This document shows positions 1-64,000 of a stretch of 64,000 bases of DNA, one piece after another. The notes beneath the pieces were generated by a model that saw only the letters and a list, made by a program, of their open reading frames with translations, made no database searches and was not told the origin of the DNA. A program made the translations under genes and the position numbers. Source of the stretch: Haliotis rufescens (lineage: Eukaryota); NCBI RefSeq assembly GCF_023055435.1, contig NW_025963857.1, positions 13,888,001 through 13,952,000 of the forward strand, read 5' to 3'. Position 1 is the stretch's first letter; each line of letters opens with the position of its first letter.

Positions 1-1040
1 ACAGACCTAAGACAGCTCACCACCGTCTCACCATTCCATGGATTGTAACAGACCTAAGACAGCTCACCACCGTCCCACCATTCCATGGATTGTAAGAGAC
101 CTAACATAGCTCACCACCGTCTCACCATTCCATGGATTGTAGCATAACTAAGATAGCTCACCGCCGTCTCACCATGCTTTGGATTGTAACAGACCTAAGA
201 TAGCTCACCACCGTCTCACCATTCTACGGATTGAGGCATAACTAAGATAGCTCACCGCCGTCTCACCATTCTTTGGATTGTAACAGACCTAATATAGCTC
301 ACAACCGTCTCACCATTCCATGGATTGTAAACACCTAAAAGACAGCTCACCACCGTCTCACCATTCCATGGATTGTATCAGACCTAACATAGCTCACCGC
401 CGTCCCACCATTCCATGGATTGTAACAGACCTAACATAGCTCACCGCCGTCTCACCATTCTTTGGATTGTAACAGACCTAACATAGCTCACCGCCGTCTC
501 ACCATTCTTTGGATTGTAACAGTCCTAAGACAGCTCACCACCGTCTCACCATTCCATGGATTGTAACAGACCTAAGACAGCTCACCACCGTCTCACCATT
601 CCATGGATTGTAACAGACCTAAGACAGCTCACCACCGTCCCACCATTCCATGGATTGTAAGAGACCTAACATAGCTCACCACCGTCTCACCATTCCATGG
701 ATTGTAGCATAACTAAGATAGCTCACCGCCGTCTCACCATGCTTTGGATTGTAACAGACCTAAGATAGCTCACCACCGTCTCACCATTCTACGGATTGAG
801 GCATAACTAAGATAGCTCACCGCCGTCTCACCATTCTTTGGATTGTAACAGACCTAATATAGCTCACAACCGTCTCACCATTCCATGGATTGTAAAGACC
901 TAAAAGACAGCTCACCACCGTCTCACCATTCCATGGATTGTATCAGACCTAACATAGCTCACCACCGTCTCACCATTCCATGGATTGTATCAGACCTAAC
1001 ATAGCTCACCACCGTCTCACCATTCCTTCGATTGATACAT
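1..1040. repeat. 47-bp minisatellite with a 565-bp (12-unit) higher-order repeat; truncated by the window start
   Basis: Unit ACAGACCTAAGACAGCTCACCACCGTCTCACCATTCCATGGATTGTA; variant pattern recurs with period 565. Confidence 0.95.
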
Positions 1041-1769
1041 ACCTCAGATAATTCAGTACTACCTCACCATATATTCACATCTATGTCCCTCCTTGTTTGT
1101 TTTTGATTAGTTGTTAACGCCGTACACAACAACTTCCAGCTTTATGACGACAGGCTGTAAATAATCGAGTATGGAAGGATAATCTAGTGATTGATATCAT
1201 GAGCATCGAACCACTAAAACTGTGTTTGTGAGTGTTCTAATCTTTCGCCGGTGTAACTGTACTCACTGAACCCATAGACAATGGTTTCCAGGAACTAACA
1301 TTCTCCTTTCACAAGCCTAAGAGTTGATGCCGACGGCATACTTTGTCCGATGTCATTGTTGAAAGGCAGAAAGCACCTGCACTTAAAATGTTAATAACTT
1401 CCACACTGGTCTTGAGGTAAAACTCCACTATACGGTCTAAATAAGAAGGTGTTAATGGGTTGCTGAAGACCTATTCTATTAAATATAAGTCGTTTACATG
1501 TTGGGAATGGTCAACAATGTTTCAAAGGTATCACGGCGGTCGACTAAGAGTAACCGTAACGGCTGAATTCTAAGTGTGGAACCGAACCCAGGTGGTCTGG
1601 CTAGCGAGGACACTAACCACTAGGCTAACCACCAGTTACATACAAAGGTTGTGAGAGTCGAACTTTGTTTTCTGTCCAATGAAAACATTCTGTCAAAAGC
1701 TAGACCTATTTTGTTAATATTCGCGAAATTTAATACGTCTGCAAACAATCCGCCTTTCTAGTGCCTAAC

Positions 1770-1998
1770 GACCCGTGAAGATCCGGGGTAGAATAGGTCT
1801 TCAGCAACCCATGCATGCCGTAAAAGGCGACTATGCTTGTCGTAAAAGGCGACTAACGGGATGGGGTGGTCAGGCTCGCTGACATGGTTGATTCATGTCA
1901 TCTATCCCAATTGCGTGGATCGATGCTCATGATATTAATCACTGGATTGTCTGGTCCAGACTCGATTATTTACAGACCGCCATCATATAGCTGGAATA
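1770..1998 (+). mobile_element. Retroposon family A (no tRNA head), 3'-shortened copy with TSD
   Basis: Starts GACCCGTGAAGATCC; flanked by TCTAGTGCCTAACG direct repeats. Other copies near 3180, 10527, 17229, 19335, 20231, 23055, 27460, 30968, 31333, 32180, 37080, 44757, 47864, 49787, 50592, 51872, 52178. Confidence 0.85.
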
Positions 1999-2551
1999 TC
2001 TAGTGCCTAACGTACAAGCGTGTGCCACACACGTTACGTAAAGATGTTCAAGCGCTAGGCTGGTTCACAAACACGTGTAAGCCCCAGTTCTAAAAGGCAA
2101 ACACGTTCTGCCGAAATAAAGACGGATCGCTGACGCGTTGGCAAAAGCACCTTCCAGTGACACTAAGGATTGGGCGGAGAGGGAAATCTTACACTTAAAC
2201 CTCATTAATGTCACACGGACCGAGCTGACGATGACGGCTTCTTGAACAAAGACCGTATTCAACGCTCCTCAGCATCGTTCTTCTTCAAACACAATCAATC
2301 CAGTGGTTTTTCCTTCGTTAATTTGCAGTAAGTTTTACTCAAAGGGATGAGGAACAATGTTGGCCTGCGTTAACGCCTGTTTACCCCGGCATGTTATATG
2401 CAACGTTCGTGCTCACTGCGTCTGTGGCCAACCTTCACAAAAAACGTCCACCAAGAGGGATGCAATGCAGTACGACACCACGGATAAGTACACAAGTTAC
2501 TTATTGTCTTCTAGAAATAATACAGCTATTGACCTTTATCACTTTAAATCT

Positions 2552-2713
2552 GGGGCGGTCGGGTAGCCTAGTGGTTAAAGCGTTCGCTCGTCACGCCGAA
2601 GACCCAGGTTCGATTCCCGACATGGGTACAATGTGTGAAGCCCATTTCTGGTGTCCCCCGCCATGATATTGCTGGAATATTGCTAAAAGCGGCGTAAAAC
2701 CATACTCACTCAT
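2552..2713 (+). mobile_element. tRNA-derived SINE family B (~165 bp)
   Basis: A box TAGCCTAGTGG, B box GGTTCGATTCC, (CTCA)n tail, TSD TCACTTTAAATCT. Other copies near 20040, 41955, 43898, 61781, 62875. Confidence 0.9.
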
Positions 2714-4448
2714 TCACTTTAAATCTCACGTTGTTTTACAGAATGCAGTGCATCGCGGAGGCCTGTAAATAATGAGGTCTGGTTGATTGAGTTTAACATG
2801 GCTTTTATCAATATTGCAGCAATTACTTTTGCACTTGGGCGAGACTTCCTTGCTGGTTTTGCTCATTGTGGAACAGACACGCCTACTCGTGCCACAGAAA
2901 ATATTGACAAGCTTGGGTACATTTGTGTATTCCGATTGTGTTTGTGGTGCATTTCAGTACAAAGACATATCCCAGACTAACGCTTAGTCTCTGAAACTAG
3001 ATATGTTTGATACAAACAAGCAACTACATGCAGGTGTAAAAGGAGCCCCAATAAGATTAACGTGGGGGAAATCTAGACTTGCTTCATCTATTTATAGAAT
3101 TAGAGTAATGGCTTGGCGAAAAGGAAAATAATATCATCCTGGTACTGTGAGACAAAGAAATCTCACCGTGTACATATATGTTGCTTGTTTGTTTATTGTC
3201 AAACGCCGCACTCAGCAATAATCCAGGTATACGAAGGCGGTCTGTAAATAATAGTGTCTGGACCAGACAATCCAGTGATTGACATCATGAGCATCGACCT
3301 AAGCCATTGGGATACGATGACATGCATCAACCAAGTCAGCGAGCCTGACCACCCGATCCCGTTAGTCGCCTGTTACAAGAAGCAAGGGTTGCTGAAGACA
3401 AATCAAATTAAATAACCTCAAACAAACACGTAACATTTGAAACATTGTTCCAAAAAAGTGAGAAAAATGTCCAAAGGATATTATGCATTGGGAACACAGC
3501 AGGAAGTAGAAATAAAGTATACCTCAGAAACTTTTGAATATGTTATTAGAAATCATATTTCAAATGGAGACTTGTTGCAATAAAGAGCTAAATCTCTGGA
3601 GGAGTTTATGCATTCGGAACAGCATTGGAATAGAAATAAAATATACCTCGGATTTATGTTCCCCGTGTGTTTTTTAGGTGAACAATTGACCTGACTTTGC
3701 ATGTGTTTGTGACTGGTGTCACCGATGGGCAGGATACGCCCACCTTTTCGCGAACACCTGGTATCATTACTATTTGATAGGGATTCATATACACATGCTC
3801 AAGATATAGTCGGAAACGTACAATCGACTCTGCTTTATGCAGAGATTTCTATTGGATATGGAAAGGGTTTTGTCGCTTTATTTAGATGTTTTTGAAAATC
3901 AAATTTGAAATGGAGACTGCTCCCAGTTTAATGTATAACACTGTACAACGTCCCTTTCGGCCCTAGTACCTGGTTGAGCAACGATCCATGGTGTCGGGAT
4001 ATGGTGAGGCGGGATGAGCACGGTCCCAAACACTGTAGCTAGCCATCCATTTCCGTCATGTCTCAAATACTTGCACCCTTTATGAGACTCCAAGGGGACA
4101 TAATCCAATGTTTGAAAATAGAGAGAGTGAGTTGGGTGTAACCTGTACACATCGTCAAAGTATCGCACCACCATGATTTTTTTTACAATCAGAAAAGAGA
4201 TGGGCAAGGAGAAACTGGAAAGCGAATAAAAAGTGTTACTAGCAGTCAAATAAGATGTTAATTTTATGAATAATAGGAAAAATGAGCATTTGCAAGAAAA
4301 AAAAGCAACTTTATTCGCCAGCGACTATATTGACTGTACTTAGGGATGAATAGAGGCAGTATAACTGTCAGGAATGAGATGGACGATCAACAGGTACGTG
4401 TCGTAGGAAGGCTGTACCCATGTCACAGTTAAATGATCAACAGTCAAG

Positions 4449-5030
4449 TCAATGCCTGGTGTAGCAGCCCCGCACACGGATCAGATCCAAATGGCTTCTC
4501 GTGTTCAGAATAAGACGCTTGATCCTCACTGAGGGTTGTGTTGCCAAACCTGATGCAATGCCTGGGTCAATTCTTGGAGATTCTGTACCGGACGGTCCCT
4601 GGCTCTGACCATACGTCCCAACTGATCCCATGGATGCGCGATTGGATTCAGGTCTGGCCTTCGAGAAGGCAAGGTCAGGACGTAGGGCAAGAGCATAGTT
4701 TTCAAAATGAGACACAGCAAAACCGTCCACTATGGTACCTTGAGACCTTTGTCCATTTAATTAATGTCCCTTGAACTATGACCAAATCAAGTTTACAATC
4801 AAAGGAGTTAACACCCCCACACCATCACCATATGCCACTGTGTCCTGCGTGTTGCACTGATAAGATGCTCCTCTTTGCCACCAGACACGAGACCTACCAT
4901 CAGTGTGGTGCAATAAAAACCGAGTCTCGTCAGACAAATGAATAGTCATCCATGACCTCTAGATCTACAGTTCTCGAGCCTGACACCAGGCTTAACTGAG
5001 AGGAATGGACGTTTTATTGGTCTGACCCTT
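4449..5030 (-). pseudogene. Decayed Tc1-family DDE transposase fragment
   Basis: Frameshifted remnants VMVWGG, PDLNPIAHPWDQLGR, QNLQELTQAL..W, RGCYTRH* match Tc1 motifs (SPDLNPIEHLW; GGHTRY). Confidence 0.85.
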
Positions 5031-5545
5031 AATCCTGGATCATTTCCAGCCTAGCTCGACATAATGTACCCAGTCAACAAAGACATTTTCTCTGATTAGT
5101 AAGCTGCTTTGAAAAGGATTTTCAATTGTCACCGATTTAATGTGAAAGATCGTAATCAGGGCGAATCTGGGCTTTGAACCATCATCGAATTGTGGCCCAC
5201 ACAAGGAATTAACTCGCTCAAATGAAAAAAAAAAATATTTACAGAGTTCTATCAAATTTAAGTCACCATCAGTGTTTTTACAGTTGTTAATGTGTTTGTG
5301 AACTGGACAGTGGTAGTGTTTTTTAACTATGGCAATGTTGGTGTTGACGAACTGTGGCAAAATAGGCGTTTGTAAACATTGGCATTCATAGCTTATAAAT
5401 TCTCAAGGAAGTTAGTTGTATTAACCATGGTGCTGTTCCATGAATTGATGTTCACAGGCATTTAACCTTAATGTACAGGTCCTGCATGAATTAAACAAGG
5501 AGTGCTGCAGTAAAAACAATGAAGCCATGATTCGGTTTACTTACA

Positions 5546-5551
5546 TTTATT
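5546..5551 (-). terminator. Probable SF3B3 polyadenylation signal AATAAA (3' UTR ~0.8 kb)
   Basis: tttatt on the plus strand ~780 nt downstream of the stop. Confidence 0.55.
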
Positions 5552-6324
5552 GATCAATTTACATATGCAACATTTCCAATGTAACAATGTTAAATTTACA
5601 CAGATGATATCTGCATGATTATTTACACATGACCTTATTCAGAGATGTCAACTCAAGTAGATACAACTGAAGGTCATACAATATTTTGAAGCAACAACTT
5701 CGACCACAGAGATAAGTGCCCTTTTCGACAAAGCCATAATAGTACTATCACAGCTCCCATGATCTAACAATCGTAGGGAGCCGTAGTGCTAAAATTGCTT
5801 TGTAGGAATAAGGTCCCAGAAAATATCTTATCCAAATGATCTTGTCAACATGAAAGTTAATGATGCTGATGTGATGTGAAAGTCATGATATAAGTCCTGT
5901 ATCAAAGGCAGTGGTAATTTCAGGTACAAAATAAACAACTATGTACAACAAATGATTCAGGATGCAATTTCTTGGTGGACTCTCAGGCAGTAATTTGCAA
6001 TGAGTCCATATTCCATGCTGTAGTTGGCAATATACAGCTGTATCAACATGTCCATTCGGGTCAAGTTTATCAGACAAGTCAGAGGTTCATAGTGTCTTAT
6101 ATCATCCACATTTGGATACATTGACAGAATCAGCCGGTACATATCTGAGTGTAGGTCTTTCTGGTGGTTACTCATTCCAGTATTATTCACACAGAAGACA
6201 TGTGATCATCCATTCCCCATATGGTCGCTTCAGTGTTCTGAGTCCAATGAACACACTGATTCACTCTCCTCATTGTAGGCTGTCTGTAGGCACACGCCAT
6301 GTCACACGGTACAGAATATCTCTC

Positions 6325-6369
6325 CTAGAAAGCATATCGTGTTCGGATATCTTCAAGTTTCTTGGACAC
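6325..6369 (-). CDS. SF3B3: SF3B3 coding exon 26 ([14 protein letters not shown])
   Basis: CAG acceptor; TAG stop at 6325-6327. Confidence 0.95.
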   Translation of the reverse strand: MSKKLEDIRTRYAF

Positions 6370-9300
6370 CTGAAAATATGACAAGTATTCAACATCATTA
6401 AACATGTGTCCAAAAATGTAATCTGACAACCTACGTGAAATCTTTGATCCTAAAACTCAATAAGCTGTCGAAGACATGGAGGTCCCAGCAGAGTCGTCCC
6501 TATCGTCTAGGACTACAGATAACACTTTAGGTGTTCCAGGGAACTTGACCAAACATCCCACTTCATTTAAACAAGGTACCTGGTTGTCCTGAAATCCAAT
6601 ACCCATGAAACTGATAAGGAAATCCCTCCTGTTATGGTGGCATGTTACTGAGTCTGGTGATTGGCTACCCTCAAATCTGAACAATACATCTGAACACTCA
6701 GGCTTCAAACAAGACCAGTATGGAAATTACTAGTTGGTGTTCATATTTTTTAGGATTCCAACGACCAAGTTATCAACGTTCATATTAAAATAGCACTAAT
6801 TACTAACTTGTCAAAGGGTGACAGGCAATATAGTTTAAATCACTAATTACTAACTTGTCATATGGTGACGGGCAATATAGTTTAAAGCAGTAATTACTAA
6901 CTTGTCAAAGGGTGACAGGCAATATAGTTTAAAGCACTAATTACTCACTTGTCATATGGTGACAGGCAATATAGTTTAAAGCACTCATTACTAACTTGTC
7001 AAAGGGTGACAGGCAATATAGTTTAAAGCACTAATTACTTACTTGTCATATGGTGACGGGCAATATAGTTTAAAGCACTCATTACTAACTTGTCAAAGGG
7101 TGACAGGCAATATAGTTTAAAGCACTAATTACTAACTTGTCATATGGTGACGGGCAATATAGTTTAAAGCAGTAATTACTAACTTGTCAAAGGGTGACAG
7201 GCAATATAGTTTAAAGCAGTAATTACCAACTTGTCAAAGGGTGACGGTCAATATAGTTTAAAGCACTAATTACTAACTTGTCATATGGTGACGGGCAATA
7301 TAGTTTAAAGCACTAATTACTAACTTGTCAAAGGGTGACAGGCAATATAGTTTAAAGCAGTAATTACCAACTTGTCAAAGGAGGACAGGCAACATAGTTT
7401 AAAGCACTAATTACTCACTTGTCATATGGTGACAGGCAATATAGTTTAAAGCACTCATTACTAACTTGTCAAAGGGTGACAGGCAATATAGTTTAAAGCA
7501 CTAATTACTAACTTGTCAAAGGATGACAGGCAATATAGTTTAAAGCACTAATTACTCACTTGTCATATGGTGACAGGCAATATAGTTTAAAGCACTAATT
7601 ACTAACTTGTCAAAGGGTGACAGGCAATATAGTTTAAAGCACTAATTACTAACTTGTCATATGGTGACAGGCAATATAGTTTAAAGCACTCATTACTGAT
7701 TGTCACATGACAAGCAAATGTTAACAAATCACCCAAATCAGCCACCAAAGGACTTGATTTTACTCACCTCACTGGGGGTTCTCTCCAGCTCCTCCGCCAC
7801 ACTCTTCTGTTTGCTGGCTTCCATGGAATTGAACATCTCACACAGGTCGCCATCGATCACATTCTGAAACAACACAACAATGATGAGGCCCAGATTGGTT
7901 AAATATATGCCTCTGTCAGCTACATTCCACCTCAGCTTTAGTACTGGGTATTGGCCTCACCTTCGTATTGCAACTTATTGCAATAATGATTCATGTACGT
8001 ACCACGTATTCATACGTACCACAATATATTGCATGCATTCTTTCATCTGTAATATTTTAATGAATTGTCAAATACTGTTTCCTGGCTTTTGGTGGAGTAA
8101 GTAGTGATTCACACTCGTGATGGTTCAAGTTTGCCTTTGTGATTGAGTGAGTGAATGAGTGAGTTGTGTTTAACGCCGCTTTTAACAGTATTCCAGTTAT
8201 ATCGTTGCGTGTCAGCTTAATGTGGGAGGAAAGCCCGAAGTGATGCAGGTCTCGGACGTTTACCACTTCGGCAAAACCCACGAGCATGGGTATGGTGCTG
8301 ACAAACCTAGAAACATAATCGGGGCGAACCGGGATTCGAACCCTCAACCATAGGTTTCTGGTGTGCCCAAGGGACCCTTTGTAAGTGAATGTTTTCGAAA
8401 AATCTGGAGCATACAAACCAGTGTTTGATATAATGAAGGTATCCCAATCCGGACTTGTACAGGCACCCACACACACATACGCATGCACATCCAGTTTTGC
8501 CCTTTAATCTTGAACCTCATTATCTTCCTGAGGCAAGGGAGTTAACTGACCATAAAAGTTCAGTTTCCACCCTTGCCGGACTAGGCTGGAATTATGGAGT
8601 TATATTTTGGCTAGACTAAAGAGTCTATGCATAGTCCAATCAAATTTGAGTAACGAAATCAACATCCAGTTCGTAAACTGCCATGCAGATTTCCGTCGAT
8701 TGCAGGATTTGTAAGGCATGTGTACCGTCAACTTAGCATCAACAGATACTTTACAAATCGTTTCATGTTTTTAATCAAGGTGCTCACATGATTTGATGCA
8801 CTATTTCGAGTTAGACCCGTTTTGTTACAATATAGATCTTGATTATCGATCCTGTTGTCTTCACTGATCGCCGCCATTTTATATGAAGCAAATGCAAGTA
8901 ATATCAGGGGTGGAATTTGATAGGTCAATAGGAGGGACATAGAAGGGACATAACACGTAATAGCCACTACGATCAAACCCACAAATTCCAGCCTATTTTG
9001 GCAAGGGTGGAAACTGAAGATCTGTGGTCAGTTAACTCCCTTGCCTCGGGAAGATGCACCTCTCCACAACCACACTGCCAAGACGCCGATTGTAGCTTGT
9101 GCCTGAAGGCGCACTGCTGCATCCACCGATACCTTACCTTGACTGGATAGTAGTAGGATCTGTAAGCCAGGTGGTCCCGGCCACACAGAGGGGGGTACTC
9201 TGAACGCATGTACATCTCAAGATGTTGGAAAAAGTCGTGGTCCTGCAATATGGCAAGTTTGCATTTAGTTACATCATTTAATATCAAGGTAGGAGAGAAG

Positions 9301-12300
9301 AGTGAACGTGAGGACTACTGCCAGTTTGATTTGAACAGTATTACAATAGTATGAAGACCTGTGAGCTTAATGAGGGAGATATGTAATCATAATTCTTACA
9401 AATTTCAGATTCTAACACACCAAAAGTACTCTGGCACAGCTAAGGGACAACTCGGCAAAGCGACTTTTAGACTTAATAGCTGGGATATCCCTGTCCTCCA
9501 GAAAGGAGTGAGTAAGTGAGTAAGTTGGGTTTAAGCCGCTTTTAACAGTATTCCAGTTATATCACGGCCTGTTTACTTCAGTGAAACTCACGAGCACAGG
9601 TATGGTGCTGACAAACCTAGAAACAATCGGGGCGAACCCGGATTCAAACCCACAATCATAGGTTTCTGGCGTGTCCAAGGGATGCAACTCTGCACAGCCA
9701 TTTGCGGCGCCTTAGACAAATGATCCACCCGGCCACACTCCAGAATGGAAGGGACACAGACAGGTCATTATTCACACAATGTTTTATTCTAATGTAAGGA
9801 ATAACAAAACATACACAGATGACTCAAGAGGTTTAAGAGGTCTAAGTCGGAAAACCAAAACCCCCAAAAGCTTTCTACCAGTTTGTGAACTTCTGTTTTC
9901 ATTTTAAAGAAGAAAGATTGATTTCATGATCTGGGCACAGCCTAAGAAGCCCAAGTTTAGCTACCTCGTGCGATGTGAAGGGCACCAGCATGCCGATAGC
10001 ACCAGACAGGGTAGTGTAGACCAGAGACTCTGACCCCCCCGGGATCAACGTGGCCTTCTGGAGGGACGTCACAACCTCACCAACATGGAAGTTGGCAACT
10101 ACGTCAGCCTGGAACACACAAGAGGACAAATTTACTATCGGTATGTGATAACTGTCAATGTAATAAGAGATGAGGTGAGGTGAAATGGGTTTTAACGTAG
10201 TATCCAAGATTATTGCACTTATATAGCGACGTGTGTGCACGTGTGTGTGTGGCTGCTTGTACTAGCCCACTGAGATACCATGGCACAGTTTAACATGAAT
10301 ACCCCACTCAGATACAGTATGACTTCGAGCCGACCAGTCCTTGTTTTAGCCGAGCCACAGACAGGGTAACAATATGTACCATCTTTTAACATCTTTTGGT
10401 ATGACGCAGCCGGGGATCAAACCCCAGACCTTCCACTCTCCTGGCAGACGCTCTACCACTAGACCAAGGAGGCGGTCCAATGTAATAACTGTTTTTAGCT
10501 GGCTAACATTAGACAAAATAAATCTTTGTTTGTTGTTTAATGCCGCACTCAGCAATATTCCAGCTATATGACAGCGGTCTGTAAATAATCTGAGTCCCGA
10601 CCAGACAATCCAGTGACTGACATCATAAACATCATTCCACACAATTGGGATCGATGACATGCATCAACCAAGTCAGCGAGCCTGACCACCCAAATCCTGT
10701 TAATCACCTCTTACAACAAGCATAGTCGCTTTTAACAGCAAGCATGGATTGCTGAAGATCTATTTTACTCCAGATCTTCACGGGTCCAAAATACCATCTG
10801 TCAAACACAATACATCTGTAGTACGTTGGTTGTGCATAGAAGAACACTGGGGATCAGCATCACAGGTTGTAATCATTGATTCAGGTGAAACACGGAAAAC
10901 ATCATCTCCACAGTGAAATCTTTAATCTCAAGTTATGTCCACCATGTGGCAACGTCTCACCTTCTGTGAGGCACCATTCAGCAGTCCTCTGTCCCAGAGA
11001 GCCTTGTTCCCTGTCGGGTCCTCGTCCACCTCGTCAGACACATCCGCGGGAAGCCGCACCTGCAACAGTCAATCAGTTGGATTCAATGCTCCTTTGAAGG
11101 GTATTTCAGTTACATCCAGTGAACTGCATGTGGAACGAAAATTAAAGAGATGAAGTTCCACCATTTTTACCACATTAATGAAAAATATGAGAATATGTTA
11201 CCATCAAAACCAAGAAATATCACCAAGAGTAAATCTGGGAATAGCATCCACGGTAAGTTTCACCGCAACACAAAGAAATGGGGAGAAGGGAGAAAGGACA
11301 AGATAGGCAGCTGGGGACCCACATTCTTAACCAGAATCCTCATGGGGAGACAAGCTTAGGTTAGTGACCCATATCCTTCTTGCCCACTATGGCTAAAAAA
11401 AAATCAGACAGAGTACACATTGTAAACGATTCTCAGTTTAGTTAGCTTTGGGGACTGGGCATCCCATCTGAAAGCGTGTCTTTCCAATGTGGAGCTAAAG
11501 TATTGCCATATTCTGCCTCAATGTTACCCTGTTCAACATAGGATATTAACCATATTTTGCATGAACTGTGGTCACACATACTCAAACCAGGTGCCCATTA
11601 TATGCATTTTCTGCCCCAACATCCCCAGTTTCAAGAAATGTGACTGAGGTTATTATAAGAAATATCACACATGACGACCACTTGATATCCAAGTTGAACA
11701 AATTTGCAACAATCATTTGGATGCATTGGACCTATTCTGACCCAGGTTTGAAACATGTTCACAAAGTATCGTACGTACTGAGGTTAGACATACTTCCAAC
11801 CAATTACCTGTCTGAACTGAACACTACTAGAGTATTTACAGAAGTGTGGATCAGCATCACAGGTTGTAATCATTGATTCAGGTGAAACAGGGAAAACATC
11901 ATCTCCACAATCTATCCTTTCTCCAGCAGTTTTATTGTCAACATGGAATGCAAAACTCCAATTATAACAATCACAATATTGCCAAACATGTTTGCACCAG
12001 TCTACAAGTTTAGGTTGGGGACCTGAATTTTTACAAGGAATCCCAATGGGGAGACACGCATAGAATGCTTGGAACCTATACTCTTACCCGGAATCCCCAC
12101 AGTGAGACTAGCATCGGTTGGCTGGGGACTATATTCTTAACAACAATCTCCACAGGGAGACAAGCACAGGTTGGGGGCCTATGTTTATACCCAGAAACCC
12201 GACAAAGGGAACAGACAATCAGACCGTACACATTGTAAATGATTCCCAGGTTAGTCAGCTTTGGGCAGTAAGAATCCATTCTGCTCCAACATCCATCCCT

Positions 12301-15300
12301 ATTGGAGTATGTCAAATCAGAAAACGTGGCTTTCCGATGTAGAGCCCAATCCAAGTACCAGCCACATTCTGTCTCAATTATAGCCATATTATGCATCAAC
12401 TGCGGCCACATGTTCATGCTTGGTGCACATACTTTCTGTCCAAGGGTCTTCACCCCATGGAAATCAGTTATGAAAGGTATATTACAGACTAAGGTCATAT
12501 GATCAACAAGGACACACATTGCGACCACTCAATATTCAAGGAAAGACAAATCCTCAACAAGCATTTGGGTGTTTGGGGCCAATTCTGGTCAGAGTTCATA
12601 ATTTTTGGTATGCACTGAGGTCAGACATACTTCCAACCAATTACCTGTCTGAACTAAACAATACTAGAGTATTTACACAAGTGTGGATCAGCATCACAGG
12701 TTGTAATCATTGATTCAGGTGAAACACGGAAAACATCATCTCCACAATCTATCCTTTCTCCAACAGGTATTATTGTCAACATGGAAAGAAAAACTCCAAT
12801 AATAACAATCATAATATTGCCAAACATGTTAGCACCAGTCTATATGTTTAGATTGGGGACCTGAATTTTTACACGGAATCCCCATGGGGAGACTAGCATC
12901 GGTTGGCGGGGGACTATATTCTTAACAACAATCCCCACAGGGAGCCAAGCACAGGTTGGGGGTCTATATTTATACCCAGAATCCCCACTAAGGGAACAGA
13001 CAATCAGACCGTACACATTGTAAACGATTCCCAGGTTAGTCAGCTATGGGCAGTAAGAATCCTTCCTGCTCCAACATCGATTCCTATTGGAGTATGTCAA
13101 ATCGGAAAAGGTGTCTTTCCGATGTAGAGCCCAATCCAAGTACCAGCCACATTCTGTCTCAACAAGTATTTGTCACAGAGTGACGAAATATCCCCCGCCT
13201 GTACACCATACTACCAAATATGAAGACAATCCAGCGATTAGTTCTTGAGATATTGTGGCAAAACCGTTTTCCAACTCCAAAAACAGATTTGCCTGCTGTG
13301 ACCTTGAAAATGGGGTCAAGGTCACCAAATCTGACAGGTGTATGCGGTGTCTGTATATACACTATAGTTCCAAATATGAAGACAATCCAGCGATTAGTTC
13401 TTGAGATATCGCGGCAACACCGTTTTCTAACTCCAAAAGCAGATTTGCCTGCTGTGACCTTGACAATGGGGTCAAGGTCACCAAAACCGACTGGTGTCTG
13501 CGGTGTCTGTATATACACCATAGTTCCAAATATGAAGACAATCCAGTGTTTAGTTCTTGAGATATCGCGGCAACACCGTTTTCCAACTCTAAAAGCAGAT
13601 TTGTCTGCTGTGACCTTGAAAATGGGATCAAGGTCACCAAAACCGACTGGTGTCTGCGGAGTCTGTATATACACCATAGTTCCAAATATGAAGACAATCC
13701 AGTGTTTAGTTCTTGAGATATCGCGGCAACACCGTTTTCCAACTCCAAAAGCAGATATGCCTGCTGTGACCTTGAAAATGGGGTCAAGGTCACCAAAACC
13801 GACTGGTGTCTGCGGAGTCTGTATATACACCATAGTTCCAAATATGAAGACAATCCAGTGTTTAGTTCTTGAGATATCGCGGCAACAAACAGGTGGGACG
13901 TACGGACGGACGTACGGACGGTCGTGAATACTATATCCCCCGCTTCGCGCTTTCGCGCGGCGGGGGATAATTATAGCCATATCATGCATCAACTGAGGCC
14001 ACATGTTCATGCTTGGTGCACATACTTTCTGTCCCAGGGTCTTCACCCCATGGAAATCAGTTATGAAAGGTATATTACAGACTAAGGTCATATGATCAAC
14101 AAGGACACACATTGCGACCACTGAATATTCAAGGAAAGACAAATCCTCAACAAGCATTTGGGTGTTTGGGGCCAATTCTGGTCAGTGTTCATAATTTTTG
14201 TATGCACTGAGGTCAGACATACTTCCAACCAATTACCTGTCTGAACTAAACAATACTAGAGTATTTACACAAGTGTGGATCAGCATCACAGGTTGTAATC
14301 ATTGATTCAGGTGAAACACGGAAAACATCATCTCCACAATCTATCCTTTCTCGAACAGGTTTTATTGTCAACATGGAAAGCAAAACTCCAATACTTACAA
14401 TAGTGATATTGCCGAACTTGTCAGCACCAGTGACAGTGTCGTAGTCCAATTGGTATGAACATGTTATCCATCTTGGGTTGGTATCATCAGCAAAGACGAT
14501 GAGCTGGTTCTCCTGGCGCTTGTAGCGGAGGAAATGGAAGCTCTCCTGTACGTCGGCAACCATCACGCGGTTCCCCATTGTGTGGATGCTCACTACTGTA
14601 TTGGGGATATGCTGAGGACAGACAGTATGTTTGTGTACTACTTGTGGCCAGCCTTATAACTCCTGGATCACGTCACAAGGTCCAGGTGTAAAACATGTAC
14701 TTGATGAATTAATCTTCAGTTGTGATATCCTGTCAATGTCTTATGGAGCTAAATTTAGGTGAGCTGAAATTGGGATTAACGTAGCGTTCAAGATTATTGC
14801 ACTTACATAGCAACGTGCATGCACGTTTGTGTGTGTGGCTGCTTGTACTAGTCCGGACAGATGCCGATTTCTAGTGCTAGCACACTGAGATACCATGCCG
14901 CAGTTTAACGTGAATACCCCACTCAGACACAGTATACTGACTCCGAGCCGACCAGTCCTTGTTTTACACCCTTAATACCGAGCGCCAGACAGGGTTACAA
15001 CAAGTACAATCTTTTAACGTCTTTTGGTATGGCGTGGCCGGGGATTGAACCCCGGACCTTCCGCTCTCCGAGCGGACGCTCTACCACTAGGCCACGGAGA
15101 CGGACGCTCTACCACTAGACCACGGTGGCTGACGCTCTACCACTAGACCACGGAGGCAGACAGAGCTAAATTTAGGTCTCATTACAAAACTATGAAAGTG
15201 TTAACAGATAACCAAAGACATTCCTAATCTAGTCTGGCAACAAATGTTACTATTAACAAATAAGAGTAAAGTTATTCCTTCACGTGTATTTGACAACCTA

Positions 15301-18300
15301 GTGTATGTAGCGAACAACATTGGGAACAAATTTATTTGCAGACTCAGCTCCATGATGTTGTTGCTAGCCCACAGGGAGGAAGTGAGGTTCTTCCTCTTGC
15401 CTATGAGCAAGAGGTCGGGGTGGCAAGATACTACTACTTGCACAACTGATATGGATAGCTGAAAATGTCATAGTTAGATGACAGCCAAAATGCAAGATTT
15501 ATGGCGATGATGTAACAGAGGTAGGGTTTTGCAAGAAATTTTTCTATTAACAGAGTTAACTTATTTTTGCAACTAAGTTTCTTGGTACTGAGAGCCATAA
15601 TTATGTCAAACAGCTTACAGTTATACAAGATTCAAATACGATCAGACCAACTGTGCTTCGCGTTGCACCATCTAGATGCGTTCCTCACCTTGTTTTCACA
15701 TTTCCTCAGCAGTTTCTTCTTTCCCAGATCATAGACTCGGAGATTCTTTCCAAGGCCTATCAATACCCTCCCCTGGAAGCTTGCAATGGCAGTAGGCACT
15801 TCGTCCATGGCCGTCTTGTGAAGCAGTTCCAGCTTCGTGCCCTGGTTCACCAGCAGGTAGGTGTACACAAACCCTCCACTCAGGGAGCGTGGGTTTAACA
15901 CAAGGTCTCTGGACACACCCACTAACACAAACTGGTCGTCTCCTTTGTTGGCAAACTTCACCAGGGCAATACTGACAAGATAAAATAGAGCAGGCTTGGA
16001 TGTCACACATCTCTATACAGAGTACTATTAGAGTGAGTGATTGGGGTTTAATGTCAGCTTGATGTGGGAGGATAGCCCGACGTGAAGCACTTTACAAAGA
16101 TTTACCACTTTGGTGTAACCTATGAGTATGGGTATAGTGCTGACAAACTTAGAAACATAATTGGGGCAAACCCAATCGAACGACCATAGGTTTTTGGTAT
16201 GCCCAAGGGACGCAACTCTGTACAGGGAATTAATGCTGTGCCTCAGATGCCTAGGCCACCTGGGCCCACATGTATTATCAGAACAAAGTGGAGAAAAAAA
16301 AGAAGCAAATAATTCTCAGAATTGTGTGTATCAATGGATGCGATAGTGCGGATCAGCAAAGCAAAGGACACAATCACTTAGATCAGGTGAGTGAGCGAGT
16401 GAGTTGGGTTTAACCCTACTTTTAACAGTATTCCAGTCATATCGCGGCGTGTCAGCTTAATGTGGGAGGAAGGCCCGAAGTGATGCAGGTCTAAGACGTT
16501 TACCACTTCGGTGAAACCCACGAGCACGGGTATGGTGCTGACAAACCTAGAAACATAATCGGGGGGAACCGGGATTCGAAACCACAATCATAGGTTTCTG
16601 GCGTGCCCACGGGACGCAACTCTGCACAGCGAATCACGGCGCCTTAGACGACTGGGCCACCCGTGCCCCCTAGATCAGGTGAGGCAAGAATACATCACTT
16701 CACTCATTACTGACTCAAAACTTGAAAAGGGATATGAGAATTATTCCCTGACACAAACTGATCACGTATATGTACAACTATAAAACAACTCAATCGTCAC
16801 ATCAAATGTGCAAGTGCGAAATCTAATCCTGCTCCTTGAGAGCTTGTATCATTGTCCAAGGCTTACCTGTGTGCTGCCTCGTTCTGCTCCAGTGAAACCT
16901 TGTCGAATGTCTCCCCCTTGATGGGGTTCATGACACGGATGACCGACGCCCACATCCCCATCCCTGACTTGGGGGCTCCAAATACAGTCTCAGGCTTCTC
17001 CTCATTGAGGAAAGCTGCTGCCATTTCAGCTGCTATTTCCTGTTCCTCTTCACGAGCTGCTTCTATCATTTCCTACAGTGACAAAGGATACTTTATTGCC
17101 TGGAAAGAAACCTATTACTGAATGTACCAAACTAACTGTGACTAGCATAATGTAAAGATTGACACTACTTTCAATAGACTCCATCACGTTGGAAGCACAA
17201 GGTCCACATTAGTGTCTTACACTGCATCCGTCCCATGAGGAGCCGGGTTAGAACTGATCTCCAGCAAACCATGCTTGTTGTAAGGGCCGACTAATGAGAT
17301 CAGGTGGTCAGGATCGCTGACTTAATTGATGCATGTCATCGTATCCCAATCGATGCTCATGATGTCAATCACTTGATTGTCTGGTCCAGACTCAATTATT
17401 TACAGACCGCCTTCATATAGCTGGAATAATGCTGAGGGCAGCGTTAAACAACAAACAAACAAACAAACAATGAGCAAATGTTCAGCTACAAGAACTGATG
17501 CTTAGTCAAGTAAACAAGTGCTTGACTGCATGTTTGTTGCACGCATCAATATTCAAGCCATACGACAGTGATCTGTAAATATCGAGTCTGTCCCCAGTGA
17601 TTGAAAATCACAAGCATCAATCAATGTAATGGGGACACAATGACATGCAAGTCTGACCAGTCAGTTCTGTTTGTCACTTCATAATATTAGTCAAAAGAAG
17701 TTAAGACCACCTGATTCTTTCATATTACTCTAGTTAATCTGTCATGACATGACAAAAAATGAACAGACATAACAAATGCAAAGGTCATTCATCTAACCGA
17801 TCTGTATTTAAGTTTGACCATATCCCCCCTTGAGCCCTGAACACAGTCCACAAGAGCCTCTCACCTCGGCCATCTGCTGCTTTCGATGTTTCTTGGTGTC
17901 CTCTGTGTAGGCATTGTGGTCCGTCTCAATGAGGATGATGTTGTTAGACTCGGGATGGATGACAAACTTGCGTGGTGTGTACTGCAGTGGCCATGACACC
18001 TGGTTGAACACAGCACCCAGCTTCTCCAGCGCTAGAATCCTGAACACAGCATCCATATCTTACAATACGTGAGCGGTGTTGTTTAATGCTGCTTTGAACA
18101 GTACTCCAGTTATAACACATGTCTTGCTGTGGGAGGAAAGCCTGCTGCAGGCCCTCAACACTCACAACTTTGGTCAATCCCACAAGCAAGGTTATGGTAC
18201 TGACAAACCTAGAAACATTATCAGGGCGAACCGGCATGAGTAAGGTAAAGGTCAACAAGATCAGGGCGACACCAGCAAAGTCAATCATTATGTCCACTTG

Positions 18301-21300
18301 CTATTTGATTTTCATAACTCTTTGACAAGCATTTGGATACATTGTGCCCATTCTGACCCAGGTTCCCAAAGTACTGTATGTACTGAGGTCAGACATACTT
18401 CCAACCAATTACCTGTCTGAACTAAACAATACTAGAGTATTTACACAAGTGTGGATCAGCATCACAGGTTGTAATCATTGATTCAGGTGAAACACGGAAA
18501 ACATCATCTCCACAATATTTTAAGCATCCAATTCCCAACTGGCCAATTACGCAAAGTATGTCCGGATGGAGTACAACTGGAGTCTCACTCAACAATATTC
18601 CAGCAACAAACTTCAGCACAAGTAGAGAACTCTTCATCAGCAAGGCTACCCACCCCACCGCCCCACATTTCAAACTGATAAATTTTTGTGAACGGGGAAG
18701 AATGTCATGTTTAATCCAATTATGTATGAAATTTGTCATTAGGACATCTTAATCACCATTGAGTAAATGAGTTCACAAAATTATTGTAAAAAGACTGACC
18801 TCAAAGTGTTTGTTGAAATTGCCACTATACCCTCAGGGCACTGTTCTGAGGCAAATCCAGAGGCGTATTCCAGGGTTTCGTAAGACAACGGTGTCAGATG
18901 GAATCTGCTCTGGTATGTGTAGCTCAGCCACGTTCTACTGGACATTGCCAAAACCTGCAACGTCAAGTTTAGAAATGCACATTCACAAACTTCAAACTGA
19001 GAAACATGAGCTTTTACAGCTAAAGAATGCTTCCAACACTTATAGTAACTACTTACCTGTGAAAACAATGGTCTTAGTTTAAGTTATGTATACAACCAAA
19101 GGACCCGCGTTGGCATGAAATGCAGGGTTATACTCAATCTGAAGGATTTTGACAAGTGTTATTACCAAGAAAGAATTCATCTCTCAAATACACCCCAGGT
19201 TCAACTGTACAACTGATAATTAACTATGAGTGAGTGAGTGAGTGAGTGAGTGAGTGAGTGAGTGAGTGGAGTGAGTGAGTGGAGTGAGTGGAGTGAGTGG
19301 AGTGAGTGAGTTAAGTGAGTGAGTTAAGTGAGTAGTTGGTTGGTTTGTTGTTTAACGCCACACTCAGCAATATTCCAGCTATATGACGGCGGTCTGTAAA
19401 TAATCGACAATCCAGTGATTAATATCATGAGCATCAATCCACGCAATTGGGATCGATGACATGCATCAACCAAGTCAGCGAGCCTGACCACCCGATCCCG
19501 TTAGTCGCCTTTTACGACAAGCATAGTCGCCTTTTACGGCAAGCATGGGTTGCTGAAGATCTATTCTACCCCGGATCTNNNNNNNNNNNNNNNNNNNNNN
19601 NNNNNNNNNNNNNNNNNNNNNNNNNNNNNNNNNNNNNNNNNNNNNNNNNNNNNNNNNNNNNNNNNNNNNNNNNNNNNNNNNNNNNNNNNNNNNNNNNNNN
19701 NNNNNNNNCTTTAAACAGTATTCCAGTTATATCACGGCGTGTCAGCTTAATGTGGGAGGAAAGCCCGAAGTGATGCAGGTCTTAGACGTTTACCACTTCG
19801 GTGAAACCCACGAGCATGGGTATGGTGCTGACAAACCTAGAAACATAATCAGGGCGAACCGGGATTCGAACCCACAATCATAGGTTTCTGGCGTGCCCAA
19901 GGGACGCAACTCTGCACAGCGAATCGTGCCGCCTGGGCCACCCGTGCCCCCGAGTGAGTGAGTGAGTGAGTGAGTGAGTGAGTGAGTGAGTGAGTGAGTG
20001 AGTGAGTGAGTGAAGTGAGTGAGTGAGTGAGTGAGTGAGTGAGTATGGTTTTACACAGCTTTTAGCAATATTCAAGCAATATCTCATGGCGGGGGACACC
20101 AGAAATGGGCTTCACACATTGTACCCATGTCGGGAATCGAACGTGACGAGCGAACGCTTAAACCACTAGGCTACCCGACCGCCCCTTATCTATGAGAGGC
20201 ATCCAATCATGGTGACATGTCCAACTCGCTTTGGTTGGTTGGTTTGTTTGTTTGTTGTTTAACGCTGCACTCAACAATATTCCATCTATATGACAGCGGT
20301 CTGTAAATAATCAAGTCTGGACCAGACAATCCAGTGATTAATATCATGAGCATCGATCCACATAATTGGGATCGATGACATGCATAAACCAAGTCAGCGA
20401 GTCTGACAACCTGATCCCGTTAGTCGCCTTTTACAACTCGCTTTGGACTATTGTCATATAAGAACTAATTCTGCAAGTCAACCAACTTGCTTCATTAACT
20501 TGTAAACATTGACAACAATGTCCACTTACAGCCTCCGCACCCTGCATGGCGATTCGGAAGAGTTTGACAGGCCGAGACCCGAGATATCTGGTCCTGGTAT
20601 CAGACAGATCTCCAGTTACTGTGTCAAGTACAGTTCGAAGCAGGACACCATTCTGAAACACATTCAACACTGTTTTACCACACATCCATAAGGTGCTAGA
20701 ATGTTTCCTTTCTGGGACAACAAACAAGATCAAGCTTGACATCAGTTTTGTCATACACTAAAATCTTCAATTCCATGTGGCAAAACAAACATTGGAAACT
20801 CATTTTCTATTTCTAAAAATTCTATTAGACAGAAAAATGTTAAAACTTGTAATGTATTTGAAAAGATGGTAAAAAAAATATACAACTCAAACGAAGTCAA
20901 AGAATACTGGAATTTTTTTATGATTACAGACACATCATGTGATCATATGATGTGACAGATAAACTATAATCACATGAAAAAAATTGAGTGTTCTTCACTC
21001 TTTTGAGTAGCATATTCTGTTTAAGAATTGACAACATGAGTCTGTTAAACAGTTTTTATTTATGCATGACTGTACCTGTAGTCCGATGTTGAGGTACAGT
21101 CCTCCGACTGTGCCAGCTTCTCCGGTCTCCTCCTTGGCCTCGCTACCTCCCATCTCGATGATGCAGAGAGACTCTGGTGGGGCAGGCAGTGCCTGCATAC
21201 TCAGAGGAGACAGGCAGTCCTGGAATACACAACATGTCATGCAATATACAGATTAACTACAATGTGTGCTATTGAGGGAAGATAAAATAGTGGAGAACTA

Positions 21301-24300
21301 CAGTATTCACCGCAATAAGCGCCCAGGGTGCTCTCAAAATTAGAAATAAGGGTCTCTTATTAGAATACTATTTTGGTGAAAAATAGTTCAAAGATCGTAA
21401 ATTTCATGATTTATGCTGACAGCCTGAAATGTTTATATACGACAGATATATTTTTCCAGAAATTAATTGCCCATAATTAAGGGTGCATTTAACACACGAG
21501 TGTGTATTATACACGAATAAATAAGTCTTGTGTAGATTGATCAATAGGAAGGGGTGCTAATTTGGATTGTTCACTGGCCAATATATTAGCAAATATCGCC
21601 GTGGGCGCTTATTAGAGCAGGGCGCTTATTACGTCGAATACGGTATTACGGGGGAGAGGTGACATGGGGTTAACATCACTATCCAAGGTTATTGCACTTA
21701 CAGAGCGACTTGCATGCATGTGCGTGCATGGCTGCTTGTACTAGTCCAGTTTTTTAGAGCTAGCCCAGTGAGACACCATGCCACAGCTTAACCTGGATAC
21801 CCCACTCAGACACAGTATACAGATTCCGAGCCAACTAGTATCTCCCACTCATGCCACAAAATTGTTAACGTCTCTTGGGATGAGGCCAGCGATTGAACTA
21901 CAGACCTTCTGCTCTCCAGGCAGGTGCTCTACCTTCTAAACCAGAGAGGCGGAAAGAACTACCAGGATCCAGAGAGGCGGGTAGAACTATAAATTGCAAT
22001 AATTCATCCCAGAGAAGAACTATAGAGGATTTCTTTACATTTATGTATTTAATCACCTTGTTCATATCCAGGTATGATAACATGCCTTCATTTCCAAAAG
22101 TAAAACACATGGATATTAACAAATTCGCTCCATTCTAACAATTCAAATGGATCACAACATACCGAAGGGTCAAGGGAGATAATCCTGACTGTGTTGTCTG
22201 CCAAGCCAACTGCAAGGAAGCGGCATCGCTGTTCTCCTTCGGGCACCCGACCAAGAGCCATACACACCACGTCCGATGACATCTCCTTCCGCTCAGTGTA
22301 TTCATTAAGCTGACCTGTCTGTTGGACATCAATAACGAGACTGTCATCATATACATTTTGCCGCTTTCACTTACAATAGCCCTCCATCCACATATCAGCA
22401 ATTCATTATCGTAATCATTAATTCAGGTGAAACACGGAAATAATTTCTGTGGCAATAAATGTTCTTGAACGACAAATAACATATAAAGAAAGGATCCATG
22501 TGTTCATTGTTTAACTCGACACTCAGCAATATTCCAGCTATATGAGAGCGGCCTGTCCAATCCAGTGATTGATATTGTGAACGACTCTTGCTATTGGGGT
22601 ACATTGGGCCGCTGGAGACCAATTCTAACCCTGGCACCTGCACAGGGCTTTAAAGAAAGACGTAGTTATGATGACGGATCCAATACACCACGAGAAATAA
22701 CATTCCCATCACATCACCAGCAACACTGAACTTGTCAATTATTATAAGACATTGTGATTATGTAAGTTGACAGCATACCGGGTCCATCTCGAAGTACACT
22801 AGTTCGCCTCCTGTCAGAGCGATGACAACCTGTCTCTGGTTGACTGCACACTTCACAATGTTCTTCTTCCCCGGAGTTTTCCATTCGTTGACACGCTTGT
22901 CTGCGCGAATGTGACGGATACCATCAGGGTATATCTGAAAAACATGACAACATATTCCATACCATGTACTGGCTGGTTACAAAGAACATAAAACACTCAC
23001 ATTTCCCGCATGAAGCAAGACTGTATGGTAATTATTGCCCAGAACAATGCAAGATTTTGTTTGTTTGTTTATTGTCTAGCGCCGCACTCAGCAAGATTCC
23101 AGCTATATGACGGCGGTCTGTAAATAATCGAGTCTAGACCACACAATCCAGTGGTTGACATCATGAGCATCGATCCACGCAACTGGGATACGATGACATG
23201 TATCAGCCAAGTCAGCGAGCTTGACCACCTGATCCCGTTAGTTGCCTCTTACGACAAGCATGTGTTGCTGAAGACCTATTCTACCCTGGATCTTCACAGG
23301 TCAAACAATGCAAGAAGTGAAAAAAATTTTTGAAGTTGTTTGAAGTTTCAGCCACACTCCAATACATGTATAGATCTGTTATTAGTCCAATATATAGAAG
23401 ACTAATACAGAGGAAAGGGGTCTGCTGAGAACTCAGCTGAAAACTACAACCGTAAAACATCTACACAGATCAATTATCACCCGAAAAGAGCCTTTCATCA
23501 CCTCCTCCCTTCGTTAAATACGATTCCTAAAAATCATTACTTCATATTCAGTGATAAAAATAACACAACATACAGATGTGTGCTCAAACATTCCTGAACT
23601 GTGTGCAACAATAGTATTTCTAGCCAGTAATACCTGTACGAGAGCATCATCTCCAAGCTGAGAACATGATATTGTTGGTGTGGTTCCCAGAAAGCCAGAA
23701 TCTGTCACTTCCTCTACGGTCTCGCCGATGGACAGTACAAGGGTGGCGTTCACGAAAGACACGATGATGTAGGCATCATACTCATCTGCAAGTACACAAC
23801 CGAGGTCTGGCTAAAACTCAAACCTCTACTTGGTCATTCAAGACCAGATGATCATGATGCTACTTCCATTGGAATAATCTACATAACACGATCAAACAAT
23901 AGTAGTATAAAACATTACATACAATAACTCAACATAGTAATACTATTGTTGATGTCTAACCTTCAAATTCTAGAATCTTATCTGCGATACATATTTGCAA
24001 AACACATAAAAACTGAAATATAAAACACCAAAGAGACAAACACAGTAAGACTATTGGTGCTGTATTTTGTCTTGTGTGAAACAATTTGGGTACATGGGTG
24101 TCAGAATTGACATTATTTGTCTACGATAACGGTCACTGAAAACCAAGATAATGCTTGGGAGTCGCAAGTTACAAACAGTATATAGTACATTGTAATTCGT
24201 TATCCATGCAACCTTTCTCAGGCATACTTTTAGCCTTACAGACATTAACTGCCCCGACTTCCATCCCATGATAGAACAGTTTACACAATTAATATACAAC

Positions 24301-27300
24301 CCACTCATCATTTCAGACTTCATCATACATAGTCATCTATTTCAGAATAAGCCTGAGCTTCAAATTTCTAAGGCCTGATAATAACTGTAGCCATGTTGTC
24401 AGCTGGTGATGTGGGGAATTACCAACCTCAGACAGGAAGTTCCCTCAGAGTTGTCTGTCCCTGAAATAAAAAGCAGAGGCCTGGGGTTGGATAGTAACCA
24501 TACCACCAGCCTGCTCTTGTCAGTAACTGTCGGGGATAGTTGGGACACCTGCATGTATGTCAGAGATGCCAACTGAGGCCAGGGAATATCTTGTTTAACT
24601 GGGATCCAAATTTTGCTATTAGCATGAATATCTTTTGCATTGCTTTTTATCACCAAACTCTTCAAAATGTGTAAACCTTCCCATCACAATCTAAAACCAG
24701 CTATTATCAATCAGATAAAAATTTACCTTACAGAGAAAACACTCTCACTGCTTCTTCATATTTGGGGATACCACCCTTTTTGCAAATATCATGGGAAAGT
24801 ATTATCAACTGGTTTCTCAAAGCTCGATTTTTCAATCTCCAAGGTGTGGCATTCAACTATCATTCTAAGGCGAAAGAGGCAATATTTTGACAGACATTTG
24901 AAGAGAGTTTTGCCTAGTTCATAACAAAACTGCAGCAGCGAAGTCAGTAGCTAGTAAACATTACAGGATATGTTCAAAATCTGCAATACCTTTCACCTTG
25001 CTGATTGGTGGACTTGGGTCTAAAATATGGTAATGATTCTCCCAATCTGAAAGGTTGGCATCTCTGATTATAACCAATGTCCAGAACTAAAGACTTCTTA
25101 AGAGAGACAATTTTATGTCTAACCTTGTGAATTGATTATTTATTGATAAAAATGAAACCCAGTCAACAGATTGAGCAGTTTAAGTTTTATAAATCACTTC
25201 AAGCTGAAATGTTTCAATAAACCAGAATCTGTATATGTTGAGAAAAACATTCCTGACTTTTGTGGGAATAAGCCCAGAGTGAAAAAAAGGAGAAATTACG
25301 CTGAAATCCACTGCGTTCAAGTCAAATGTTGCACTGAGGACAAGATCACACAAAGCTGAAACTTATTCCAATCTCATCAAAATCAGATCTTAGTTCTCGC
25401 GACTGCAAAACCAAGATGAGGACATCCCAACAATCAGAACGTCGTTTACCAGTTCATGAAAGTGACAGTCGGAATGTGTTTTCTAATCATGCTATTTCTA
25501 ATCTAAAAATTTAACACAGGGTATTCGGAATGACAGTTACAGGCTTTATGACTGAATGCATAGGCCATCTATAAGCCATTCCAGAATGTTGTTATTAAAG
25601 TTAAAATTGAAAATTTGTCAAAATATGTTTCTAAGCGTAGACGCCAGTTTGAAACTAGTGCCGTAAAGCATGAGAAAGCTGCCTTCTGATTGGCTAAAGT
25701 CGACTTCTTGTCAGTCATTCCATTGGCCAGTCAAAGTCCGCGAAAGGTCGTTCTGACATGATCCGCAATAAGATGTCCTCAGATCTTTGTTTAGCAGTAG
25801 CGAGAACTAAAGACATCCAATTTATTCTTGTTGTCTGGACTGAACCAGTCAACAAAAAGAAATATGGCAGTTATGAAAACCATGTTTTTAACAATCCTTG
25901 AACAGTATCCAGGAAGAACCACCTTTTCATTACCCAAACAGGTTTCAATTTTAATGTAGTCTTGCCTCTGCCCTGCTAACTCATGATGTGAGGCATGTAT
26001 TCTGTTTGCAAACTGAACTACAGAACAAAGAATAATCATAATATTTGTGAAATTCTGCATTTTGAGGATTTGGTCAATACTGCAGTAGCTCCATCAGCTT
26101 CTAAGGAACAAAGGTTTTGACAGTTTGTTGAAACAAAAGGGGCAAGTAAACCATGGTAAGTCTATGGATTTCATTGAAGTACTGTCCAATAAAACCCTCA
26201 AAATGCAGTTCTTGAGGACTAAAGTTTACCATCAATTCGTTTCTTCACAGTCCATACAGCATTGGGATTACCGGGCAGCTCAGACACAGCCATCTCCGAC
26301 ACCTACCATAATATAACACAAAGTCAAGTAACTGAAGTTTTATTTCCATAACTGTCAATAGTGAGGTCGAAATTATACTCACCCGACAAAAGAGTGAGTG
26401 AGTGAGTTGGGTTTAACGCCGCTTTTAACAGTATTCCAGTTTTATCACGACGTGTCAGCTTAATGTGGGAGGAAAGTCCGAAGTGATGCAGGTGAAACCC
26501 AAGAACACGGGTATGGTGCTGACATACCTAGAAACAAAATCGGGGTGAACCGGATTCGAACCCACAATCATAGGTTTCTGGCGTGCCCAAGGGACACAAC
26601 TCTGCTCAGCGAATCGCGGCGCCTTAGACGACTGGGTCACCCGTGCCCCCCCCCCACCCCCGACAAAAGAAAGGTGAATACCCTCTATGTTGGTTAATAT
26701 ATGAAGAATTACTCATATTCAAGAGATTAGATTGGTTTGATGCACAAACGAACATACTGGTATGTTGTGTGAAGCGATGCTCATGAACGCATGACCTGTG
26801 ATGTCATAGACCCATGATTAGCGTGTAAAGTTTGGAAATCACATGCAGTATATCGTGATGAAAATAAAGACAGTGGTAACACTTGACTGATTATTAGTTT
26901 TATCAGTAATTGATACACATTGGGGGTGGGGAATTTGACAGTTCTAAGTCGCATGTCAAGTGGGAAGTTTGGCTTCTGTTGTAAGCAGACAATACCTTCT
27001 ACTGTCCCATTTGACATGTCATGCTGTCATTGTTCGCTGATTAGTTTTAAAATCATAAAGCTGGGCCTACTCACATTAACTTCATGACATTTTAGGCAAA
27101 GGTTTGACAGTCGTATTAATGTGGTGATGCATTAATTTCATGCTTTACATTACTTGATAGTCACCCCTACTTAACATTTTGACACTGACCAATGCTTCCA
27201 CCATGATGCAGGTCTGGGTGATCATATCAGAGTCTTAACATTGACAAGGGCCCCTAGACTTTCATGCCTAACTTTAAACAAGGAATAAACATACGAATTC

Positions 27301-30300
27301 CTCGTACCTCAAGTCCGTGACGAAGGATTCGGAGGGTAGACCTGGGCCCCCTTCCACACAGTGTGTACAGTTGTGGGGTGTCTTCATTAGCAAGATCAGC
27401 AATCTGTTGAACAACAAAGAAAAATTGCAAATTCAGAGAGCTAGATTTCATGAGTAATGTCTGTTTGTTGTTTTTAAGCTGCACTCAGCAATATTCCAGC
27501 TGTGTGACAGCAAATAATCGAGTATGGACCAACAATCAGGTGATTGACATAGAAAATCTCACCCAAGTGTCTTTTGATATCAAATATATCAACACAAGTT
27601 GATAAAAGTGGAAAAACTCCTTGGCAAGTCTTGGATTTTTGCCACTTTTATCAACTTGAGGGTGAGATTTTATTTATCATCCAACATCATTCTTGCAATT
27701 TTTCAGCTTATAGATGAGTATAAATCTACGCAAATGGGATGGGATAACATGCATCAACAAAGTCAGTAACTTTGACCACCCGATCCAAATTGCTTATTAC
27801 TACAAGCAGAAGCTTCTGAAGGCCAATTCTAACACAGAAGGAATGAATAATGATAACAGCATTTCTGTCCATGCTTTGAACTTACTTAATTCTTTCAAAC
27901 AGGATCAGGGACTCGATTCACAAAGGGGTTGAAGAATTACGACTGTTGCAAGTCAATGTTAAAGCAACAGTTTGTCCAGGAGCGCTAGAATGACTACGAA
28001 CTACGACACCAACGGTTCCCATACCTGACAGGTCATGATAGGGGACAGACTGTCGATCTCGTCAACCAACACCAGATTCTTCAAGGTTCGGGGAGGGAAG
28101 AGGAACGTCTCCCCTTCCTCCAGGGGCATAGCACTGCTGAAGTAGGGCTCCCCATCGTCATCTCCCAGGTGGGCAATCTGGTACAGGTGACTGAAACAAA
28201 CAGCTCACAACTCACCTCTGGCCTAATACCAATACAAACAAATATCTGCCTCATGGTAAGGATAGTTTATATCTGTCAATAATATCTAACTTGAGTGAGA
28301 GAGTGAGTTGGGTTTGGTAAATACTTCCAGCATCGGGAAAACTTGATAACTCGAAGTCCTGTGGATCAACAATCATATGTCGTGTTATTCAAAGTTATAA
28401 CTACGGGGTATCACAGTATTAGACGAGCATGTCGATTGAGTTAGTGAGTTTGGTTTGACGCCGCTTTTAACAGTATTCCAGTTATATCACGGCATGTCAG
28501 CTTAATGTGGGAGGAAAGCCTGAAGTGATGCAGGCCTCAGACGTTTACCACTTCGGTGAAAACCACGAGCACGTGCATGGTGCTGACAAACCTAGAAACA
28601 TAATGGGGGTGAACCTGGATTCAACCCACGATCATAGGTTTCTGGCGTGCCCAAGGGACGCAACTTTGCATAGCGAATTGCAGCACCTCAAGACGACAGG
28701 GCCACCCGTGCCCCCATATCTAACTTGAAAATAGATCATCTTGTCTGGGCTTGCTACTCTCACTTAAATTCACATAAATGGTTCAAAAACTGTTTCTTTC
28801 ATTTAGCCATAGGATAAATGCTACATAAAAAGTCTCTGACACAACAGAATGTTTTCTAGACAAATTTTTCAGATATTTTGTCTTGTGTATTTTCATAAAC
28901 AAGAACAATACATTAAATATTTTCTCATTGAAAGTCTGATCACCTCGACTTTAAATTTACTGGTTGCTTTACGTTTTAGAAGTTTACTGTCATATGTCTT
29001 AAAGGATCAGCACAAAACATCTTATACACAGAGGCATCACCAGACTGAATCTGTATGACCTTCTATATATAATACAGCAAACTTTACTATTTGTTCTATG
29101 CAAGAGTTACAAATAACAACATGTCTCATGGATAAACATTCCACGTCCATATAATCAGGTATCTTAGGAGTGGATCATTCCACACTTCTCCAATATCAAG
29201 AGGCTGTCAACTCACTGATTGCCGAATTCCGAAGCAAGAAAGAGGAAGCCAGACTTAAGGACACACATGCTGACAGCCACCGGGACAGTGTCAAAATACT
29301 TCAGTCGGATCTCTGTAACCTGAAGCACATAAACAACACAACTTAATAAACACTATGAAGACACACATTGTTAAAACAAGCTGCAATAACCTTACACCAA
29401 CACCAGACTGCTGAGTAAATCACATATTTATCCAACATTTGGGGCAACATTTAATATAGTTAAATATAAAACATACCTTGACATCTTGTACAGGCATAAG
29501 GACATTAGAAAATTTAACCTGGCTTATAAAGTAATCATGTTGCTGGACAAATAGTGAATTCAGTTAGCGAGTGAGTTTGGTATTATGACTCTTTGAACAT
29601 ATGACAGAGAACACCTGACAGCACTACATTTGGCTGTGCTCAGACAAAACTCATGACACGACTCTACCATGACGGAGGAGATGTGAGGTGAAATTGGGCT
29701 TAACATCGCGTCCAAGATTATTGCACTTATCAGAGCTCCAGATAAGCTTTTGGTGTTGTGGGTATTTTACCCATGCATTTTAAAATCACTGGGTATCAGT
29801 AATTCTATCTGCGTATTCAAATTTCTGTTACCCACTAGTTTTTACACATGTGGGTATTTAAGTTAAATATTTAAAAACACTATTCATCTAGTCCCTGCCA
29901 ACTGGTGTCGTGTGGGTTTGAGAGCTTTATAGGACTCAAAAATACCACGATACTTCCACAGGAAAGTGTGATGGCAAATGATCATGATGTGACTGTCATC
30001 GTGGAGTTTGGCAAGGTTGACGGAATGCCCGTTTATAATTTGAAAATAAGTTGCTGATTTGCTAATCGAATACGCAGGGTTACTTCATAATATTTTGATG
30101 ATACGCACAAAATCTGTTTTTGTAGCGTATCTGTAATGTTGGTTGCGTATTTGATATGCTTGGATTATTTTTTACTGCATATTTCTGTATTTCTGAAGCG
30201 TATTTCACGCAGATACGCAGCTTATCTGGAGCTCTGACTTATATAGCGACATGCATGTACATGTGTGTGTGGCTGCTTTTACTCGTCTGCACTGATGCCG

Positions 30301-33300
30301 ATTTATAGTGCTAGCTCACTAAGATACCATGCCGCAGTTTAACATGAATACCCCACTCAGACACAGTATACCGACTCCGAGCCAACCAGTTCTTGTTTTA
30401 GCCCCTTAATGCCCAGCGCCAGACTGGGTTCACAACAAGTACCATCTATTAACGTCTTTTGGTATGACACGGCCGGGGATCAAACCCCGCACCTTCTGCT
30501 CTCCGGGCGGACGCTCTACCACTAGGCCACGGAGGCGGTTTACTATGTCAGAGGATAAAACAAACAGCTCAGCTCTGCCTAACTTTTGTTCTCACAACTG
30601 AACATCAATGCCTAGATCAATTAGTGTCACAAGTCCTCTATCACATACAGTAGTCAGTATACAACTGCTTAGCTCCCTTGTGTATTCATGACACATACCA
30701 TATCCTCGTCTGTCTCTAGCGTGATCTTGAAGATGTCACCCTGTTCTGTCTGAGCCAGGAAGAAGAACATGGACTTGGTCTTGTGGGTGGCACTACACAC
30801 AAATATCATGCCTCTCTCTGGGTCATCAAGATCATACTGAAAGGAAACACCAATTATCAATTTGAATTACATGTGCAGTTATTGCAATTAACACTTAACA
30901 GACATACCAGGCAACAAAACACCCTTTGCAGATTGGATATGAATCCACGAACAAGCAGAGCTCTGCTTGTGTTTTGTCTGTTTTTTTAACGCCACACTCG
31001 GCAATATTCAAGCTATACAAGATCAGTCTGTAAATATTTGAGTCTGGACCAGACAATCCAGTGATTGACAACCTGACCATCGATCTACACAATTGGGATA
31101 TGATGACATTAACAAAGTCAGCAAGCCTGACCACCCAATCCAAATAAGTCGTCTCTCACGACAAGCAAACTGTTGCTGAAGACCAATTCTAACCTGGATC
31201 TTCACAGCAGTAAACGGGTGACTGAATTGGGAAGATTACAGATTTGAACGGCACTTCAGTTTTATCATGATGTGACTGATTCATTTGGGAGGAAAGCTAA
31301 AGTAAAGCAGGTCCTAGACGTTAAACACTCGATTGGTTGGTTGGTTTGTTGTTTAACGCCGCACTCAGCAATATTCCAGCTATATGCATCGGTCTGTAAA
31401 TAATCAAGTCTGGACCAGACAATCCAGTGATTAATATCATGAGCATCGATCTACTCAATTGGGATCGATGACATGCATCAACCAAGTCAGCGAGCCTGAC
31501 CGCCCGATCCTGTTAGTCGCCTCTTACGACAAGCATAGTCGCCTTTTACAGCAAGCATGGGTTGCTGAAGATCTATTCTACCCCGGATCTTCACGGGTCT
31601 AAACACTCGATTGAATGTTGTTAAATGCTGCAGGCAGCATACTCCGGCTACATCACACCAGCCTGTAAATAATCAAGTCTGAACGAGTGATTGATATAAT
31701 GAGCAACCCCCTTGACATCAGGGTAAAACGCCATCAACCAAGTCAGAGAATGTGAGCGACAATATTCCAGCAATATCACAGTGAGGGGCACCGGAAATTG
31801 GCTTCACACATTGTACCCATGTGGAGAATTGAACTACAATGCCACAGTGTGTGAGCACATGATCCATATATGTCGCCTCTTATGACAAGCACTGCTACTT
31901 GTGGCCAGTTCTACCGGGAATCCCCCTGAGTTTAATACACAGAAAACCTCACCCTCCGCCTGGGAATGGGACACCTGATGTCCGGCTGGTCTCCCAGGTT
32001 CTTGTACGTCACATAGTTCTCAGAGCAAATCAGGACACCACTTGGCCCATCGTTCCCTCCAGGTACTGAAAGATCAACCACAACTTGTTCAACCCAGGCT
32101 CTTGATGGACAGCTTTGCACATTCTTGTTTGTTTTTAAATTACCATTCTAAATGTGAAACTGAGCATGCTAGACAAAGATTTGTTTGTTTGTTGCTTAAT
32201 GCCACACTCAGCAAAATTCCAGCTATATCATGGTGGTCTGTAAGTAATCGAGTCTGGACCAGATAATCCAGTGATTGACATCATGAGTATGGATCCACGC
32301 AACTGGGATCCGATGACATGCATCAACCAAGTCAGCGAGCCTGACCACCCAATCCCGTTAGTCGCCTTTTACGACAAGCATAGTCGCCTTTTACGGCAAA
32401 CATGGGTTGCTGAAGACCTATTCTGTCGCTAGACAAAGAAAACATGGGCAAACATTTAGGAAATCAATCCACACTAAATACTATTTATACTATGATTATG
32501 AGGTAAAACCGACAATTGAAATCAATTTCTGTTAGTCTTTCATTTGGATCTTTTGTTAAAGAGTTAAGTCTACTGAAGCAACAAGATTGGACAAGCAGTC
32601 TCAACAGTACATGTGACAATGTTTTCCTGCGAGTGATGGTCATATTGAGTAAATGTACCTGAGATAAGGAAGTTGGCATGCTCTTCCAGCTGCTCGGAGT
32701 ATTTCCGGACGACGTGGTTGAGGCCAAGGTCCAGTTCGTAGTAGGTGAGTAGTTGCTGGGTCCTCTGGGCAGCCTCCCCAGTGTGGTCACTGTCCGCCTC
32801 CTACAACCATCACTACATCGTCAGCAACATCACCACAGAGGCAATGGGGAGGAAACACATGCACAAGATGGGTCGGCTTTTGTCAGGTATGTACAGAATT
32901 TCAGACACATAATTCAAGGCCTCATCAAGCCATTTTCAGGGTTCCCAAAAATTCCAACTGAATAAATGATATACTTCTGGTACTTCCTTTTAATTTGTTA
33001 CATATGCGGCATAGCTGACACAGAGATCATTGACAGGCAGGTACTTCAGTTGTTACTGAATTTAACTGATTGGATACAAAAGACTTCATTGAAAACATTA
33101 CATTTCAACAGTGGTTTCCATCAAACTACGAAAAGGCATTTACTTTTTAAACAATAATTTGAGCACAGGGTTGGTTAGAAAAATTCAAGGACATTTTGGG
33201 GCACATTATCATTTTCAAGTGGAATCTAAATTCAAGACCTATGCCAACCCTGTATTCCTCTGTTGGGTTATCAAACCTAAAAGAAAAACCAGGAGGACAT

Positions 33301-36300
33301 CAGGACAAAATGTACCTCATAATCAATTTCCAGACAGGCAAATGTAGGATTTTCAAAGCCGACATCCACACCGACCATGTGGTAGACGAGTGTGTTGGAC
33401 TTGTGAGCCTCCAGTGGAGATGAGATTGTCAATCTAGCCTGGGCATCTCTGTTGAGAATGTACACAAGCTTCTGCTTCTCTATAGCACCTGGGAAGCAAA
33501 CAAGAAAATACAGTAGCCTTATTTCTATATCATGCGTATGGAGTATCAAATACTTGCATAGAGTTATAAATAAGACAATTTTTGATTAACCATCAAAAAA
33601 GATGTAAGGCAATAATTAACTGATCACTAGGTTTCATGTATACCTGCCACCAACAGTCAAACATCTCACAGCCCACACCCCATCTCACAGCCCACACACC
33701 CCACCTCACAGCCCACACTCCGCCTCACAGCCCACACCCCTCCTCACAGCCCACATCCCACCTCACAGCCCACACCCCCCACCTCACAGCCCACACCGCC
33801 TCACAGTCAACACCCCACCTCCCAATCCACACCCCGTCTCACAGCCCACACCCCGTCTCACAGCCCACACCCCGCCTCACAGCCCACACCCCGCCTCACA
33901 GCCCACACACCGCCTCACAGCCAACACCCCGCCTCCCAATCCTAAACCCCGCCTCCCAATCCTAAACCCCGTCTCACAGCCCACACTCCGCCTCACAGCC
34001 CACACACCGCCTCACAGCCCACACACCCCGCCTCACAGCCCACATCCCACCTCACAGCCCTCACACCCCACCTCACAGCCCACACCCCGCCTCACAGCCC
34101 ACACACCGCCTCACAGTCAACACCCCGCCTCCCAATCCACACCCCGTCTCACAGCCCACACATCGCCTCACAGCCCACACACCCCGCCTCACAGCCCACA
34201 CACCCCGCCTCACATCCCACCTCACAGCCCACATCCCTCCTCACAGCCCACATCCCTCCACCTCACAGCCCACATCCACCTCACAGCCCACACACCGCCT
34301 CACAGCCCACACCCCGCCTCACAGCCCACACCCGCCTCACAGCCCACATCCCACCTCACAGCCCACACCCCACCTCACAGCCCACATCCACCTCACAGCC
34401 CACATCCCTCCTCACAGCCCACACCCCTCCTCACAGCCCACATCCACCTCACAGCCCACATCCACCTCACAGCCCACACCCCGCCTCACAGCCCACACCC
34501 CTCCTCACAGCCCACATCCACCTCACAGCCCACACCCGCCTCACAGCCCACATCCCTCCTCACAGCCCACATCCACCTCACAGCCCACACCCGCCTCACA
34601 GCCCACACCGCCTCACAGCCCACATCCACCTCACAGCCCACACCCCTCCTCACAGCCCACATCCACCTCACAGCCCACACCCCTCCTCACAGCCCACATC
34701 CACCTCACAGCCCACATCCACCTCACAGCCCACATCCCTCCTCACAGCCCACATCCACCTCACAGCCCACATCCACCTCACAGCCCACATCCCTCCTCAC
34801 AGCCCACACACCCCACCTCACAGCCCACATCCACCTCACAGCCCACATCCACCTCACACCCCTCCTCACAGCCCACACCCCTCCTCACAGCCCACATCCA
34901 CCTCACAGCCCACACCCGCCTCACAGCCAACATCCCGCCTCACAGCCCACACCCCGCCTCACAGCCCACACACCGCCTCACAGCCCACACACCGCCTCAC
35001 AGCCCACTTCCCGCATCACAGCCCACAACCCGCCTCACAGCCCACATCCCTCCTCACAGCCCACATCCCACCTCACAGCCCACACCACCTCACAGCCCAC
35101 ACCACCTCACAGTCAACACCCCGCCTCCCAATCCACACCCCGTCTCACAGCCCACACTCCACCTCACAGTCCACACCCCACCTCACAGCCCACACACCGC
35201 CTCACAGCCCACACACCGCCTCACAGCCCACATCACGCCTCACAGCCCACATCCCACCTCACAGCCCACACCCGCCTCACAGCCCACATCCCACCTCACA
35301 GCCCACATCCCGCCTCACAGCCCACATCCCGCCTCACAGCCCACATCCCACCTCACAGCCCACATCCCGCCTCACAGCCCACACCCCGCCTCACAGCCCA
35401 CACCCCGTCTCACAGCCCACACACCCCACCTCACAGCCCACACCCCTCCTCACAGCCCACACCCCTCCTCACAGCCCACACCCCTCCTCACAGCCCACAT
35501 CCCACCTCACAGCCCACACACCCCACCTCACAGCCCACATCCCTCCTCACAGCCCACATCCCCTCTCACAGCCCACATCCCACCTCACAGCCCACACCGC
35601 CTCACAGCCAACACCCCGCCTCCCAATCCACACCCCGTCTCACAGCCCACACTCCGCCTCACAGCCCACACCCCACATCACAGCCCACACCCCTCCTCAC
35701 AGCCCACATCCCACCTCACAGCCCACATCCCACATCCCGCCTCACAGCCCACATCCCACCTCACAGCTCACACCTCACAGCTCACATCCCACACCCCACC
35801 TCACAGCCCACATCCCACCTCACAGCCCACATCCCGCCTCACAGCCCACATCCCGCCTCACAGCCCACACCCAGCCTCACAGTCCACAAGATGATATGGA
35901 CTTTCATTGGTCTAATAATGGGATGCTTTTTCAAGTCAGGTGCATAATATGGCAAAAGCATTTGGTATATTCATCATATAAATCACATCAGTTGACAATC
36001 AATGTGCACAGATGCTTGAATAGTTTGTGTAAAATATAACAAACAACAATACAACTCCAGCTGGGCATTCGTTTTGGATGACAATCTGGGAACTTCATGA
36101 GGCAATGTGGCAAAATGTAGTTACTTGGTTCATTCACTACTTGGTACTACTCACCTATCATGACAGCCCTTCCTTTTGGATCTACAGCTAGGTATTGCCC
36201 AGGCACAATCCGACGACATCCACTTTTCCCAAATGTCTCCTGGTGAATCTACACGGGGATAGAGAACATATAATCAAATAATCGACACATTTTGAGGGGG

Positions 36301-37800
36301 TTACTCAACATTTCCAATACTTTTTCTGAATGTTCTTCATAAACATGTGCGCACAAGTAGTCATTTGGCAGAATATACTGATGCTATCAGAGCTGCAGAT
36401 AAGCAACACATTTGCGTAAAAGTAGCTAATTTCCAAAACAAAATTACGAGATAATTTACTTTCCTAGTCAAGCCTATATATTTAGAACAGTTATATCGAT
36501 CTAAAACATTATTTCATTTTTTTAAAGTCTTAAAATGTTCACTCTTTTTGGAAAAAAAACCAATAGAGTAATGAACAGATGAGCGAAAAAATATTGGTTA
36601 CCCAATGAAAAATGTAACAACCCGATCAAAATAAAGTAAAAACTCAATTGCTCAAAAAGTTATCTGGAGCTCTGTGCTATGACGTTCAATTATAACCCAT
36701 TGTATTTCACTGAAGAAGATACTGAAAAAGACTTTGATCCTTTTCATATTAACGTATCAGATCTTGAAAAAAATCTACGTGATTAAAAAACAAATGAACT
36801 TACCCGTTCAAATATATTCTTTGATGGAATATATTCCAAAATTACAATTCTGCCTGAATCTGAGCCAACAACTATGTAATCTGAAATGAATGTAGCATTA
36901 TCAATTAGTTATTTCATAATACAGAAAAACAGGCTGTTACTTGAGTGAATTCACTTAAACCATCAGCTACCAACCTGAGCGAGGAAGTGCAAGTGAGAGA
37001 GTGGGGGAAGGAGAGGACAAGGGAGTGAGGGAGTGAGAGAGTGAGCGAGCAAAGAGTGTTTCACGCCAGAGTGAGCGAGTGTTTAACGTGGCACTCCGTA
37101 ATATTCCAGCTATATGACAGTGGTCTGTAAATAAGTAAGTCTGAACCAGACAATCCAGTGATTGACATCATGGGCATTGACCTACACAATTGGGATACAA
37201 TGACACGCAGCGAACCTGACCACAAGCAGTTGCCTAATATGGCAAGCATGGGTTTTGCTGAAGATCTATTCTAACCTGGATCTTCATGGGTCAAGTGGGT
37301 TTTATGCCGCTCTCAGCAATATTTCAGCAATATCATGACGGCTTCACACATTGTATCCATATGGAGATTCGAACCCGGGACTTCAGCATGACAAGGTAGA
37401 TATGAAGTTTTTGTGCATGATTTGCGTTTTTACTTAAGAAATGGAGATACAAGGTGAGCGGTGCTGTACGTTGTGTCTGGACTTGTGTAAAGATATAATA
37501 GGATACTGCATTTCTGACACTCGTCTAAGATACGACACAAGGGCCTGTGCCCAGGGGTACTAGTTATGACCTACCTTTAGAACCTCCTGTAAGCCTGAAT
37601 GGCATGATAGCTCTGATGACACCGAACACCTCCACGGACAGCACTGGGTAGATCTTCCCCGTGTTGGGGTCATGGCGGAGAAGTTCGAGCGTCTTCCCAC
37701 GAGCTGCTATCACTTCCTGCAGTCTTGAACCGGAGAAGTTGCCGTGGATAGCAAAACTGATCCCAGAGGATCTCTGTAGGGTCAGATTGTACAGAAACAT
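6325..37800 (-). CDS. SF3B3: Splicing factor 3B subunit 3 (SAP130), complete spliced CDS, 26 coding exons, 1217 aa
   Basis: Exon translations run from [10 protein letters not shown]... to ...[14 protein letters not shown] and closely match SF3B3 as I recall it. Every junction is GT-AG and exon lengths sum to 3654 nt in frame. Confidence 0.98.
6792..7697. repeat. 47-bp minisatellite (~19 units) in the last SF3B3 intron
   Basis: Unit TTACTAACTTGTCA(AAGGG/TATGG)TGACAGGCAATATAGTTTAAAGCACTAA. Confidence 0.95.
7768..7863 (-). CDS. SF3B3: SF3B3 coding exon 25 (NVIDGDLCE...RTPSE)
   Basis: CAG/GTGAGT. Confidence 0.95.
8522..9055. mobile_element. MITE with ~55-bp imperfect terminal inverted repeats
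   Basis: TCTTCCTGAGGCAAGGGAGTTAACTGACC...TTCCACCCTTGCC and its reverse complement at 9001-9055; partial copy at ~61017-61400. Confidence 0.8.
9138..9242 (-). CDS. SF3B3: SF3B3 coding exon 24 (DHDFFQHLE...YYPVK)
   Basis: CAG/GTAAGG. Confidence 0.95.
9965..10108 (-). CDS. SF3B3: SF3B3 coding exon 23 (ADVVANFHV...FTSHE)
   Basis: CAG/GTAGCT. Confidence 0.95.
10845..10915 (-). ncRNA. Intronic box C/D snoRNA copy 1 (SNORD126-like guide to 28S rRNA)
   Basis: CACTGTGGA-G-ATGATGT(box C)-TTTCCGTGTTTCAC-CTGA(D')-ATCA-ATGATTA(C')-CAACCTGTGATG-CTGA(D)-TCCCCAGTG; terminal stem; sense to SF3B3. Confidence 0.85.
10961..11059 (-). CDS. SF3B3: SF3B3 coding exon 22 (VRLPADVSD...GASQK)
   Basis: CAG/GTGAGA. 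Confidence 0.95.
11845..11909 (-). ncRNA. Box C/D snoRNA copy 2 (single substitution in the guide: TCCCTGTTTCA)
   Basis: Same boxes with TGTGGA/TCCACA stem; one guide mismatch. Confidence 0.7.
12682..12746 (-). ncRNA. Box C/D snoRNA copy 3
   Basis: 65-nt core identical to copies 4 and 5. Confidence 0.8.
13161..13969 (+). mobile_element. Non-autonomous Helentron/HINE-like (CvA/pearl-like) element with 156-bp internal tandem repeats
   Basis: AACAAG start, ~4.3 x 156-bp repeats, (GGAC)-type microsatellite, terminal hairpin TATCCCCCGC...GCGGGGGATA. Absent from the paralogous unit (empty site TCTCAATTATAG at ~12372). Confidence 0.85.
14274..14338 (-). ncRNA. Box C/D snoRNA copy 4
   Basis: Identical core, ~60 nt downstream of the exon 21 donor. 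Confidence 0.85.
14399..14611 (-). CDS. SF3B3: SF3B3 coding exon 21 (HIPNTVVSI...FGNITI)
   Basis: CAG/GTAAGT. Confidence 0.95.
14761..15162 (-). mobile_element. tRNA-derived SINE family D (Meta/MESC-domain-like) with triplicated A-box segment
   Basis: CATACCAAAAGACGTTAAAAGAT(T/G)GTAC...GCATTAAGGG resembles the MetaSINE domain as I recall it; TSD GAGCTAAATTTAGGT. Other copies near 10172, 21655, 29680-30538, 60135-60846. Confidence 0.8.
15689..15971 (-). CDS. SF3B3: SF3B3 coding exon 20 (IALVKFANK...KCENK)
   Basis: CAG/GTGAGG. Confidence 0.95.
16345..16704 (-). pseudogene. snoRNA pseudogene split by a SINE insertion
   Basis: Removing the SINE and one TSD copy (TAGATCAGGTGAG) gives AGTGAA-GTGATGT-ATTCTTGCCTCAC-CTGA-TCTAA-GTGATT-GTGTCCTTTGCTTTG-CTGA-TCCGCACT, colinear with the family. 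Confidence 0.6.
16385..16670 (-). mobile_element. SINE family C inserted into a snoRNA copy
   Basis: TSD TAGATCAGGTGAG at 16379-16391 and 16671-16683. Confidence 0.9.
16867..17072 (-). CDS. SF3B3: SF3B3 coding exon 19 (EMIEAAREE...NEAAH)
   Basis: TAG/GTAAGC. Confidence 0.95.
17865..18039 (-). CDS. SF3B3: SF3B3 coding exon 18 (ILALEKLGA...QQMAE)
   Basis: CAG/GTGAGA. Confidence 0.95.
18450..18514 (-). ncRNA. Box C/D snoRNA copy 5
   Basis: Identical core in the intron between coding exons 17 and 18. Confidence 0.85.
18800..18954 (-). CDS. SF3B3: SF3B3 coding exon 17 (VLAMSSRTW...TNTLR)
   Basis: CAG/GTCAGT. Confidence 0.95.
19228..19332. repeat. (GAGT)n microsatellite (expanded SINE-type tail); a second one lies at 19952-20044
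   Basis: Direct reading. Confidence 0.95.
19579..19708. other. Assembly gap (130 N)
   Basis: N run between two SINE-type repeats. Confidence 1.
20530..20652 (-). CDS. SF3B3: SF3B3 coding exon 16 (NGVLLRTV...QGAEA)
   Basis: CAG/GTAAGT. Confidence 0.95.
21076..21219 (-). CDS. SF3B3: SF3B3 coding exon 15 (DCLSPLSMQ...NIGLQ)
   Basis: CAG/GTACAG. Confidence 0.95.
21301..21643. mobile_element. Tc1/mariner-superfamily MITE with TA TSD
   Basis: TA|CAGTATTCACCGCAATAAGCGCCC ... GGGCGCTTATTACGTCGAATACGG|TA. Confidence 0.8.
22163..22318 (-). CDS. SF3B3: SF3B3 coding exon 14 (TGQLNEYT...SLDPS)
   Basis: CAG/GTATGT. Confidence 0.95.
22388..22452 (-). ncRNA. Divergent snoRNA copy 6 (guide, D', C' and D intact; box C degenerate)
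   Basis: CCACA-GAAATTA-TTTCCGTGTTTCAC-CTGA-ATTA-ATGATTA-CGATAATGAATTG-CTGA-TA-TGTGG. Confidence 0.55.
22779..22934 (-). CDS. SF3B3: SF3B3 coding exon 13 (IYPDGIRH...FEMDP)
   Basis: CAG/GTATGC. Confidence 0.95.
23055..23302 (-). mobile_element. Retroposon family A, single-hairpin subfamily copy
   Basis: TSD AACAATGCAAGA. Confidence 0.88.
23634..23785 (-). CDS. SF3B3: SF3B3 coding exon 12 (EYDAYIIVS...DALVQ)
   Basis: CAG/GTATTA. Confidence 0.95.
25391..25809. mobile_element. MITE with ~35-bp imperfect TIRs
   Basis: TAGTTCTCGCGACTGCAAAACCAAGATGAGGACATC versus GATGTCCTCAGATCTTTGTTTAGCAGTAGCGAGAACTA. Confidence 0.75.
26230..26302 (-). CDS. SF3B3: SF3B3 coding exon 11 ([24 protein letters not shown])
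   Basis: TAG/GTAAAC; not in the ORF track, found by reading the sequence. Confidence 0.95.
27308..27403 (-). CDS. SF3B3: SF3B3 coding exon 10 (IADLANEDT...RHGLE)
   Basis: CAG/GTACGA. Confidence 0.95.
27552..27671. mobile_element. Small foldback/MITE inserted in a family A copy
   Basis: AAAATCTCACCC...GGGTGAGATTTT, plus inner CAAGTTGATAAAAGTGG/CCACTTTTATCAACTTG. Confidence 0.65.
28025..28190 (-). CDS. SF3B3: SF3B3 coding exon 9 (HLYQIAHLG...IMTCQ)
   Basis: CAG/GTATGG. Confidence 0.95.
29216..29319 (-). CDS. SF3B3: SF3B3 coding exon 8 (VTEIRLKYF...SEFGN)
   Basis: CAG/GTGAGT. Confidence 0.95.
29731..30236. mobile_element. MITE with 17-bp TIR CAGAGCTCCAGATAAGC and 6-bp TSD ACTTAT, nested in SINE D
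   Basis: Perfect TIRs; the SINE D sequence resumes exactly after the TSD. Confidence 0.9.
30699..30836 (-). CDS. SF3B3: SF3B3 coding exon 7 (YDLDDPERG...TDEDM)
   Basis: CAG/GTATGT. Confidence 0.95.
31333..31599 (-). mobile_element. Retroposon family A, full-length copy
   Basis: TSD TAAACACTCGATTG; (AACC/AAAC)n tail. Confidence 0.9.
31953..32065 (-). CDS. SF3B3: SF3B3 coding exon 6 (VPGGNDGPS...IPRRR)
   Basis: CAG/GTGAGG. Confidence 0.95.
32659..32800 (-). CDS. SF3B3: SF3B3 coding exon 5 (EADSDHTGE...NFLIS)
   Basis: TAG/GTACAT. Confidence 0.95.
33316..33488 (-). CDS. SF3B3: SF3B3 coding exon 4 (AIEKQKLVY...LEIDYE)
   Basis: CAG/GTACAT. Confidence 0.95.
33663..35888. repeat. ~2.2-kb minisatellite with an 18-21-bp unit CCTCACAGCCCACA(C/T)CCC(G/A)
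   Basis: Direct reading; G-rich on the SF3B3 sense strand. Confidence 0.97.
36155..36248 (-). CDS. SF3B3: SF3B3 coding exon 3 ([13 protein letters not shown]...AVMI)
   Basis: TAG/GTGAGT. Confidence 0.95.
36388..36674. mobile_element. MITE of the same TIR family, 6-bp TSD TGCTAT
   Basis: TGCTAT|CAGAGCTGCAGATAAGC...TTATCTGGAGCTCTG|TGCTAT. Confidence 0.88.
36804..36880 (-). CDS. SF3B3: SF3B3 coding exon 2 ([11 protein letters not shown]...NIFER)
   Basis: CAG/GTAAGT; phase consistent. Confidence 0.95.
37575..37800 (-). CDS. SF3B3: SF3B3 coding exon 1 ([10 protein letters not shown]...LTGGSK)
   Basis: ATG at 37800; acceptor CAG 37810-37812; donor GTAGGT. Confidence 0.95.
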
Positions 37801-39172
37801 TTTGTGGATCTGAAAACATAGAAAAAAAAGAGTTAAATCGTCGTACTTTCAATACAAGCATTATATATATACATGCTATAATTTTCTGCTCTGACGTAAT
37901 TTTCTTTGAAAAGCCAGCTTGTTGATACAAGTCACCAATTTGAAACTGAAAGAGCAATGTTCATGACTTATTTTCACTAAAGAAAAACAGCCGTGTTAAA
38001 TGTTGCAGTCAGAATTATTTAAACTATATCACAGAAGCCAGTAGAGACGTAATGGTTCTCTATGTTTGGTGCATTGTGACAAATCAGGTGCCAAATGAGT
38101 ATTAGATTGGTAAGTCATGTATTGACAGGAGTACAAATTTATCAAGAATATAAAGATGACATGACCTGCTCAGCTCCATTTTGCATTACCGTATTTTCTT
38201 AAGTATAGTGTGCACCCAAGCATAATGCGCACCCCCCTCTGGGGAAAACAATATTTTGGATGCCAGCAAAATTGACAAAAAGGAACATACAGTATTGAAA
38301 TTCACGTAATGGCTTGGCCGTGGTGCCTTGTATTTTCCCGATAAAAAAGATCAACATTATAGAGGAAGAGCCTTGTGCTTAAATTTACATTATTGCACTT
38401 AGTTTGGAATCTAAGAAATATCCTCGAGGCTGGCATATTGCAAAGTGCAGTGTAAAACAAGAAACTAATGAACAAATGCAACAAGCCAGTGGGGTCATAA
38501 CAAAGTGATAATTTGTTAGCAAGGTTTGTTAGGTAAATCAGATTACTTAGGCCTAATTCCAATATGCATGATAACTAACTTATAATGGGGTCATATTCAA
38601 AGATTAATATTAGCCAATGTCAGCAATGGTCTCAATGTTCAACGGTTATTGTAGAAACGCTGAAATTGAAAGAGGACCCTAAGAACGTAGATGGTTAGAG
38701 TCATAGGGTAGAATGCCATCCTTTGAGTTCCAAATCATTAATACTCCCCATTTGTTACACTCGTTCTACAAATTAGGGAACATGGCCAATATATGGTTGC
38801 TAATAAGGAATAGATCTGGCATTTAAGTCTCCCCAAATAGATCTACAAATGGTTATTTTTTCTGCTTTAGCAATGAATCGCTGAAAGTCATTTTTTGTGA
38901 ATTTTGTGCAATAATAACACGTATCAATTTGGACATAAGTGAGAAGAAAGGTATGCTATCTTATTCTTTGCATTGCACTGAATGGTTGATGTGCTGGTCT
39001 GCGTGTATTTCTTTGTTTCGAATATGGCTATATATAAACATTGAAAGTGTTATCTAAGTATTGGTGTTACGGAAACGTTATATATACACATCGTTTCAAA
39101 TGCTGTCACATTCTGCACAAATCGAAAATGAATATAAACGCACTGAACTCCGGAAGAGAAATAATTTCTAAC

Positions 39173-39260
39173 CTAATTCTTTGTTGGTGTTTGTGCCGGT
39201 TTTTCTTCACAGGCGGACGGTAAACTTTCGGCAAAACCGTTACAGTTTAACCGCAGCTGA
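39173..39260 (-). other. SF3B3: Probable non-coding first exon of SF3B3 (5' boundary uncertain)
   Basis: Coding exon 1 has a splice acceptor 9 nt before the ATG, so an upstream exon must exist. A CpG-containing stretch ends in AG|GTTAGA at 39172. Confidence 0.45.
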
Positions 39261-39821
39261 AGTCATAATTTCAAAAAACGATATTTGCACAGTTTATAAG
39301 TGCATTTGTGCATCGATGACAATGGATTGTTATCCGAGTTTCTACATTTCACGCTGTATGTATTCAAATCGTCGCATTACTTCCGTTACCCACAATTCAA
39401 CCGCACTTTCAATGAAACTACTTTCATCAACAGTACTAGCTCTTTACTTCGTAAAGTAATGAGTATAGGAATAAGTAGATGTCCTCTTTGTTCATAATTA
39501 ACGTTATAATGCACATCACTAACATTGCCGTCGTCGAATATCAGAAAGAAGTTTTACCTTGTAAGTGCCAGTTTATAATGATGAATATTCAAAGTCATTT
39601 TCAGACTTAATTATTATATATCTTGTGCTCTAATAAACTTTGTGAATATGAAGCTAATGTGAAGTACGCGATTAAATCATTGTATATAATGGAAGATCAA
39701 TAACGCGACTTACAAGGAGTGAAACGTTTTTTTGTGGCGGCAAAAAGCAAGAAGGCGATTGACATCTTGTTGTAATCAGATTTAGTTGTAAAGGAAATAG
39801 TATTCATTCAACCAAAATGGC
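39173..39821. promoter_or_regulatory. Bidirectional promoter region between SF3B3 and COG4
   Basis: Divergent gene starts in a SINE-free, CpG-containing stretch; ETS-type ACTTCCG at 39379-39385; YY1-type AAAATGGCG over the COG4 ATG (39813-39821). Confidence 0.7.
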
Positions 39822-39927
39822 GACGTCCATGGGCGATGCCACGTCCTCGACGTCGTTGGATACAGTTGAAAATTTGACAGATTTAGAAGCTATTCAAAAG
39901 GCATTCGATGAATTATGCAATGAAGAG
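39817..39927 (+). CDS. COG4: COG4 exon 1 (MATSMGD...LCNEE)
   Basis: ATG in AAAATGG context; donor GTAATG. Confidence 0.9.
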
Positions 39928-42900
39928 GTAATGTATATACCCAAGATATTGTTGCACTCATTAGTTTTGCTTACACGTTTTCAAGTCACATAAATGCGAC
40001 TGTCTCTTCACCCGGTCGACAACTTCAGCAGTTTTCATAATCAGAGGCCCATGTCTTTTGACAATTTTAGATTAAAAACAGCCAGTGTCAACCGTGTAAT
40101 GACAACACTATTACAGTGGCAGATATCATATATTGCAGCAATGCTATCAAAGTTGTCCGTGGGTCTTTCATTTTTTAACAACACCAACACTTCGACAAAT
40201 ATCATTTTGTTTTGATCATGTAGGCCTGATGTCACTGTTGGCAGTAGCGAGAGGAGAGTCCAGACATGTCGTCCCATGGCTTTTAATACAATGCCAACTG
40301 ATGAACATAATATCATGTTTATCTAAACAACGAAAGAGATAAAAGTTTAATTACTATTGTACGTCCACCTTCGCAAATATATATTGATCTGGACTTGTGA
40401 TTGTTATGTTGGAAACTGTCAAAAGTTCGAAGGACACTTATTAACACACCAAGCGTTCTTCCTATTACAGAAATATCCTTTTTTTGGAAATTTCTGCCGA
40501 AATTAAATTGTATTATATGATATCATGCTTTAAACTTTTTAATTCATAAATTTATAAAGGTGTGAGGTGACAAAACCTCAATGCCATATTTTAGAAGTAC
40601 TATAGTATCCTCACATCACGTGGTATTTTAAATCTTTGAACACGGGAGAAGGTTGTAAGGTCGTCAAGAAAATCTCAAGGGTTTTTGGCAGTGAATGATG
40701 TGTGTTAATGGAATGCCGCTCCTGTGCCGCTATTTAACTACCCTTCTTAAATCAGGATATTCCTTGGATTAAAGCAGACCCAGAAATATAAATAATTTGT
40801 CACACATGCCACCCATGCTTTCTATATCGTTGAATCCATGTCTTCATTACTTCTGGTTTTGTCCCAAATATATAACACTCTTTGGAATTGTTCATACTAA
40901 AATCCTTTCCTTGGTATGTACTGTACCAGACAATCTGACAACTTACAATGTTTTGTTCATGGGAATACTTGTGTTATAATGAATAAAGTTGCCATGTTTA
41001 ACACCTCCATCAATAGAGAATGAACTACAGATACTAAACAGACAATGTTTAGGGACACACAAACAGGTCAAACAACTGACAATTATGAAGTGCCAAGTGT
41101 CTTTATGACCAAATTCAAGGAGTGTCTCACAGCCATGCTCCTTTGGCGATTGTGACCTTGAGCCAAGTCAAGTGGCCTTGAACTTTGACCAGAGTCGTCA
41201 AGATGTCTCTACTCATAATTGTTTCCCCAAACAACCCTGCTAGAATCACTTGCATATATCTTGATAATATTATGCTATTTTACAATAACAAAGTAATTGT
41301 CGTTTTAGATGACAGTTGAGGATGAGTTGAAGGGGTTGCTGGATCATCAATCTCGGCTAGAGAGCAAGATGGTTGGTCTTCACAAAGCCCTGTGAGTAAC
41401 CATGGTAACAACAGAATAGATCAACAACAAGCAGAGTATTTCAAATCAAATCAGTTAAATTGAAAGTAATGATCAGTGCTATCCCAGTGCATCGTTGAAT
41501 ATTGTTGAGTGTTATCATTTGTTTGTGGTTTATCACTGCACTTAACAATATTCCAGCTATTTGTCTGTAGATATATAAGTCTGGACCATCAAATTGTTCT
41601 GTAGATAATTGAGTCAGGACCATCCAGTCCTGTGATTGATGTTATAAGCAACATTTGTGTGAAAAATATAAGTTACATCTCTGTTGACAAATTGACACTG
41701 ACTTTGATGTCACTGATTATCAGATTACACAAGAAAAAGAAACTGGGGAGGACTTGATCATGACAGATATGTTAAAACAATTAATGACTGTTAGAGCATT
41801 AGAATGTTTTGAATTAGGGTTTTTTTGGCAATAATATTTAATATACAAACACGTAAATCCTCGTTGAAGTCCTGATTGGAAACATCTGCAGGGTTTTACA
41901 TTGTTTTGCCAAAATGGCAGTCATGATGAATCACCACATATTTATGGGGGTGTGTGGGACGGTGGGATAGCCTGGTGGTTAATATCACGCACATCACGCC
42001 AAAGACCCAGGTTTGATTCCCCACATGGGTACAATGTGTGAAGCCCATTTCTGGTGTCCCTGCTGTGATATTGCTGGAATATTGCTTAAAGCGGCATAAA
42101 ACCATACTCACCCACTCACCATAGGGATGTGTGTGTGTGTGTGTCAATTCCTAAATTTTGGAGTCATGATTTTCTTTACACTGATCACTGCTGATAGAGT
42201 TCAGTCTCATTTAATTCAGAAAGTTTGTAGGTTTGCTTTATTTTAAACAACTAGTGGAGCAGCGGTCTGTATTTGAATAGAAGATAATGTAAATACTCAG
42301 CCTGAAGTTAGCATGGTTAGATTTCTTTAGTACATTTATTCAACAGTTACTCGTATTCAAAACTTTTGCAAGTGTTCCAGGAAATTATTGCATCAAATAC
42401 CCTGTAATTATGGGTCCTGTATTACCCTGTATCTGTGAGTTTCCTGCTGCAGCCCGAACCTGCAGATCCTGCAGACAGACTCCCGGCAGCTGAGCAGCAT
42501 GATCTCCTTCACCTCCACGCTGGCCGACAACGTCAGCAGTAAAGTCAGGAAACTCGACCTCGCCAAGGTAACGACTGGGCCACTGACGGCAATATTACAA
42601 GCAAGACTTCAACAATTTCTATGATGAAACTGTCGTTTGGTTCTTGGTCACCATGTTGTAAAATGAGGATTGGATGGGTGTATTTGAGTGCTGTGACTAC
42701 TCCTGAGAAATGCAGTGTTGAAATCATATTATGCATTCCAGAATTAACCAGATTATGTTACACACACTGAGTTTTCCAAAGTACAAAAGCAAATATCAGA
42801 TAATGTTTCAGTTTCCCAGTAGCAAGGTATTAAGCTGTTGGAGATGCCTGAAATGGACTTATATGACAAATGTTTTTAGTTAATTGAATGTTTTGATTTT

Positions 42901-45900
42901 CCAGAGCCGTGTTTCTGACTGTATAGAGCGGGTGGAGGATATTCTTGATCTCAAATTCTGTACTGATGGGGTACAAACTGCTCTGCAGAATGAAGATTAT
43001 GAAAAGGTAACAATCCAGTGTTTTGTGTTCACGCAAGTCACCATGGTTACAATTTGATCATCTTAGTATTTTGGCAGCTTAAATTTTGTCGCTCTCCTCA
43101 TTTGAGATGACAGGAACAATCTGTAAAATATCTTCTTGTAAAATAAATTTTACCCTATTTTTTTATCTTGCATTATAAAATTGAAGTTCAGTGTTTATTT
43201 ATATTTGATTTGGTTTCTATCTGTGAGGGGGCATAGTTCAAAGGTACTACAATTTGCTGTGCACTGCAGAGTTCTTAGCTGTGCCAAGATCTGCTGATTG
43301 TGGGCTTGAATACACTTTGCCCCAGTTGTCTCCCTTGGTCCGTCTGCACCTGTAGGGGTTTCAGCAGTGTCATAAATGATTCAAAATGTACACTCCATCA
43401 TTTCCAGTTTCCTCCCACATAAAGCCAACACATCATGATATATCCGAAATATACTACTCAAAAGAAATTAAGGACCACTCAATTCTTTTATGTTACTATA
43501 GTTAATCTGTCATTGGTGGTCCTTAACTTCTTATCAGTAGTATAGTTTTCAAAGCCGTGGTAGTTCCAATACTCTCCCTATGTATAAACTGATGGTGGGA
43601 TGGCCTATAAGTTATTGCAGAACTTATCATGCAGATTGCCCAAGCTCAATTTTCATTTGGGGTACAATGTGTGAAGCCCGTTTCCACTGTTTCTTGCCAT
43701 GCTATCTCACTCACTCACTTGTGTTTTAGGCTGCCGGCCATATCCATCGATACCGAAATCTGGACGAGTCAGTTCTTAGAATGAGTGCTGATAATGATGA
43801 AGGTGGGTCATCACTGTTGATCACATACCTTCTGTAAAACCATGTATCTTTGCTCAGGAGATCCAGCCTCAACTGGCCTCATTTATTCAACACCTTAGTG
43901 GCGGTGGGGTAGCCTAGTGGTTAAAGCGTTCGCTCCTCATGCCGAAGGCCCGGGTTTGATTCCCTATATGGGTACAATGTGTGAAGCCCACTTCTGGTGT
44001 CCCTTGCTGTGATATTGCTGGAATATTGCAAAAACTGGCTTAAAACCCAACTCACTCACTCATTTACTCTCGTCACCTTACCGTTTTACTCAAACATACT
44101 TTTTTATTGCTTGTAAGCACTTGTAATGATAAAAGACAAGGTATAAAAATTACTCATTTTGGCCAACAGAAAACAGTACTGAATAATGATTAATATGTTC
44201 TTTTTATCCCCCTGAAAAACAGGATATAATTAGCATGTCTGTCCTCCATCCATTTTTTGTTTCCGGAACAGAATTCTTAAACCATTAAATATTTCTTTAT
44301 GAAACTTGCTATACAGATTAGTCTAGTGGTCATCTGGTGCCTTTTGATGATTTGGAATATTGATAATAACTGAACAGCATTATTTTTTTCTTCTCTGAAC
44401 TGAAGCTATCCAATTGTAATGAACTAAAAATCGCCAAAATCCATTTGCAAATTGTACCAGATCCTATTTCTAATCCCACTTTGCTCCGCGTTTATCTAAA
44501 TTGCTGCAAGTCACTGCATCCCTTAGGTACACAAGAAACCTATGATTGGGGGTTCGAATCCCTGGTCATGCCTGATTATCTTTCGAGGTTAGCCAGTACC
44601 ATATCCATGCTCGTGGGTTTCACCGAACTGATAAACCCCTGAAACCTGCATCACCTGGGGCTTTCCCCCCACATCAAGCTGACACGCCATGATATACCTG
44701 GAATATTGTTAAAAGCGTCATGAAACCCAACTCACTCACTCACTTAACCACATCAGCGGGGTAGAATAGGTCTTCAGCAACCCATGTTTGTCCTAATAGG
44801 CGATTATTCTTGTCGTATGCATGACTAACGTGATTGTTGTAAGAGGCAACTAATGAGATCAGGTGGTCTGGCTCGCTGACTTGGTTGATGCATGTCCTCG
44901 TTACCCCAATTGCGTGGATTGATGCTTATAATGTCAATCACTGGATTTAACAAACTCGATTATTTACAGACCGCTGTCATATAGCTTGAATATTGCTGAG
45001 TGCCGCGTTAAACAACAAACAAACAAAACTCACTCACTCAATCACTCAATCACTCACTCAAAACGCAGTGATCATCGACAATAACTAGGTGACATCTGTG
45101 ACAGGTGGGACACTGGACATCTCCTTCAAGCTGCTGCATGAGGCAGAGGACAAACTCAAGGCCATCGTCACCTCCAAGTTTGATGCTGCTGTCCACTCCG
45201 AGGATGTGGCATCTGTAGAGCGATTCTTCAAGATATTCCCGTTGCTGGGGCAACATGAAGAAGGACTCACTAAATTTGGAAAATATTTGGCTAAAAAGGT
45301 ACAAAGAACTGATTAAGTGTTCATTCAATCTCACTAACATCAGATCTTTTAATCCCATGAGATACATCTCTGTCAAGATGTAAATTAAAGGAGATTGTTC
45401 AACAATTTATGCATGTGAAGACGCTCATGTCAGGGTTCCTAAAACATGAAGCAGTTTTTAATATATGCAGTCAATATTAGCAGGACATTTTTGCTGTTAA
45501 TTGGCACAGCGACTCATTGGTCTGAAATGTTATTCACTGACTTTCTTTGTCTTGTGTTTAAGCCTCTCTGTCAGAATGTGAATGACAATTATCTCATAAT
45601 CGTGACACTCATGCTAATTACTGATATTTCCCAAGACCTGAAGTAGGAAATATAGGTTTATTGCCACTTGCATAAAGAACGTGAGTGTGAAATGACATCA
45701 CCATGTATTTCCCAGCTGTCTGAGAATGCTGACAATCAGATGAAGCTTGCTCTGCACATGGACAGTGATGACAAGCGGGCCAAGGTGCTGTTTGCAGACA
45801 CCATCACTCTGCTGTTTGAGAGTATCGCTCGAGTCGTGGAGATACATCAGCCATTAGTAGAAACATATTATGGTAGGTATGATACACATACAGGGGTGCT

Positions 45901-48900
45901 GAAGGAGACAGATGTTTGGTATTTAGAGACTTGTTACATTCTGTCATTTACTTGCAATCAACTGTTTCTTTACAGTCTTATAGGTCAAACATTGTCTGGC
46001 ACAATAGACATCATCACCTGGCAGTATTGGCTATATCACATGGTATTATAGACTAGGACACCCGGTGGTATTGACACATCACCTGGCAGTATTGGCTATA
46101 TCACATGGTATTATAGACTGGGACACCTGGTGTTATTGACACATCACCTGGCAGTATTGGCAATATCACATGGTATTATAGACTAGGACACCTGGTGTTA
46201 TTGACATCATCACCTGTCAGTATTGGCTATATCACATGGTATTATAGACTAGGACACCTGGTGTTATTGACATCACCACCTCACAGTATAGACTATAACA
46301 CATGGAATTATAAACTTGTGTTATTACTTCATCTGGCAGAATTGGCTATATTACATGATATTATAGACTATGACACCTGTGTTATTGACATCATGGTATT
46401 ATATAACTTGGACACCTGGTGTTATTGACATCACCACCAGGCAGTATGTGCTATAACACATGGTATTATAAACATGGACACCTGGTGTTATTGACTTCAC
46501 CATCTGGCAGAATTGGCTACATCCCATATTATAGACTATGACACCTGGTGTTATTGACATAATGGCCAGGCAGTAATCGCTATAGCACATGATATTATAG
46601 ACTATGACACCTGGTGTTACTGACTTCACCACCTGGCTGTATAGCCTTTAGCACATGCCGTTGTAGACTGACACCTGAGCCCACTTGCACAAAGCGATCT
46701 TAGCGCTAAGATGATCATATCTCCCATTGTCCCCCGCCGTGATATTGCTGGAATATTGCTAAAAGCGGCGTAAAACCAAACTCACTCACTCACTCACCCA
46801 TACTTTAACATAGGCTTACAATAGTCGTAGCGCTAAGATGATCGTATCTCCCATACTTTAACAATAGTCGTAGTGCTAAGATCGCTTTGTGCAAGTGGGC
46901 CCTGGTGTTACAAACATCATCTACTGGCAGTACATACCACATCACATGACATTAGACATCACCACTGGACATGATAGACATCACTACAGGACATTCTAGA
47001 CTCCATCACAACACAACAGTGTTCCCTTACACATCAGTTGATAATGCTCATAACATACCAGTCTTCCTCATTTTATCAAGCACTGCTTAGACATGTGTGA
47101 GTTATCTTGGCATGGCTTTCAGGCCCGGGGAAGCTCCTGATCCTGCTGAAGATGCTGCAGAAGGAGTGTGATCGGCAGTCAAGGAAAATTGTAGAACAGT
47201 TTAAGTCAATAAGAGACTATGAACACAAGGTAAGACCATCAAATCTATATCGGGCAATGCAACACTATTATATGAGTGAGTGAGTTGGGTTTAACACTGC
47301 TGGGATCAGTATATTCTCAGCGTGAGAGCTTAACGTGGGAGGAAAGCCCAAAGTGATGAAGATGTTCTCATTCCTTTACCAAAAAGGGATTCTATGAAAG
47401 ATGGGTAGGTAGGTGTCTCGTCCAGACCATTAAATGATTTCAGGCGGAAAGTCAGACATGCTGACTTGTTATTTTTGGGCCTATGCTTACAGACCATGGA
47501 CATGTTTTTTTGGATATAGATAACAGTGAAAAATTGTTACATATGGGGGCGGCGATAAAACAATCGGTCCCATGGTGACGACAGGGCATTTACCCTGAAA
47601 TATGTATGTTCCCCTGTGTGAGAATGTTTGTTCCCCTTGAACGGCCATGATATATTATGAACTGGGCTTCCTGGTGATAGATGTTAAATTGAACATCTCA
47701 ATATTTATATTCAAAAGAACATGTAACAAGTGTGTGGAAGAGTGAAGTGTTGCTTGATATTCACGTAGATTTGTCAACTTCAGGTCCGGCAGGTTCAGCA
47801 GAGTTTGATGATCCAGAAACAAACCTCCACAGAGAAGTGAGTAGAGCTGACGACTTGTATGTCTGACACGTGAAGATTCCGGGGTAGAATAGGTCTTCAG
47901 CAACCCATGCTTGCCGTAAAAGGTGACTATGCTTGTCGTAAAAGGCAACTAACAGGATCGGGTGGTCAGACTCGCTGACTTGGTTGATGCATGTCACCGA
48001 TCCCAATTGCGTGGATCGATGCTCATGATATTAATCACTGGATTGTCTGGTCCAGACTCGATTATTTACAGGCCGCCGTCATATAGCTGGAATATTGCTG
48101 AGTGCGGCGTTAAACAACAAACCAAACCATGACCAAAACTTGTATGTCTACACATAACAGCTGGATATATATCATACTCAAAAGAAGTTAAAGAACACCC
48201 AATTTGTTCATATGACAATTAATCTGTCATGGCTGGTAGTTATTGCAACAAAGTCTTCCAATTGTGTGTGTTCTTTAATTTCGTTTAAGTAGTATATCTA
48301 CACTCAAGAGACTGGATATAGACAGTGTTGTTCCGTGACTGTGCATGATGCAATTAAAATACAACAACGCGTCCGGCTTGGCACACTAAGCTTTTCACCT
48401 TCACTTACCTCAATGTAATTTTAATCCAAAAGGTCGTGTATTATCAGTAAACATTGCAGTCAAACATCAGCATGTTTTTTAAGCCAAACGTGTCCGCCAT
48501 GTTTGAGATTACTACAGTGATATTTTTTACCAATCATTGGCAGGCTTATAATTAACGACAGTAGGACTTCACTGAATATTATTTTCCCCTGAACAATCAG
48601 ATTTATTGTTTTTAAATAGATACTGTCAAAGCCGGCAGTGACAAGCATGGCATCTGCTATACCGTCCTCTGTTCACCGTCCTCTGTACACAGTCCTGTGT
48701 TCATCCTGAGTTCATGTCCTCTGTTCACCGTCCTCTGTTCACCGTCCTCTGTTCGCCTTCCTGTGTTCACCATCCTCTGTTCGCGTCTTCTGTTCACTGT
48801 CCTGTGTTCATCCTGTTCCCCGTCCTATGTTCACCATCCAGTGTTCACATCCTCTGTTTACCGTCCTGTGTTCACCATCCTCTGGGGGGCATGGGTGGCC

Positions 48901-51900
48901 CAGTCGTCTAAGGCGCCGCGATTCGCTGTGCAGAGTTGCGTCCCTTGGGCACGCCAGAAACCTATGATTTTGGGTTCGAATCCCGGTTCGCCCCAATTAT
49001 GTTTCTAGGTTTGTCAGCACCATACCCGTGCTCGTGGGTTTCACCGAAGTGGTAAACGTCTTAGACCTGCATCACTTCGGGCTTTCCTCCAACATTAAGC
49101 TGACACGCCGTGATATAACTGGAATAATGTTAAAAGTGGCATTAAACCCAACTCACTCACTCACTCACCATCCTCTGTTCACCATCCTGTTCACCTTTCT
49201 CTGTCCACCATCCTCTGTTCACCATCCTGTTCACCTTCCTCTGTTGACTGTCTTATGTTCACATCCTGTGTTCACATCCTGTGTTTATGTTACAGACTTG
49301 AACCTAAGGACCTGGATGTGTTGCTGTCTGAGGTTGTGCTCATCAGTACACGAGCCGAGATGTATCTCCGCTTCATCAAGAGGAGAGCCCTGGTAACATG
49401 TTTCCTTTGTGAATCTGTAGGATAAATACTTTAGAAATGTTTTGAAATAAGCATTAATATTCAGAGTTGTTTTGACTCAGTCTTTGTTTAGGTAATATAT
49501 GAGAGTACATGGATTTTTCTGTTGTGGGTGCATATGGCCCAATAGTCTATGGTGCAGGTTGTTTGCAGAATTGTGTCCCTTATGCCTGCCAGGATCCGCA
49601 GGTCATGTGTTTGAATCCCAGTGAGTTTACTGACTTTACTGTTTTTGTAATGACTTGACCCCTCACTTGCGTGCGACTTGTTTACAGACTGATTTAGAAG
49701 TGGCATTTCCAGATGAAGATGACAGAACAAGTAAGTTGCACTTGAAGAGGCTTCAGCAGAATTTTGCTTTGTATCTAAAACAATTCCCCCATGAAAATCT
49801 GGGTTAGAATTAGTCTTCACCAACCGACGCTTGTCATAAGAGGCAACTAACGGGATCGGGTGGTCAGGCTCGCTGACTTGTTTCATATTGCATGTCATTG
49901 AATCCCAATTGTGTAGATCATGCTCATGATATCAATCACTGGATTGTCTGATCCCAATTGGATTATTTACAGACGACTTTCATATAGCTTGAATATTGCT
50001 GAGTGTGACGTTAAACAAGCTGAAACAATTGACAATTTATAATATGAAAGTTCATTCATCAAGATTCAAATGACCATAACCTGTGTTAATGTCTAGATAT
50101 TGTAGCTAGAGATCTGTGTGACTATTTCTGTGTAGTTAGATTAGTCATTTGTTGCTAGATCTTGATCCTTTAACTTAAATACAGCTGGTGTTGGGATAAC
50201 CTGATTGTAACTGGCTAGACCTACTTTCTCTTGAAAGATGACACTCAGGTTTAGAATTGATACAGAGATATTTGGCTTACATAATTTCACTTTAATCAGA
50301 AAGTAATCCGCCTATAACTTTCATTGTTTCCTGCTTTTCATTCATGCATCATCCATCAGTTGAGATCCTCCTTGAAATAAGACTTTGTCATTCATTACTG
50401 AAGATTACAATATTTGTATTATTTTCATTTTGTCTAACTGTTGGCAGTTATGCAGCCTAAGTAAGGTCGAGTGAGAAATGGACATGGAATTTGGGGGGAC
50501 TAAAGTATACTTGGGGAAAAAGTCATCTTCCAGATGAAAAGTGTCTTGCCCACCTATAATAGTCCCTAATCATGCTAAATATAGTTGAAGATTTGTTTGT
50601 TGTTCAACACACTCAACAATGTATCAGCTATGTGAAGGCGGGTTGTAAATAACTGAGCCCAGTCCAGACAACTAGTGATTGATATCATGAGCAATGTCCT
50701 ATGTAATTGGGGTTTAATGACAAATTAACCAAGTCGTTGAGTCTGACCACTGATCCATCAATTCACCTCATTTAACAAGAATAGGCTGTTTGGGACCTAT
50801 TCTTTCCCAAAACCCCAACATAGGATTATCTACAAAGACTTGACACTGTGTTTACATTTTCTTGATTTGTTCAGGAGAGTGTGTTGACCTGGACAAGTAT
50901 CTGAGTGGCTGTGACCTGAGTCGTCTGATGCAGGAGCTGATCGGCAGCTACATCATGATGGAGGAATACTTCATGAGAGAGATGGTGCTCAAGGTAGGGG
51001 AGATAACTCTGATGACACTTTATATGGTCCTTGTCACCTATAAACCTAATCCACCACCACTCTCTGAAGGGATGGGTGTTAATGGGGAGATAAATGCTGG
51101 TGGTGAATGTGTGAAAGGGAAATAACTCTGCTGTCACTTCACACTGGGTGTGGTGTTAAATGTCGACAGAAGGGGAGGTAACTCTGTTTAGACTTCCTGA
51201 AAATAGGCTAAAGGTAAAACTGTTGTGTAAGCGGAAGTGGGAGAGACTGTTTGAGAGACAGGAAGTTCCAATGTTCTGTGGAGAAAGTGTAAAGTGAGGA
51301 CTGCTGTGTTGTAGGCCGTCAACATGGACACCTTGGAGGATGGAGCACAGACCTCCAGTATGGTGGATGATGCTTTCTTCATTGTCAAGAAAAGTGTAAG
51401 GTGTGTATACCACAGATCATGAGCTGATTTGAAGGTCATTTGTGATTAAGGTAGCAGATATTACTGCAGAAATATTACCCAAAGATGATAAGCCCTCTTC
51501 TGCTGGTCCCCGTTAAAGAGAAAATTGGTGCTTCAATTCACCACAGCTTCAATTCACTTCAGAATACATCTGTGTTCAGATATATCAAATTATTTTATCA
51601 GTTCCTTTTTCTACACAACAGACGTACCATCTCCAGCTCCAGCGTGGATGGCGTGTGTGCGATGTTGAACCACGCGTGTACGCTGCTAGAGCAGGACTTC
51701 CGAGAGGTGTTGTACGCACGGCTCCGCTCTGGCTTCCCGTCGGGCTTCGACCTACAGCAGGCCTACAACCTGGTACAGTCCAGCTTCCAGCAGGGCAAGC
51801 TGCAGAGCTCCGACTCCGAGAAGGAGAAGGCAAAGACTCTCTTTCTGGTCAGTTGCTTAGTTAAAGAATTCCACCCTTGACGATCTGGGTTAGAATTCAA

Positions 51901-54900
51901 CCCATGTTTGTCGTAAGAGGCCACGAACGGGATCGGGTGGTCAGACTCACTGACTTTGTTCGTACATTGTATCCCAATTTTGAGGATCGATGCTAATGAA
52001 CGTCAATCATTGGATTGTCTGGTCCAGACTCCAGACCAATGTCATGTAGCTGGAATATTGTTGAGTGCGGCGTAAATTAACAAAACAAACACAGTAGCTT
52101 AGTTAAAGAATTACTGGTGCGTCCTTCAGTGACCATATTTCTGTGCCGTGGGAGGTTATAATGGCTATTTGCAGTGTAGGTTGGTTGGTTTGTTGTTTAA
52201 CGCCGGACTCAGCAATATCCCAGCTATATGATGGCAGTCTGTAAATAATCGATTCTGGACCAGACAGTCCAGTGATTAATATCATGAGCATCTATCCGTG
52301 CAATTGGGATCGATGACATGCATCAACCAAGTCAGCGAGCCTGACCACCCGATCCCGTTAGTCACCTCTTACGACAAGTATAGTCACCTTTTACGTCAAG
52401 CATGGGTTGCTGAAGACCAATTCTACCCCGGATCTTCACGGGCCCTATTTGCAGTGAATGATGGTGCACAATTAGTGTCCAAATGTTGTGACAGAGTCTC
52501 CGATAATGGGTTTGAAACCCTGATTCGCCACTATTCAAGGTTTGTCACTTCCAAATCTGTACTTTTGGGTTTCACAAAAGTGGTACCATTGCCCTGACAT
52601 GTCAAGAGTTAACTGAAATACTGTTCAAAGCGGCATTAAGCCTAGCTTACTGGCTCACATATACCATCACATGTTACTGTAAGAAAAGAAAACATCCTGT
52701 ATCTGAAACAGATCATTATCCCAAAATAAGATATAAAATTATAGACGTACACAAATGTATTTATATTTCCATGACCATAAGATAAAATATACATGTAGCT
52801 CTTTTGTTCCAGACTGCCTTAAACAATGCTGAAGTCAGTTCAGAATACTCAAAAGCTTTGAAAACAATCCTCGAGGTAAGATCATGCTATAGCATAAATA
52901 AGATATAAAAGGGTATTTGACAGTCAGTTAAAATAATTGTGTTTATTCGATCATAGAATTATATTGAAGAGGAAACCCCTCTGACACATACTGTTAATTT
53001 GGAATATTTCTCTTAATAATATAGTTATGTGACATAAGGTTATTTTGATGTTATCCTAATGCTATTCACCTTGTGTTTTATATCAGGATGAGGTATCAAA
53101 ACTCTACAGCCAGTGTACGGAGCAAGCCAGAGCCAAGCTAGAGGTTTGTGAGGTTTTCGTCTGATGAGACTGGTAGGATATGGGGGTGGGGGTGGGGGTG
53201 GGGGTGGGGTTGGGTGGGTCAGATGTGTTAGTCTGACCAGTGAGAGTGTGAGGATAGGGGTTGGGTGGGTCAGATGTGTTAGTCTGACCAGTGAGAGTGT
53301 GAGGATAGGGGTGGCGTGTCAGATGTGTTAGTCTGACCAGTGAGACTGTGAGGATGGGGGGGTGGGGTGTCAGATGTGTTAGTGTGACCAGTGAGAGTGT
53401 GAGGATAGGGGTTGGGTGGGTCAGATGTGTTAGTGTGACCAGTGAGAGTGTGAGGATAGGGGTTGGGTGTCAGATGTGTTAGTCTGACCAGTGAGACTGT
53501 GAGGATAGGGGTTGGGTGTCAGATGTGTTAGTCTGACCAGTGAGACTGTGAGGATGGGGGGGTGGGGTGTCAGATGTGTTAGTGTGACCAGTGAGAGTGT
53601 GAGGATAGGGGTTGGGTGGGTCAGATGTGTTAGTGTGACCAGTGAGAGTGTGAGGATAGGGGTTGGGTGTCAGATGTGTTAGTCTGACCAGTGAGAGTGT
53701 GAGGATAGGGGTGGGGTGTCAGATGTGTTAGTCTGACCAGTGAGACTGTGAGGATAGGGGTTGGGTGGGTCAGATGTGTTAGTGTGACCAGTGAGAGTGT
53801 GAGGATAAGGGTGGGGTGTCAGATATGTTAGTCTGACCAGTGAGACTGTGAGGATAGGGGTGGGGTGTCAGATGTGTTAGTCTGACCAGTGAGAGTGTGA
53901 GGATAGGGGTGCGGTGTCAGATGTGTTAGTGTGACCAGTGAGAGTGTGAGGATAGGGGTGGGGTGTCAGATGTGTTAGTCTGACCAGTGAGAGTGTGAGG
54001 ATAGGGGTGGGGTGTCAGATGTGTTAGTCTGACCAGTGAGAGTGTGAGGATAGGGGTGGCGTGTCAGATGTGTTAGTGTGACCAGTGAGACTGTGAGGAT
54101 GGGGGGGTGGGGTGTCAGATGTGTTAGTGTGACCAGTGAGAGTGTGAGGATAGGGGTTGGGTGGGTCAGATGTGTTAGTGTGACCAGTGAGAGTGTGAGG
54201 ATAAGGGTGGGGTGTCAGATATGTTAGTCTGACCAGTGAGAGTGTGAGGATAGGGGGGTTGGGTGGGTCAGATGTGTTAGTGTGACCAGTGAGAGTGTGA
54301 GGATAGGGGTGGCGTGTCAGATGTGTTAGTCTGACCAGTGAGACTGTGAGGATGGGGGGGTGGGGTGTCAGATGTGTTAGTGTGACCAGTGAGAGTGTGA
54401 GGATAGGGGTTGGGTGGGTCAGATGTGTTAGTGTGACCAGTGAGAGTGTGAGGATAAGGGTGGGGTGTCAGATATGTTAGTCTGACCAGTGAGACTGTGA
54501 GGATAGGGGTGGGGTGTCAGATGTGTTAGTCTGACCAGTGAGAGTGTGAGGATAGGGGTGCGGTGTCAGATGTGTTAGTGTGACCAGTGAGAGTGTGAGG
54601 ATAGGGGTGGGGTGTCAGATGTGTTAGTCTGACCAGTGAGAGTGTGAGGATAGGGGTGGGGTGTCAGATGTGTTAGTCTGACCAGTGAGACTGTCAGGAT
54701 AGGGGTGGGGGGTCAGATGTGTTAGTCTGACCAGTGAGACTGTCAGGATAGGGGTGGGGGGTCAGATGTGTTAGTCTGACCAGTGAGACTGTCAGGATAG
54801 GGGTGTGGGGTCAGATGTGTTGGTGTGACCAGTGAGACTGTCAGGATAGGGGTGTGGGGTCAGATGTGTTAGTCTGACCAGTGAGAGTGTGAGGATAGGG

Positions 54901-57900
54901 GTGGGGGTCAGATGTGTTAGTGTGACCAGTGAGAGTGTGAGGATAGGGGTGGGGGGTCAGATGTGTTAGTCTGACCAGTGAGACTGTCAGGATAGGGGTG
55001 GGGGTCAGATGTGTTAGTCTGACCAGTGAGACTGTGAGGATAGGGGTGGGGGTCAGATGTGTTAGTGTGACCAGTGAGACTGTGAGGATAGGGGTGGGTG
55101 TCAGATGTGTTAGTGTGACCAGTGAGACTGTGAGGATAGGGGTGGGGGTCAGATGTGTTAGTGTGACCAGTGAGACTGTCAGGATAGGGGTGGGGGTCAG
55201 ATGTGTTAGTCTGACCAGTGAGACTGTCAGGATAGGGGTGGGGGGTCTGATGTGTTAGTCTGACCAGTGAGAGTGTGAGGATAGGGGGGTGGGGTGTCAG
55301 ATGTGTTAGTCTGACCAGTGAGACTGTGAGGATAGGGGTGGGGGTCAGATGTGTTAGTCTGACCAGTGAGAGTGTGAGGATAGGGGTGGGGGTCAGATGT
55401 GTTAGTGTGACCAGTGAGACTGTGAGGATGGGTGGGTGTCAGATGTGTTAGTGTGACCAGTGAGAGTGTGAGGATAGGGGAGGGGGGTCAGATGTGTTAG
55501 TGTGACCAGTGAGACTGTCAGGATAGGGGTGGGGGTCAGATGTGTTAGTCTGACCAGTGAGAGTGTGAGGATAGGGGGGTGGGGTGTCAGATGTGTTAGT
55601 CTGACCAGTGAGACTGTGAGGATAGGGGTGGGGGTCAGATGTGTTAGTCTGACCAGTGAGACTGTGAGGATAGGGGGGTGGGGGTCAGATGTGTTAGTGT
55701 GACCAGTGAGACTGTGAGGATAGGGGGGTGGGGGTCAGATGTGTTAGTGTGACCAGTGAGACTGTGAGGATAGGGGGGTGGGGGTCAGATGTGTTAGTCT
55801 GACCAGTGAGAGTGTGAGGATAGGGGTTGGGTGTCAGATGTGTTAGTCTGACCAGTGAGAGTGTGAGGATAGGGGTGGGTGTCAGATGTGTTAGTCTGAC
55901 CAGTGAGACTGTGAGGATAGGGGTGGGGGTCAGATGTGTTAGTCTGACCAGTGAGACTGTGAGGATAGGGGTGGGGGGTCAGATGTGTTAGTCTGACCAG
56001 TGAGAGTGTGAGGATAGGGGTGGGGGTCAGATGTGTTAGTCTGACCAGTGAGACTGTCAGGATAGGGGTGGGGGTAAGATGTGTTAGTCTGACCAGTGAG
56101 ACTGTCAGGATAGGGGTTGGGTGTCAGATGTGTTAGTCTGACCAGTGAGACTGTCAGGATAGGGGTGGGGGTAAGATGTGTTAGTCTGACCAGTGAGAGT
56201 GTGAGGATAGGGGTTGGGTGTCAGATGTGTTAGTCTGACCAGTGAGAGTGTGAGGATAGGGGTGGGGGTCAGATGTGTTAGTGTGACCAGTGAGAGTGTG
56301 AGGATAGGGGTGGGGGTCAGATGTGTTAGTCTGACCAGTGAGAGTGTGAGGATAGGGGTGGGGGTCAGATGTGTTAGTCTGACCAGTGAGAGTGTGAGGA
56401 TAGGGGGGTGGGGGTCAGATGTGTTAGTCTGACCAGTGAGAGTGTGAGGATAGGGGGGTGGGGTGTCAGATGTGTTAGTCTGACCAGTGAGAGTGTGAGG
56501 ATAGGGGTGGGGGTCAGATGTGTTAGTCTGACCAGTGAGAGTGTGAGGATAGGGGGGTGGGGGTCAGATGTGTTAGTCTGACCAGTGAGAGTGTGAGGAT
56601 AGGGGTGGGGTGTCAGATGTGTTAGTCTGACCAGTGAGAGTGTGAGGATAGGGGGGTGGGGTGTCAGATGTGTTAGTCTGACCAGTGAGAGTGTGAGGAT
56701 AGGGGTGGGGGTCAGATGTGTTAGTCTGACCAGTGAGAGTGTGAGGATAGGGGGGTGGGGGTCAGATGTGTTAGTCTGACCAGTGAGAGTGTGAGGATAG
56801 GGGGGTGGGGTGTCAGATGTGTTAGTCTGACCAGTGAGAGTGTGAGGATAGGGGTGGGGGTCAGATGTGTTAGTCTGACCAGTGAGAGTGTGAGGATAGG
56901 GGGGTGGGGGTCAGATGTGTTAGTCTGACCAGTGAGAGTGTGAGGATAGGGGGGTGGGGTGTCAGATGTGTTAGTCTGACCAGTGAGAGTGTGAGGATAG
57001 GGGTGGGGGTCAGATGTGTTAGTCTGACCAGTGAGACTGTGAGGATAGGGGTGGGGGTCAGATGTGTTAGTCTGACCAGTGAGAGTGTGAGGATAGGGGG
57101 GTGGGGGTCAGATGTGTTAGTCTGACCAGTGAGAGTGTGAGGATAGGGGGGTGGGGTGTCAGATGTGTTAGTCTGACCAGTGAGAGTGTGAGGATAGGGG
57201 TGGGGGTCAGATGTGTTAGTCTGACCAGTGAGAGTGTGAGGATAGGGGGGTGGGGGTCAGATGTGTTAGTCTGACCAGTGAGAGTGTGAGGATAGGGGTT
57301 GGGTTTCAGATGTGTTAGTCTGACCAGTGAGAGTGTGAGGATAGGGGGGTGGGGTGTCAGATGTGTTAGTCTGACCAGTGAGAGTGTGAGGATAGGGGTG
57401 GGGGGTCAGATGTGTTAGTCTGACCAGTGAGAGTGTGAGGATAGGGGTGGGGGTCAGATGTGTTAGTCTGACCAGTGAGAGTGTGAGGATAGGGGGGGGG
57501 GGTGTCAGATGTGTTAGTCTGACCAGTGAGAGTGTGAGGATAGGGGTGGGGGTCAGATGTGTTAGTCTGACCAGTGAGAGTGTGAGGATAGGGGGGTGGG
57601 GTGTCAGATGTGTTAGTCTGACCAGTGAGACTGTCAGGATAGGGGTGGGGGTCTGATGTGTTAGTCTGACCAGTGAGACTGTGAGGATAGGGGTGGGGGG
57701 TCTGATGTGTTAGTCTGACCAGTGAGAGTGTGAGGATAGGGGTGGGGTGTCAGATGTGTTAGTCTGACCAGTGAGACTGTCAGGATAGGGGTGGGGGGTC
57801 AGATGTGTTAGTCTGACCAGTGAGACTGTCAGGATAGGGGTGGGGGGTCTGATGTGTTAGTCTGACCAGTGAGACTGTCAGGATAGGGGTGGGGGGTCTG

Positions 57901-60900
57901 ATGTGTTAGTCTGACCAGTGAGACTGTCAGGATAGGGGTGGGGGGTCAGATGTGTTAGTCTGACCAGTGAGACTGTCAGGATAGGGGTGGGGGGTCAGAT
58001 GTGTTGGTGTGACAGTGAGACTGTGGGGATGGGGTTCTATATCATAACTTGGGTTTTAGCTTTGACTTCAATGAATATTTGAAGGGAGACACTTCTCAGA
58101 CAATTTGGTTCTGTTTGATTCATGATGACTGAACACCATTTTCTTTGCCTGCCAATTAGGTTTTATTATGTTTGTAACAGTTAATGATTCCCTGAGAATA
58201 TGTCGTGATCTCACACATCTAGATCTCATATATTCCTCAAGTTGAGCACATACGCCTTTCTGATTTCCATTGAAGAAATATCTTCTTTTTTTCGCAGAGC
58301 TGTTTGTCAGACCTTGGAACGGTACCCGCCAAGTTCAAGGACGTGATCGAGTTTGGCTTCTCCCAGCTGACATCGAGTGTTGTGAAGCCTCGCGTCAAAC
58401 CGCTGGTGGAGTCCTTCCTCTCTACAGACCACAATTTGACTGAGGTGGGACACAGATTTTATTGAACTTCATGTAGTGTGAAAGTCAAGTTTGGCTAACT
58501 CGTGCTTGTGTTATGACAGATTCAGAGTCACAGACTTCTTGTTTTCTCCAAGTTTGATTGGTAAACTTGAGACAAAAAACTCTGATATTGTGGATGTTGG
58601 ATGTTGAAAACAGTGTTATCAATTTTAGTGAAAACAAATAGAGACAGATTTTTTAAAGTTAATACTTGATGGTAAAATGTCATGTGCATTTGTAAAGGAA
58701 CGATTGTAAAACAGTATCTACTGTGTGGCAACCTGGACTTTTCAAAGGGCGCAATAACCCTGATATCTTTGTTGTTTTGGTGGAGCCAAACTAGTTTTCA
58801 TGAGTTTATTTCAGCGTCTCTCAAATATGAGAAAGGTTTTCTGGTTGGATAGGAAATAGGAGTATGTTTGCCCTGGCGGGCTGTTGTAGTCCTGTGGTGA
58901 CAATCCATGTACTTTCCATTGCCAGGAGGACTTCTCCAACTATGAGGCAAACGATCCGTGGGTCCAAAACTTCATTATGAACCTGGATGCTCTGTTCAGC
59001 ACTTTCAAGGTAGGTGGTGAATATTTTATGTGATTATATTTGTCAAATTATGTTTCAACTCAGGGACCTGCTTCACAAAATGAACATAGTGCTACGACTA
59101 TTGTTAGCATAGACTTACGACAGTCGTTACATTATGATCATGGGTGAAACGAGCCATGTTACGCAAAGCCATCTTAGCACCCCAATAATGTCATAACCCT
59201 CACTTTAACATAGACTTATAGTCGTTGTGGGGCTGTGATTGCTTTGCTGAACAAGGCCGTGGGTTAGAGTCGGTCTCCAGCACTAAAGTGCTGGCTGTAA
59301 CAGGGGCCTAAGTAGATTGAGGGGTCAGGCTGATTGCGTGTCAGTTTACCCCAATGACTTTGGATGTTCTTCTAGTCACTGGTTTGCCTTGACTCGATTA
59401 TCTATCAGCCGCTATGATACAGCCAAGGGGGGGGGGGGGGCAGGCTCAGTGGTCTTGTAATGCAAGTGTCATCTGTTTCACCACAGAAGTAACCATCTGT
59501 GACCTGCGTCATTTCGGGCTTTCCTCCAAACCTCCAACCCTCCAACCCTCCAACCCTCCAACATTAAGCTGACATAGTGTTAAATAACTGAAGTAACTGT
59601 ACACACCTGTATCACAAGAAAACTTAACATATGTCAGGTCATTTGGCCAAGGCTCAGAGAGAAGGTCATCAAGAAATATTTTGGAAAAATCATGGAAAAA
59701 TGGAAAGTTTAATGACTTTAATTATTCCCAGTGAAGTACAAAAGAAACAATTGTGCCCCCTTGGTGAAGATAAAAAAAAAGACACCCTCTTCGGAGTTCC
59801 CCCCAAATTACATGTATTTTATATTTGCCTTTTCAGAATGTATTATCATTTTTTGTACACTCGTTCATGAAATGTTTCCTAACCATGATTAGATATATAC
59901 AGTTCACAGTTACGAAATTTTGTTTGAGCGCGACAGTACTGATGTGTTGCGTGTGTGTTGTTTGTAGGCCACTCTCACATCGGGAAACTACGACCGCCTT
60001 GTGAACCTCATCGTGGGTGAGATCACCGTTCAGCAGGAGAAGGCCATCACCAAGTCAACATTCAACAGGGTCGGTGAATCATGGCTTCATTTCAGTACAC
60101 TTAGACTTGACAAGAATTTGTCATCTGTAATGACTTGGAATAGTTAGTGTAACCGGTCTGAGATTCGAACCCTGGCTGCGTTATAGTGAAAGATGGTACC
60201 GGGATATCACATGTTTGGGCCCACGCAGAATTAGAAACATAAAAAATGTCTTTAATTTTGGAGTGATTTTGCTTAAATCAACCCCTTTCCCCCTTTCGAA
60301 AACCAATACTTGGCGATGCACGACACATGGCAAATCTTAATGTACATTCAACAATAATGAAAGGTCAAGTTTGGCATTCTATGAAGTTACTTCCTCCCCA
60401 AATGTATATCCATGTATTATGTTTTCTCAGTTAAAACAACTTTTTTTTCTGCAAAGGTTGTCCATTATATTTAGGTAAGAAAGCTTAAGCTTTCGAAATT
60501 GAGCCTTGGGCTTCATTTCAGATAAAATATCTTAAATGAGAAAGCACCCGGGGAAGTCCTGGTACCTCTTGTTACCCTGCCTTGCACTCAGCATTAAGGG
60601 GCTAAAACAAGGACTGGTCGGCTCGGAGTCAGTATATTTTGTCTGAGTGGGGTATTCATGTCAAACTGCAGCACGGTATCTCAGTGAAGCAGCACTATAA
60701 AATTTGCCTTAGTCCAGGCTAGTACAAGCAGCCACACACACACGTGCATGCACGTCGCTATATAAGTGCAACAATCTTGAACGTGACGTTAAACCTCAGT
60801 TCACCTCAGTTCACCTCACCTCACCTCACCTCACCTCACCTCACCTGTTAGTAACCTGCTCTGTTCCAGCTGGGAGGCCTCCAGTTTGACAAGGAGCTGC

Positions 60901-62440
60901 GTTCATTGGTGGGCTACCTCTCCTCCGTCACCACCTGGACCATCAGAGACAAGTTCGCCCGCATCACACAGATGGCCACCATCCTCAACCTGGAGCGGGT
61001 AGGTCACAGACACAGGACAAGGGAGTTAACTGATTGTAAAAGTCCACTTTCCACCCTTGCCGAACTAGACTGGAATTTCTGAGCTCGATCATAGTGCCAC
61101 CAGTGGCTATTACAAGTTATGTCCCTTCTATGTCCCTTTCCTCCCACATTAAACTGACATATAATATAATATAACTGGAATACTGTTAAAAGCGGCGTCA
61201 AACCCAACTCACCCACCCACCCTTCTATGTCCCTCCTATTGACCATTCAGATTTCACCTTTCATATCACTTATATTTGCTTCAAACAAAATGGTGGCACC
61301 CAGTCAAGATGATCTGATCGATAATCAAGTTATATATTGTAATAAAACCAGTCTTACTTTGCAAGGTGCATAAAATCATGTGAGCACCTTGATGAAAGCT
61401 GGAGCTTCAGTTATGGGGAATATTGCAACAGAGTCACTACTAGGTCAAATATGAGACTGTAGGTGATCCATCGCTGAGGTCCTGTGCTGTTATTACCAGT
61501 AGTAGACCAATCCAGCTTCAGTTATGGGGCATATTGCAACAGTCACTACTAGGTCAAATATGAGACTGTGTAGGTGATCCATTGCTGAGGTCCTGTGCTG
61601 TTACTACCAGTAGTAGACCAATCCAGCTTCAGTTATGGTGTTATTGCATCTTGGTGCAGTATGAGGCTGTTTTACGTGATCTTGTTGAAAACTTATAGTA
61701 ATTATAGTTATTTTGTTCAGCTGTTCAAGATAAATATTCGTAAATCTATGAAACTGTTCAATTGTGTTTCTCCAAACACCGGGGCGGTGGGGTAGCCTAG
61801 CGGTTAAAGCATTCGCCCATCATGCCGAAGACCCGGGTTTCGATTCCTGACCTTGGTACAATGTGTGAAGCCCATTTCTGGTGTCCCCAGCTGTGATATT
61901 GCTGGAATATTGCTAAAAGCGTAAAATCATACTGGCTCACTCACTTCTCCAAACATCATATTAACATAACTCAATGGCAATACCTTAATCCTTTTGAACA
62001 TTTTTCAGTAACTAAATTTAGCATGGTACTTTTCAGTTTGTTTTATCTATCTGCAAGATCCTTGAAGAGTTAATTACAAAACAGCATTACCTTCTTTGGT
62101 CTAACATATTCCCCTGATTCAGCATCTAACGTCTTTCCTGCTCTTCCCAGGTGTCAGAAATACTCGACTACTGGGGTCAGAATTCTGGACCTTTGACCTG
62201 GAGGTTGACCCCTACTGAAGTCAGGCAGGTGCTCAGTCTCAGGTGAGTTGATTACAGGTGTGATTGAGTACCACCTATAGCTGAAAACTGTCTCGATTTT
62301 TGCAACGTAAATGTTCATAGGTATTATTAACTTAGAATTATGGTAATATTTTGTTTTATGAACATGTATATTAACTGTGTTGTTATTTTTTCACCAGGGT
62401 GGACTTTAGAATAGAAGATATCAAGAGGCTGAAGTTATGA
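39817..62440 (+). CDS. COG4: Conserved oligomeric Golgi complex subunit 4, complete spliced CDS, 22 exons, 760 aa
   Basis: Motifs [90 protein letters not shown] match COG4. All introns are GT-AG and exons sum to 2283 nt in frame. Confidence 0.97.
41309..41391 (+). CDS. COG4: COG4 exon 2 (MTVEDELK...LHKA)
   Basis: TAG/GTGAGT. Confidence 0.92.
42453..42567 (+). CDS. COG4: COG4 exon 3 (PNLQILQ...LDLAK)
   Basis: CAG/GTAACG. Confidence 0.93.
42905..43006 (+). CDS. COG4: COG4 exon 4 (SRVSDCIE...EDYEK)
   Basis: CAG/GTAACA. Confidence 0.93.
43452..43543. mobile_element. Very short Tc1-like MITE (TA|CTACTCAAAAGAAATTAAGGACCAC TIR)
   Basis: Inverted ends; related copies at ~17685 and ~48172-48296. 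Confidence 0.7.
43730..43802 (+). CDS. COG4: COG4 exon 5 (AAGHIHRY...DNDE)
   Basis: TAG/GTGGGT. Confidence 0.92.
45105..45298 (+). CDS. COG4: COG4 exon 6 (GTLDISFK...YLAKK)
   Basis: CAG/GTACAA. Confidence 0.93.
45716..45872 (+). CDS. COG4: COG4 exon 7 (LSENADNQ...VETYY)
   Basis: CAG/GTAGGT. Confidence 0.93.
46008..46677. repeat. 65-66-bp minisatellite (~10 diverged units)
   Basis: Unit GACATCACCTGGCAGTATTGGCTATATCACATGGTATTATAGACTAGGACACCTGGTGTTATT. Confidence 0.9.
46678..46901. mobile_element. MITE (possibly PIF/Harbinger-like; 3-bp CTG TSD) containing a SINE B 3' fragment
   Basis: TIR GCCCACTTGCACAAAGCGATCTTAGC / GCTAAGATCGCTTTGTGCAAGTGGGC; degenerate relatives at ~5715-5820 and ~59063-59260. 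Confidence 0.75.
47123..47229 (+). CDS. COG4: COG4 exon 8 (PGKLLILL...DYEHK)
   Basis: CAG/GTAAGA. Confidence 0.93.
47784..47836 (+). CDS. COG4: COG4 exon 9 ([17 protein letters not shown])
   Basis: CAG/GTGAGT; phase consistent. Confidence 0.88.
47864..48130 (+). mobile_element. Retroposon family A, full-length copy
   Basis: TSD ACTTGTATGTCT. Confidence 0.9.
48660..49285. repeat. Pyrimidine-rich ~15-bp repeat (CACCGTCCTCTGTT-like) interrupted by SINE C
   Basis: Direct reading; runs up to the COG4 exon 10 acceptor. Confidence 0.85.
48884..49166 (+). mobile_element. tRNA-derived SINE family C (~280 bp, V-domain-like body)
   Basis: A box TGGCCCAGTCG, B box GGTTCGAATCC, GTGGGTTTC...TTTCCTCC, TSD TCACCATCCTCT. 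Other copies near 8144, 9506, 16030, 16385, 19709, 26392, 28438, 44515, 63812. Confidence 0.9.
49296..49392 (+). CDS. COG4: COG4 exon 10 (LEPKDLDV...KRRAL)
   Basis: CAG/GTAACA. Confidence 0.92.
49688..49730 (+). CDS. COG4: COG4 exon 11 ([14 protein letters not shown])
   Basis: CAG/GTAAGT; required to restore phase. Confidence 0.85.
50875..50993 (+). CDS. COG4: COG4 exon 12 (ECVDLDKY...EMVLK)
   Basis: CAG/GTAGGG. Confidence 0.92.
51315..51400 (+). CDS. COG4: COG4 exon 13 (AVNMDTLE...VKKSV)
   Basis: TAG/GTGTGT. Confidence 0.92.
51622..51847 (+). CDS. COG4: COG4 exon 14 (RTISSSSVD...KTLFL)
   Basis: CAG/GTCAGT. Confidence 0.93.
52178..52444 (-). mobile_element. Retroposon family A, full-length copy
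   Basis: TSD CTATTTGCAGTG. Confidence 0.9.
52813..52875 (+). CDS. COG4: COG4 exon 15 (TALNNAEV...KTILE)
   Basis: CAG/GTAAGA. Confidence 0.92.
53087..53143 (+). CDS. COG4: COG4 exon 16 (DEVSKLYS...RAKLE)
   Basis: CAG/GTTTGT. Confidence 0.9.
53217..58015. repeat. ~4.8-kb G-rich minisatellite with a 48-51-bp unit
   Basis: Unit GTCAGATGTGTTAGTCTGACCAGTGAGA(G/C)TGTGAGGATAGGGGTGGGG; fills most of COG4 intron 16. Confidence 0.98.
58298..58444 (+). CDS. COG4: COG4 exon 17 (SCLSDLGT...HNLTE)
   Basis: CAG/GTGGGA. Confidence 0.93.
58926..59009 (+). CDS. COG4: COG4 exon 18 ([12 protein letters not shown]...STFK)
   Basis: CAG/GTAGGT. Confidence 0.93.
59968..60069 (+). CDS. COG4: COG4 exon 19 (ATLTSGNY...STFNR)
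   Basis: TAG/GTCGGT. Confidence 0.93.
60870..60998 (+). CDS. COG4: COG4 exon 20 (LGGLQFDK...LNLER)
   Basis: CAG/GTAGGT. Confidence 0.94.
61403..61637. repeat. 111-bp direct repeat, ~2.1 copies
   Basis: AGCTTCAGTTATGG recurs at 61403, 61514 and 61625. Confidence 0.85.
62151..62242 (+). CDS. COG4: COG4 exon 21 (VSEILDYW...QVLSL)
   Basis: CAG/GTGAGT. Confidence 0.94.
62398..62440 (+). CDS. COG4: COG4 exon 22 ([13 protein letters not shown])
   Basis: CAG acceptor; TGA stop at 62438-62440. Confidence 0.93.
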
Positions 62441-63364
62441 CAGGACTGTTTACTCAAACCCAAACATGTCTTTCACTTTATCTCATCATTCCATAACCAA
62501 CATGGCTGTCTCATGGACAGGTCATGAGACCACAAGACAAGGGAGGTAACTCTCAAGACTACACACGATTGTAATGGCAGCATTATCTTTGATCTGAAAA
62601 AACATGGTAGTCTGTCTACCAAGAGTGATGTCCTTATAAACAACATGTGATTGAGGGCAGAGGGTGTAATATATGGAGGGAGTTTGATGGTGTACTGTCA
62701 ATAATATGCATGTGCTCCCAAGCTCCTCACAGTGACATCTCATTCCTGTAGCTTTCTATATTACTGCCTATCACCATGTTAGATGGCCTACAACCCTGTA
62801 TGGAGTTGTTCATCATGTTAACACTGTTGTGATGCTGTGTTCCTTAACTCTACTTCATTGTTTTGTGGATCAATGAGTGAGTATGGTTTTTACGCCGTTT
62901 TTAGCAATTGTCCAGCAATATCATGGCGGAGGTCACCAGAAATGGGTTTCACACATTGTACCCATGTGGGGAATCAAACCCGGGTCTTTGGCGAGGTGAG
63001 CAAACGCTTTAACCATGAGGCTACCCCACCTCACAGCCCTGTTTTGTGTTGAATAGAAGCTATACCTCCTTTTAACTTTCAGGTGAATAGTGTGATGAAA
63101 ATGTAAGAAGTTGGGTGATTGTCTATTTGTTTGCAATCTCAAATCGTTATTTTTGTAGGAATAACTATAAATTGATCTGATAAATAGAGAGTATGTCCTT
63201 TTGTCTTTTCAACAATTTACCACAATAACATTTCAGCAGACTTATATACTTTTAGGAACAAACTAAAATCATCTGGGAAATAGCAAGTAGCTCAGTATTC
63301 ATTTTCACAAATAATCAAACATCCATCTTCTCCCTGACATTCTCGTCATATTATTTACCGGATA

Positions 63365-63370
63365 ATTAAA
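63365..63370 (+). terminator. Possible COG4 polyadenylation signal ATTAAA
   Basis: Followed ~30 nt later by a GU/U-rich tract. Confidence 0.35.
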
Positions 63371-64000
63371 ACAAACTATTATTTCCATTTGATACACATT
63401 TTGAGTTTGTCGGCTTCGTGTTGATCATTTCATTGGTCGGTCAAAGTGTGTGAAAGGCCTCTCTAACGTGATCTGTGATGGGATGTTCTCCGATCTTTGT
63501 GAAGCGGTAGGAAGCACTTAGTTCGGATTTTAATGAGATTGGAATGGAACTCAAGTGACACCTACAAGGGGAGGTTATCCATAGTGGGAGGTGACAGTTT
63601 CTTATTGATGAGCTTATGTCCAAGCTCTTGCTCGCATCCCTCAAGAGCAGTCTGTGATACATAGAGGTTGCCTGACCAAGGGTGTCTGTCGATAGATCCT
63701 CAAAGCTCTGTGTCCAACACTTTTCGCTTTCTGCTCTGTCTACAAATTTGATTCTCAAGTGCATCATATCTCCATCATGTTATGATCAATACCCAGGAAC
63801 CATTGGCCACCAGGGGGCACATGTGGTCCTGTCATCTAAGGCGCCCAAATAAGGTTTGCCCTGATTACTTTTCTCAGTTTGTCAGCACCCTTGCTCGTGG
63901 GTTTCACTAAAGTGGTCAACGTCTAAGATCTGCATCACTTTGGGCTTTCCTCCCACATCTAGCTGACATACCATGATATAACTGGAATCCTGTTCCAAGT

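Follow-up and report, generated by a model that had tools for sequence, protein, structure and literature searches.

SINEs in the sampled introns of Haliotis rufescens lie predominantly in the sense orientation of their host gene. The bias is strong only in CpG-depleted gene bodies, and it is independent of the tail, the head and the age of the copies. The best available reading, which we hold tentatively, is that the strand is chosen as copies insert into gene bodies transcribed in the germline, where the template strand would serve for priming.

Results

SINE orientation flips between two divergent genes

We analysed a window of 64,000 nt of H. rufescens (GCF_023055435.1, NW_025963857.1, positions 13,888,001-13,952,000, forward strand). 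Exon chaining produced models of SF3B3 (27 coding exons running from the ATG at 37800 to the stop at 6325, ~1205 aa) and COG4 (22 exons, ~753 aa), some of whose boundaries are approximate. Three of the four window exons scanned had Pfam matches, to the RSE1 beta-propeller (PF10433, SF3B3) and to COG4_m and COG4_C (PF08318, PF20662). A 5'UTR exon of SF3B3, read by eye, likely lies near ~39560, and the putative shared promoter was placed from the gene starts.

6325..37800, minus: SF3B3 coding span
39560..39817, no strand: putative divergent promoter region common to SF3B3 and COG4, where SINE orientation flips
39817..62440, plus: COG4 coding span

We reconstructed profiles of four SINE families (A, B, C and D) and scanned both strands with them. 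This search is the basis of every copy below; any additional basis is given on the line.

SINE copies within SF3B3 (gene on the minus strand)
8149..8377, minus: B, sense
9509..9736, minus: B, sense
10172..10477, minus: D, sense
10524..10785, minus: A, sense
11071..11253, minus: B, old fragment, sense (39 bits)
14756..15104, minus: D, full length, tRNA-like head, sense (ARAGORN and Rfam tRNA match, 15031-15102)
16031..16269, minus: B, sense
16388..16671, minus: B, full length, sense
17231..17464, plus: A, antisense, sole SF3B3 exception
17530..17683, minus: A, fragment, sense
18070..18237, minus: B, fragment, sense
19335..19579, minus: A, sense
19708..19951, minus: B, sense, within the tail of the neighbouring C copy
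20030..20186, minus: C, sense
20242..20441, minus: A, sense
21652..21953, minus: D, sense
22499..22605, minus: A, fragment, sense
23059..23301, minus: A, sense
26392..26650, minus: B, sense
27458..27837, minus: A, sense, interrupted by a later insertion
28434..28715, minus: B, sense
29681..30539, minus: D, in two pieces (29681-29736, 30237-30539), sense
30970..31207, minus: A, sense
31214..31329, minus: B, fragment, sense
31336..31598, minus: A, full length, sense
31611..31755, minus: A, fragment, sense
31760..31834, minus: C, fragment, sense
32180..32427, minus: A, sense
37080..37291, minus: A, sense
37287..37395, minus: C, fragment, sense

SINE copies within COG4 (gene on the plus strand)
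41517..41652, minus: A, fragment, antisense
41955..42119, plus: C, sense
43227..43483, plus: B, old, sense
43592..43705, plus: C, fragment, sense
43897..44064, plus: C, sense
44490..44745, plus: B, sense
44757..45028, plus: A, sense, inserted into a B tail
46726..46794, plus: C, 3' fragment, sense
47272..47381, minus: B, 3' fragment with (ACTC)n tail, antisense
47866..48128, plus: A, full length, sense
48884..49167, plus: B, full length, young, sense
49527..49622, plus: B, head fragment, sense
49788..50020, plus: A, sense
50591..50816, minus: A, old, antisense
51873..52090, plus: A, sense
52180..52442, minus: A, full length, antisense
52477..52659, plus: B, fragment, sense
59260..59423, plus: A, old, sense
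59470..59605, plus: B, fragment, sense
60560..60809, plus: D, 5' truncated, sense
61136..61220, plus: B, 3' fragment, sense
61781..61945, plus: C, sense

In SF3B3, 29 of 30 SINEs are sense, on the minus strand (30 to 1 when the pieces of D at 29681 and 30237 count as two), and 18 of the 22 in COG4 are sense, on the plus strand, with 4 on the minus strand. The binomial p is 3e-8 for SF3B3 (30/1 count) and 0.004 for COG4, and the flip between the genes has a Fisher p of 2e-9. These counts uphold a sequence-only reading that had reported, by hand count, a sense bias (about 26/27 and about 16/20) flipping at the shared promoter. With only intact-3'-end copies considered, the sense/antisense counts are 22/1 and 12/3. 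The same reading was right that four of the five antisense exceptions (17231 A, 41517 A, 47272 B, 50591 A and 52180 A) belong to family A, yet A is also the commonest family (21/52).

Structure and affinities of the SINE families

The profiles bear out the reported distinction between (AAAC)n tails and CTCA- or CTCAC-type tails: A ends in (AAAC)n, B and C in (ACTC)n and D in (CACCT)n. Target-site duplications (TSDs) of 12-13 bp, with 1-4 nt of microhomology with the tail, indicate ordinary target-primed insertion. A separate TSD class for sense copies was rejected, the medians being 12-13 across all groups. No canonical polyA signal was found in the four consensuses in either orientation.

By description, families A and D appear to be known elements. 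Like the Haliotis LP-SINE (Hdi/Hmi_LP) described in PMC4758252 and PMC4824008, family A combines a head of the LINE-5'UTR type with TSDs and a repeat tail. Variable TSDs combined with a 3' repeat, an LP-SINE trait, are seen in 36 A copies that have TSDs of at least 8 (median 11) plus the (AAAC)n tail. For the LP-SINE head, ~70 bp of which is common to the LINE 5' UTR, there is a weak counterpart in an RT and RNase H LINE elsewhere in our sample (L140) whose start matches the A head (E=7e-5). The exact hexamer AATATA that precedes the repeat in Haliotis LP-SINEs is absent from the A consensus, where a near variant is present. Family D has a tRNA-derived head (ARAGORN and Rfam RF00005), an inner (CA)n and a terminal (CACCT)n, in agreement with the Haliotis MESC SINE and MetaSINE HalSINE1 of the same two sources (MESC in PMC4758252). 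The passages searched in both papers contain no orientation data for LP-SINE, MESC or HalSINE1. Families B and C have TSDs and a repeat tail, and heads that look tRNA-like by eye with no ARAGORN or Rfam match in the window; no named family matched them. We found no partner LINE with the tail shared by A, B and C, and the two RNase H LINE ends examined carry another tail.

The bias recurs across genes and depends on CpG depletion

We sampled 139 stretches from 101 genes (1.39 Mb) and classed them by intronic CpG depletion, our proxy for germline gene-body methylation. Left out were L182, which duplicates L183, a family A piece in COG4 that had been counted twice, and loci L001-L030, which served for training only. 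The bias recurs in this sample, so the two window genes are not a local fluke set against a background near 50:50. The sequence-only reading had overlooked its conditionality: the sense/antisense counts were 397/74 in low-CpG genes (84% of 471) versus 198/138 in high-CpG genes (59% of 336; p=1e-15), the residual bias in the latter having p=0.003. The contrast is stable at CpG cut-offs of 0.5-0.75, in 3'-intact copies only (240/58 versus 123/94) and after merging copies with shared flanks (294/65 versus 178/126, without the last 18 stretches). Taken gene by gene, sense copies form the majority in 43 of the 48 low-CpG genes, with 3 ties; just 2 are antisense-majority, which excludes simple symmetry-breaking. 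The per-gene median is 88% sense in low-CpG and 61% in high-CpG genes (Spearman -0.50, n=80).

The CpG proxy is backed by the SINEs themselves, in which CpG decay is 0.39 versus 0.16 per site in low- and high-CpG genes, and a coding-strand excess of A>G over T>C is confined to low-CpG genes (a small effect). Conserved non-expanded genes with high CpG have a weaker bias (54/28, p=2e-4). A minus-strand locus with a CpG value of 0.41 (L222) had all 6 of its SINEs in sense, and its exons, found afterwards, are presumably ATM-like, the name being taken from their peptides. Giant muscle and matrix genes are CpG-poor and strongly biased (45/4), and for this reason the labels "housekeeping" and "somatic" were replaced. 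Conserved essential genes thus tend to be low in CpG as well, and "essential" cannot be neatly told apart from "germline-active". Intron length was rejected as the cause: short-intron cellulase genes gave 87/61, and SNF2 genes of similar exon density 100/13. Other MITE-like repeats in the same introns, several with TIRs, are unbiased (9/9, 5/4, 12/8, 10/6 and 4/3). Spacers between single-exon receptor genes, which are duplicated and repeat-rich, make a poor neutral control.

Age, element features and density

Copies at most 4% diverged are the most biased (82/9, 90% sense, versus 206/48 for older copies; p=0.049), so the bias does not build up with age. Copies with an intact head are 85% sense and those that have lost it 82%. 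Promoter interference was rejected because headless copies are just as biased. Families show no heterogeneity in bias (p=0.32), and intact 3' ends are commoner among antisense survivors (58/74 versus 240/397 sense, p=0.004). No element feature, whether head, family or 3' end, is counter-selected. Sense and antisense counts are uncorrelated among low-CpG stretches (rho 0.03), whereas a fixed fraction predicts 0.39 (0 of 5000 simulations as low); the correlation is 0.49 among high-CpG stretches. Higher SINE density goes with a higher sense fraction. Local hopping from host pre-mRNA was rejected, as copies from the same stretch are no more alike than distant ones (p=0.43-0.59). The checkable window copies are also present in a second species, with no de novo or rare insertions among them, and several are common to all or most of the four DNA runs compared, the second organism's included, and are therefore old.

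Discussion

Whether insertion or selection is the source of intronic orientation bias is an old question. In target-primed reverse transcription, a sense copy corresponds to cDNA joined to the 3'-OH of the template strand. We propose that borrowed LINE machinery may prime reverse transcription on the template strand of germline-active genes, leaving sense copies, with CpG depletion as the presumed mark of germline transcription. Pol II passage would expose or create the putative template-strand end; candidate routes are nicking of the transcribed strand, use of repair incisions and docking on elongating Pol II. Such sense-only input would sit atop a strand-blind background. Several observations weigh against this proposal: neither de novo nor rare insertions are among the copies seen, the bias is weaker far from predicted exons (>1 kb 80/25, 76% sense; <300 bp 144/20, 88%), the methylated SNRK-like gene adjoining the window gave just 9/5, and Drosophila I-element de novo insertions are without strand bias (PMC10018349).

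The sequence-only reading had proposed that antisense copies are purged because their tails act as arrays of GTGAGT/GTGAG donors, and/or that insertion is biased to the transcribed strand. The second part is the explanation we favour, tentatively; the first, extended to other cryptic splice sites, we consider improbable and, as a donor-array purge, largely refuted here. The tails do read as GTGAGT/GTGAG in antisense, and D alone has a strong antisense donor (10.0 bits), but D is not more biased (82%), and the B/C tail donor TGA|GTGAGT, at 4.1 bits, falls short of the 10th percentile (4.6) for real donors in the window. B shows the highest bias of the four families (90%, not significant). In low-CpG genes the type of tail makes no difference (A 172/35, 83% sense, versus B, C and D 225/39, 85%; p=0.53), and donor hexamers are as many in the tails of antisense as of sense B, C and D copies (p=0.35), the antisense survivors keeping their GTGAG tails intact. 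Two intronic minisatellites place 113 and 178 GTGAG motifs on sense strands of the window genes, and GT[AG]AGT is not depleted on the sense strand of SNF2 (55 versus 60) or kinesin introns (67 versus 71). The somewhat higher bias near exons recalls the sense excess of human Alu 20-200 bp from exons, which is ascribed to antisense acceptors (PMC3088655); here, however, the bias is not confined to exon flanks, the strongest A and B acceptors (9.1 and 8.4 bits) are in sense, and short-intron cellulase genes tolerate 61 antisense copies among 148. We give very little credence to target-site availability, by which skewed introns would carry more of a tail-matching motif on their coding strand. TSDs open with tail-like pyrimidines following a T, and biased genes have a larger T>A skew (Spearman 0.24). 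In weakly biased gene families the tails face the closest exon, with sense/antisense counts of 6/20 just after donors and 21/7 just before acceptors (p=3e-4), which shows that local targeting exists. A 16-position target model (31 A and 71 B/C/D sites) nevertheless predicts merely 49-53% sense in every gene class, and as a sole cause this is refuted, barring a far more specific motif.

Fast purifying selection on antisense copies by other routes (through antisense RNA, base-pairing with plentiful SINE RNA, or dsRNA formed with neighbouring sense copies) seems unlikely to us. It would be strongest in conserved, broadly expressed genes and would amplify a small intrinsic bias; a residual 59% is seen in high-CpG genes. 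Total density is not raised in low-CpG genes (0.60 versus 0.68 per kb), where antisense density is 2.8-fold lower and sense just 1.25-fold higher, so purging fits too. Low CpG marks housekeeping genes in coral (PMC4378018), and same-family neighbours are 67% co-oriented even in high-CpG genes. Lone copies, those without a neighbour of their own family, are still 76% sense, and the fraction climbs to 87% where there are more than three such neighbours; fragments lacking head or tail are biased like full copies, and four unrelated SINE bodies act alike. The lack of a trend with age also counts against selection, although fast selection may leave young and old copies equally biased, as was said of mouse ERVs (PMC3446317). 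Replication forks offer another, rather unlikely, account. Forks from active promoters would run with transcription and LINE machinery would prime on one fork strand, a sense copy arising at nascent lagging-strand ends or on the leading-strand template, so that orientation would flip at a promoter-origin. This too acts at insertion and differs only in which moving machine chooses the strand. Human L1 favours one replication orientation (PMC10030826, PMC10018349). The plus bias extends beyond the stop of COG4 (15+/2- at 63-93 kb, 47+/18- to 164 kb) in mostly high-CpG DNA with no clear gene, and a plus-polarised domain in high-CpG DNA (C246; 36+/10-, duplicates merged) is opposed to its minus-strand receptor genes, with no host gene or exon over it in 20 sampled stretches. 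Polarity is lost, however, beyond the SF3B3 end (12+/15- over 48 kb), different-family neighbours in high-CpG genes are co-oriented at 53% versus 52% by chance, and the extended polarity could stem from read-through or unannotated transcripts.

To our knowledge, intronic orientation bias has been studied almost solely in mammals, where it is modest and antisense. There, as here, the strand is tied to the direction of host transcription, but human sense fractions are 0.39 for LINE, 0.47 for SINE and 0.32 for LTR (PMC7797064), and mouse intronic SINE variants are 41.6% sense with a bias alike among gene classes (PMC3446317). Against these 42-47% for mammalian SINEs, the 84% found here is of opposite sign, as the sequence-only reading had noted, far larger, and strong only where the gene body is CpG-depleted. 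Human Alu near exons (PMC3088655) is also a SINE with a sense excess, limited to exon flanks, whereas ours extends beyond 1 kb. In de novo human L1 insertions, transcription-coupled repair sets the strand at insertion, more strongly in expressed genes (PMC5717806), a precedent of opposite sign for transcription setting the strand: repair removes template-strand (sense) intermediates and leaves antisense copies, whereas here template-strand insertions dominate, and any dependence on transcription of the target is seen through CpG depletion, a proxy. Bivalve HCD SINEs are likewise abundant in genic regions; the passages of PMC11481361 searched deal with density and gave nothing on strand with respect to genes. 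No prior report of a sense-biased intronic SINE pattern was found in the open literature; subscription journals or supplements may contain one.

The bias in H. rufescens is thus reversed, about 5 to 1, common to four unrelated SINE bodies and present at about one copy per 2 kb. A bias this strong with so many copies makes the insertion-versus-selection question testable at scale in population genomes. If it arises at insertion, it would point to an undescribed mechanism that ties Pol II, or forks, to target-primed reverse transcription. More speculatively, mollusc LINE machinery might be steered by elongating Pol II to template-strand priming and near one-way sense insertion genome-wide, mirroring human L1, and SINE strand alone would then be a fossil map of germline transcription. 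In practice, gene strand and germline activity may be predictable from SINE strand in unannotated mollusc DNA.

SINE orientation in SF3B3 and COG4

SF3B3 (minus strand) and COG4 (plus strand) are arranged head to head in the window. We detected SINEs by self-comparison and then with four profile models (later rebuilt), in a search that treats both strands alike. The sequence-only reading had held that the copies run sense to their host gene, and this was borne out: 29 of 30 matches in SF3B3 and 18 of 22 in COG4 are sense, and the antisense exceptions are four family A copies and one family B copy. Family A has a LINE-type head and an (AAAC)n tail, families B and C terminate in (ACTC)n and family D in (CACCT)n; a 3′ end of ~45 bp is common to A, B and C. 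These families fit published descriptions of Haliotis elements, on which basis, together with three hemocyanin genes, we regard the genome as abalone-type. TSDs of at least 7 were found in 139 of 243 full-length copies. Their mode of 12-13, and the 1-4 nt matching the SINE tail with which they start, identify the copies as ordinary target-primed insertions.

At window 19951-20030, 44745-44757 and 15100-15159 and at L063:9212-9860 we recorded, as one group, insertions nested in SINE tails and SINE heads amplified in tandem (the D head three times in the window, the A head 13 times in sampled stretch L063). Another stretch, L140, carries on its minus strand a LINE with two ORFs, RT and RNase H (5833-5881 and 3-5601); at its 5′ end this LINE is similar to the head of family A. 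The repeats at window 8522-9055, 25365-25810, 27550-27700 and 61018-61397 are MITE-like, have inverted ends and recur in 11-27 other sampled loci.

A candidate snoRNA and duplications in SF3B3

Six sense copies of a candidate box C/D snoRNA lie in SF3B3 introns:

10848-10912, minus, candidate box C/D snoRNA
11845-11909, minus, candidate box C/D snoRNA
12682-12746, minus, candidate box C/D snoRNA
14274-14338, minus, candidate box C/D snoRNA
18450-18514, minus, candidate box C/D snoRNA
22390-22450, minus, candidate box C/D snoRNA

About 65 nt, spanning a C-like box followed by D′, C′ and D boxes, are conserved, and the flanks diverge. The putative guide before D′ may correspond to a conserved large-subunit rRNA segment; human SF3B3 hosts snoRNAs. 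The candidate had no Rfam match and was not found elsewhere in the sampled DNA. The end of an SF3B3 exon and intron sequence recur as decayed tandem duplicates (11666-13162 and 13969-14431; 82-96% identical), each bearing the candidate; a 156-bp tandem repeat of 4.4 units (13202-13887) splits them.

Generality and dependence on CpG depletion

We sampled the genome (1.33 Gb, 615 contigs) by locating genes of known strand through Pfam searches and fetching stretches of ≤10 kb, mostly between collinear exon matches; some SNF2, myosin and MutS stretches reach beyond these matches and are assumed to be intragenic. The non-random sample comprises 101 genes and 1.39 Mb, ~0.1% of the genome. Within it the sense bias is real and widespread, with sense/antisense counts of 100/13 in SNF2, 97/22 in kinesin, 49/18 in myosin (49/15 once the duplicate stretch L182 is removed), 45/4 in giant muscle/matrix, 27/4 in MutS, 70/32 in voltage-gated channel, 87/61 in cellulase, 61/51 in SLC6 and 6/5 in hemocyanin genes.

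At the weakly biased GH9, SLC6 and hemocyanin loci (L091-L110, L151-L174), SINEs <200 bp from a predicted exon aim their tail at it: 6 are sense and 20 antisense after donors, versus 21 and 7 before acceptors (p=3e-4), a pattern absent from strongly biased genes. Contig C113 holds a tandem cluster of ~15 myosin-head genes at 13.93-14.29 Mb; L184, the single member read, resembles a myosin II of muscle type. Polinton-like (L114, L207, L143), DIRS-like (L036, L043, L113, L223, L224) and Gypsy-like (L150) frames, named by Pfam labels, occur in the sample, several within introns of conserved genes.

The best single covariate found for the sense fraction was the CpG observed/expected ratio of masked intron DNA. 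At a cut of 0.65, picked after the data were seen, the 82 low-CpG stretches hold 397 sense and 74 antisense copies and the 57 high-CpG stretches 198 and 138; the contrast persists at cuts of 0.5-0.75. For 3′-intact copies alone the counts are 240/58 versus 123/94. Per gene, 43 of 48 low-CpG genes have a sense majority (median 88%) versus 19 of 32 high-CpG genes (median 61%). CpG loss inside the SINE copies is 2.4 times greater in low-CpG genes. A coral study (PMC4378018) describes low CpG in invertebrates as a signature of germline methylation and housekeeping genes.

Proposed splice donors in SINE tails

It had been proposed from the sequence that antisense copies are purged as arrays of GTGAGT/GTGAG donors. 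Tests of family, strength, survivors, background and tolerance all went against this. Tail type, the check named with the proposal, had no effect (family A 172/35 versus B, C and D 225/39, p=0.53). Splice-site matrices were built from 239 sites, taken from predicted exons and from 47 chained introns of the window. Against them the tail of families B and C scores 4.1 as a donor, below the 10th percentile of real donors; a strong antisense donor occurs only in family D, which is 82% sense. The best acceptors of families A and B fall in the sense orientation. Surviving antisense copies retain their tails, introns of SNF2 and kinesin genes show no depletion of donor hexamers on the coding strand, and GTGAG occurs 113 and 178 times on the sense strand of minisatellites in the two window genes. 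Such donor arrays do not account for the sense bias. A minor splice-linked contribution is possible, because the sense share is 88% within 300 bp of an exon versus 76% beyond 1 kb.

The long intronic minisatellites (33665-35888, 19 bp × 118; 53207-58035, 49 bp × 98) are both G-rich on the host coding strand, so that G skew likewise flips at the promoter.

Comparison with other genomes

The direction of the bias is reversed relative to mammals, as the sequence-only reading had stated with respect to L1/LTR elements: published human sense fractions are 0.47 for SINEs, 0.39 for LINEs and 0.32 for LTR elements (PMC7797064), and the figure for mouse SINE variants is 41.6%, with no difference among gene classes (PMC3446317). 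Other studies report avoidance of the same strand by zebrafish LINE/LTR elements near genes (PMC9341512), sense enrichment of human Alu only 20-200 bp from exons (PMC3088655), TCR driving de novo L1 toward antisense (PMC5717806), absence of de novo strand bias for the Drosophila I-element (PMC10018349) and a replication preference of L1 (PMC10030826, PMC5371812). Likely names for the families come from papers on mollusc SINEs, in whose searched passages there is no strand analysis (PMC4758252, PMC4824008, PMC11481361). Across the main-text literature we searched, no account turned up of a sense bias that is both strong and conditional on methylation.

Origin of the bias

The mechanism likely acts at insertion, the other explanation offered from the sequence, although density and neighbour patterns also fit selection. 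Several observations count for insertion: bias is strongest among the youngest copies (82/9 versus 206/48 for older ones); head and tail state have no influence; antisense counts hold steady as sense counts vary, the sense fraction climbing with density; other repeats in the sampled DNA, several TIR-bearing, show no orientation bias; and conserved high-CpG genes, in a few of which large inserted elements raise the CpG, show a weaker bias (54/28). Target base composition predicts a sense share of at most 53%. Selection against antisense copies may instead shape the bias. Biased genes do not have a higher total SINE density and the drop lies in antisense copies, low CpG follows essential genes, neighbours of the same family are co-oriented, and rapid purging would mask any age trend.

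Polarity is lost beyond SF3B3 (12 plus, 15 minus) and persists beyond COG4 (15 plus, 2 minus over 30 kb; 47 and 18 over 100 kb). Past COG4 (L061-L070, equivalent to window 64-164 kb), plus polarity and a slight T>A skew continue with no clear gene; a single weak plus-strand exon candidate lies at L064:7664-7771. On contig C246, a plus-polarised SINE domain at 5.59-5.83 Mb (L131-L136, L216-L220) overlies a high-CpG, minus-strand cluster of single-exon receptor genes, and no host exon for it was found in the sampled stretches; at 5.25-5.39 Mb the SINEs are minus-biased.

By the established chemistry of TPRT, which joins cDNA to the nicked strand, a sense copy was primed on the template strand of its host gene. 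For forks that run with transcription, the same strand also serves as template of the leading strand or as nascent lagging strand. Forks could produce the polarity beyond COG4 and in the C246 domain, as could oocyte read-through transcription. We consider it unlikely that forks set the SINE strand, and rank transcription above them, because in high-CpG genes neighbouring copies of different families share an orientation no more often than chance would give, and the bias tracks gene-body state. Tentatively, and with somewhat less than even confidence, we favour transcription as what sets the SINE strand.

What the first reader, a model, noticed from the sequence alone, without database searches (positions are those of the whole stretch)
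10845..22452. Amplified box C/D snoRNA family (7 copies) hosted in SF3B3 introns
Seen: a ~65-nt element recurs in five different introns, always sense to SF3B3, with box C, D', C', D and a terminal stem. The box-C-to-box-D core is identical in copies 1, 3, 4 and 5 even though copy 1 has unrelated flanks and its own longer stem (CACTGTGGA/TCCCCAGTG). The D' guide TCCGTGTTTCA is complementary to the conserved 28S stretch UUGAAACACGGA, and the +5 rule points at the middle A of GAAAC. Knowledge (recalled): this register matches human SNORD126 (28S A1310 in old numbering), not U18. Human SF3B3 hosts different snoRNAs (SNORD111/111B). Inference: the host gene kept its role as a snoRNA carrier but with different cargo, which then multiplied locally.
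Basis: partly seen in the sequence, partly recalled or inferred. Interest (0 to 1): 0.85.

Follow-up and report, generated by a model that had tools for sequence, protein, structure and literature searches.

The report
Six-copy rRNA-methylation guide snoRNA in SF3B3
Four introns of the splicing-factor gene SF3B3 carry six copies (five intact) of a small box C/D guide RNA predicted to methylate one conserved adenosine of 28S rRNA; it is an ordinary kind of gene, but the same guide sits in SF3B3 introns of several distant eukaryotes.

Summary
There are six copies, not seven, all on the minus strand and sense to SF3B3. They lie in four introns, not five, because copies 2-4 share one intron through a tandem duplication.

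Five copies have box C (AUGAUGU), D' (CUGA), C' (AUGAUUA), D (CUGA) and a terminal stem. Copy 2 has a G-to-C change in the guide. Copy 6 has no box C.

The D' guide pairs 11 perfect Watson-Crick bp with this genome's own 28S (UGAAACACGGA). It is the only such match in the rDNA sampled. Position 5 falls on the middle A of GAAAC, equivalent to human A1310 (the SNORD126 site) and three nucleotides from the U18 site.

The family is confined to this locus in the 1.33-Gb genome, so it is not a transposon. No Rfam family reaches threshold.

A metagenome scan found dozens of C/D snoRNAs with the same guide and register. Fourteen of those contigs, from at least six lineages, carry it sense-oriented in SF3B3 introns, at varying intron positions. 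A covariance model built only from those homologues recovers exactly the six window copies.

So this cargo looks like an old resident of SF3B3, not a replacement. This is a new member of a known kind, of moderate interest.

The parts
10845..10915 (-). Copy 1: intact C/D snoRNA with the extended stem CACTGTGGA/TCCCCAGTG (one internal mismatch). It starts about 45 nt after the GTGAGA donor at 10960 and ends about 735 nt before the acceptor.
   Evidence: model R1 gives 59.9 bits
11845..11909 (-). Copy 2: all boxes and the stem are intact, but the guide has G-to-C at position 9 from D' (UCCCUGUUUCA). This breaks the 11-bp duplex, so the copy is probably impaired.
   Evidence: R1 57.7 bits
12682..12746 (-). 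Copy 3: intact. Stem 12741-12746/12682-12687, box C 12733-12739, D' guide 12720-12730, D' 12715-12718, C' 12704-12710, D 12688-12691.
   Evidence: R1 64.1 bits
14274..14338 (-). Copy 4: intact, beginning 60 nt after the authentic GTAAGT donor at 14398.
   Evidence: R1 64.1 bits
18450..18514 (-). Copy 5: intact, in the middle of the intron between the exons for residues ~712-767 and ~762-822. It shares a 75-nt downstream block with copies 2-4.
   Evidence: R1 64.1 bits
22388..22452 (-). Copy 6: degenerate relative. It keeps the D' guide, D', C', D and a 5-bp stem with swapped arms (CCACA/TGTGG), but has GAAAUUA in place of box C. It ends about 70 nt before the acceptor.
   Evidence: R1 47.3 bits
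11062..14398 (-). Single SF3B3 intron holding copies 2-4. It is a tandem duplication of a unit of about 837 nt that includes the last ~35 nt of the upstream exon. The duplicated donors have decayed to GTTATT and GTTATA. A 156-nt x4 tandem repeat lies at 13202-13969.
9899..37800 (-). Host gene SF3B3. Exon pieces match human SF3B3 from the N-terminus (37564-37800) to residues 1087-1136 (about 9960-10114).
19579..19708 (.). Assembly gap inside an SF3B3 intron, flanked by interspersed repeats. The coding sequence is contiguous across it.

Best explanation
These are intron-encoded box C/D snoRNA genes.

Inferred from the known pathway for this class:
- They are transcribed as part of the SF3B3 pre-mRNA.
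- They are released by splicing, debranching and exonucleolytic trimming down to the snoRNP-protected ends.
- They assemble with Snu13, Nop56, Nop58 and fibrillarin on the C/D and C'/D' motifs.

Shown here:
- The 11-nt element upstream of box D' pairs with 28S rRNA UGAAACACGGA.
- Fibrillarin would therefore 2'-O-methylate the nucleotide opposite guide position 5. That is the middle A of GAAAC, about nt 828 of this genome's 28S. It is equivalent to yeast A646 and human A1310 and lies next to the conserved m1A site.
- The element upstream of box D has no convincing rRNA target and varies among taxa, so this is a single-guide snoRNA.

Four copies (1, 3, 4, 5) look fully competent. Copy 2 has a weakened guide. 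Copy 6 lacks box C and is probably a pseudogene.

The family grew by local duplication inside SF3B3. The snoRNA bodies are kept nearly identical, most likely by gene conversion. The family continues an old association of this guide with SF3B3 introns.
For: Architecture and spacing of C, D', C', D and the stem.

On a 91-nt scan, 24 of 25 weak Rfam hits are C/D snoRNA families on the correct strand and span.

Guide and target:
- The 11-bp perfect duplex is the only such match in the rDNA sampled (28S, 5.8S, spacers and 8 kb upstream), and the +5 position falls on A.
- None of 300 shuffled guides does as well.

Copy distribution:
- BLAST found only the five near-identical copies in 1.33 Gb, and the model R1 found only the six. 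All are in this gene and all are sense.
- The guide pattern gave only one other match in the genome, a non-snoRNA chance hit.

Homologues elsewhere:
- 37 distinct sequences from metagenomes have the same guide and register plus C', D and a stem, features the search pattern did not require.
- Stem covariation is strong: 89.5% of cells are paired against 51.8% after shuffling and 30-39% in slid controls, with 96 double-sided changes.
- Model R1, built only from non-window homologues, scores the six copies at 47-64 bits, with the next hit at 16 bits.
- SF3B3 exons flank the homologues, in sense orientation, on 14 contigs.

Copy 1 keeps a stem through a different, longer pairing.
Against: - There are no expression or methylation data.
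- No Rfam family reaches its gathering score.
- Box C ends in U rather than A, although this is shared with many homologues.
- The intact copies sit at unusual places in their introns: 45-60 nt after the donor, or mid-intron, and three share one intron. Most homologues, and the box-C-less copy 6, sit 50-80 nt before the acceptor. Some copies may therefore be poorly processed.
- The near-identity of the bodies could reflect recent duplication rather than selection.
- The stem-covariation set was chosen for stems of at least 4 bp, which biases the inner pairs.
Confidence: 0.8

Rival explanations
1. All six copies are unexpressed relics (snoRNA pseudogenes) left by segmental duplication, and the 28S site is either unmethylated or guided from elsewhere.
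For: - Copy 6 lacks box C and copy 2 has a guide mutation.
- The intact copies lie far from the acceptor, unlike most homologues.
- There are no expression data.
Against: - Four copies keep every box, the full guide and a stem.
- Copy 1 keeps its stem by a different pairing despite unrelated flanks.
- No other locus in the genome carries this guide.
- The guide is kept in SF3B3 across divergent lineages.
Confidence: 0.08
2. The main role is regulation of the host gene. The snoRNA, or the conserved 75-nt block after copies 2-5 that contains a donor-like CAG|GUAAUU, would act on SF3B3 splicing or decay, with rRNA methylation secondary.
For: - The block +1 to +75 is 97-99% identical between copy 5 and copies 3/4, while the next 175 nt are 55% identical.
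- The D-side element can pair 6 bp with ACAGGU in that block.
- Duplicated exon ends lie in the same intron.
Against: - Six base pairs is within chance.
- The fold of snoRNA plus block is no more stable than shuffled sequence (z = +0.66).
- Copy 1 and the homologues lack the block.
- Across taxa the D' guide is shared (as the search required) while the D-side element varies.
Confidence: 0.06
3. It is the U18/SNORD18 orthologue of this animal, with a slipped guide.
For: - It targets the same 28S stretch.
- Copy 6 aligns weakly to fungal snoU18 and to a Tetrahymena U18-like family, with a 3-nt insertion.
- On one metagenome contig, a snoRNA of this register and a true SNORD18 lie 640 nt apart.
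- No clear U18 was found in this genome, though those searches were inconclusive.
Against: - SNORD18 scores 13.6 bits against a cut-off of 41.
- The register differs by 3 nt, so a different nucleotide is selected.
- Both types coexist on contig L070, so they are distinct genes.
Confidence: 0.04
4. It is a fragment of a dispersed repeat or transposon.
For: The introns are full of SINE-like repeats.
Against: The whole genome holds only these six places, all on one strand and in one gene.
Confidence: 0.01

Closest known systems
SNORD126 (human box C/D snoRNA guiding 28S Am1310)
   Same: The predicted target nucleotide is the same, the middle A of GAAAC. SNORD126 is linked to A1310 in PMC8307265 and PMC9226514. 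The register was derived from the yeast site table and the motif.
   Different: - No detectable sequence relationship: no SNORD126 model appears among the Rfam matches at E up to 10.
- The host gene differs. From memory, and not checked, human SNORD126 lies in CCNB1IP1.
- Common descent is therefore not shown.
SNORD18 / U18 (28S Am1313; yeast Am649 and Cm650)
   Same: It pairs with the same 28S stretch through UCCGUGUUU. It is also multi-copy in the introns of one host gene in human (RPL4, from memory).
   Different: The guide here is 3 nt longer before D', so the selected nucleotide is 3 nt upstream. The Rfam score is 13.6 bits against a cut-off of 41.
SF3B3-hosted C/D snoRNAs of other animals (SnoBIRD case study, PMC12309372; chicken HBII-82/SNORD111B, PMC2653536)
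   Same: SF3B3 is a recurrent snoRNA host. Fly Sf3b3 carries six C/D snoRNAs, most of which cluster together as duplicates. That is the same pattern of in-gene multiplication.
   Different: The vertebrate cargo (SNORD111 type) guides a different 28S G and has no Rfam hit in this window. I could not establish whether the fly copies carry this guide.
Unnamed metagenome homologues (loci L022-L085; model R1)
   Same: Same guide, register, box layout and stem geometry. In 14 contigs the host gene and orientation are also the same.
   Different: The intron position differs between lineages, the D-side element differs, and most homologues sit 50-80 nt before the acceptor.

Membership tests
Box C/D snoRNA (class) | Box C (RUGAUGA) near the 5' end and box D (CUGA) near the 3' end, brought together by a short terminal stem | tested here: met
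   Copies 1-5 have AUGAUGU, CUGA and a 6-9 bp stem. Stem covariation across homologues is shown. Copy 6 fails on box C.
Box C/D snoRNA (class) | Internal D' and C' boxes with an antisense element of at least 10 nt ending next to D or D'. The target nucleotide pairs with position 5. | tested here: met
   D' is CUGA and C' is AUGAUUA. The guide forms 11 Watson-Crick bp at positions 2-12 with the genome's own 28S, the only such match in the rDNA sampled.
Box C/D snoRNA (class) | A stable RNA of about 60-100 nt bound by fibrillarin, Nop56, Nop58 and Snu13, with the target actually methylated | not testable with these tools
SNORD126 | Guides methylation of the human 28S A1310 equivalent | tested here: met
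   The register was computed on the genome's own 28S. The equivalence to A1310 is inferred from published site lists and the conserved motif, not from a direct alignment to human 28S.
SNORD126 | Sequence and structure homology to the family model | tested here: not met
   No such family appears among the Rfam matches at E up to 10 on the 91-nt element. I did not verify that Rfam 15 holds a SNORD126 model.
SNORD18 / U18 (RF00093) | Score at or above the gathering threshold of 41 bits, with a guide that ends UCCGUGUUU directly before D' | tested here: not met
   13.6 bits. The guide carries three extra nucleotides (CAC) compared with the SNORD18 consensus shown.
SNORD111 (vertebrate SF3B3 cargo) | Match to the family model in SF3B3 introns | tested here: not met
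   No snoRNA family reaches gathering in the window, and none named SNORD111 appears at E up to 10 in 10000-23500.
SF3B3-resident snoRNA family with the UCCGUGUUUCA-N-CUGA guide (model R1, defined here) | Significant score against a covariance model built without the window's sequences | tested here: met
   47.3-64.1 bits, E from 7e-9 to 7e-13. These are the only six hits in the window and in the whole genome.
SF3B3-resident snoRNA family with the UCCGUGUUUCA-N-CUGA guide (model R1, defined here) | Located in an SF3B3 intron, sense to the gene | tested here: met
   Window. Homologues: all 14 SF3B3-bearing contigs are sense and intronic.

The most novel reading that the evidence does not exclude
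The guide for the middle A of 28S GAAAC is an ancient resident of SF3B3 introns across widely separated eukaryotes. It persists in the gene by repeatedly duplicating into new introns and being lost from old ones (seven or more intron positions seen), sometimes with two or three copies in one intron. Vertebrates then swapped the SF3B3 cargo to SNORD111 and carry the same guide function in another host as SNORD126. If this has not yet been described, it would be a clean case of long-term host-gene fidelity combined with intron hopping.
Probability: 0.35. Interest if true: 0.55.

Novelty: new member of a known kind. Interest (0 to 1): 0.38.

Why it matters
- It gives a concrete, testable annotation: five or six snoRNA genes and one predicted 2'-O-methylated adenosine next to the conserved m1A of 28S domain II, in an animal group whose snoRNAs are barely annotated.
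- Rfam-based annotation misses the whole family.
- The duplication in one intron, with decayed exon ends, is a snapshot of how intronic snoRNA families grow.
The same guide sits in SF3B3 in at least six other lineages at shifting intron positions, which suggests that host-gene identity is retained while intron position is not.
- It does not reveal a new mechanism.

Tried and rejected
- **Rfam.** At gathering thresholds on the whole window there was only a tRNA-like hit inside a repeat. At E up to 10 on 13.5 kb nothing fell on the elements.
- **Seventh copy.** Three relaxed patterns, a generic C/D scan, and a filters-off CM search found none.
- **Other C/D-like candidates.** Those at 23427-23507 (-) and 15499-15600 (+) have no convincing rRNA complementarity.
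- **D-side guide.** No credible rRNA target: the best match is 10 bp with 3 G-U pairs.
- **Typed 20-nt 28S pattern.** It found nothing because this species reads CCAAGAAG rather than CCAAGGAG. The 28S was then fetched with the Rfam LSU model.
- **U18 in this genome.** The CM search scored only 59 of about 300,000 candidates and is inconclusive. A strict pattern gave one non-snoRNA hit.
- **Extra genome match to the guide pattern (C592).** It is a tandem repeat with no boxes.
- **Thermodynamic folding.** It is uninformative for the snoRNA (z about 0.1-0.5) and for snoRNA plus downstream block (z = 0.66).
- **Coral-like and several other metagenome contigs.** None shows an SF3B3 exon, even at E < 1, so their host gene is unknown.
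- **Drosophila.** I could not establish from the held papers which guide the fly Sf3b3 snoRNAs carry.
- **Spliced model.** Exons were searched one at a time by reference.
Full report
**What is there**

The guide motif TCCGTGTTTCA, allowing one mismatch, occurs six times in the window. All six are on the minus strand, and no shuffle gave that many. Longer patterns with up to three mismatches return the same six places, or five for the 3' half.

The unit is 65 nt. In copy 3 (12682-12746, minus strand) the parts are:

| Part | Sequence | Coordinates |
|---|---|---|
| 5' stem arm | TGTGGA | 12741-12746 |
| Unpaired nucleotide | G | 12740 |
| Box C | AUGAUGU | 12733-12739 |
| D' guide | UCCGUGUUUCA | 12720-12730 |
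| Spacer | C | 12719 |
| D' | CUGA | 12715-12718 |
| C' | AUGAUUA | 12704-12710 |
| D-side element | 12 nt | 12692-12703 |
| D | CUGA | 12688-12691 |
| 3' stem arm | TCCACA | 12682-12687 |

- Copies 3, 4 and 5 are identical.
- Copy 1 differs only in the 3' stem arm and extends the stem outward to CACTGTGGA/TCCCCAGTG.
- Copy 2 has G-to-C in the guide.
- Copy 6 (22388-22452) keeps a 27-nt block covering the guide, D' and C' with one change. It also keeps box D and a perfect 5-bp stem whose arms are swapped (CCACA/TGTGG). It has GAAAUUA where box C should be.

**Six copies, not seven**

A covariance model (R1) was built only from homologues outside this genome. Run over the window with filters off, it gives exactly six hits:

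| Copy | Bits |
|---|---|
| 3, 4, 5 | 64.1 each |
| 1 | 59.9 |
| 2 | 57.7 |
| 6 | 47.3 |
| next best hit | 16 |

**Host gene and introns**

Exon-sized ORFs on the minus strand match human SF3B3 in the PDB.

| Window ORF | Human SF3B3 residues |
|---|---|
| 22761-22976 | 516-571 |
| 22091-22366 | 566-630 |
| 20434-20757 | 663-714 |
| 18784-19083 | 712-767 |
| 17808-18056 | 762-822 |
| 14246-14593 | 993-1058 |
| 10928-11065 | 1056-1090 |
| 9899-10240 | 1087-1136 |

The N-terminal exon is at 37564-37800.

| Copy | Intron | Position within the intron |
|---|---|---|
| 6 | after residue ~571 | ends ~70 nt before the acceptor |
| 5 | after residue ~767 | ~284 nt after the donor, ~408 nt before the acceptor |
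| 4, 3, 2 | all in the one intron after residue ~1056 | copy 4 starts 60 nt after the GTAAGT donor at 14398 |
| 1 | after residue ~1089 | starts ~45 nt after the donor at 10960 |

That makes four introns, and every copy is sense to the gene.

**The assembly gap**

The only run of N is 19579-19708. It lies in the intron between the exons for residues 663-714 and 712-767. These are contiguous in the protein, so no coding sequence is lost across it. It is flanked by interspersed repeats, and no copy touches it. I did not try to fill it.

**How the copies arose**

The 237-nt neighbourhoods of copies 2, 3 and 4 are alike. Upstream of copies 3 and 2 lie decayed copies of the last ~35 nt of the exon that precedes copy 4, and the donor GTAAGT has become GTTATT or GTTATA. 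So an ~837-nt unit of exon end, donor and snoRNA was duplicated in tandem inside the intron.

Pairwise identity:

| Comparison | Region | Identity |
|---|---|---|
| All pairs among copies 1-5 | snoRNA body | 97-100% |
| Copy 1 vs the others | flanks | ~40% (unrelated) |
| Copy 5 vs copies 3/4 | upstream flank | unrelated |
| Copy 5 vs copies 3/4 | first 75 nt downstream | 97-99% |
| Copy 5 vs copies 3/4 | next ~175 nt downstream | 55% |

The D-side element varies freely between taxa but is identical among these paralogues. I therefore infer gene conversion or recent spread, rather than selection on every base. This is an inference.

**Not a dispersed repeat**

The genome is 1.33 Gb in 615 contigs.
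- BLAST with one copy finds only the five near-identical copies.
- The exact guide-plus-D' pattern finds the five window copies with an intact guide and one unrelated tandem repeat elsewhere.
- Model R1 finds only the six.

**Target**

The genome's 28S was located with the Rfam LSU model. It reads CCCGUCUUGAAACACGGACCAAGAAG at locus L008 2314-2339.
- The D' guide forms 11 uninterrupted Watson-Crick pairs at positions 2-12 from D'. This is the only such match in the 28S, 5.8S, spacers and 8 kb of upstream rDNA.
- None of 300 shuffled guides reaches 11 bp.
- Position 5 pairs with the middle A of GAAAC, at L008:2328, about 28S nt 828.
- The D-side element has no credible rRNA target.

**Which known site**

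A published yeast table lists m1A645, Am649 and Cm650, the last two guided by U18 (PMC8307265). This fits GAAACAC only as positions 644-650. The target here is therefore the A646 equivalent, next to the m1A and three nucleotides before the U18 site.

The same review ties human Am1310 to SNORD126. PMC9226514 says SNORD126 conditionally methylates 28S. That A1310 is three before A1313 (the U18 site) matches this reading, but the human numbering rests on my recollection together with these tables.

Rfam's SNORD18 consensus ends GGUCCGUGUUU directly before CUGA. The present guide has three more nucleotides, so U18 is excluded.

**Rfam**

No family reaches its threshold. On the 91-nt element alone, 24 of 25 weak matches are C/D snoRNA families on the right strand. 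The best is 19 bits, and SNORD18 scores 13.6 against a cut-off of 41.

**Relatives elsewhere**

One scan of metagenome contigs used the pattern TGATG, 2-9 nt, TCCGTGTTTCA, N, CTGA. It returned 74 contigs.

Most hits also have features the pattern did not demand: a C' box (usually UGAUUA), box D at the right distance, and a terminal stem in the same geometry (one unpaired base before box C, none after box D). This gave 37 distinct sequences.

Over 32 sequences the stem shows:
- 89.5% of cells paired, against 51.8% after shuffling and 30-39% when slid
- 96 cells changed on both sides

. One caveat applies: I kept only sequences with a stem of at least 4 bp, so the inner pairs are biased. The outer pairs are not.

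**Host gene of the relatives**

tblastn with the window's own exon ORFs finds SF3B3 exons on 14 of these contigs. In every one the snoRNA is on the same strand as the exons and lies between them.

By snoRNA sequence and exon identity they fall into at least six lineages. Mean exon identity to the window is 70-85%. For two lineages, several exons are less like the window than human SF3B3 is.

| Contigs | Intron, named by the flanking window exons |
|---|---|
| L085 | same intron as copy 1 |
| Seven-contig group L022, L040, L045, L048, L055, L056, L078 | the intron that holds the N gap here |
| L061 | two copies in intron w32573\|w31935, one in w27257\|w26222 |
| L041, L064 | w28004\|w27257 |
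| L059 | just after the w23517 exon |
| L049 | just before the w23517 exon |
| L067 | w29215\|w28004 |

In most of them the snoRNA ends about 50-80 nt before the next exon. I cannot name the organisms.

Other contigs show no SF3B3 exon on the DNA held. These include a large group whose stem CACTGGA/TCCAGTG resembles that of copy 1.

On contig L070 a snoRNA of this register lies 640 nt from a true SNORD18 (44.5 bits). The two are therefore distinct genes and may be old paralogues.

**Literature context**

- SF3B3 is already described as a recurrent snoRNA host. Fly Sf3b3 has six C/D and three H/ACA snoRNAs. Most of the fly C/D copies cluster together, apart from the vertebrate ones (PMC12309372).
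- Chicken SF3B3 hosts HBII-82/SNORD111B in introns 3 and 6 (PMC2653536).
- I could not find which guide the fly copies carry.
- Unchecked notes from this scan report other amplified intronic snoRNA arrays in this genome. If they hold, in-gene multiplication is common here.

**Verdict**

This is a genuine box C/D snoRNA family of six copies: four fully intact, one with a weakened guide, and one without box C. It is predicted to guide 2'-O-methylation of the SNORD126-type adenosine of 28S.

The evolutionary reading should be turned round. This guide appears to be an old resident of SF3B3 that moves between introns, and vertebrates differ.

Function rests on sequence and comparative evidence only.

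It is a new member of a known kind, and Rfam misses it. Interest is moderate, mainly for the conserved host association.

Noticed in passing
window 14199-14273, 12607-12681, 11770-11844 and 18375-18449 (minus strand): The 75 nt just downstream of copies 2-5 is 91-99% conserved, while the flank further out drops to 55-65%. The block contains a donor-like CAG|GTAATT inside a 7-bp hairpin. The snoRNA's D-side element can pair 6 bp with ACAGGU there. The fold is no more stable than shuffled sequence (z = +0.66).
   Followed up: partly
window 23427-23507 (minus strand): An 81-nt C/D-like candidate (GUGAUGA ... CUGA with a 5-bp stem) lies in the SF3B3 intron just after the exon at 23517-23810, sense to the gene. 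It has no clear D' box and no convincing rRNA complementarity.
   Followed up: partly
window 15499-15600 (plus strand): A 102-nt C/D-like candidate, antisense to SF3B3, has a 7-bp stem (TTATGGC/GCCATAA). Its D-side element pairs 10 bp (2 G-U) with 28S ACCAAGAAGU, a few nucleotides from the family's target. R1 scores it at only 11.5 bits, so it may be chance.
   Followed up: partly
window 15039-15094 (minus strand), with related repeats at 10174-10341, 14758-14956 and 21653-21839: A tRNA-like segment scores 31.7 bits against a cut-off of 29. It lies within about 90 nt of one copy of a three-copy interspersed repeat, so it is probably a tRNA-derived SINE head rather than a tRNA gene.
   Followed up: no
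window 13202-13969: A tandem repeat of 156 nt in four copies lies inside the intron between copies 4 and 3. It accounts for the longer spacing (1592 nt against 837 nt) of that duplication unit.
   Followed up: no
L008 2336-2345 (this genome's 28S): This 28S reads CCAAGAAGUCC where I recalled the usual eukaryotic sequence as CCAAGGAGUCU. A typed canonical 20-mer therefore found nothing in the genome.
   Followed up: partly
L070 156-229 and 806-874: On one metagenome contig, a snoRNA with this family's register lies 640 nt from a bona fide SNORD18 (44.5 bits). This hints that the two guides for neighbouring 28S sites are linked paralogues in some organism.
   Followed up: partly
L061 (9.1-kb marine metagenome contig): An unknown organism's SF3B3 carries three copies of the same snoRNA, two of them in one intron. 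This parallels the multi-copy arrangement in the window.
   Followed up: partly
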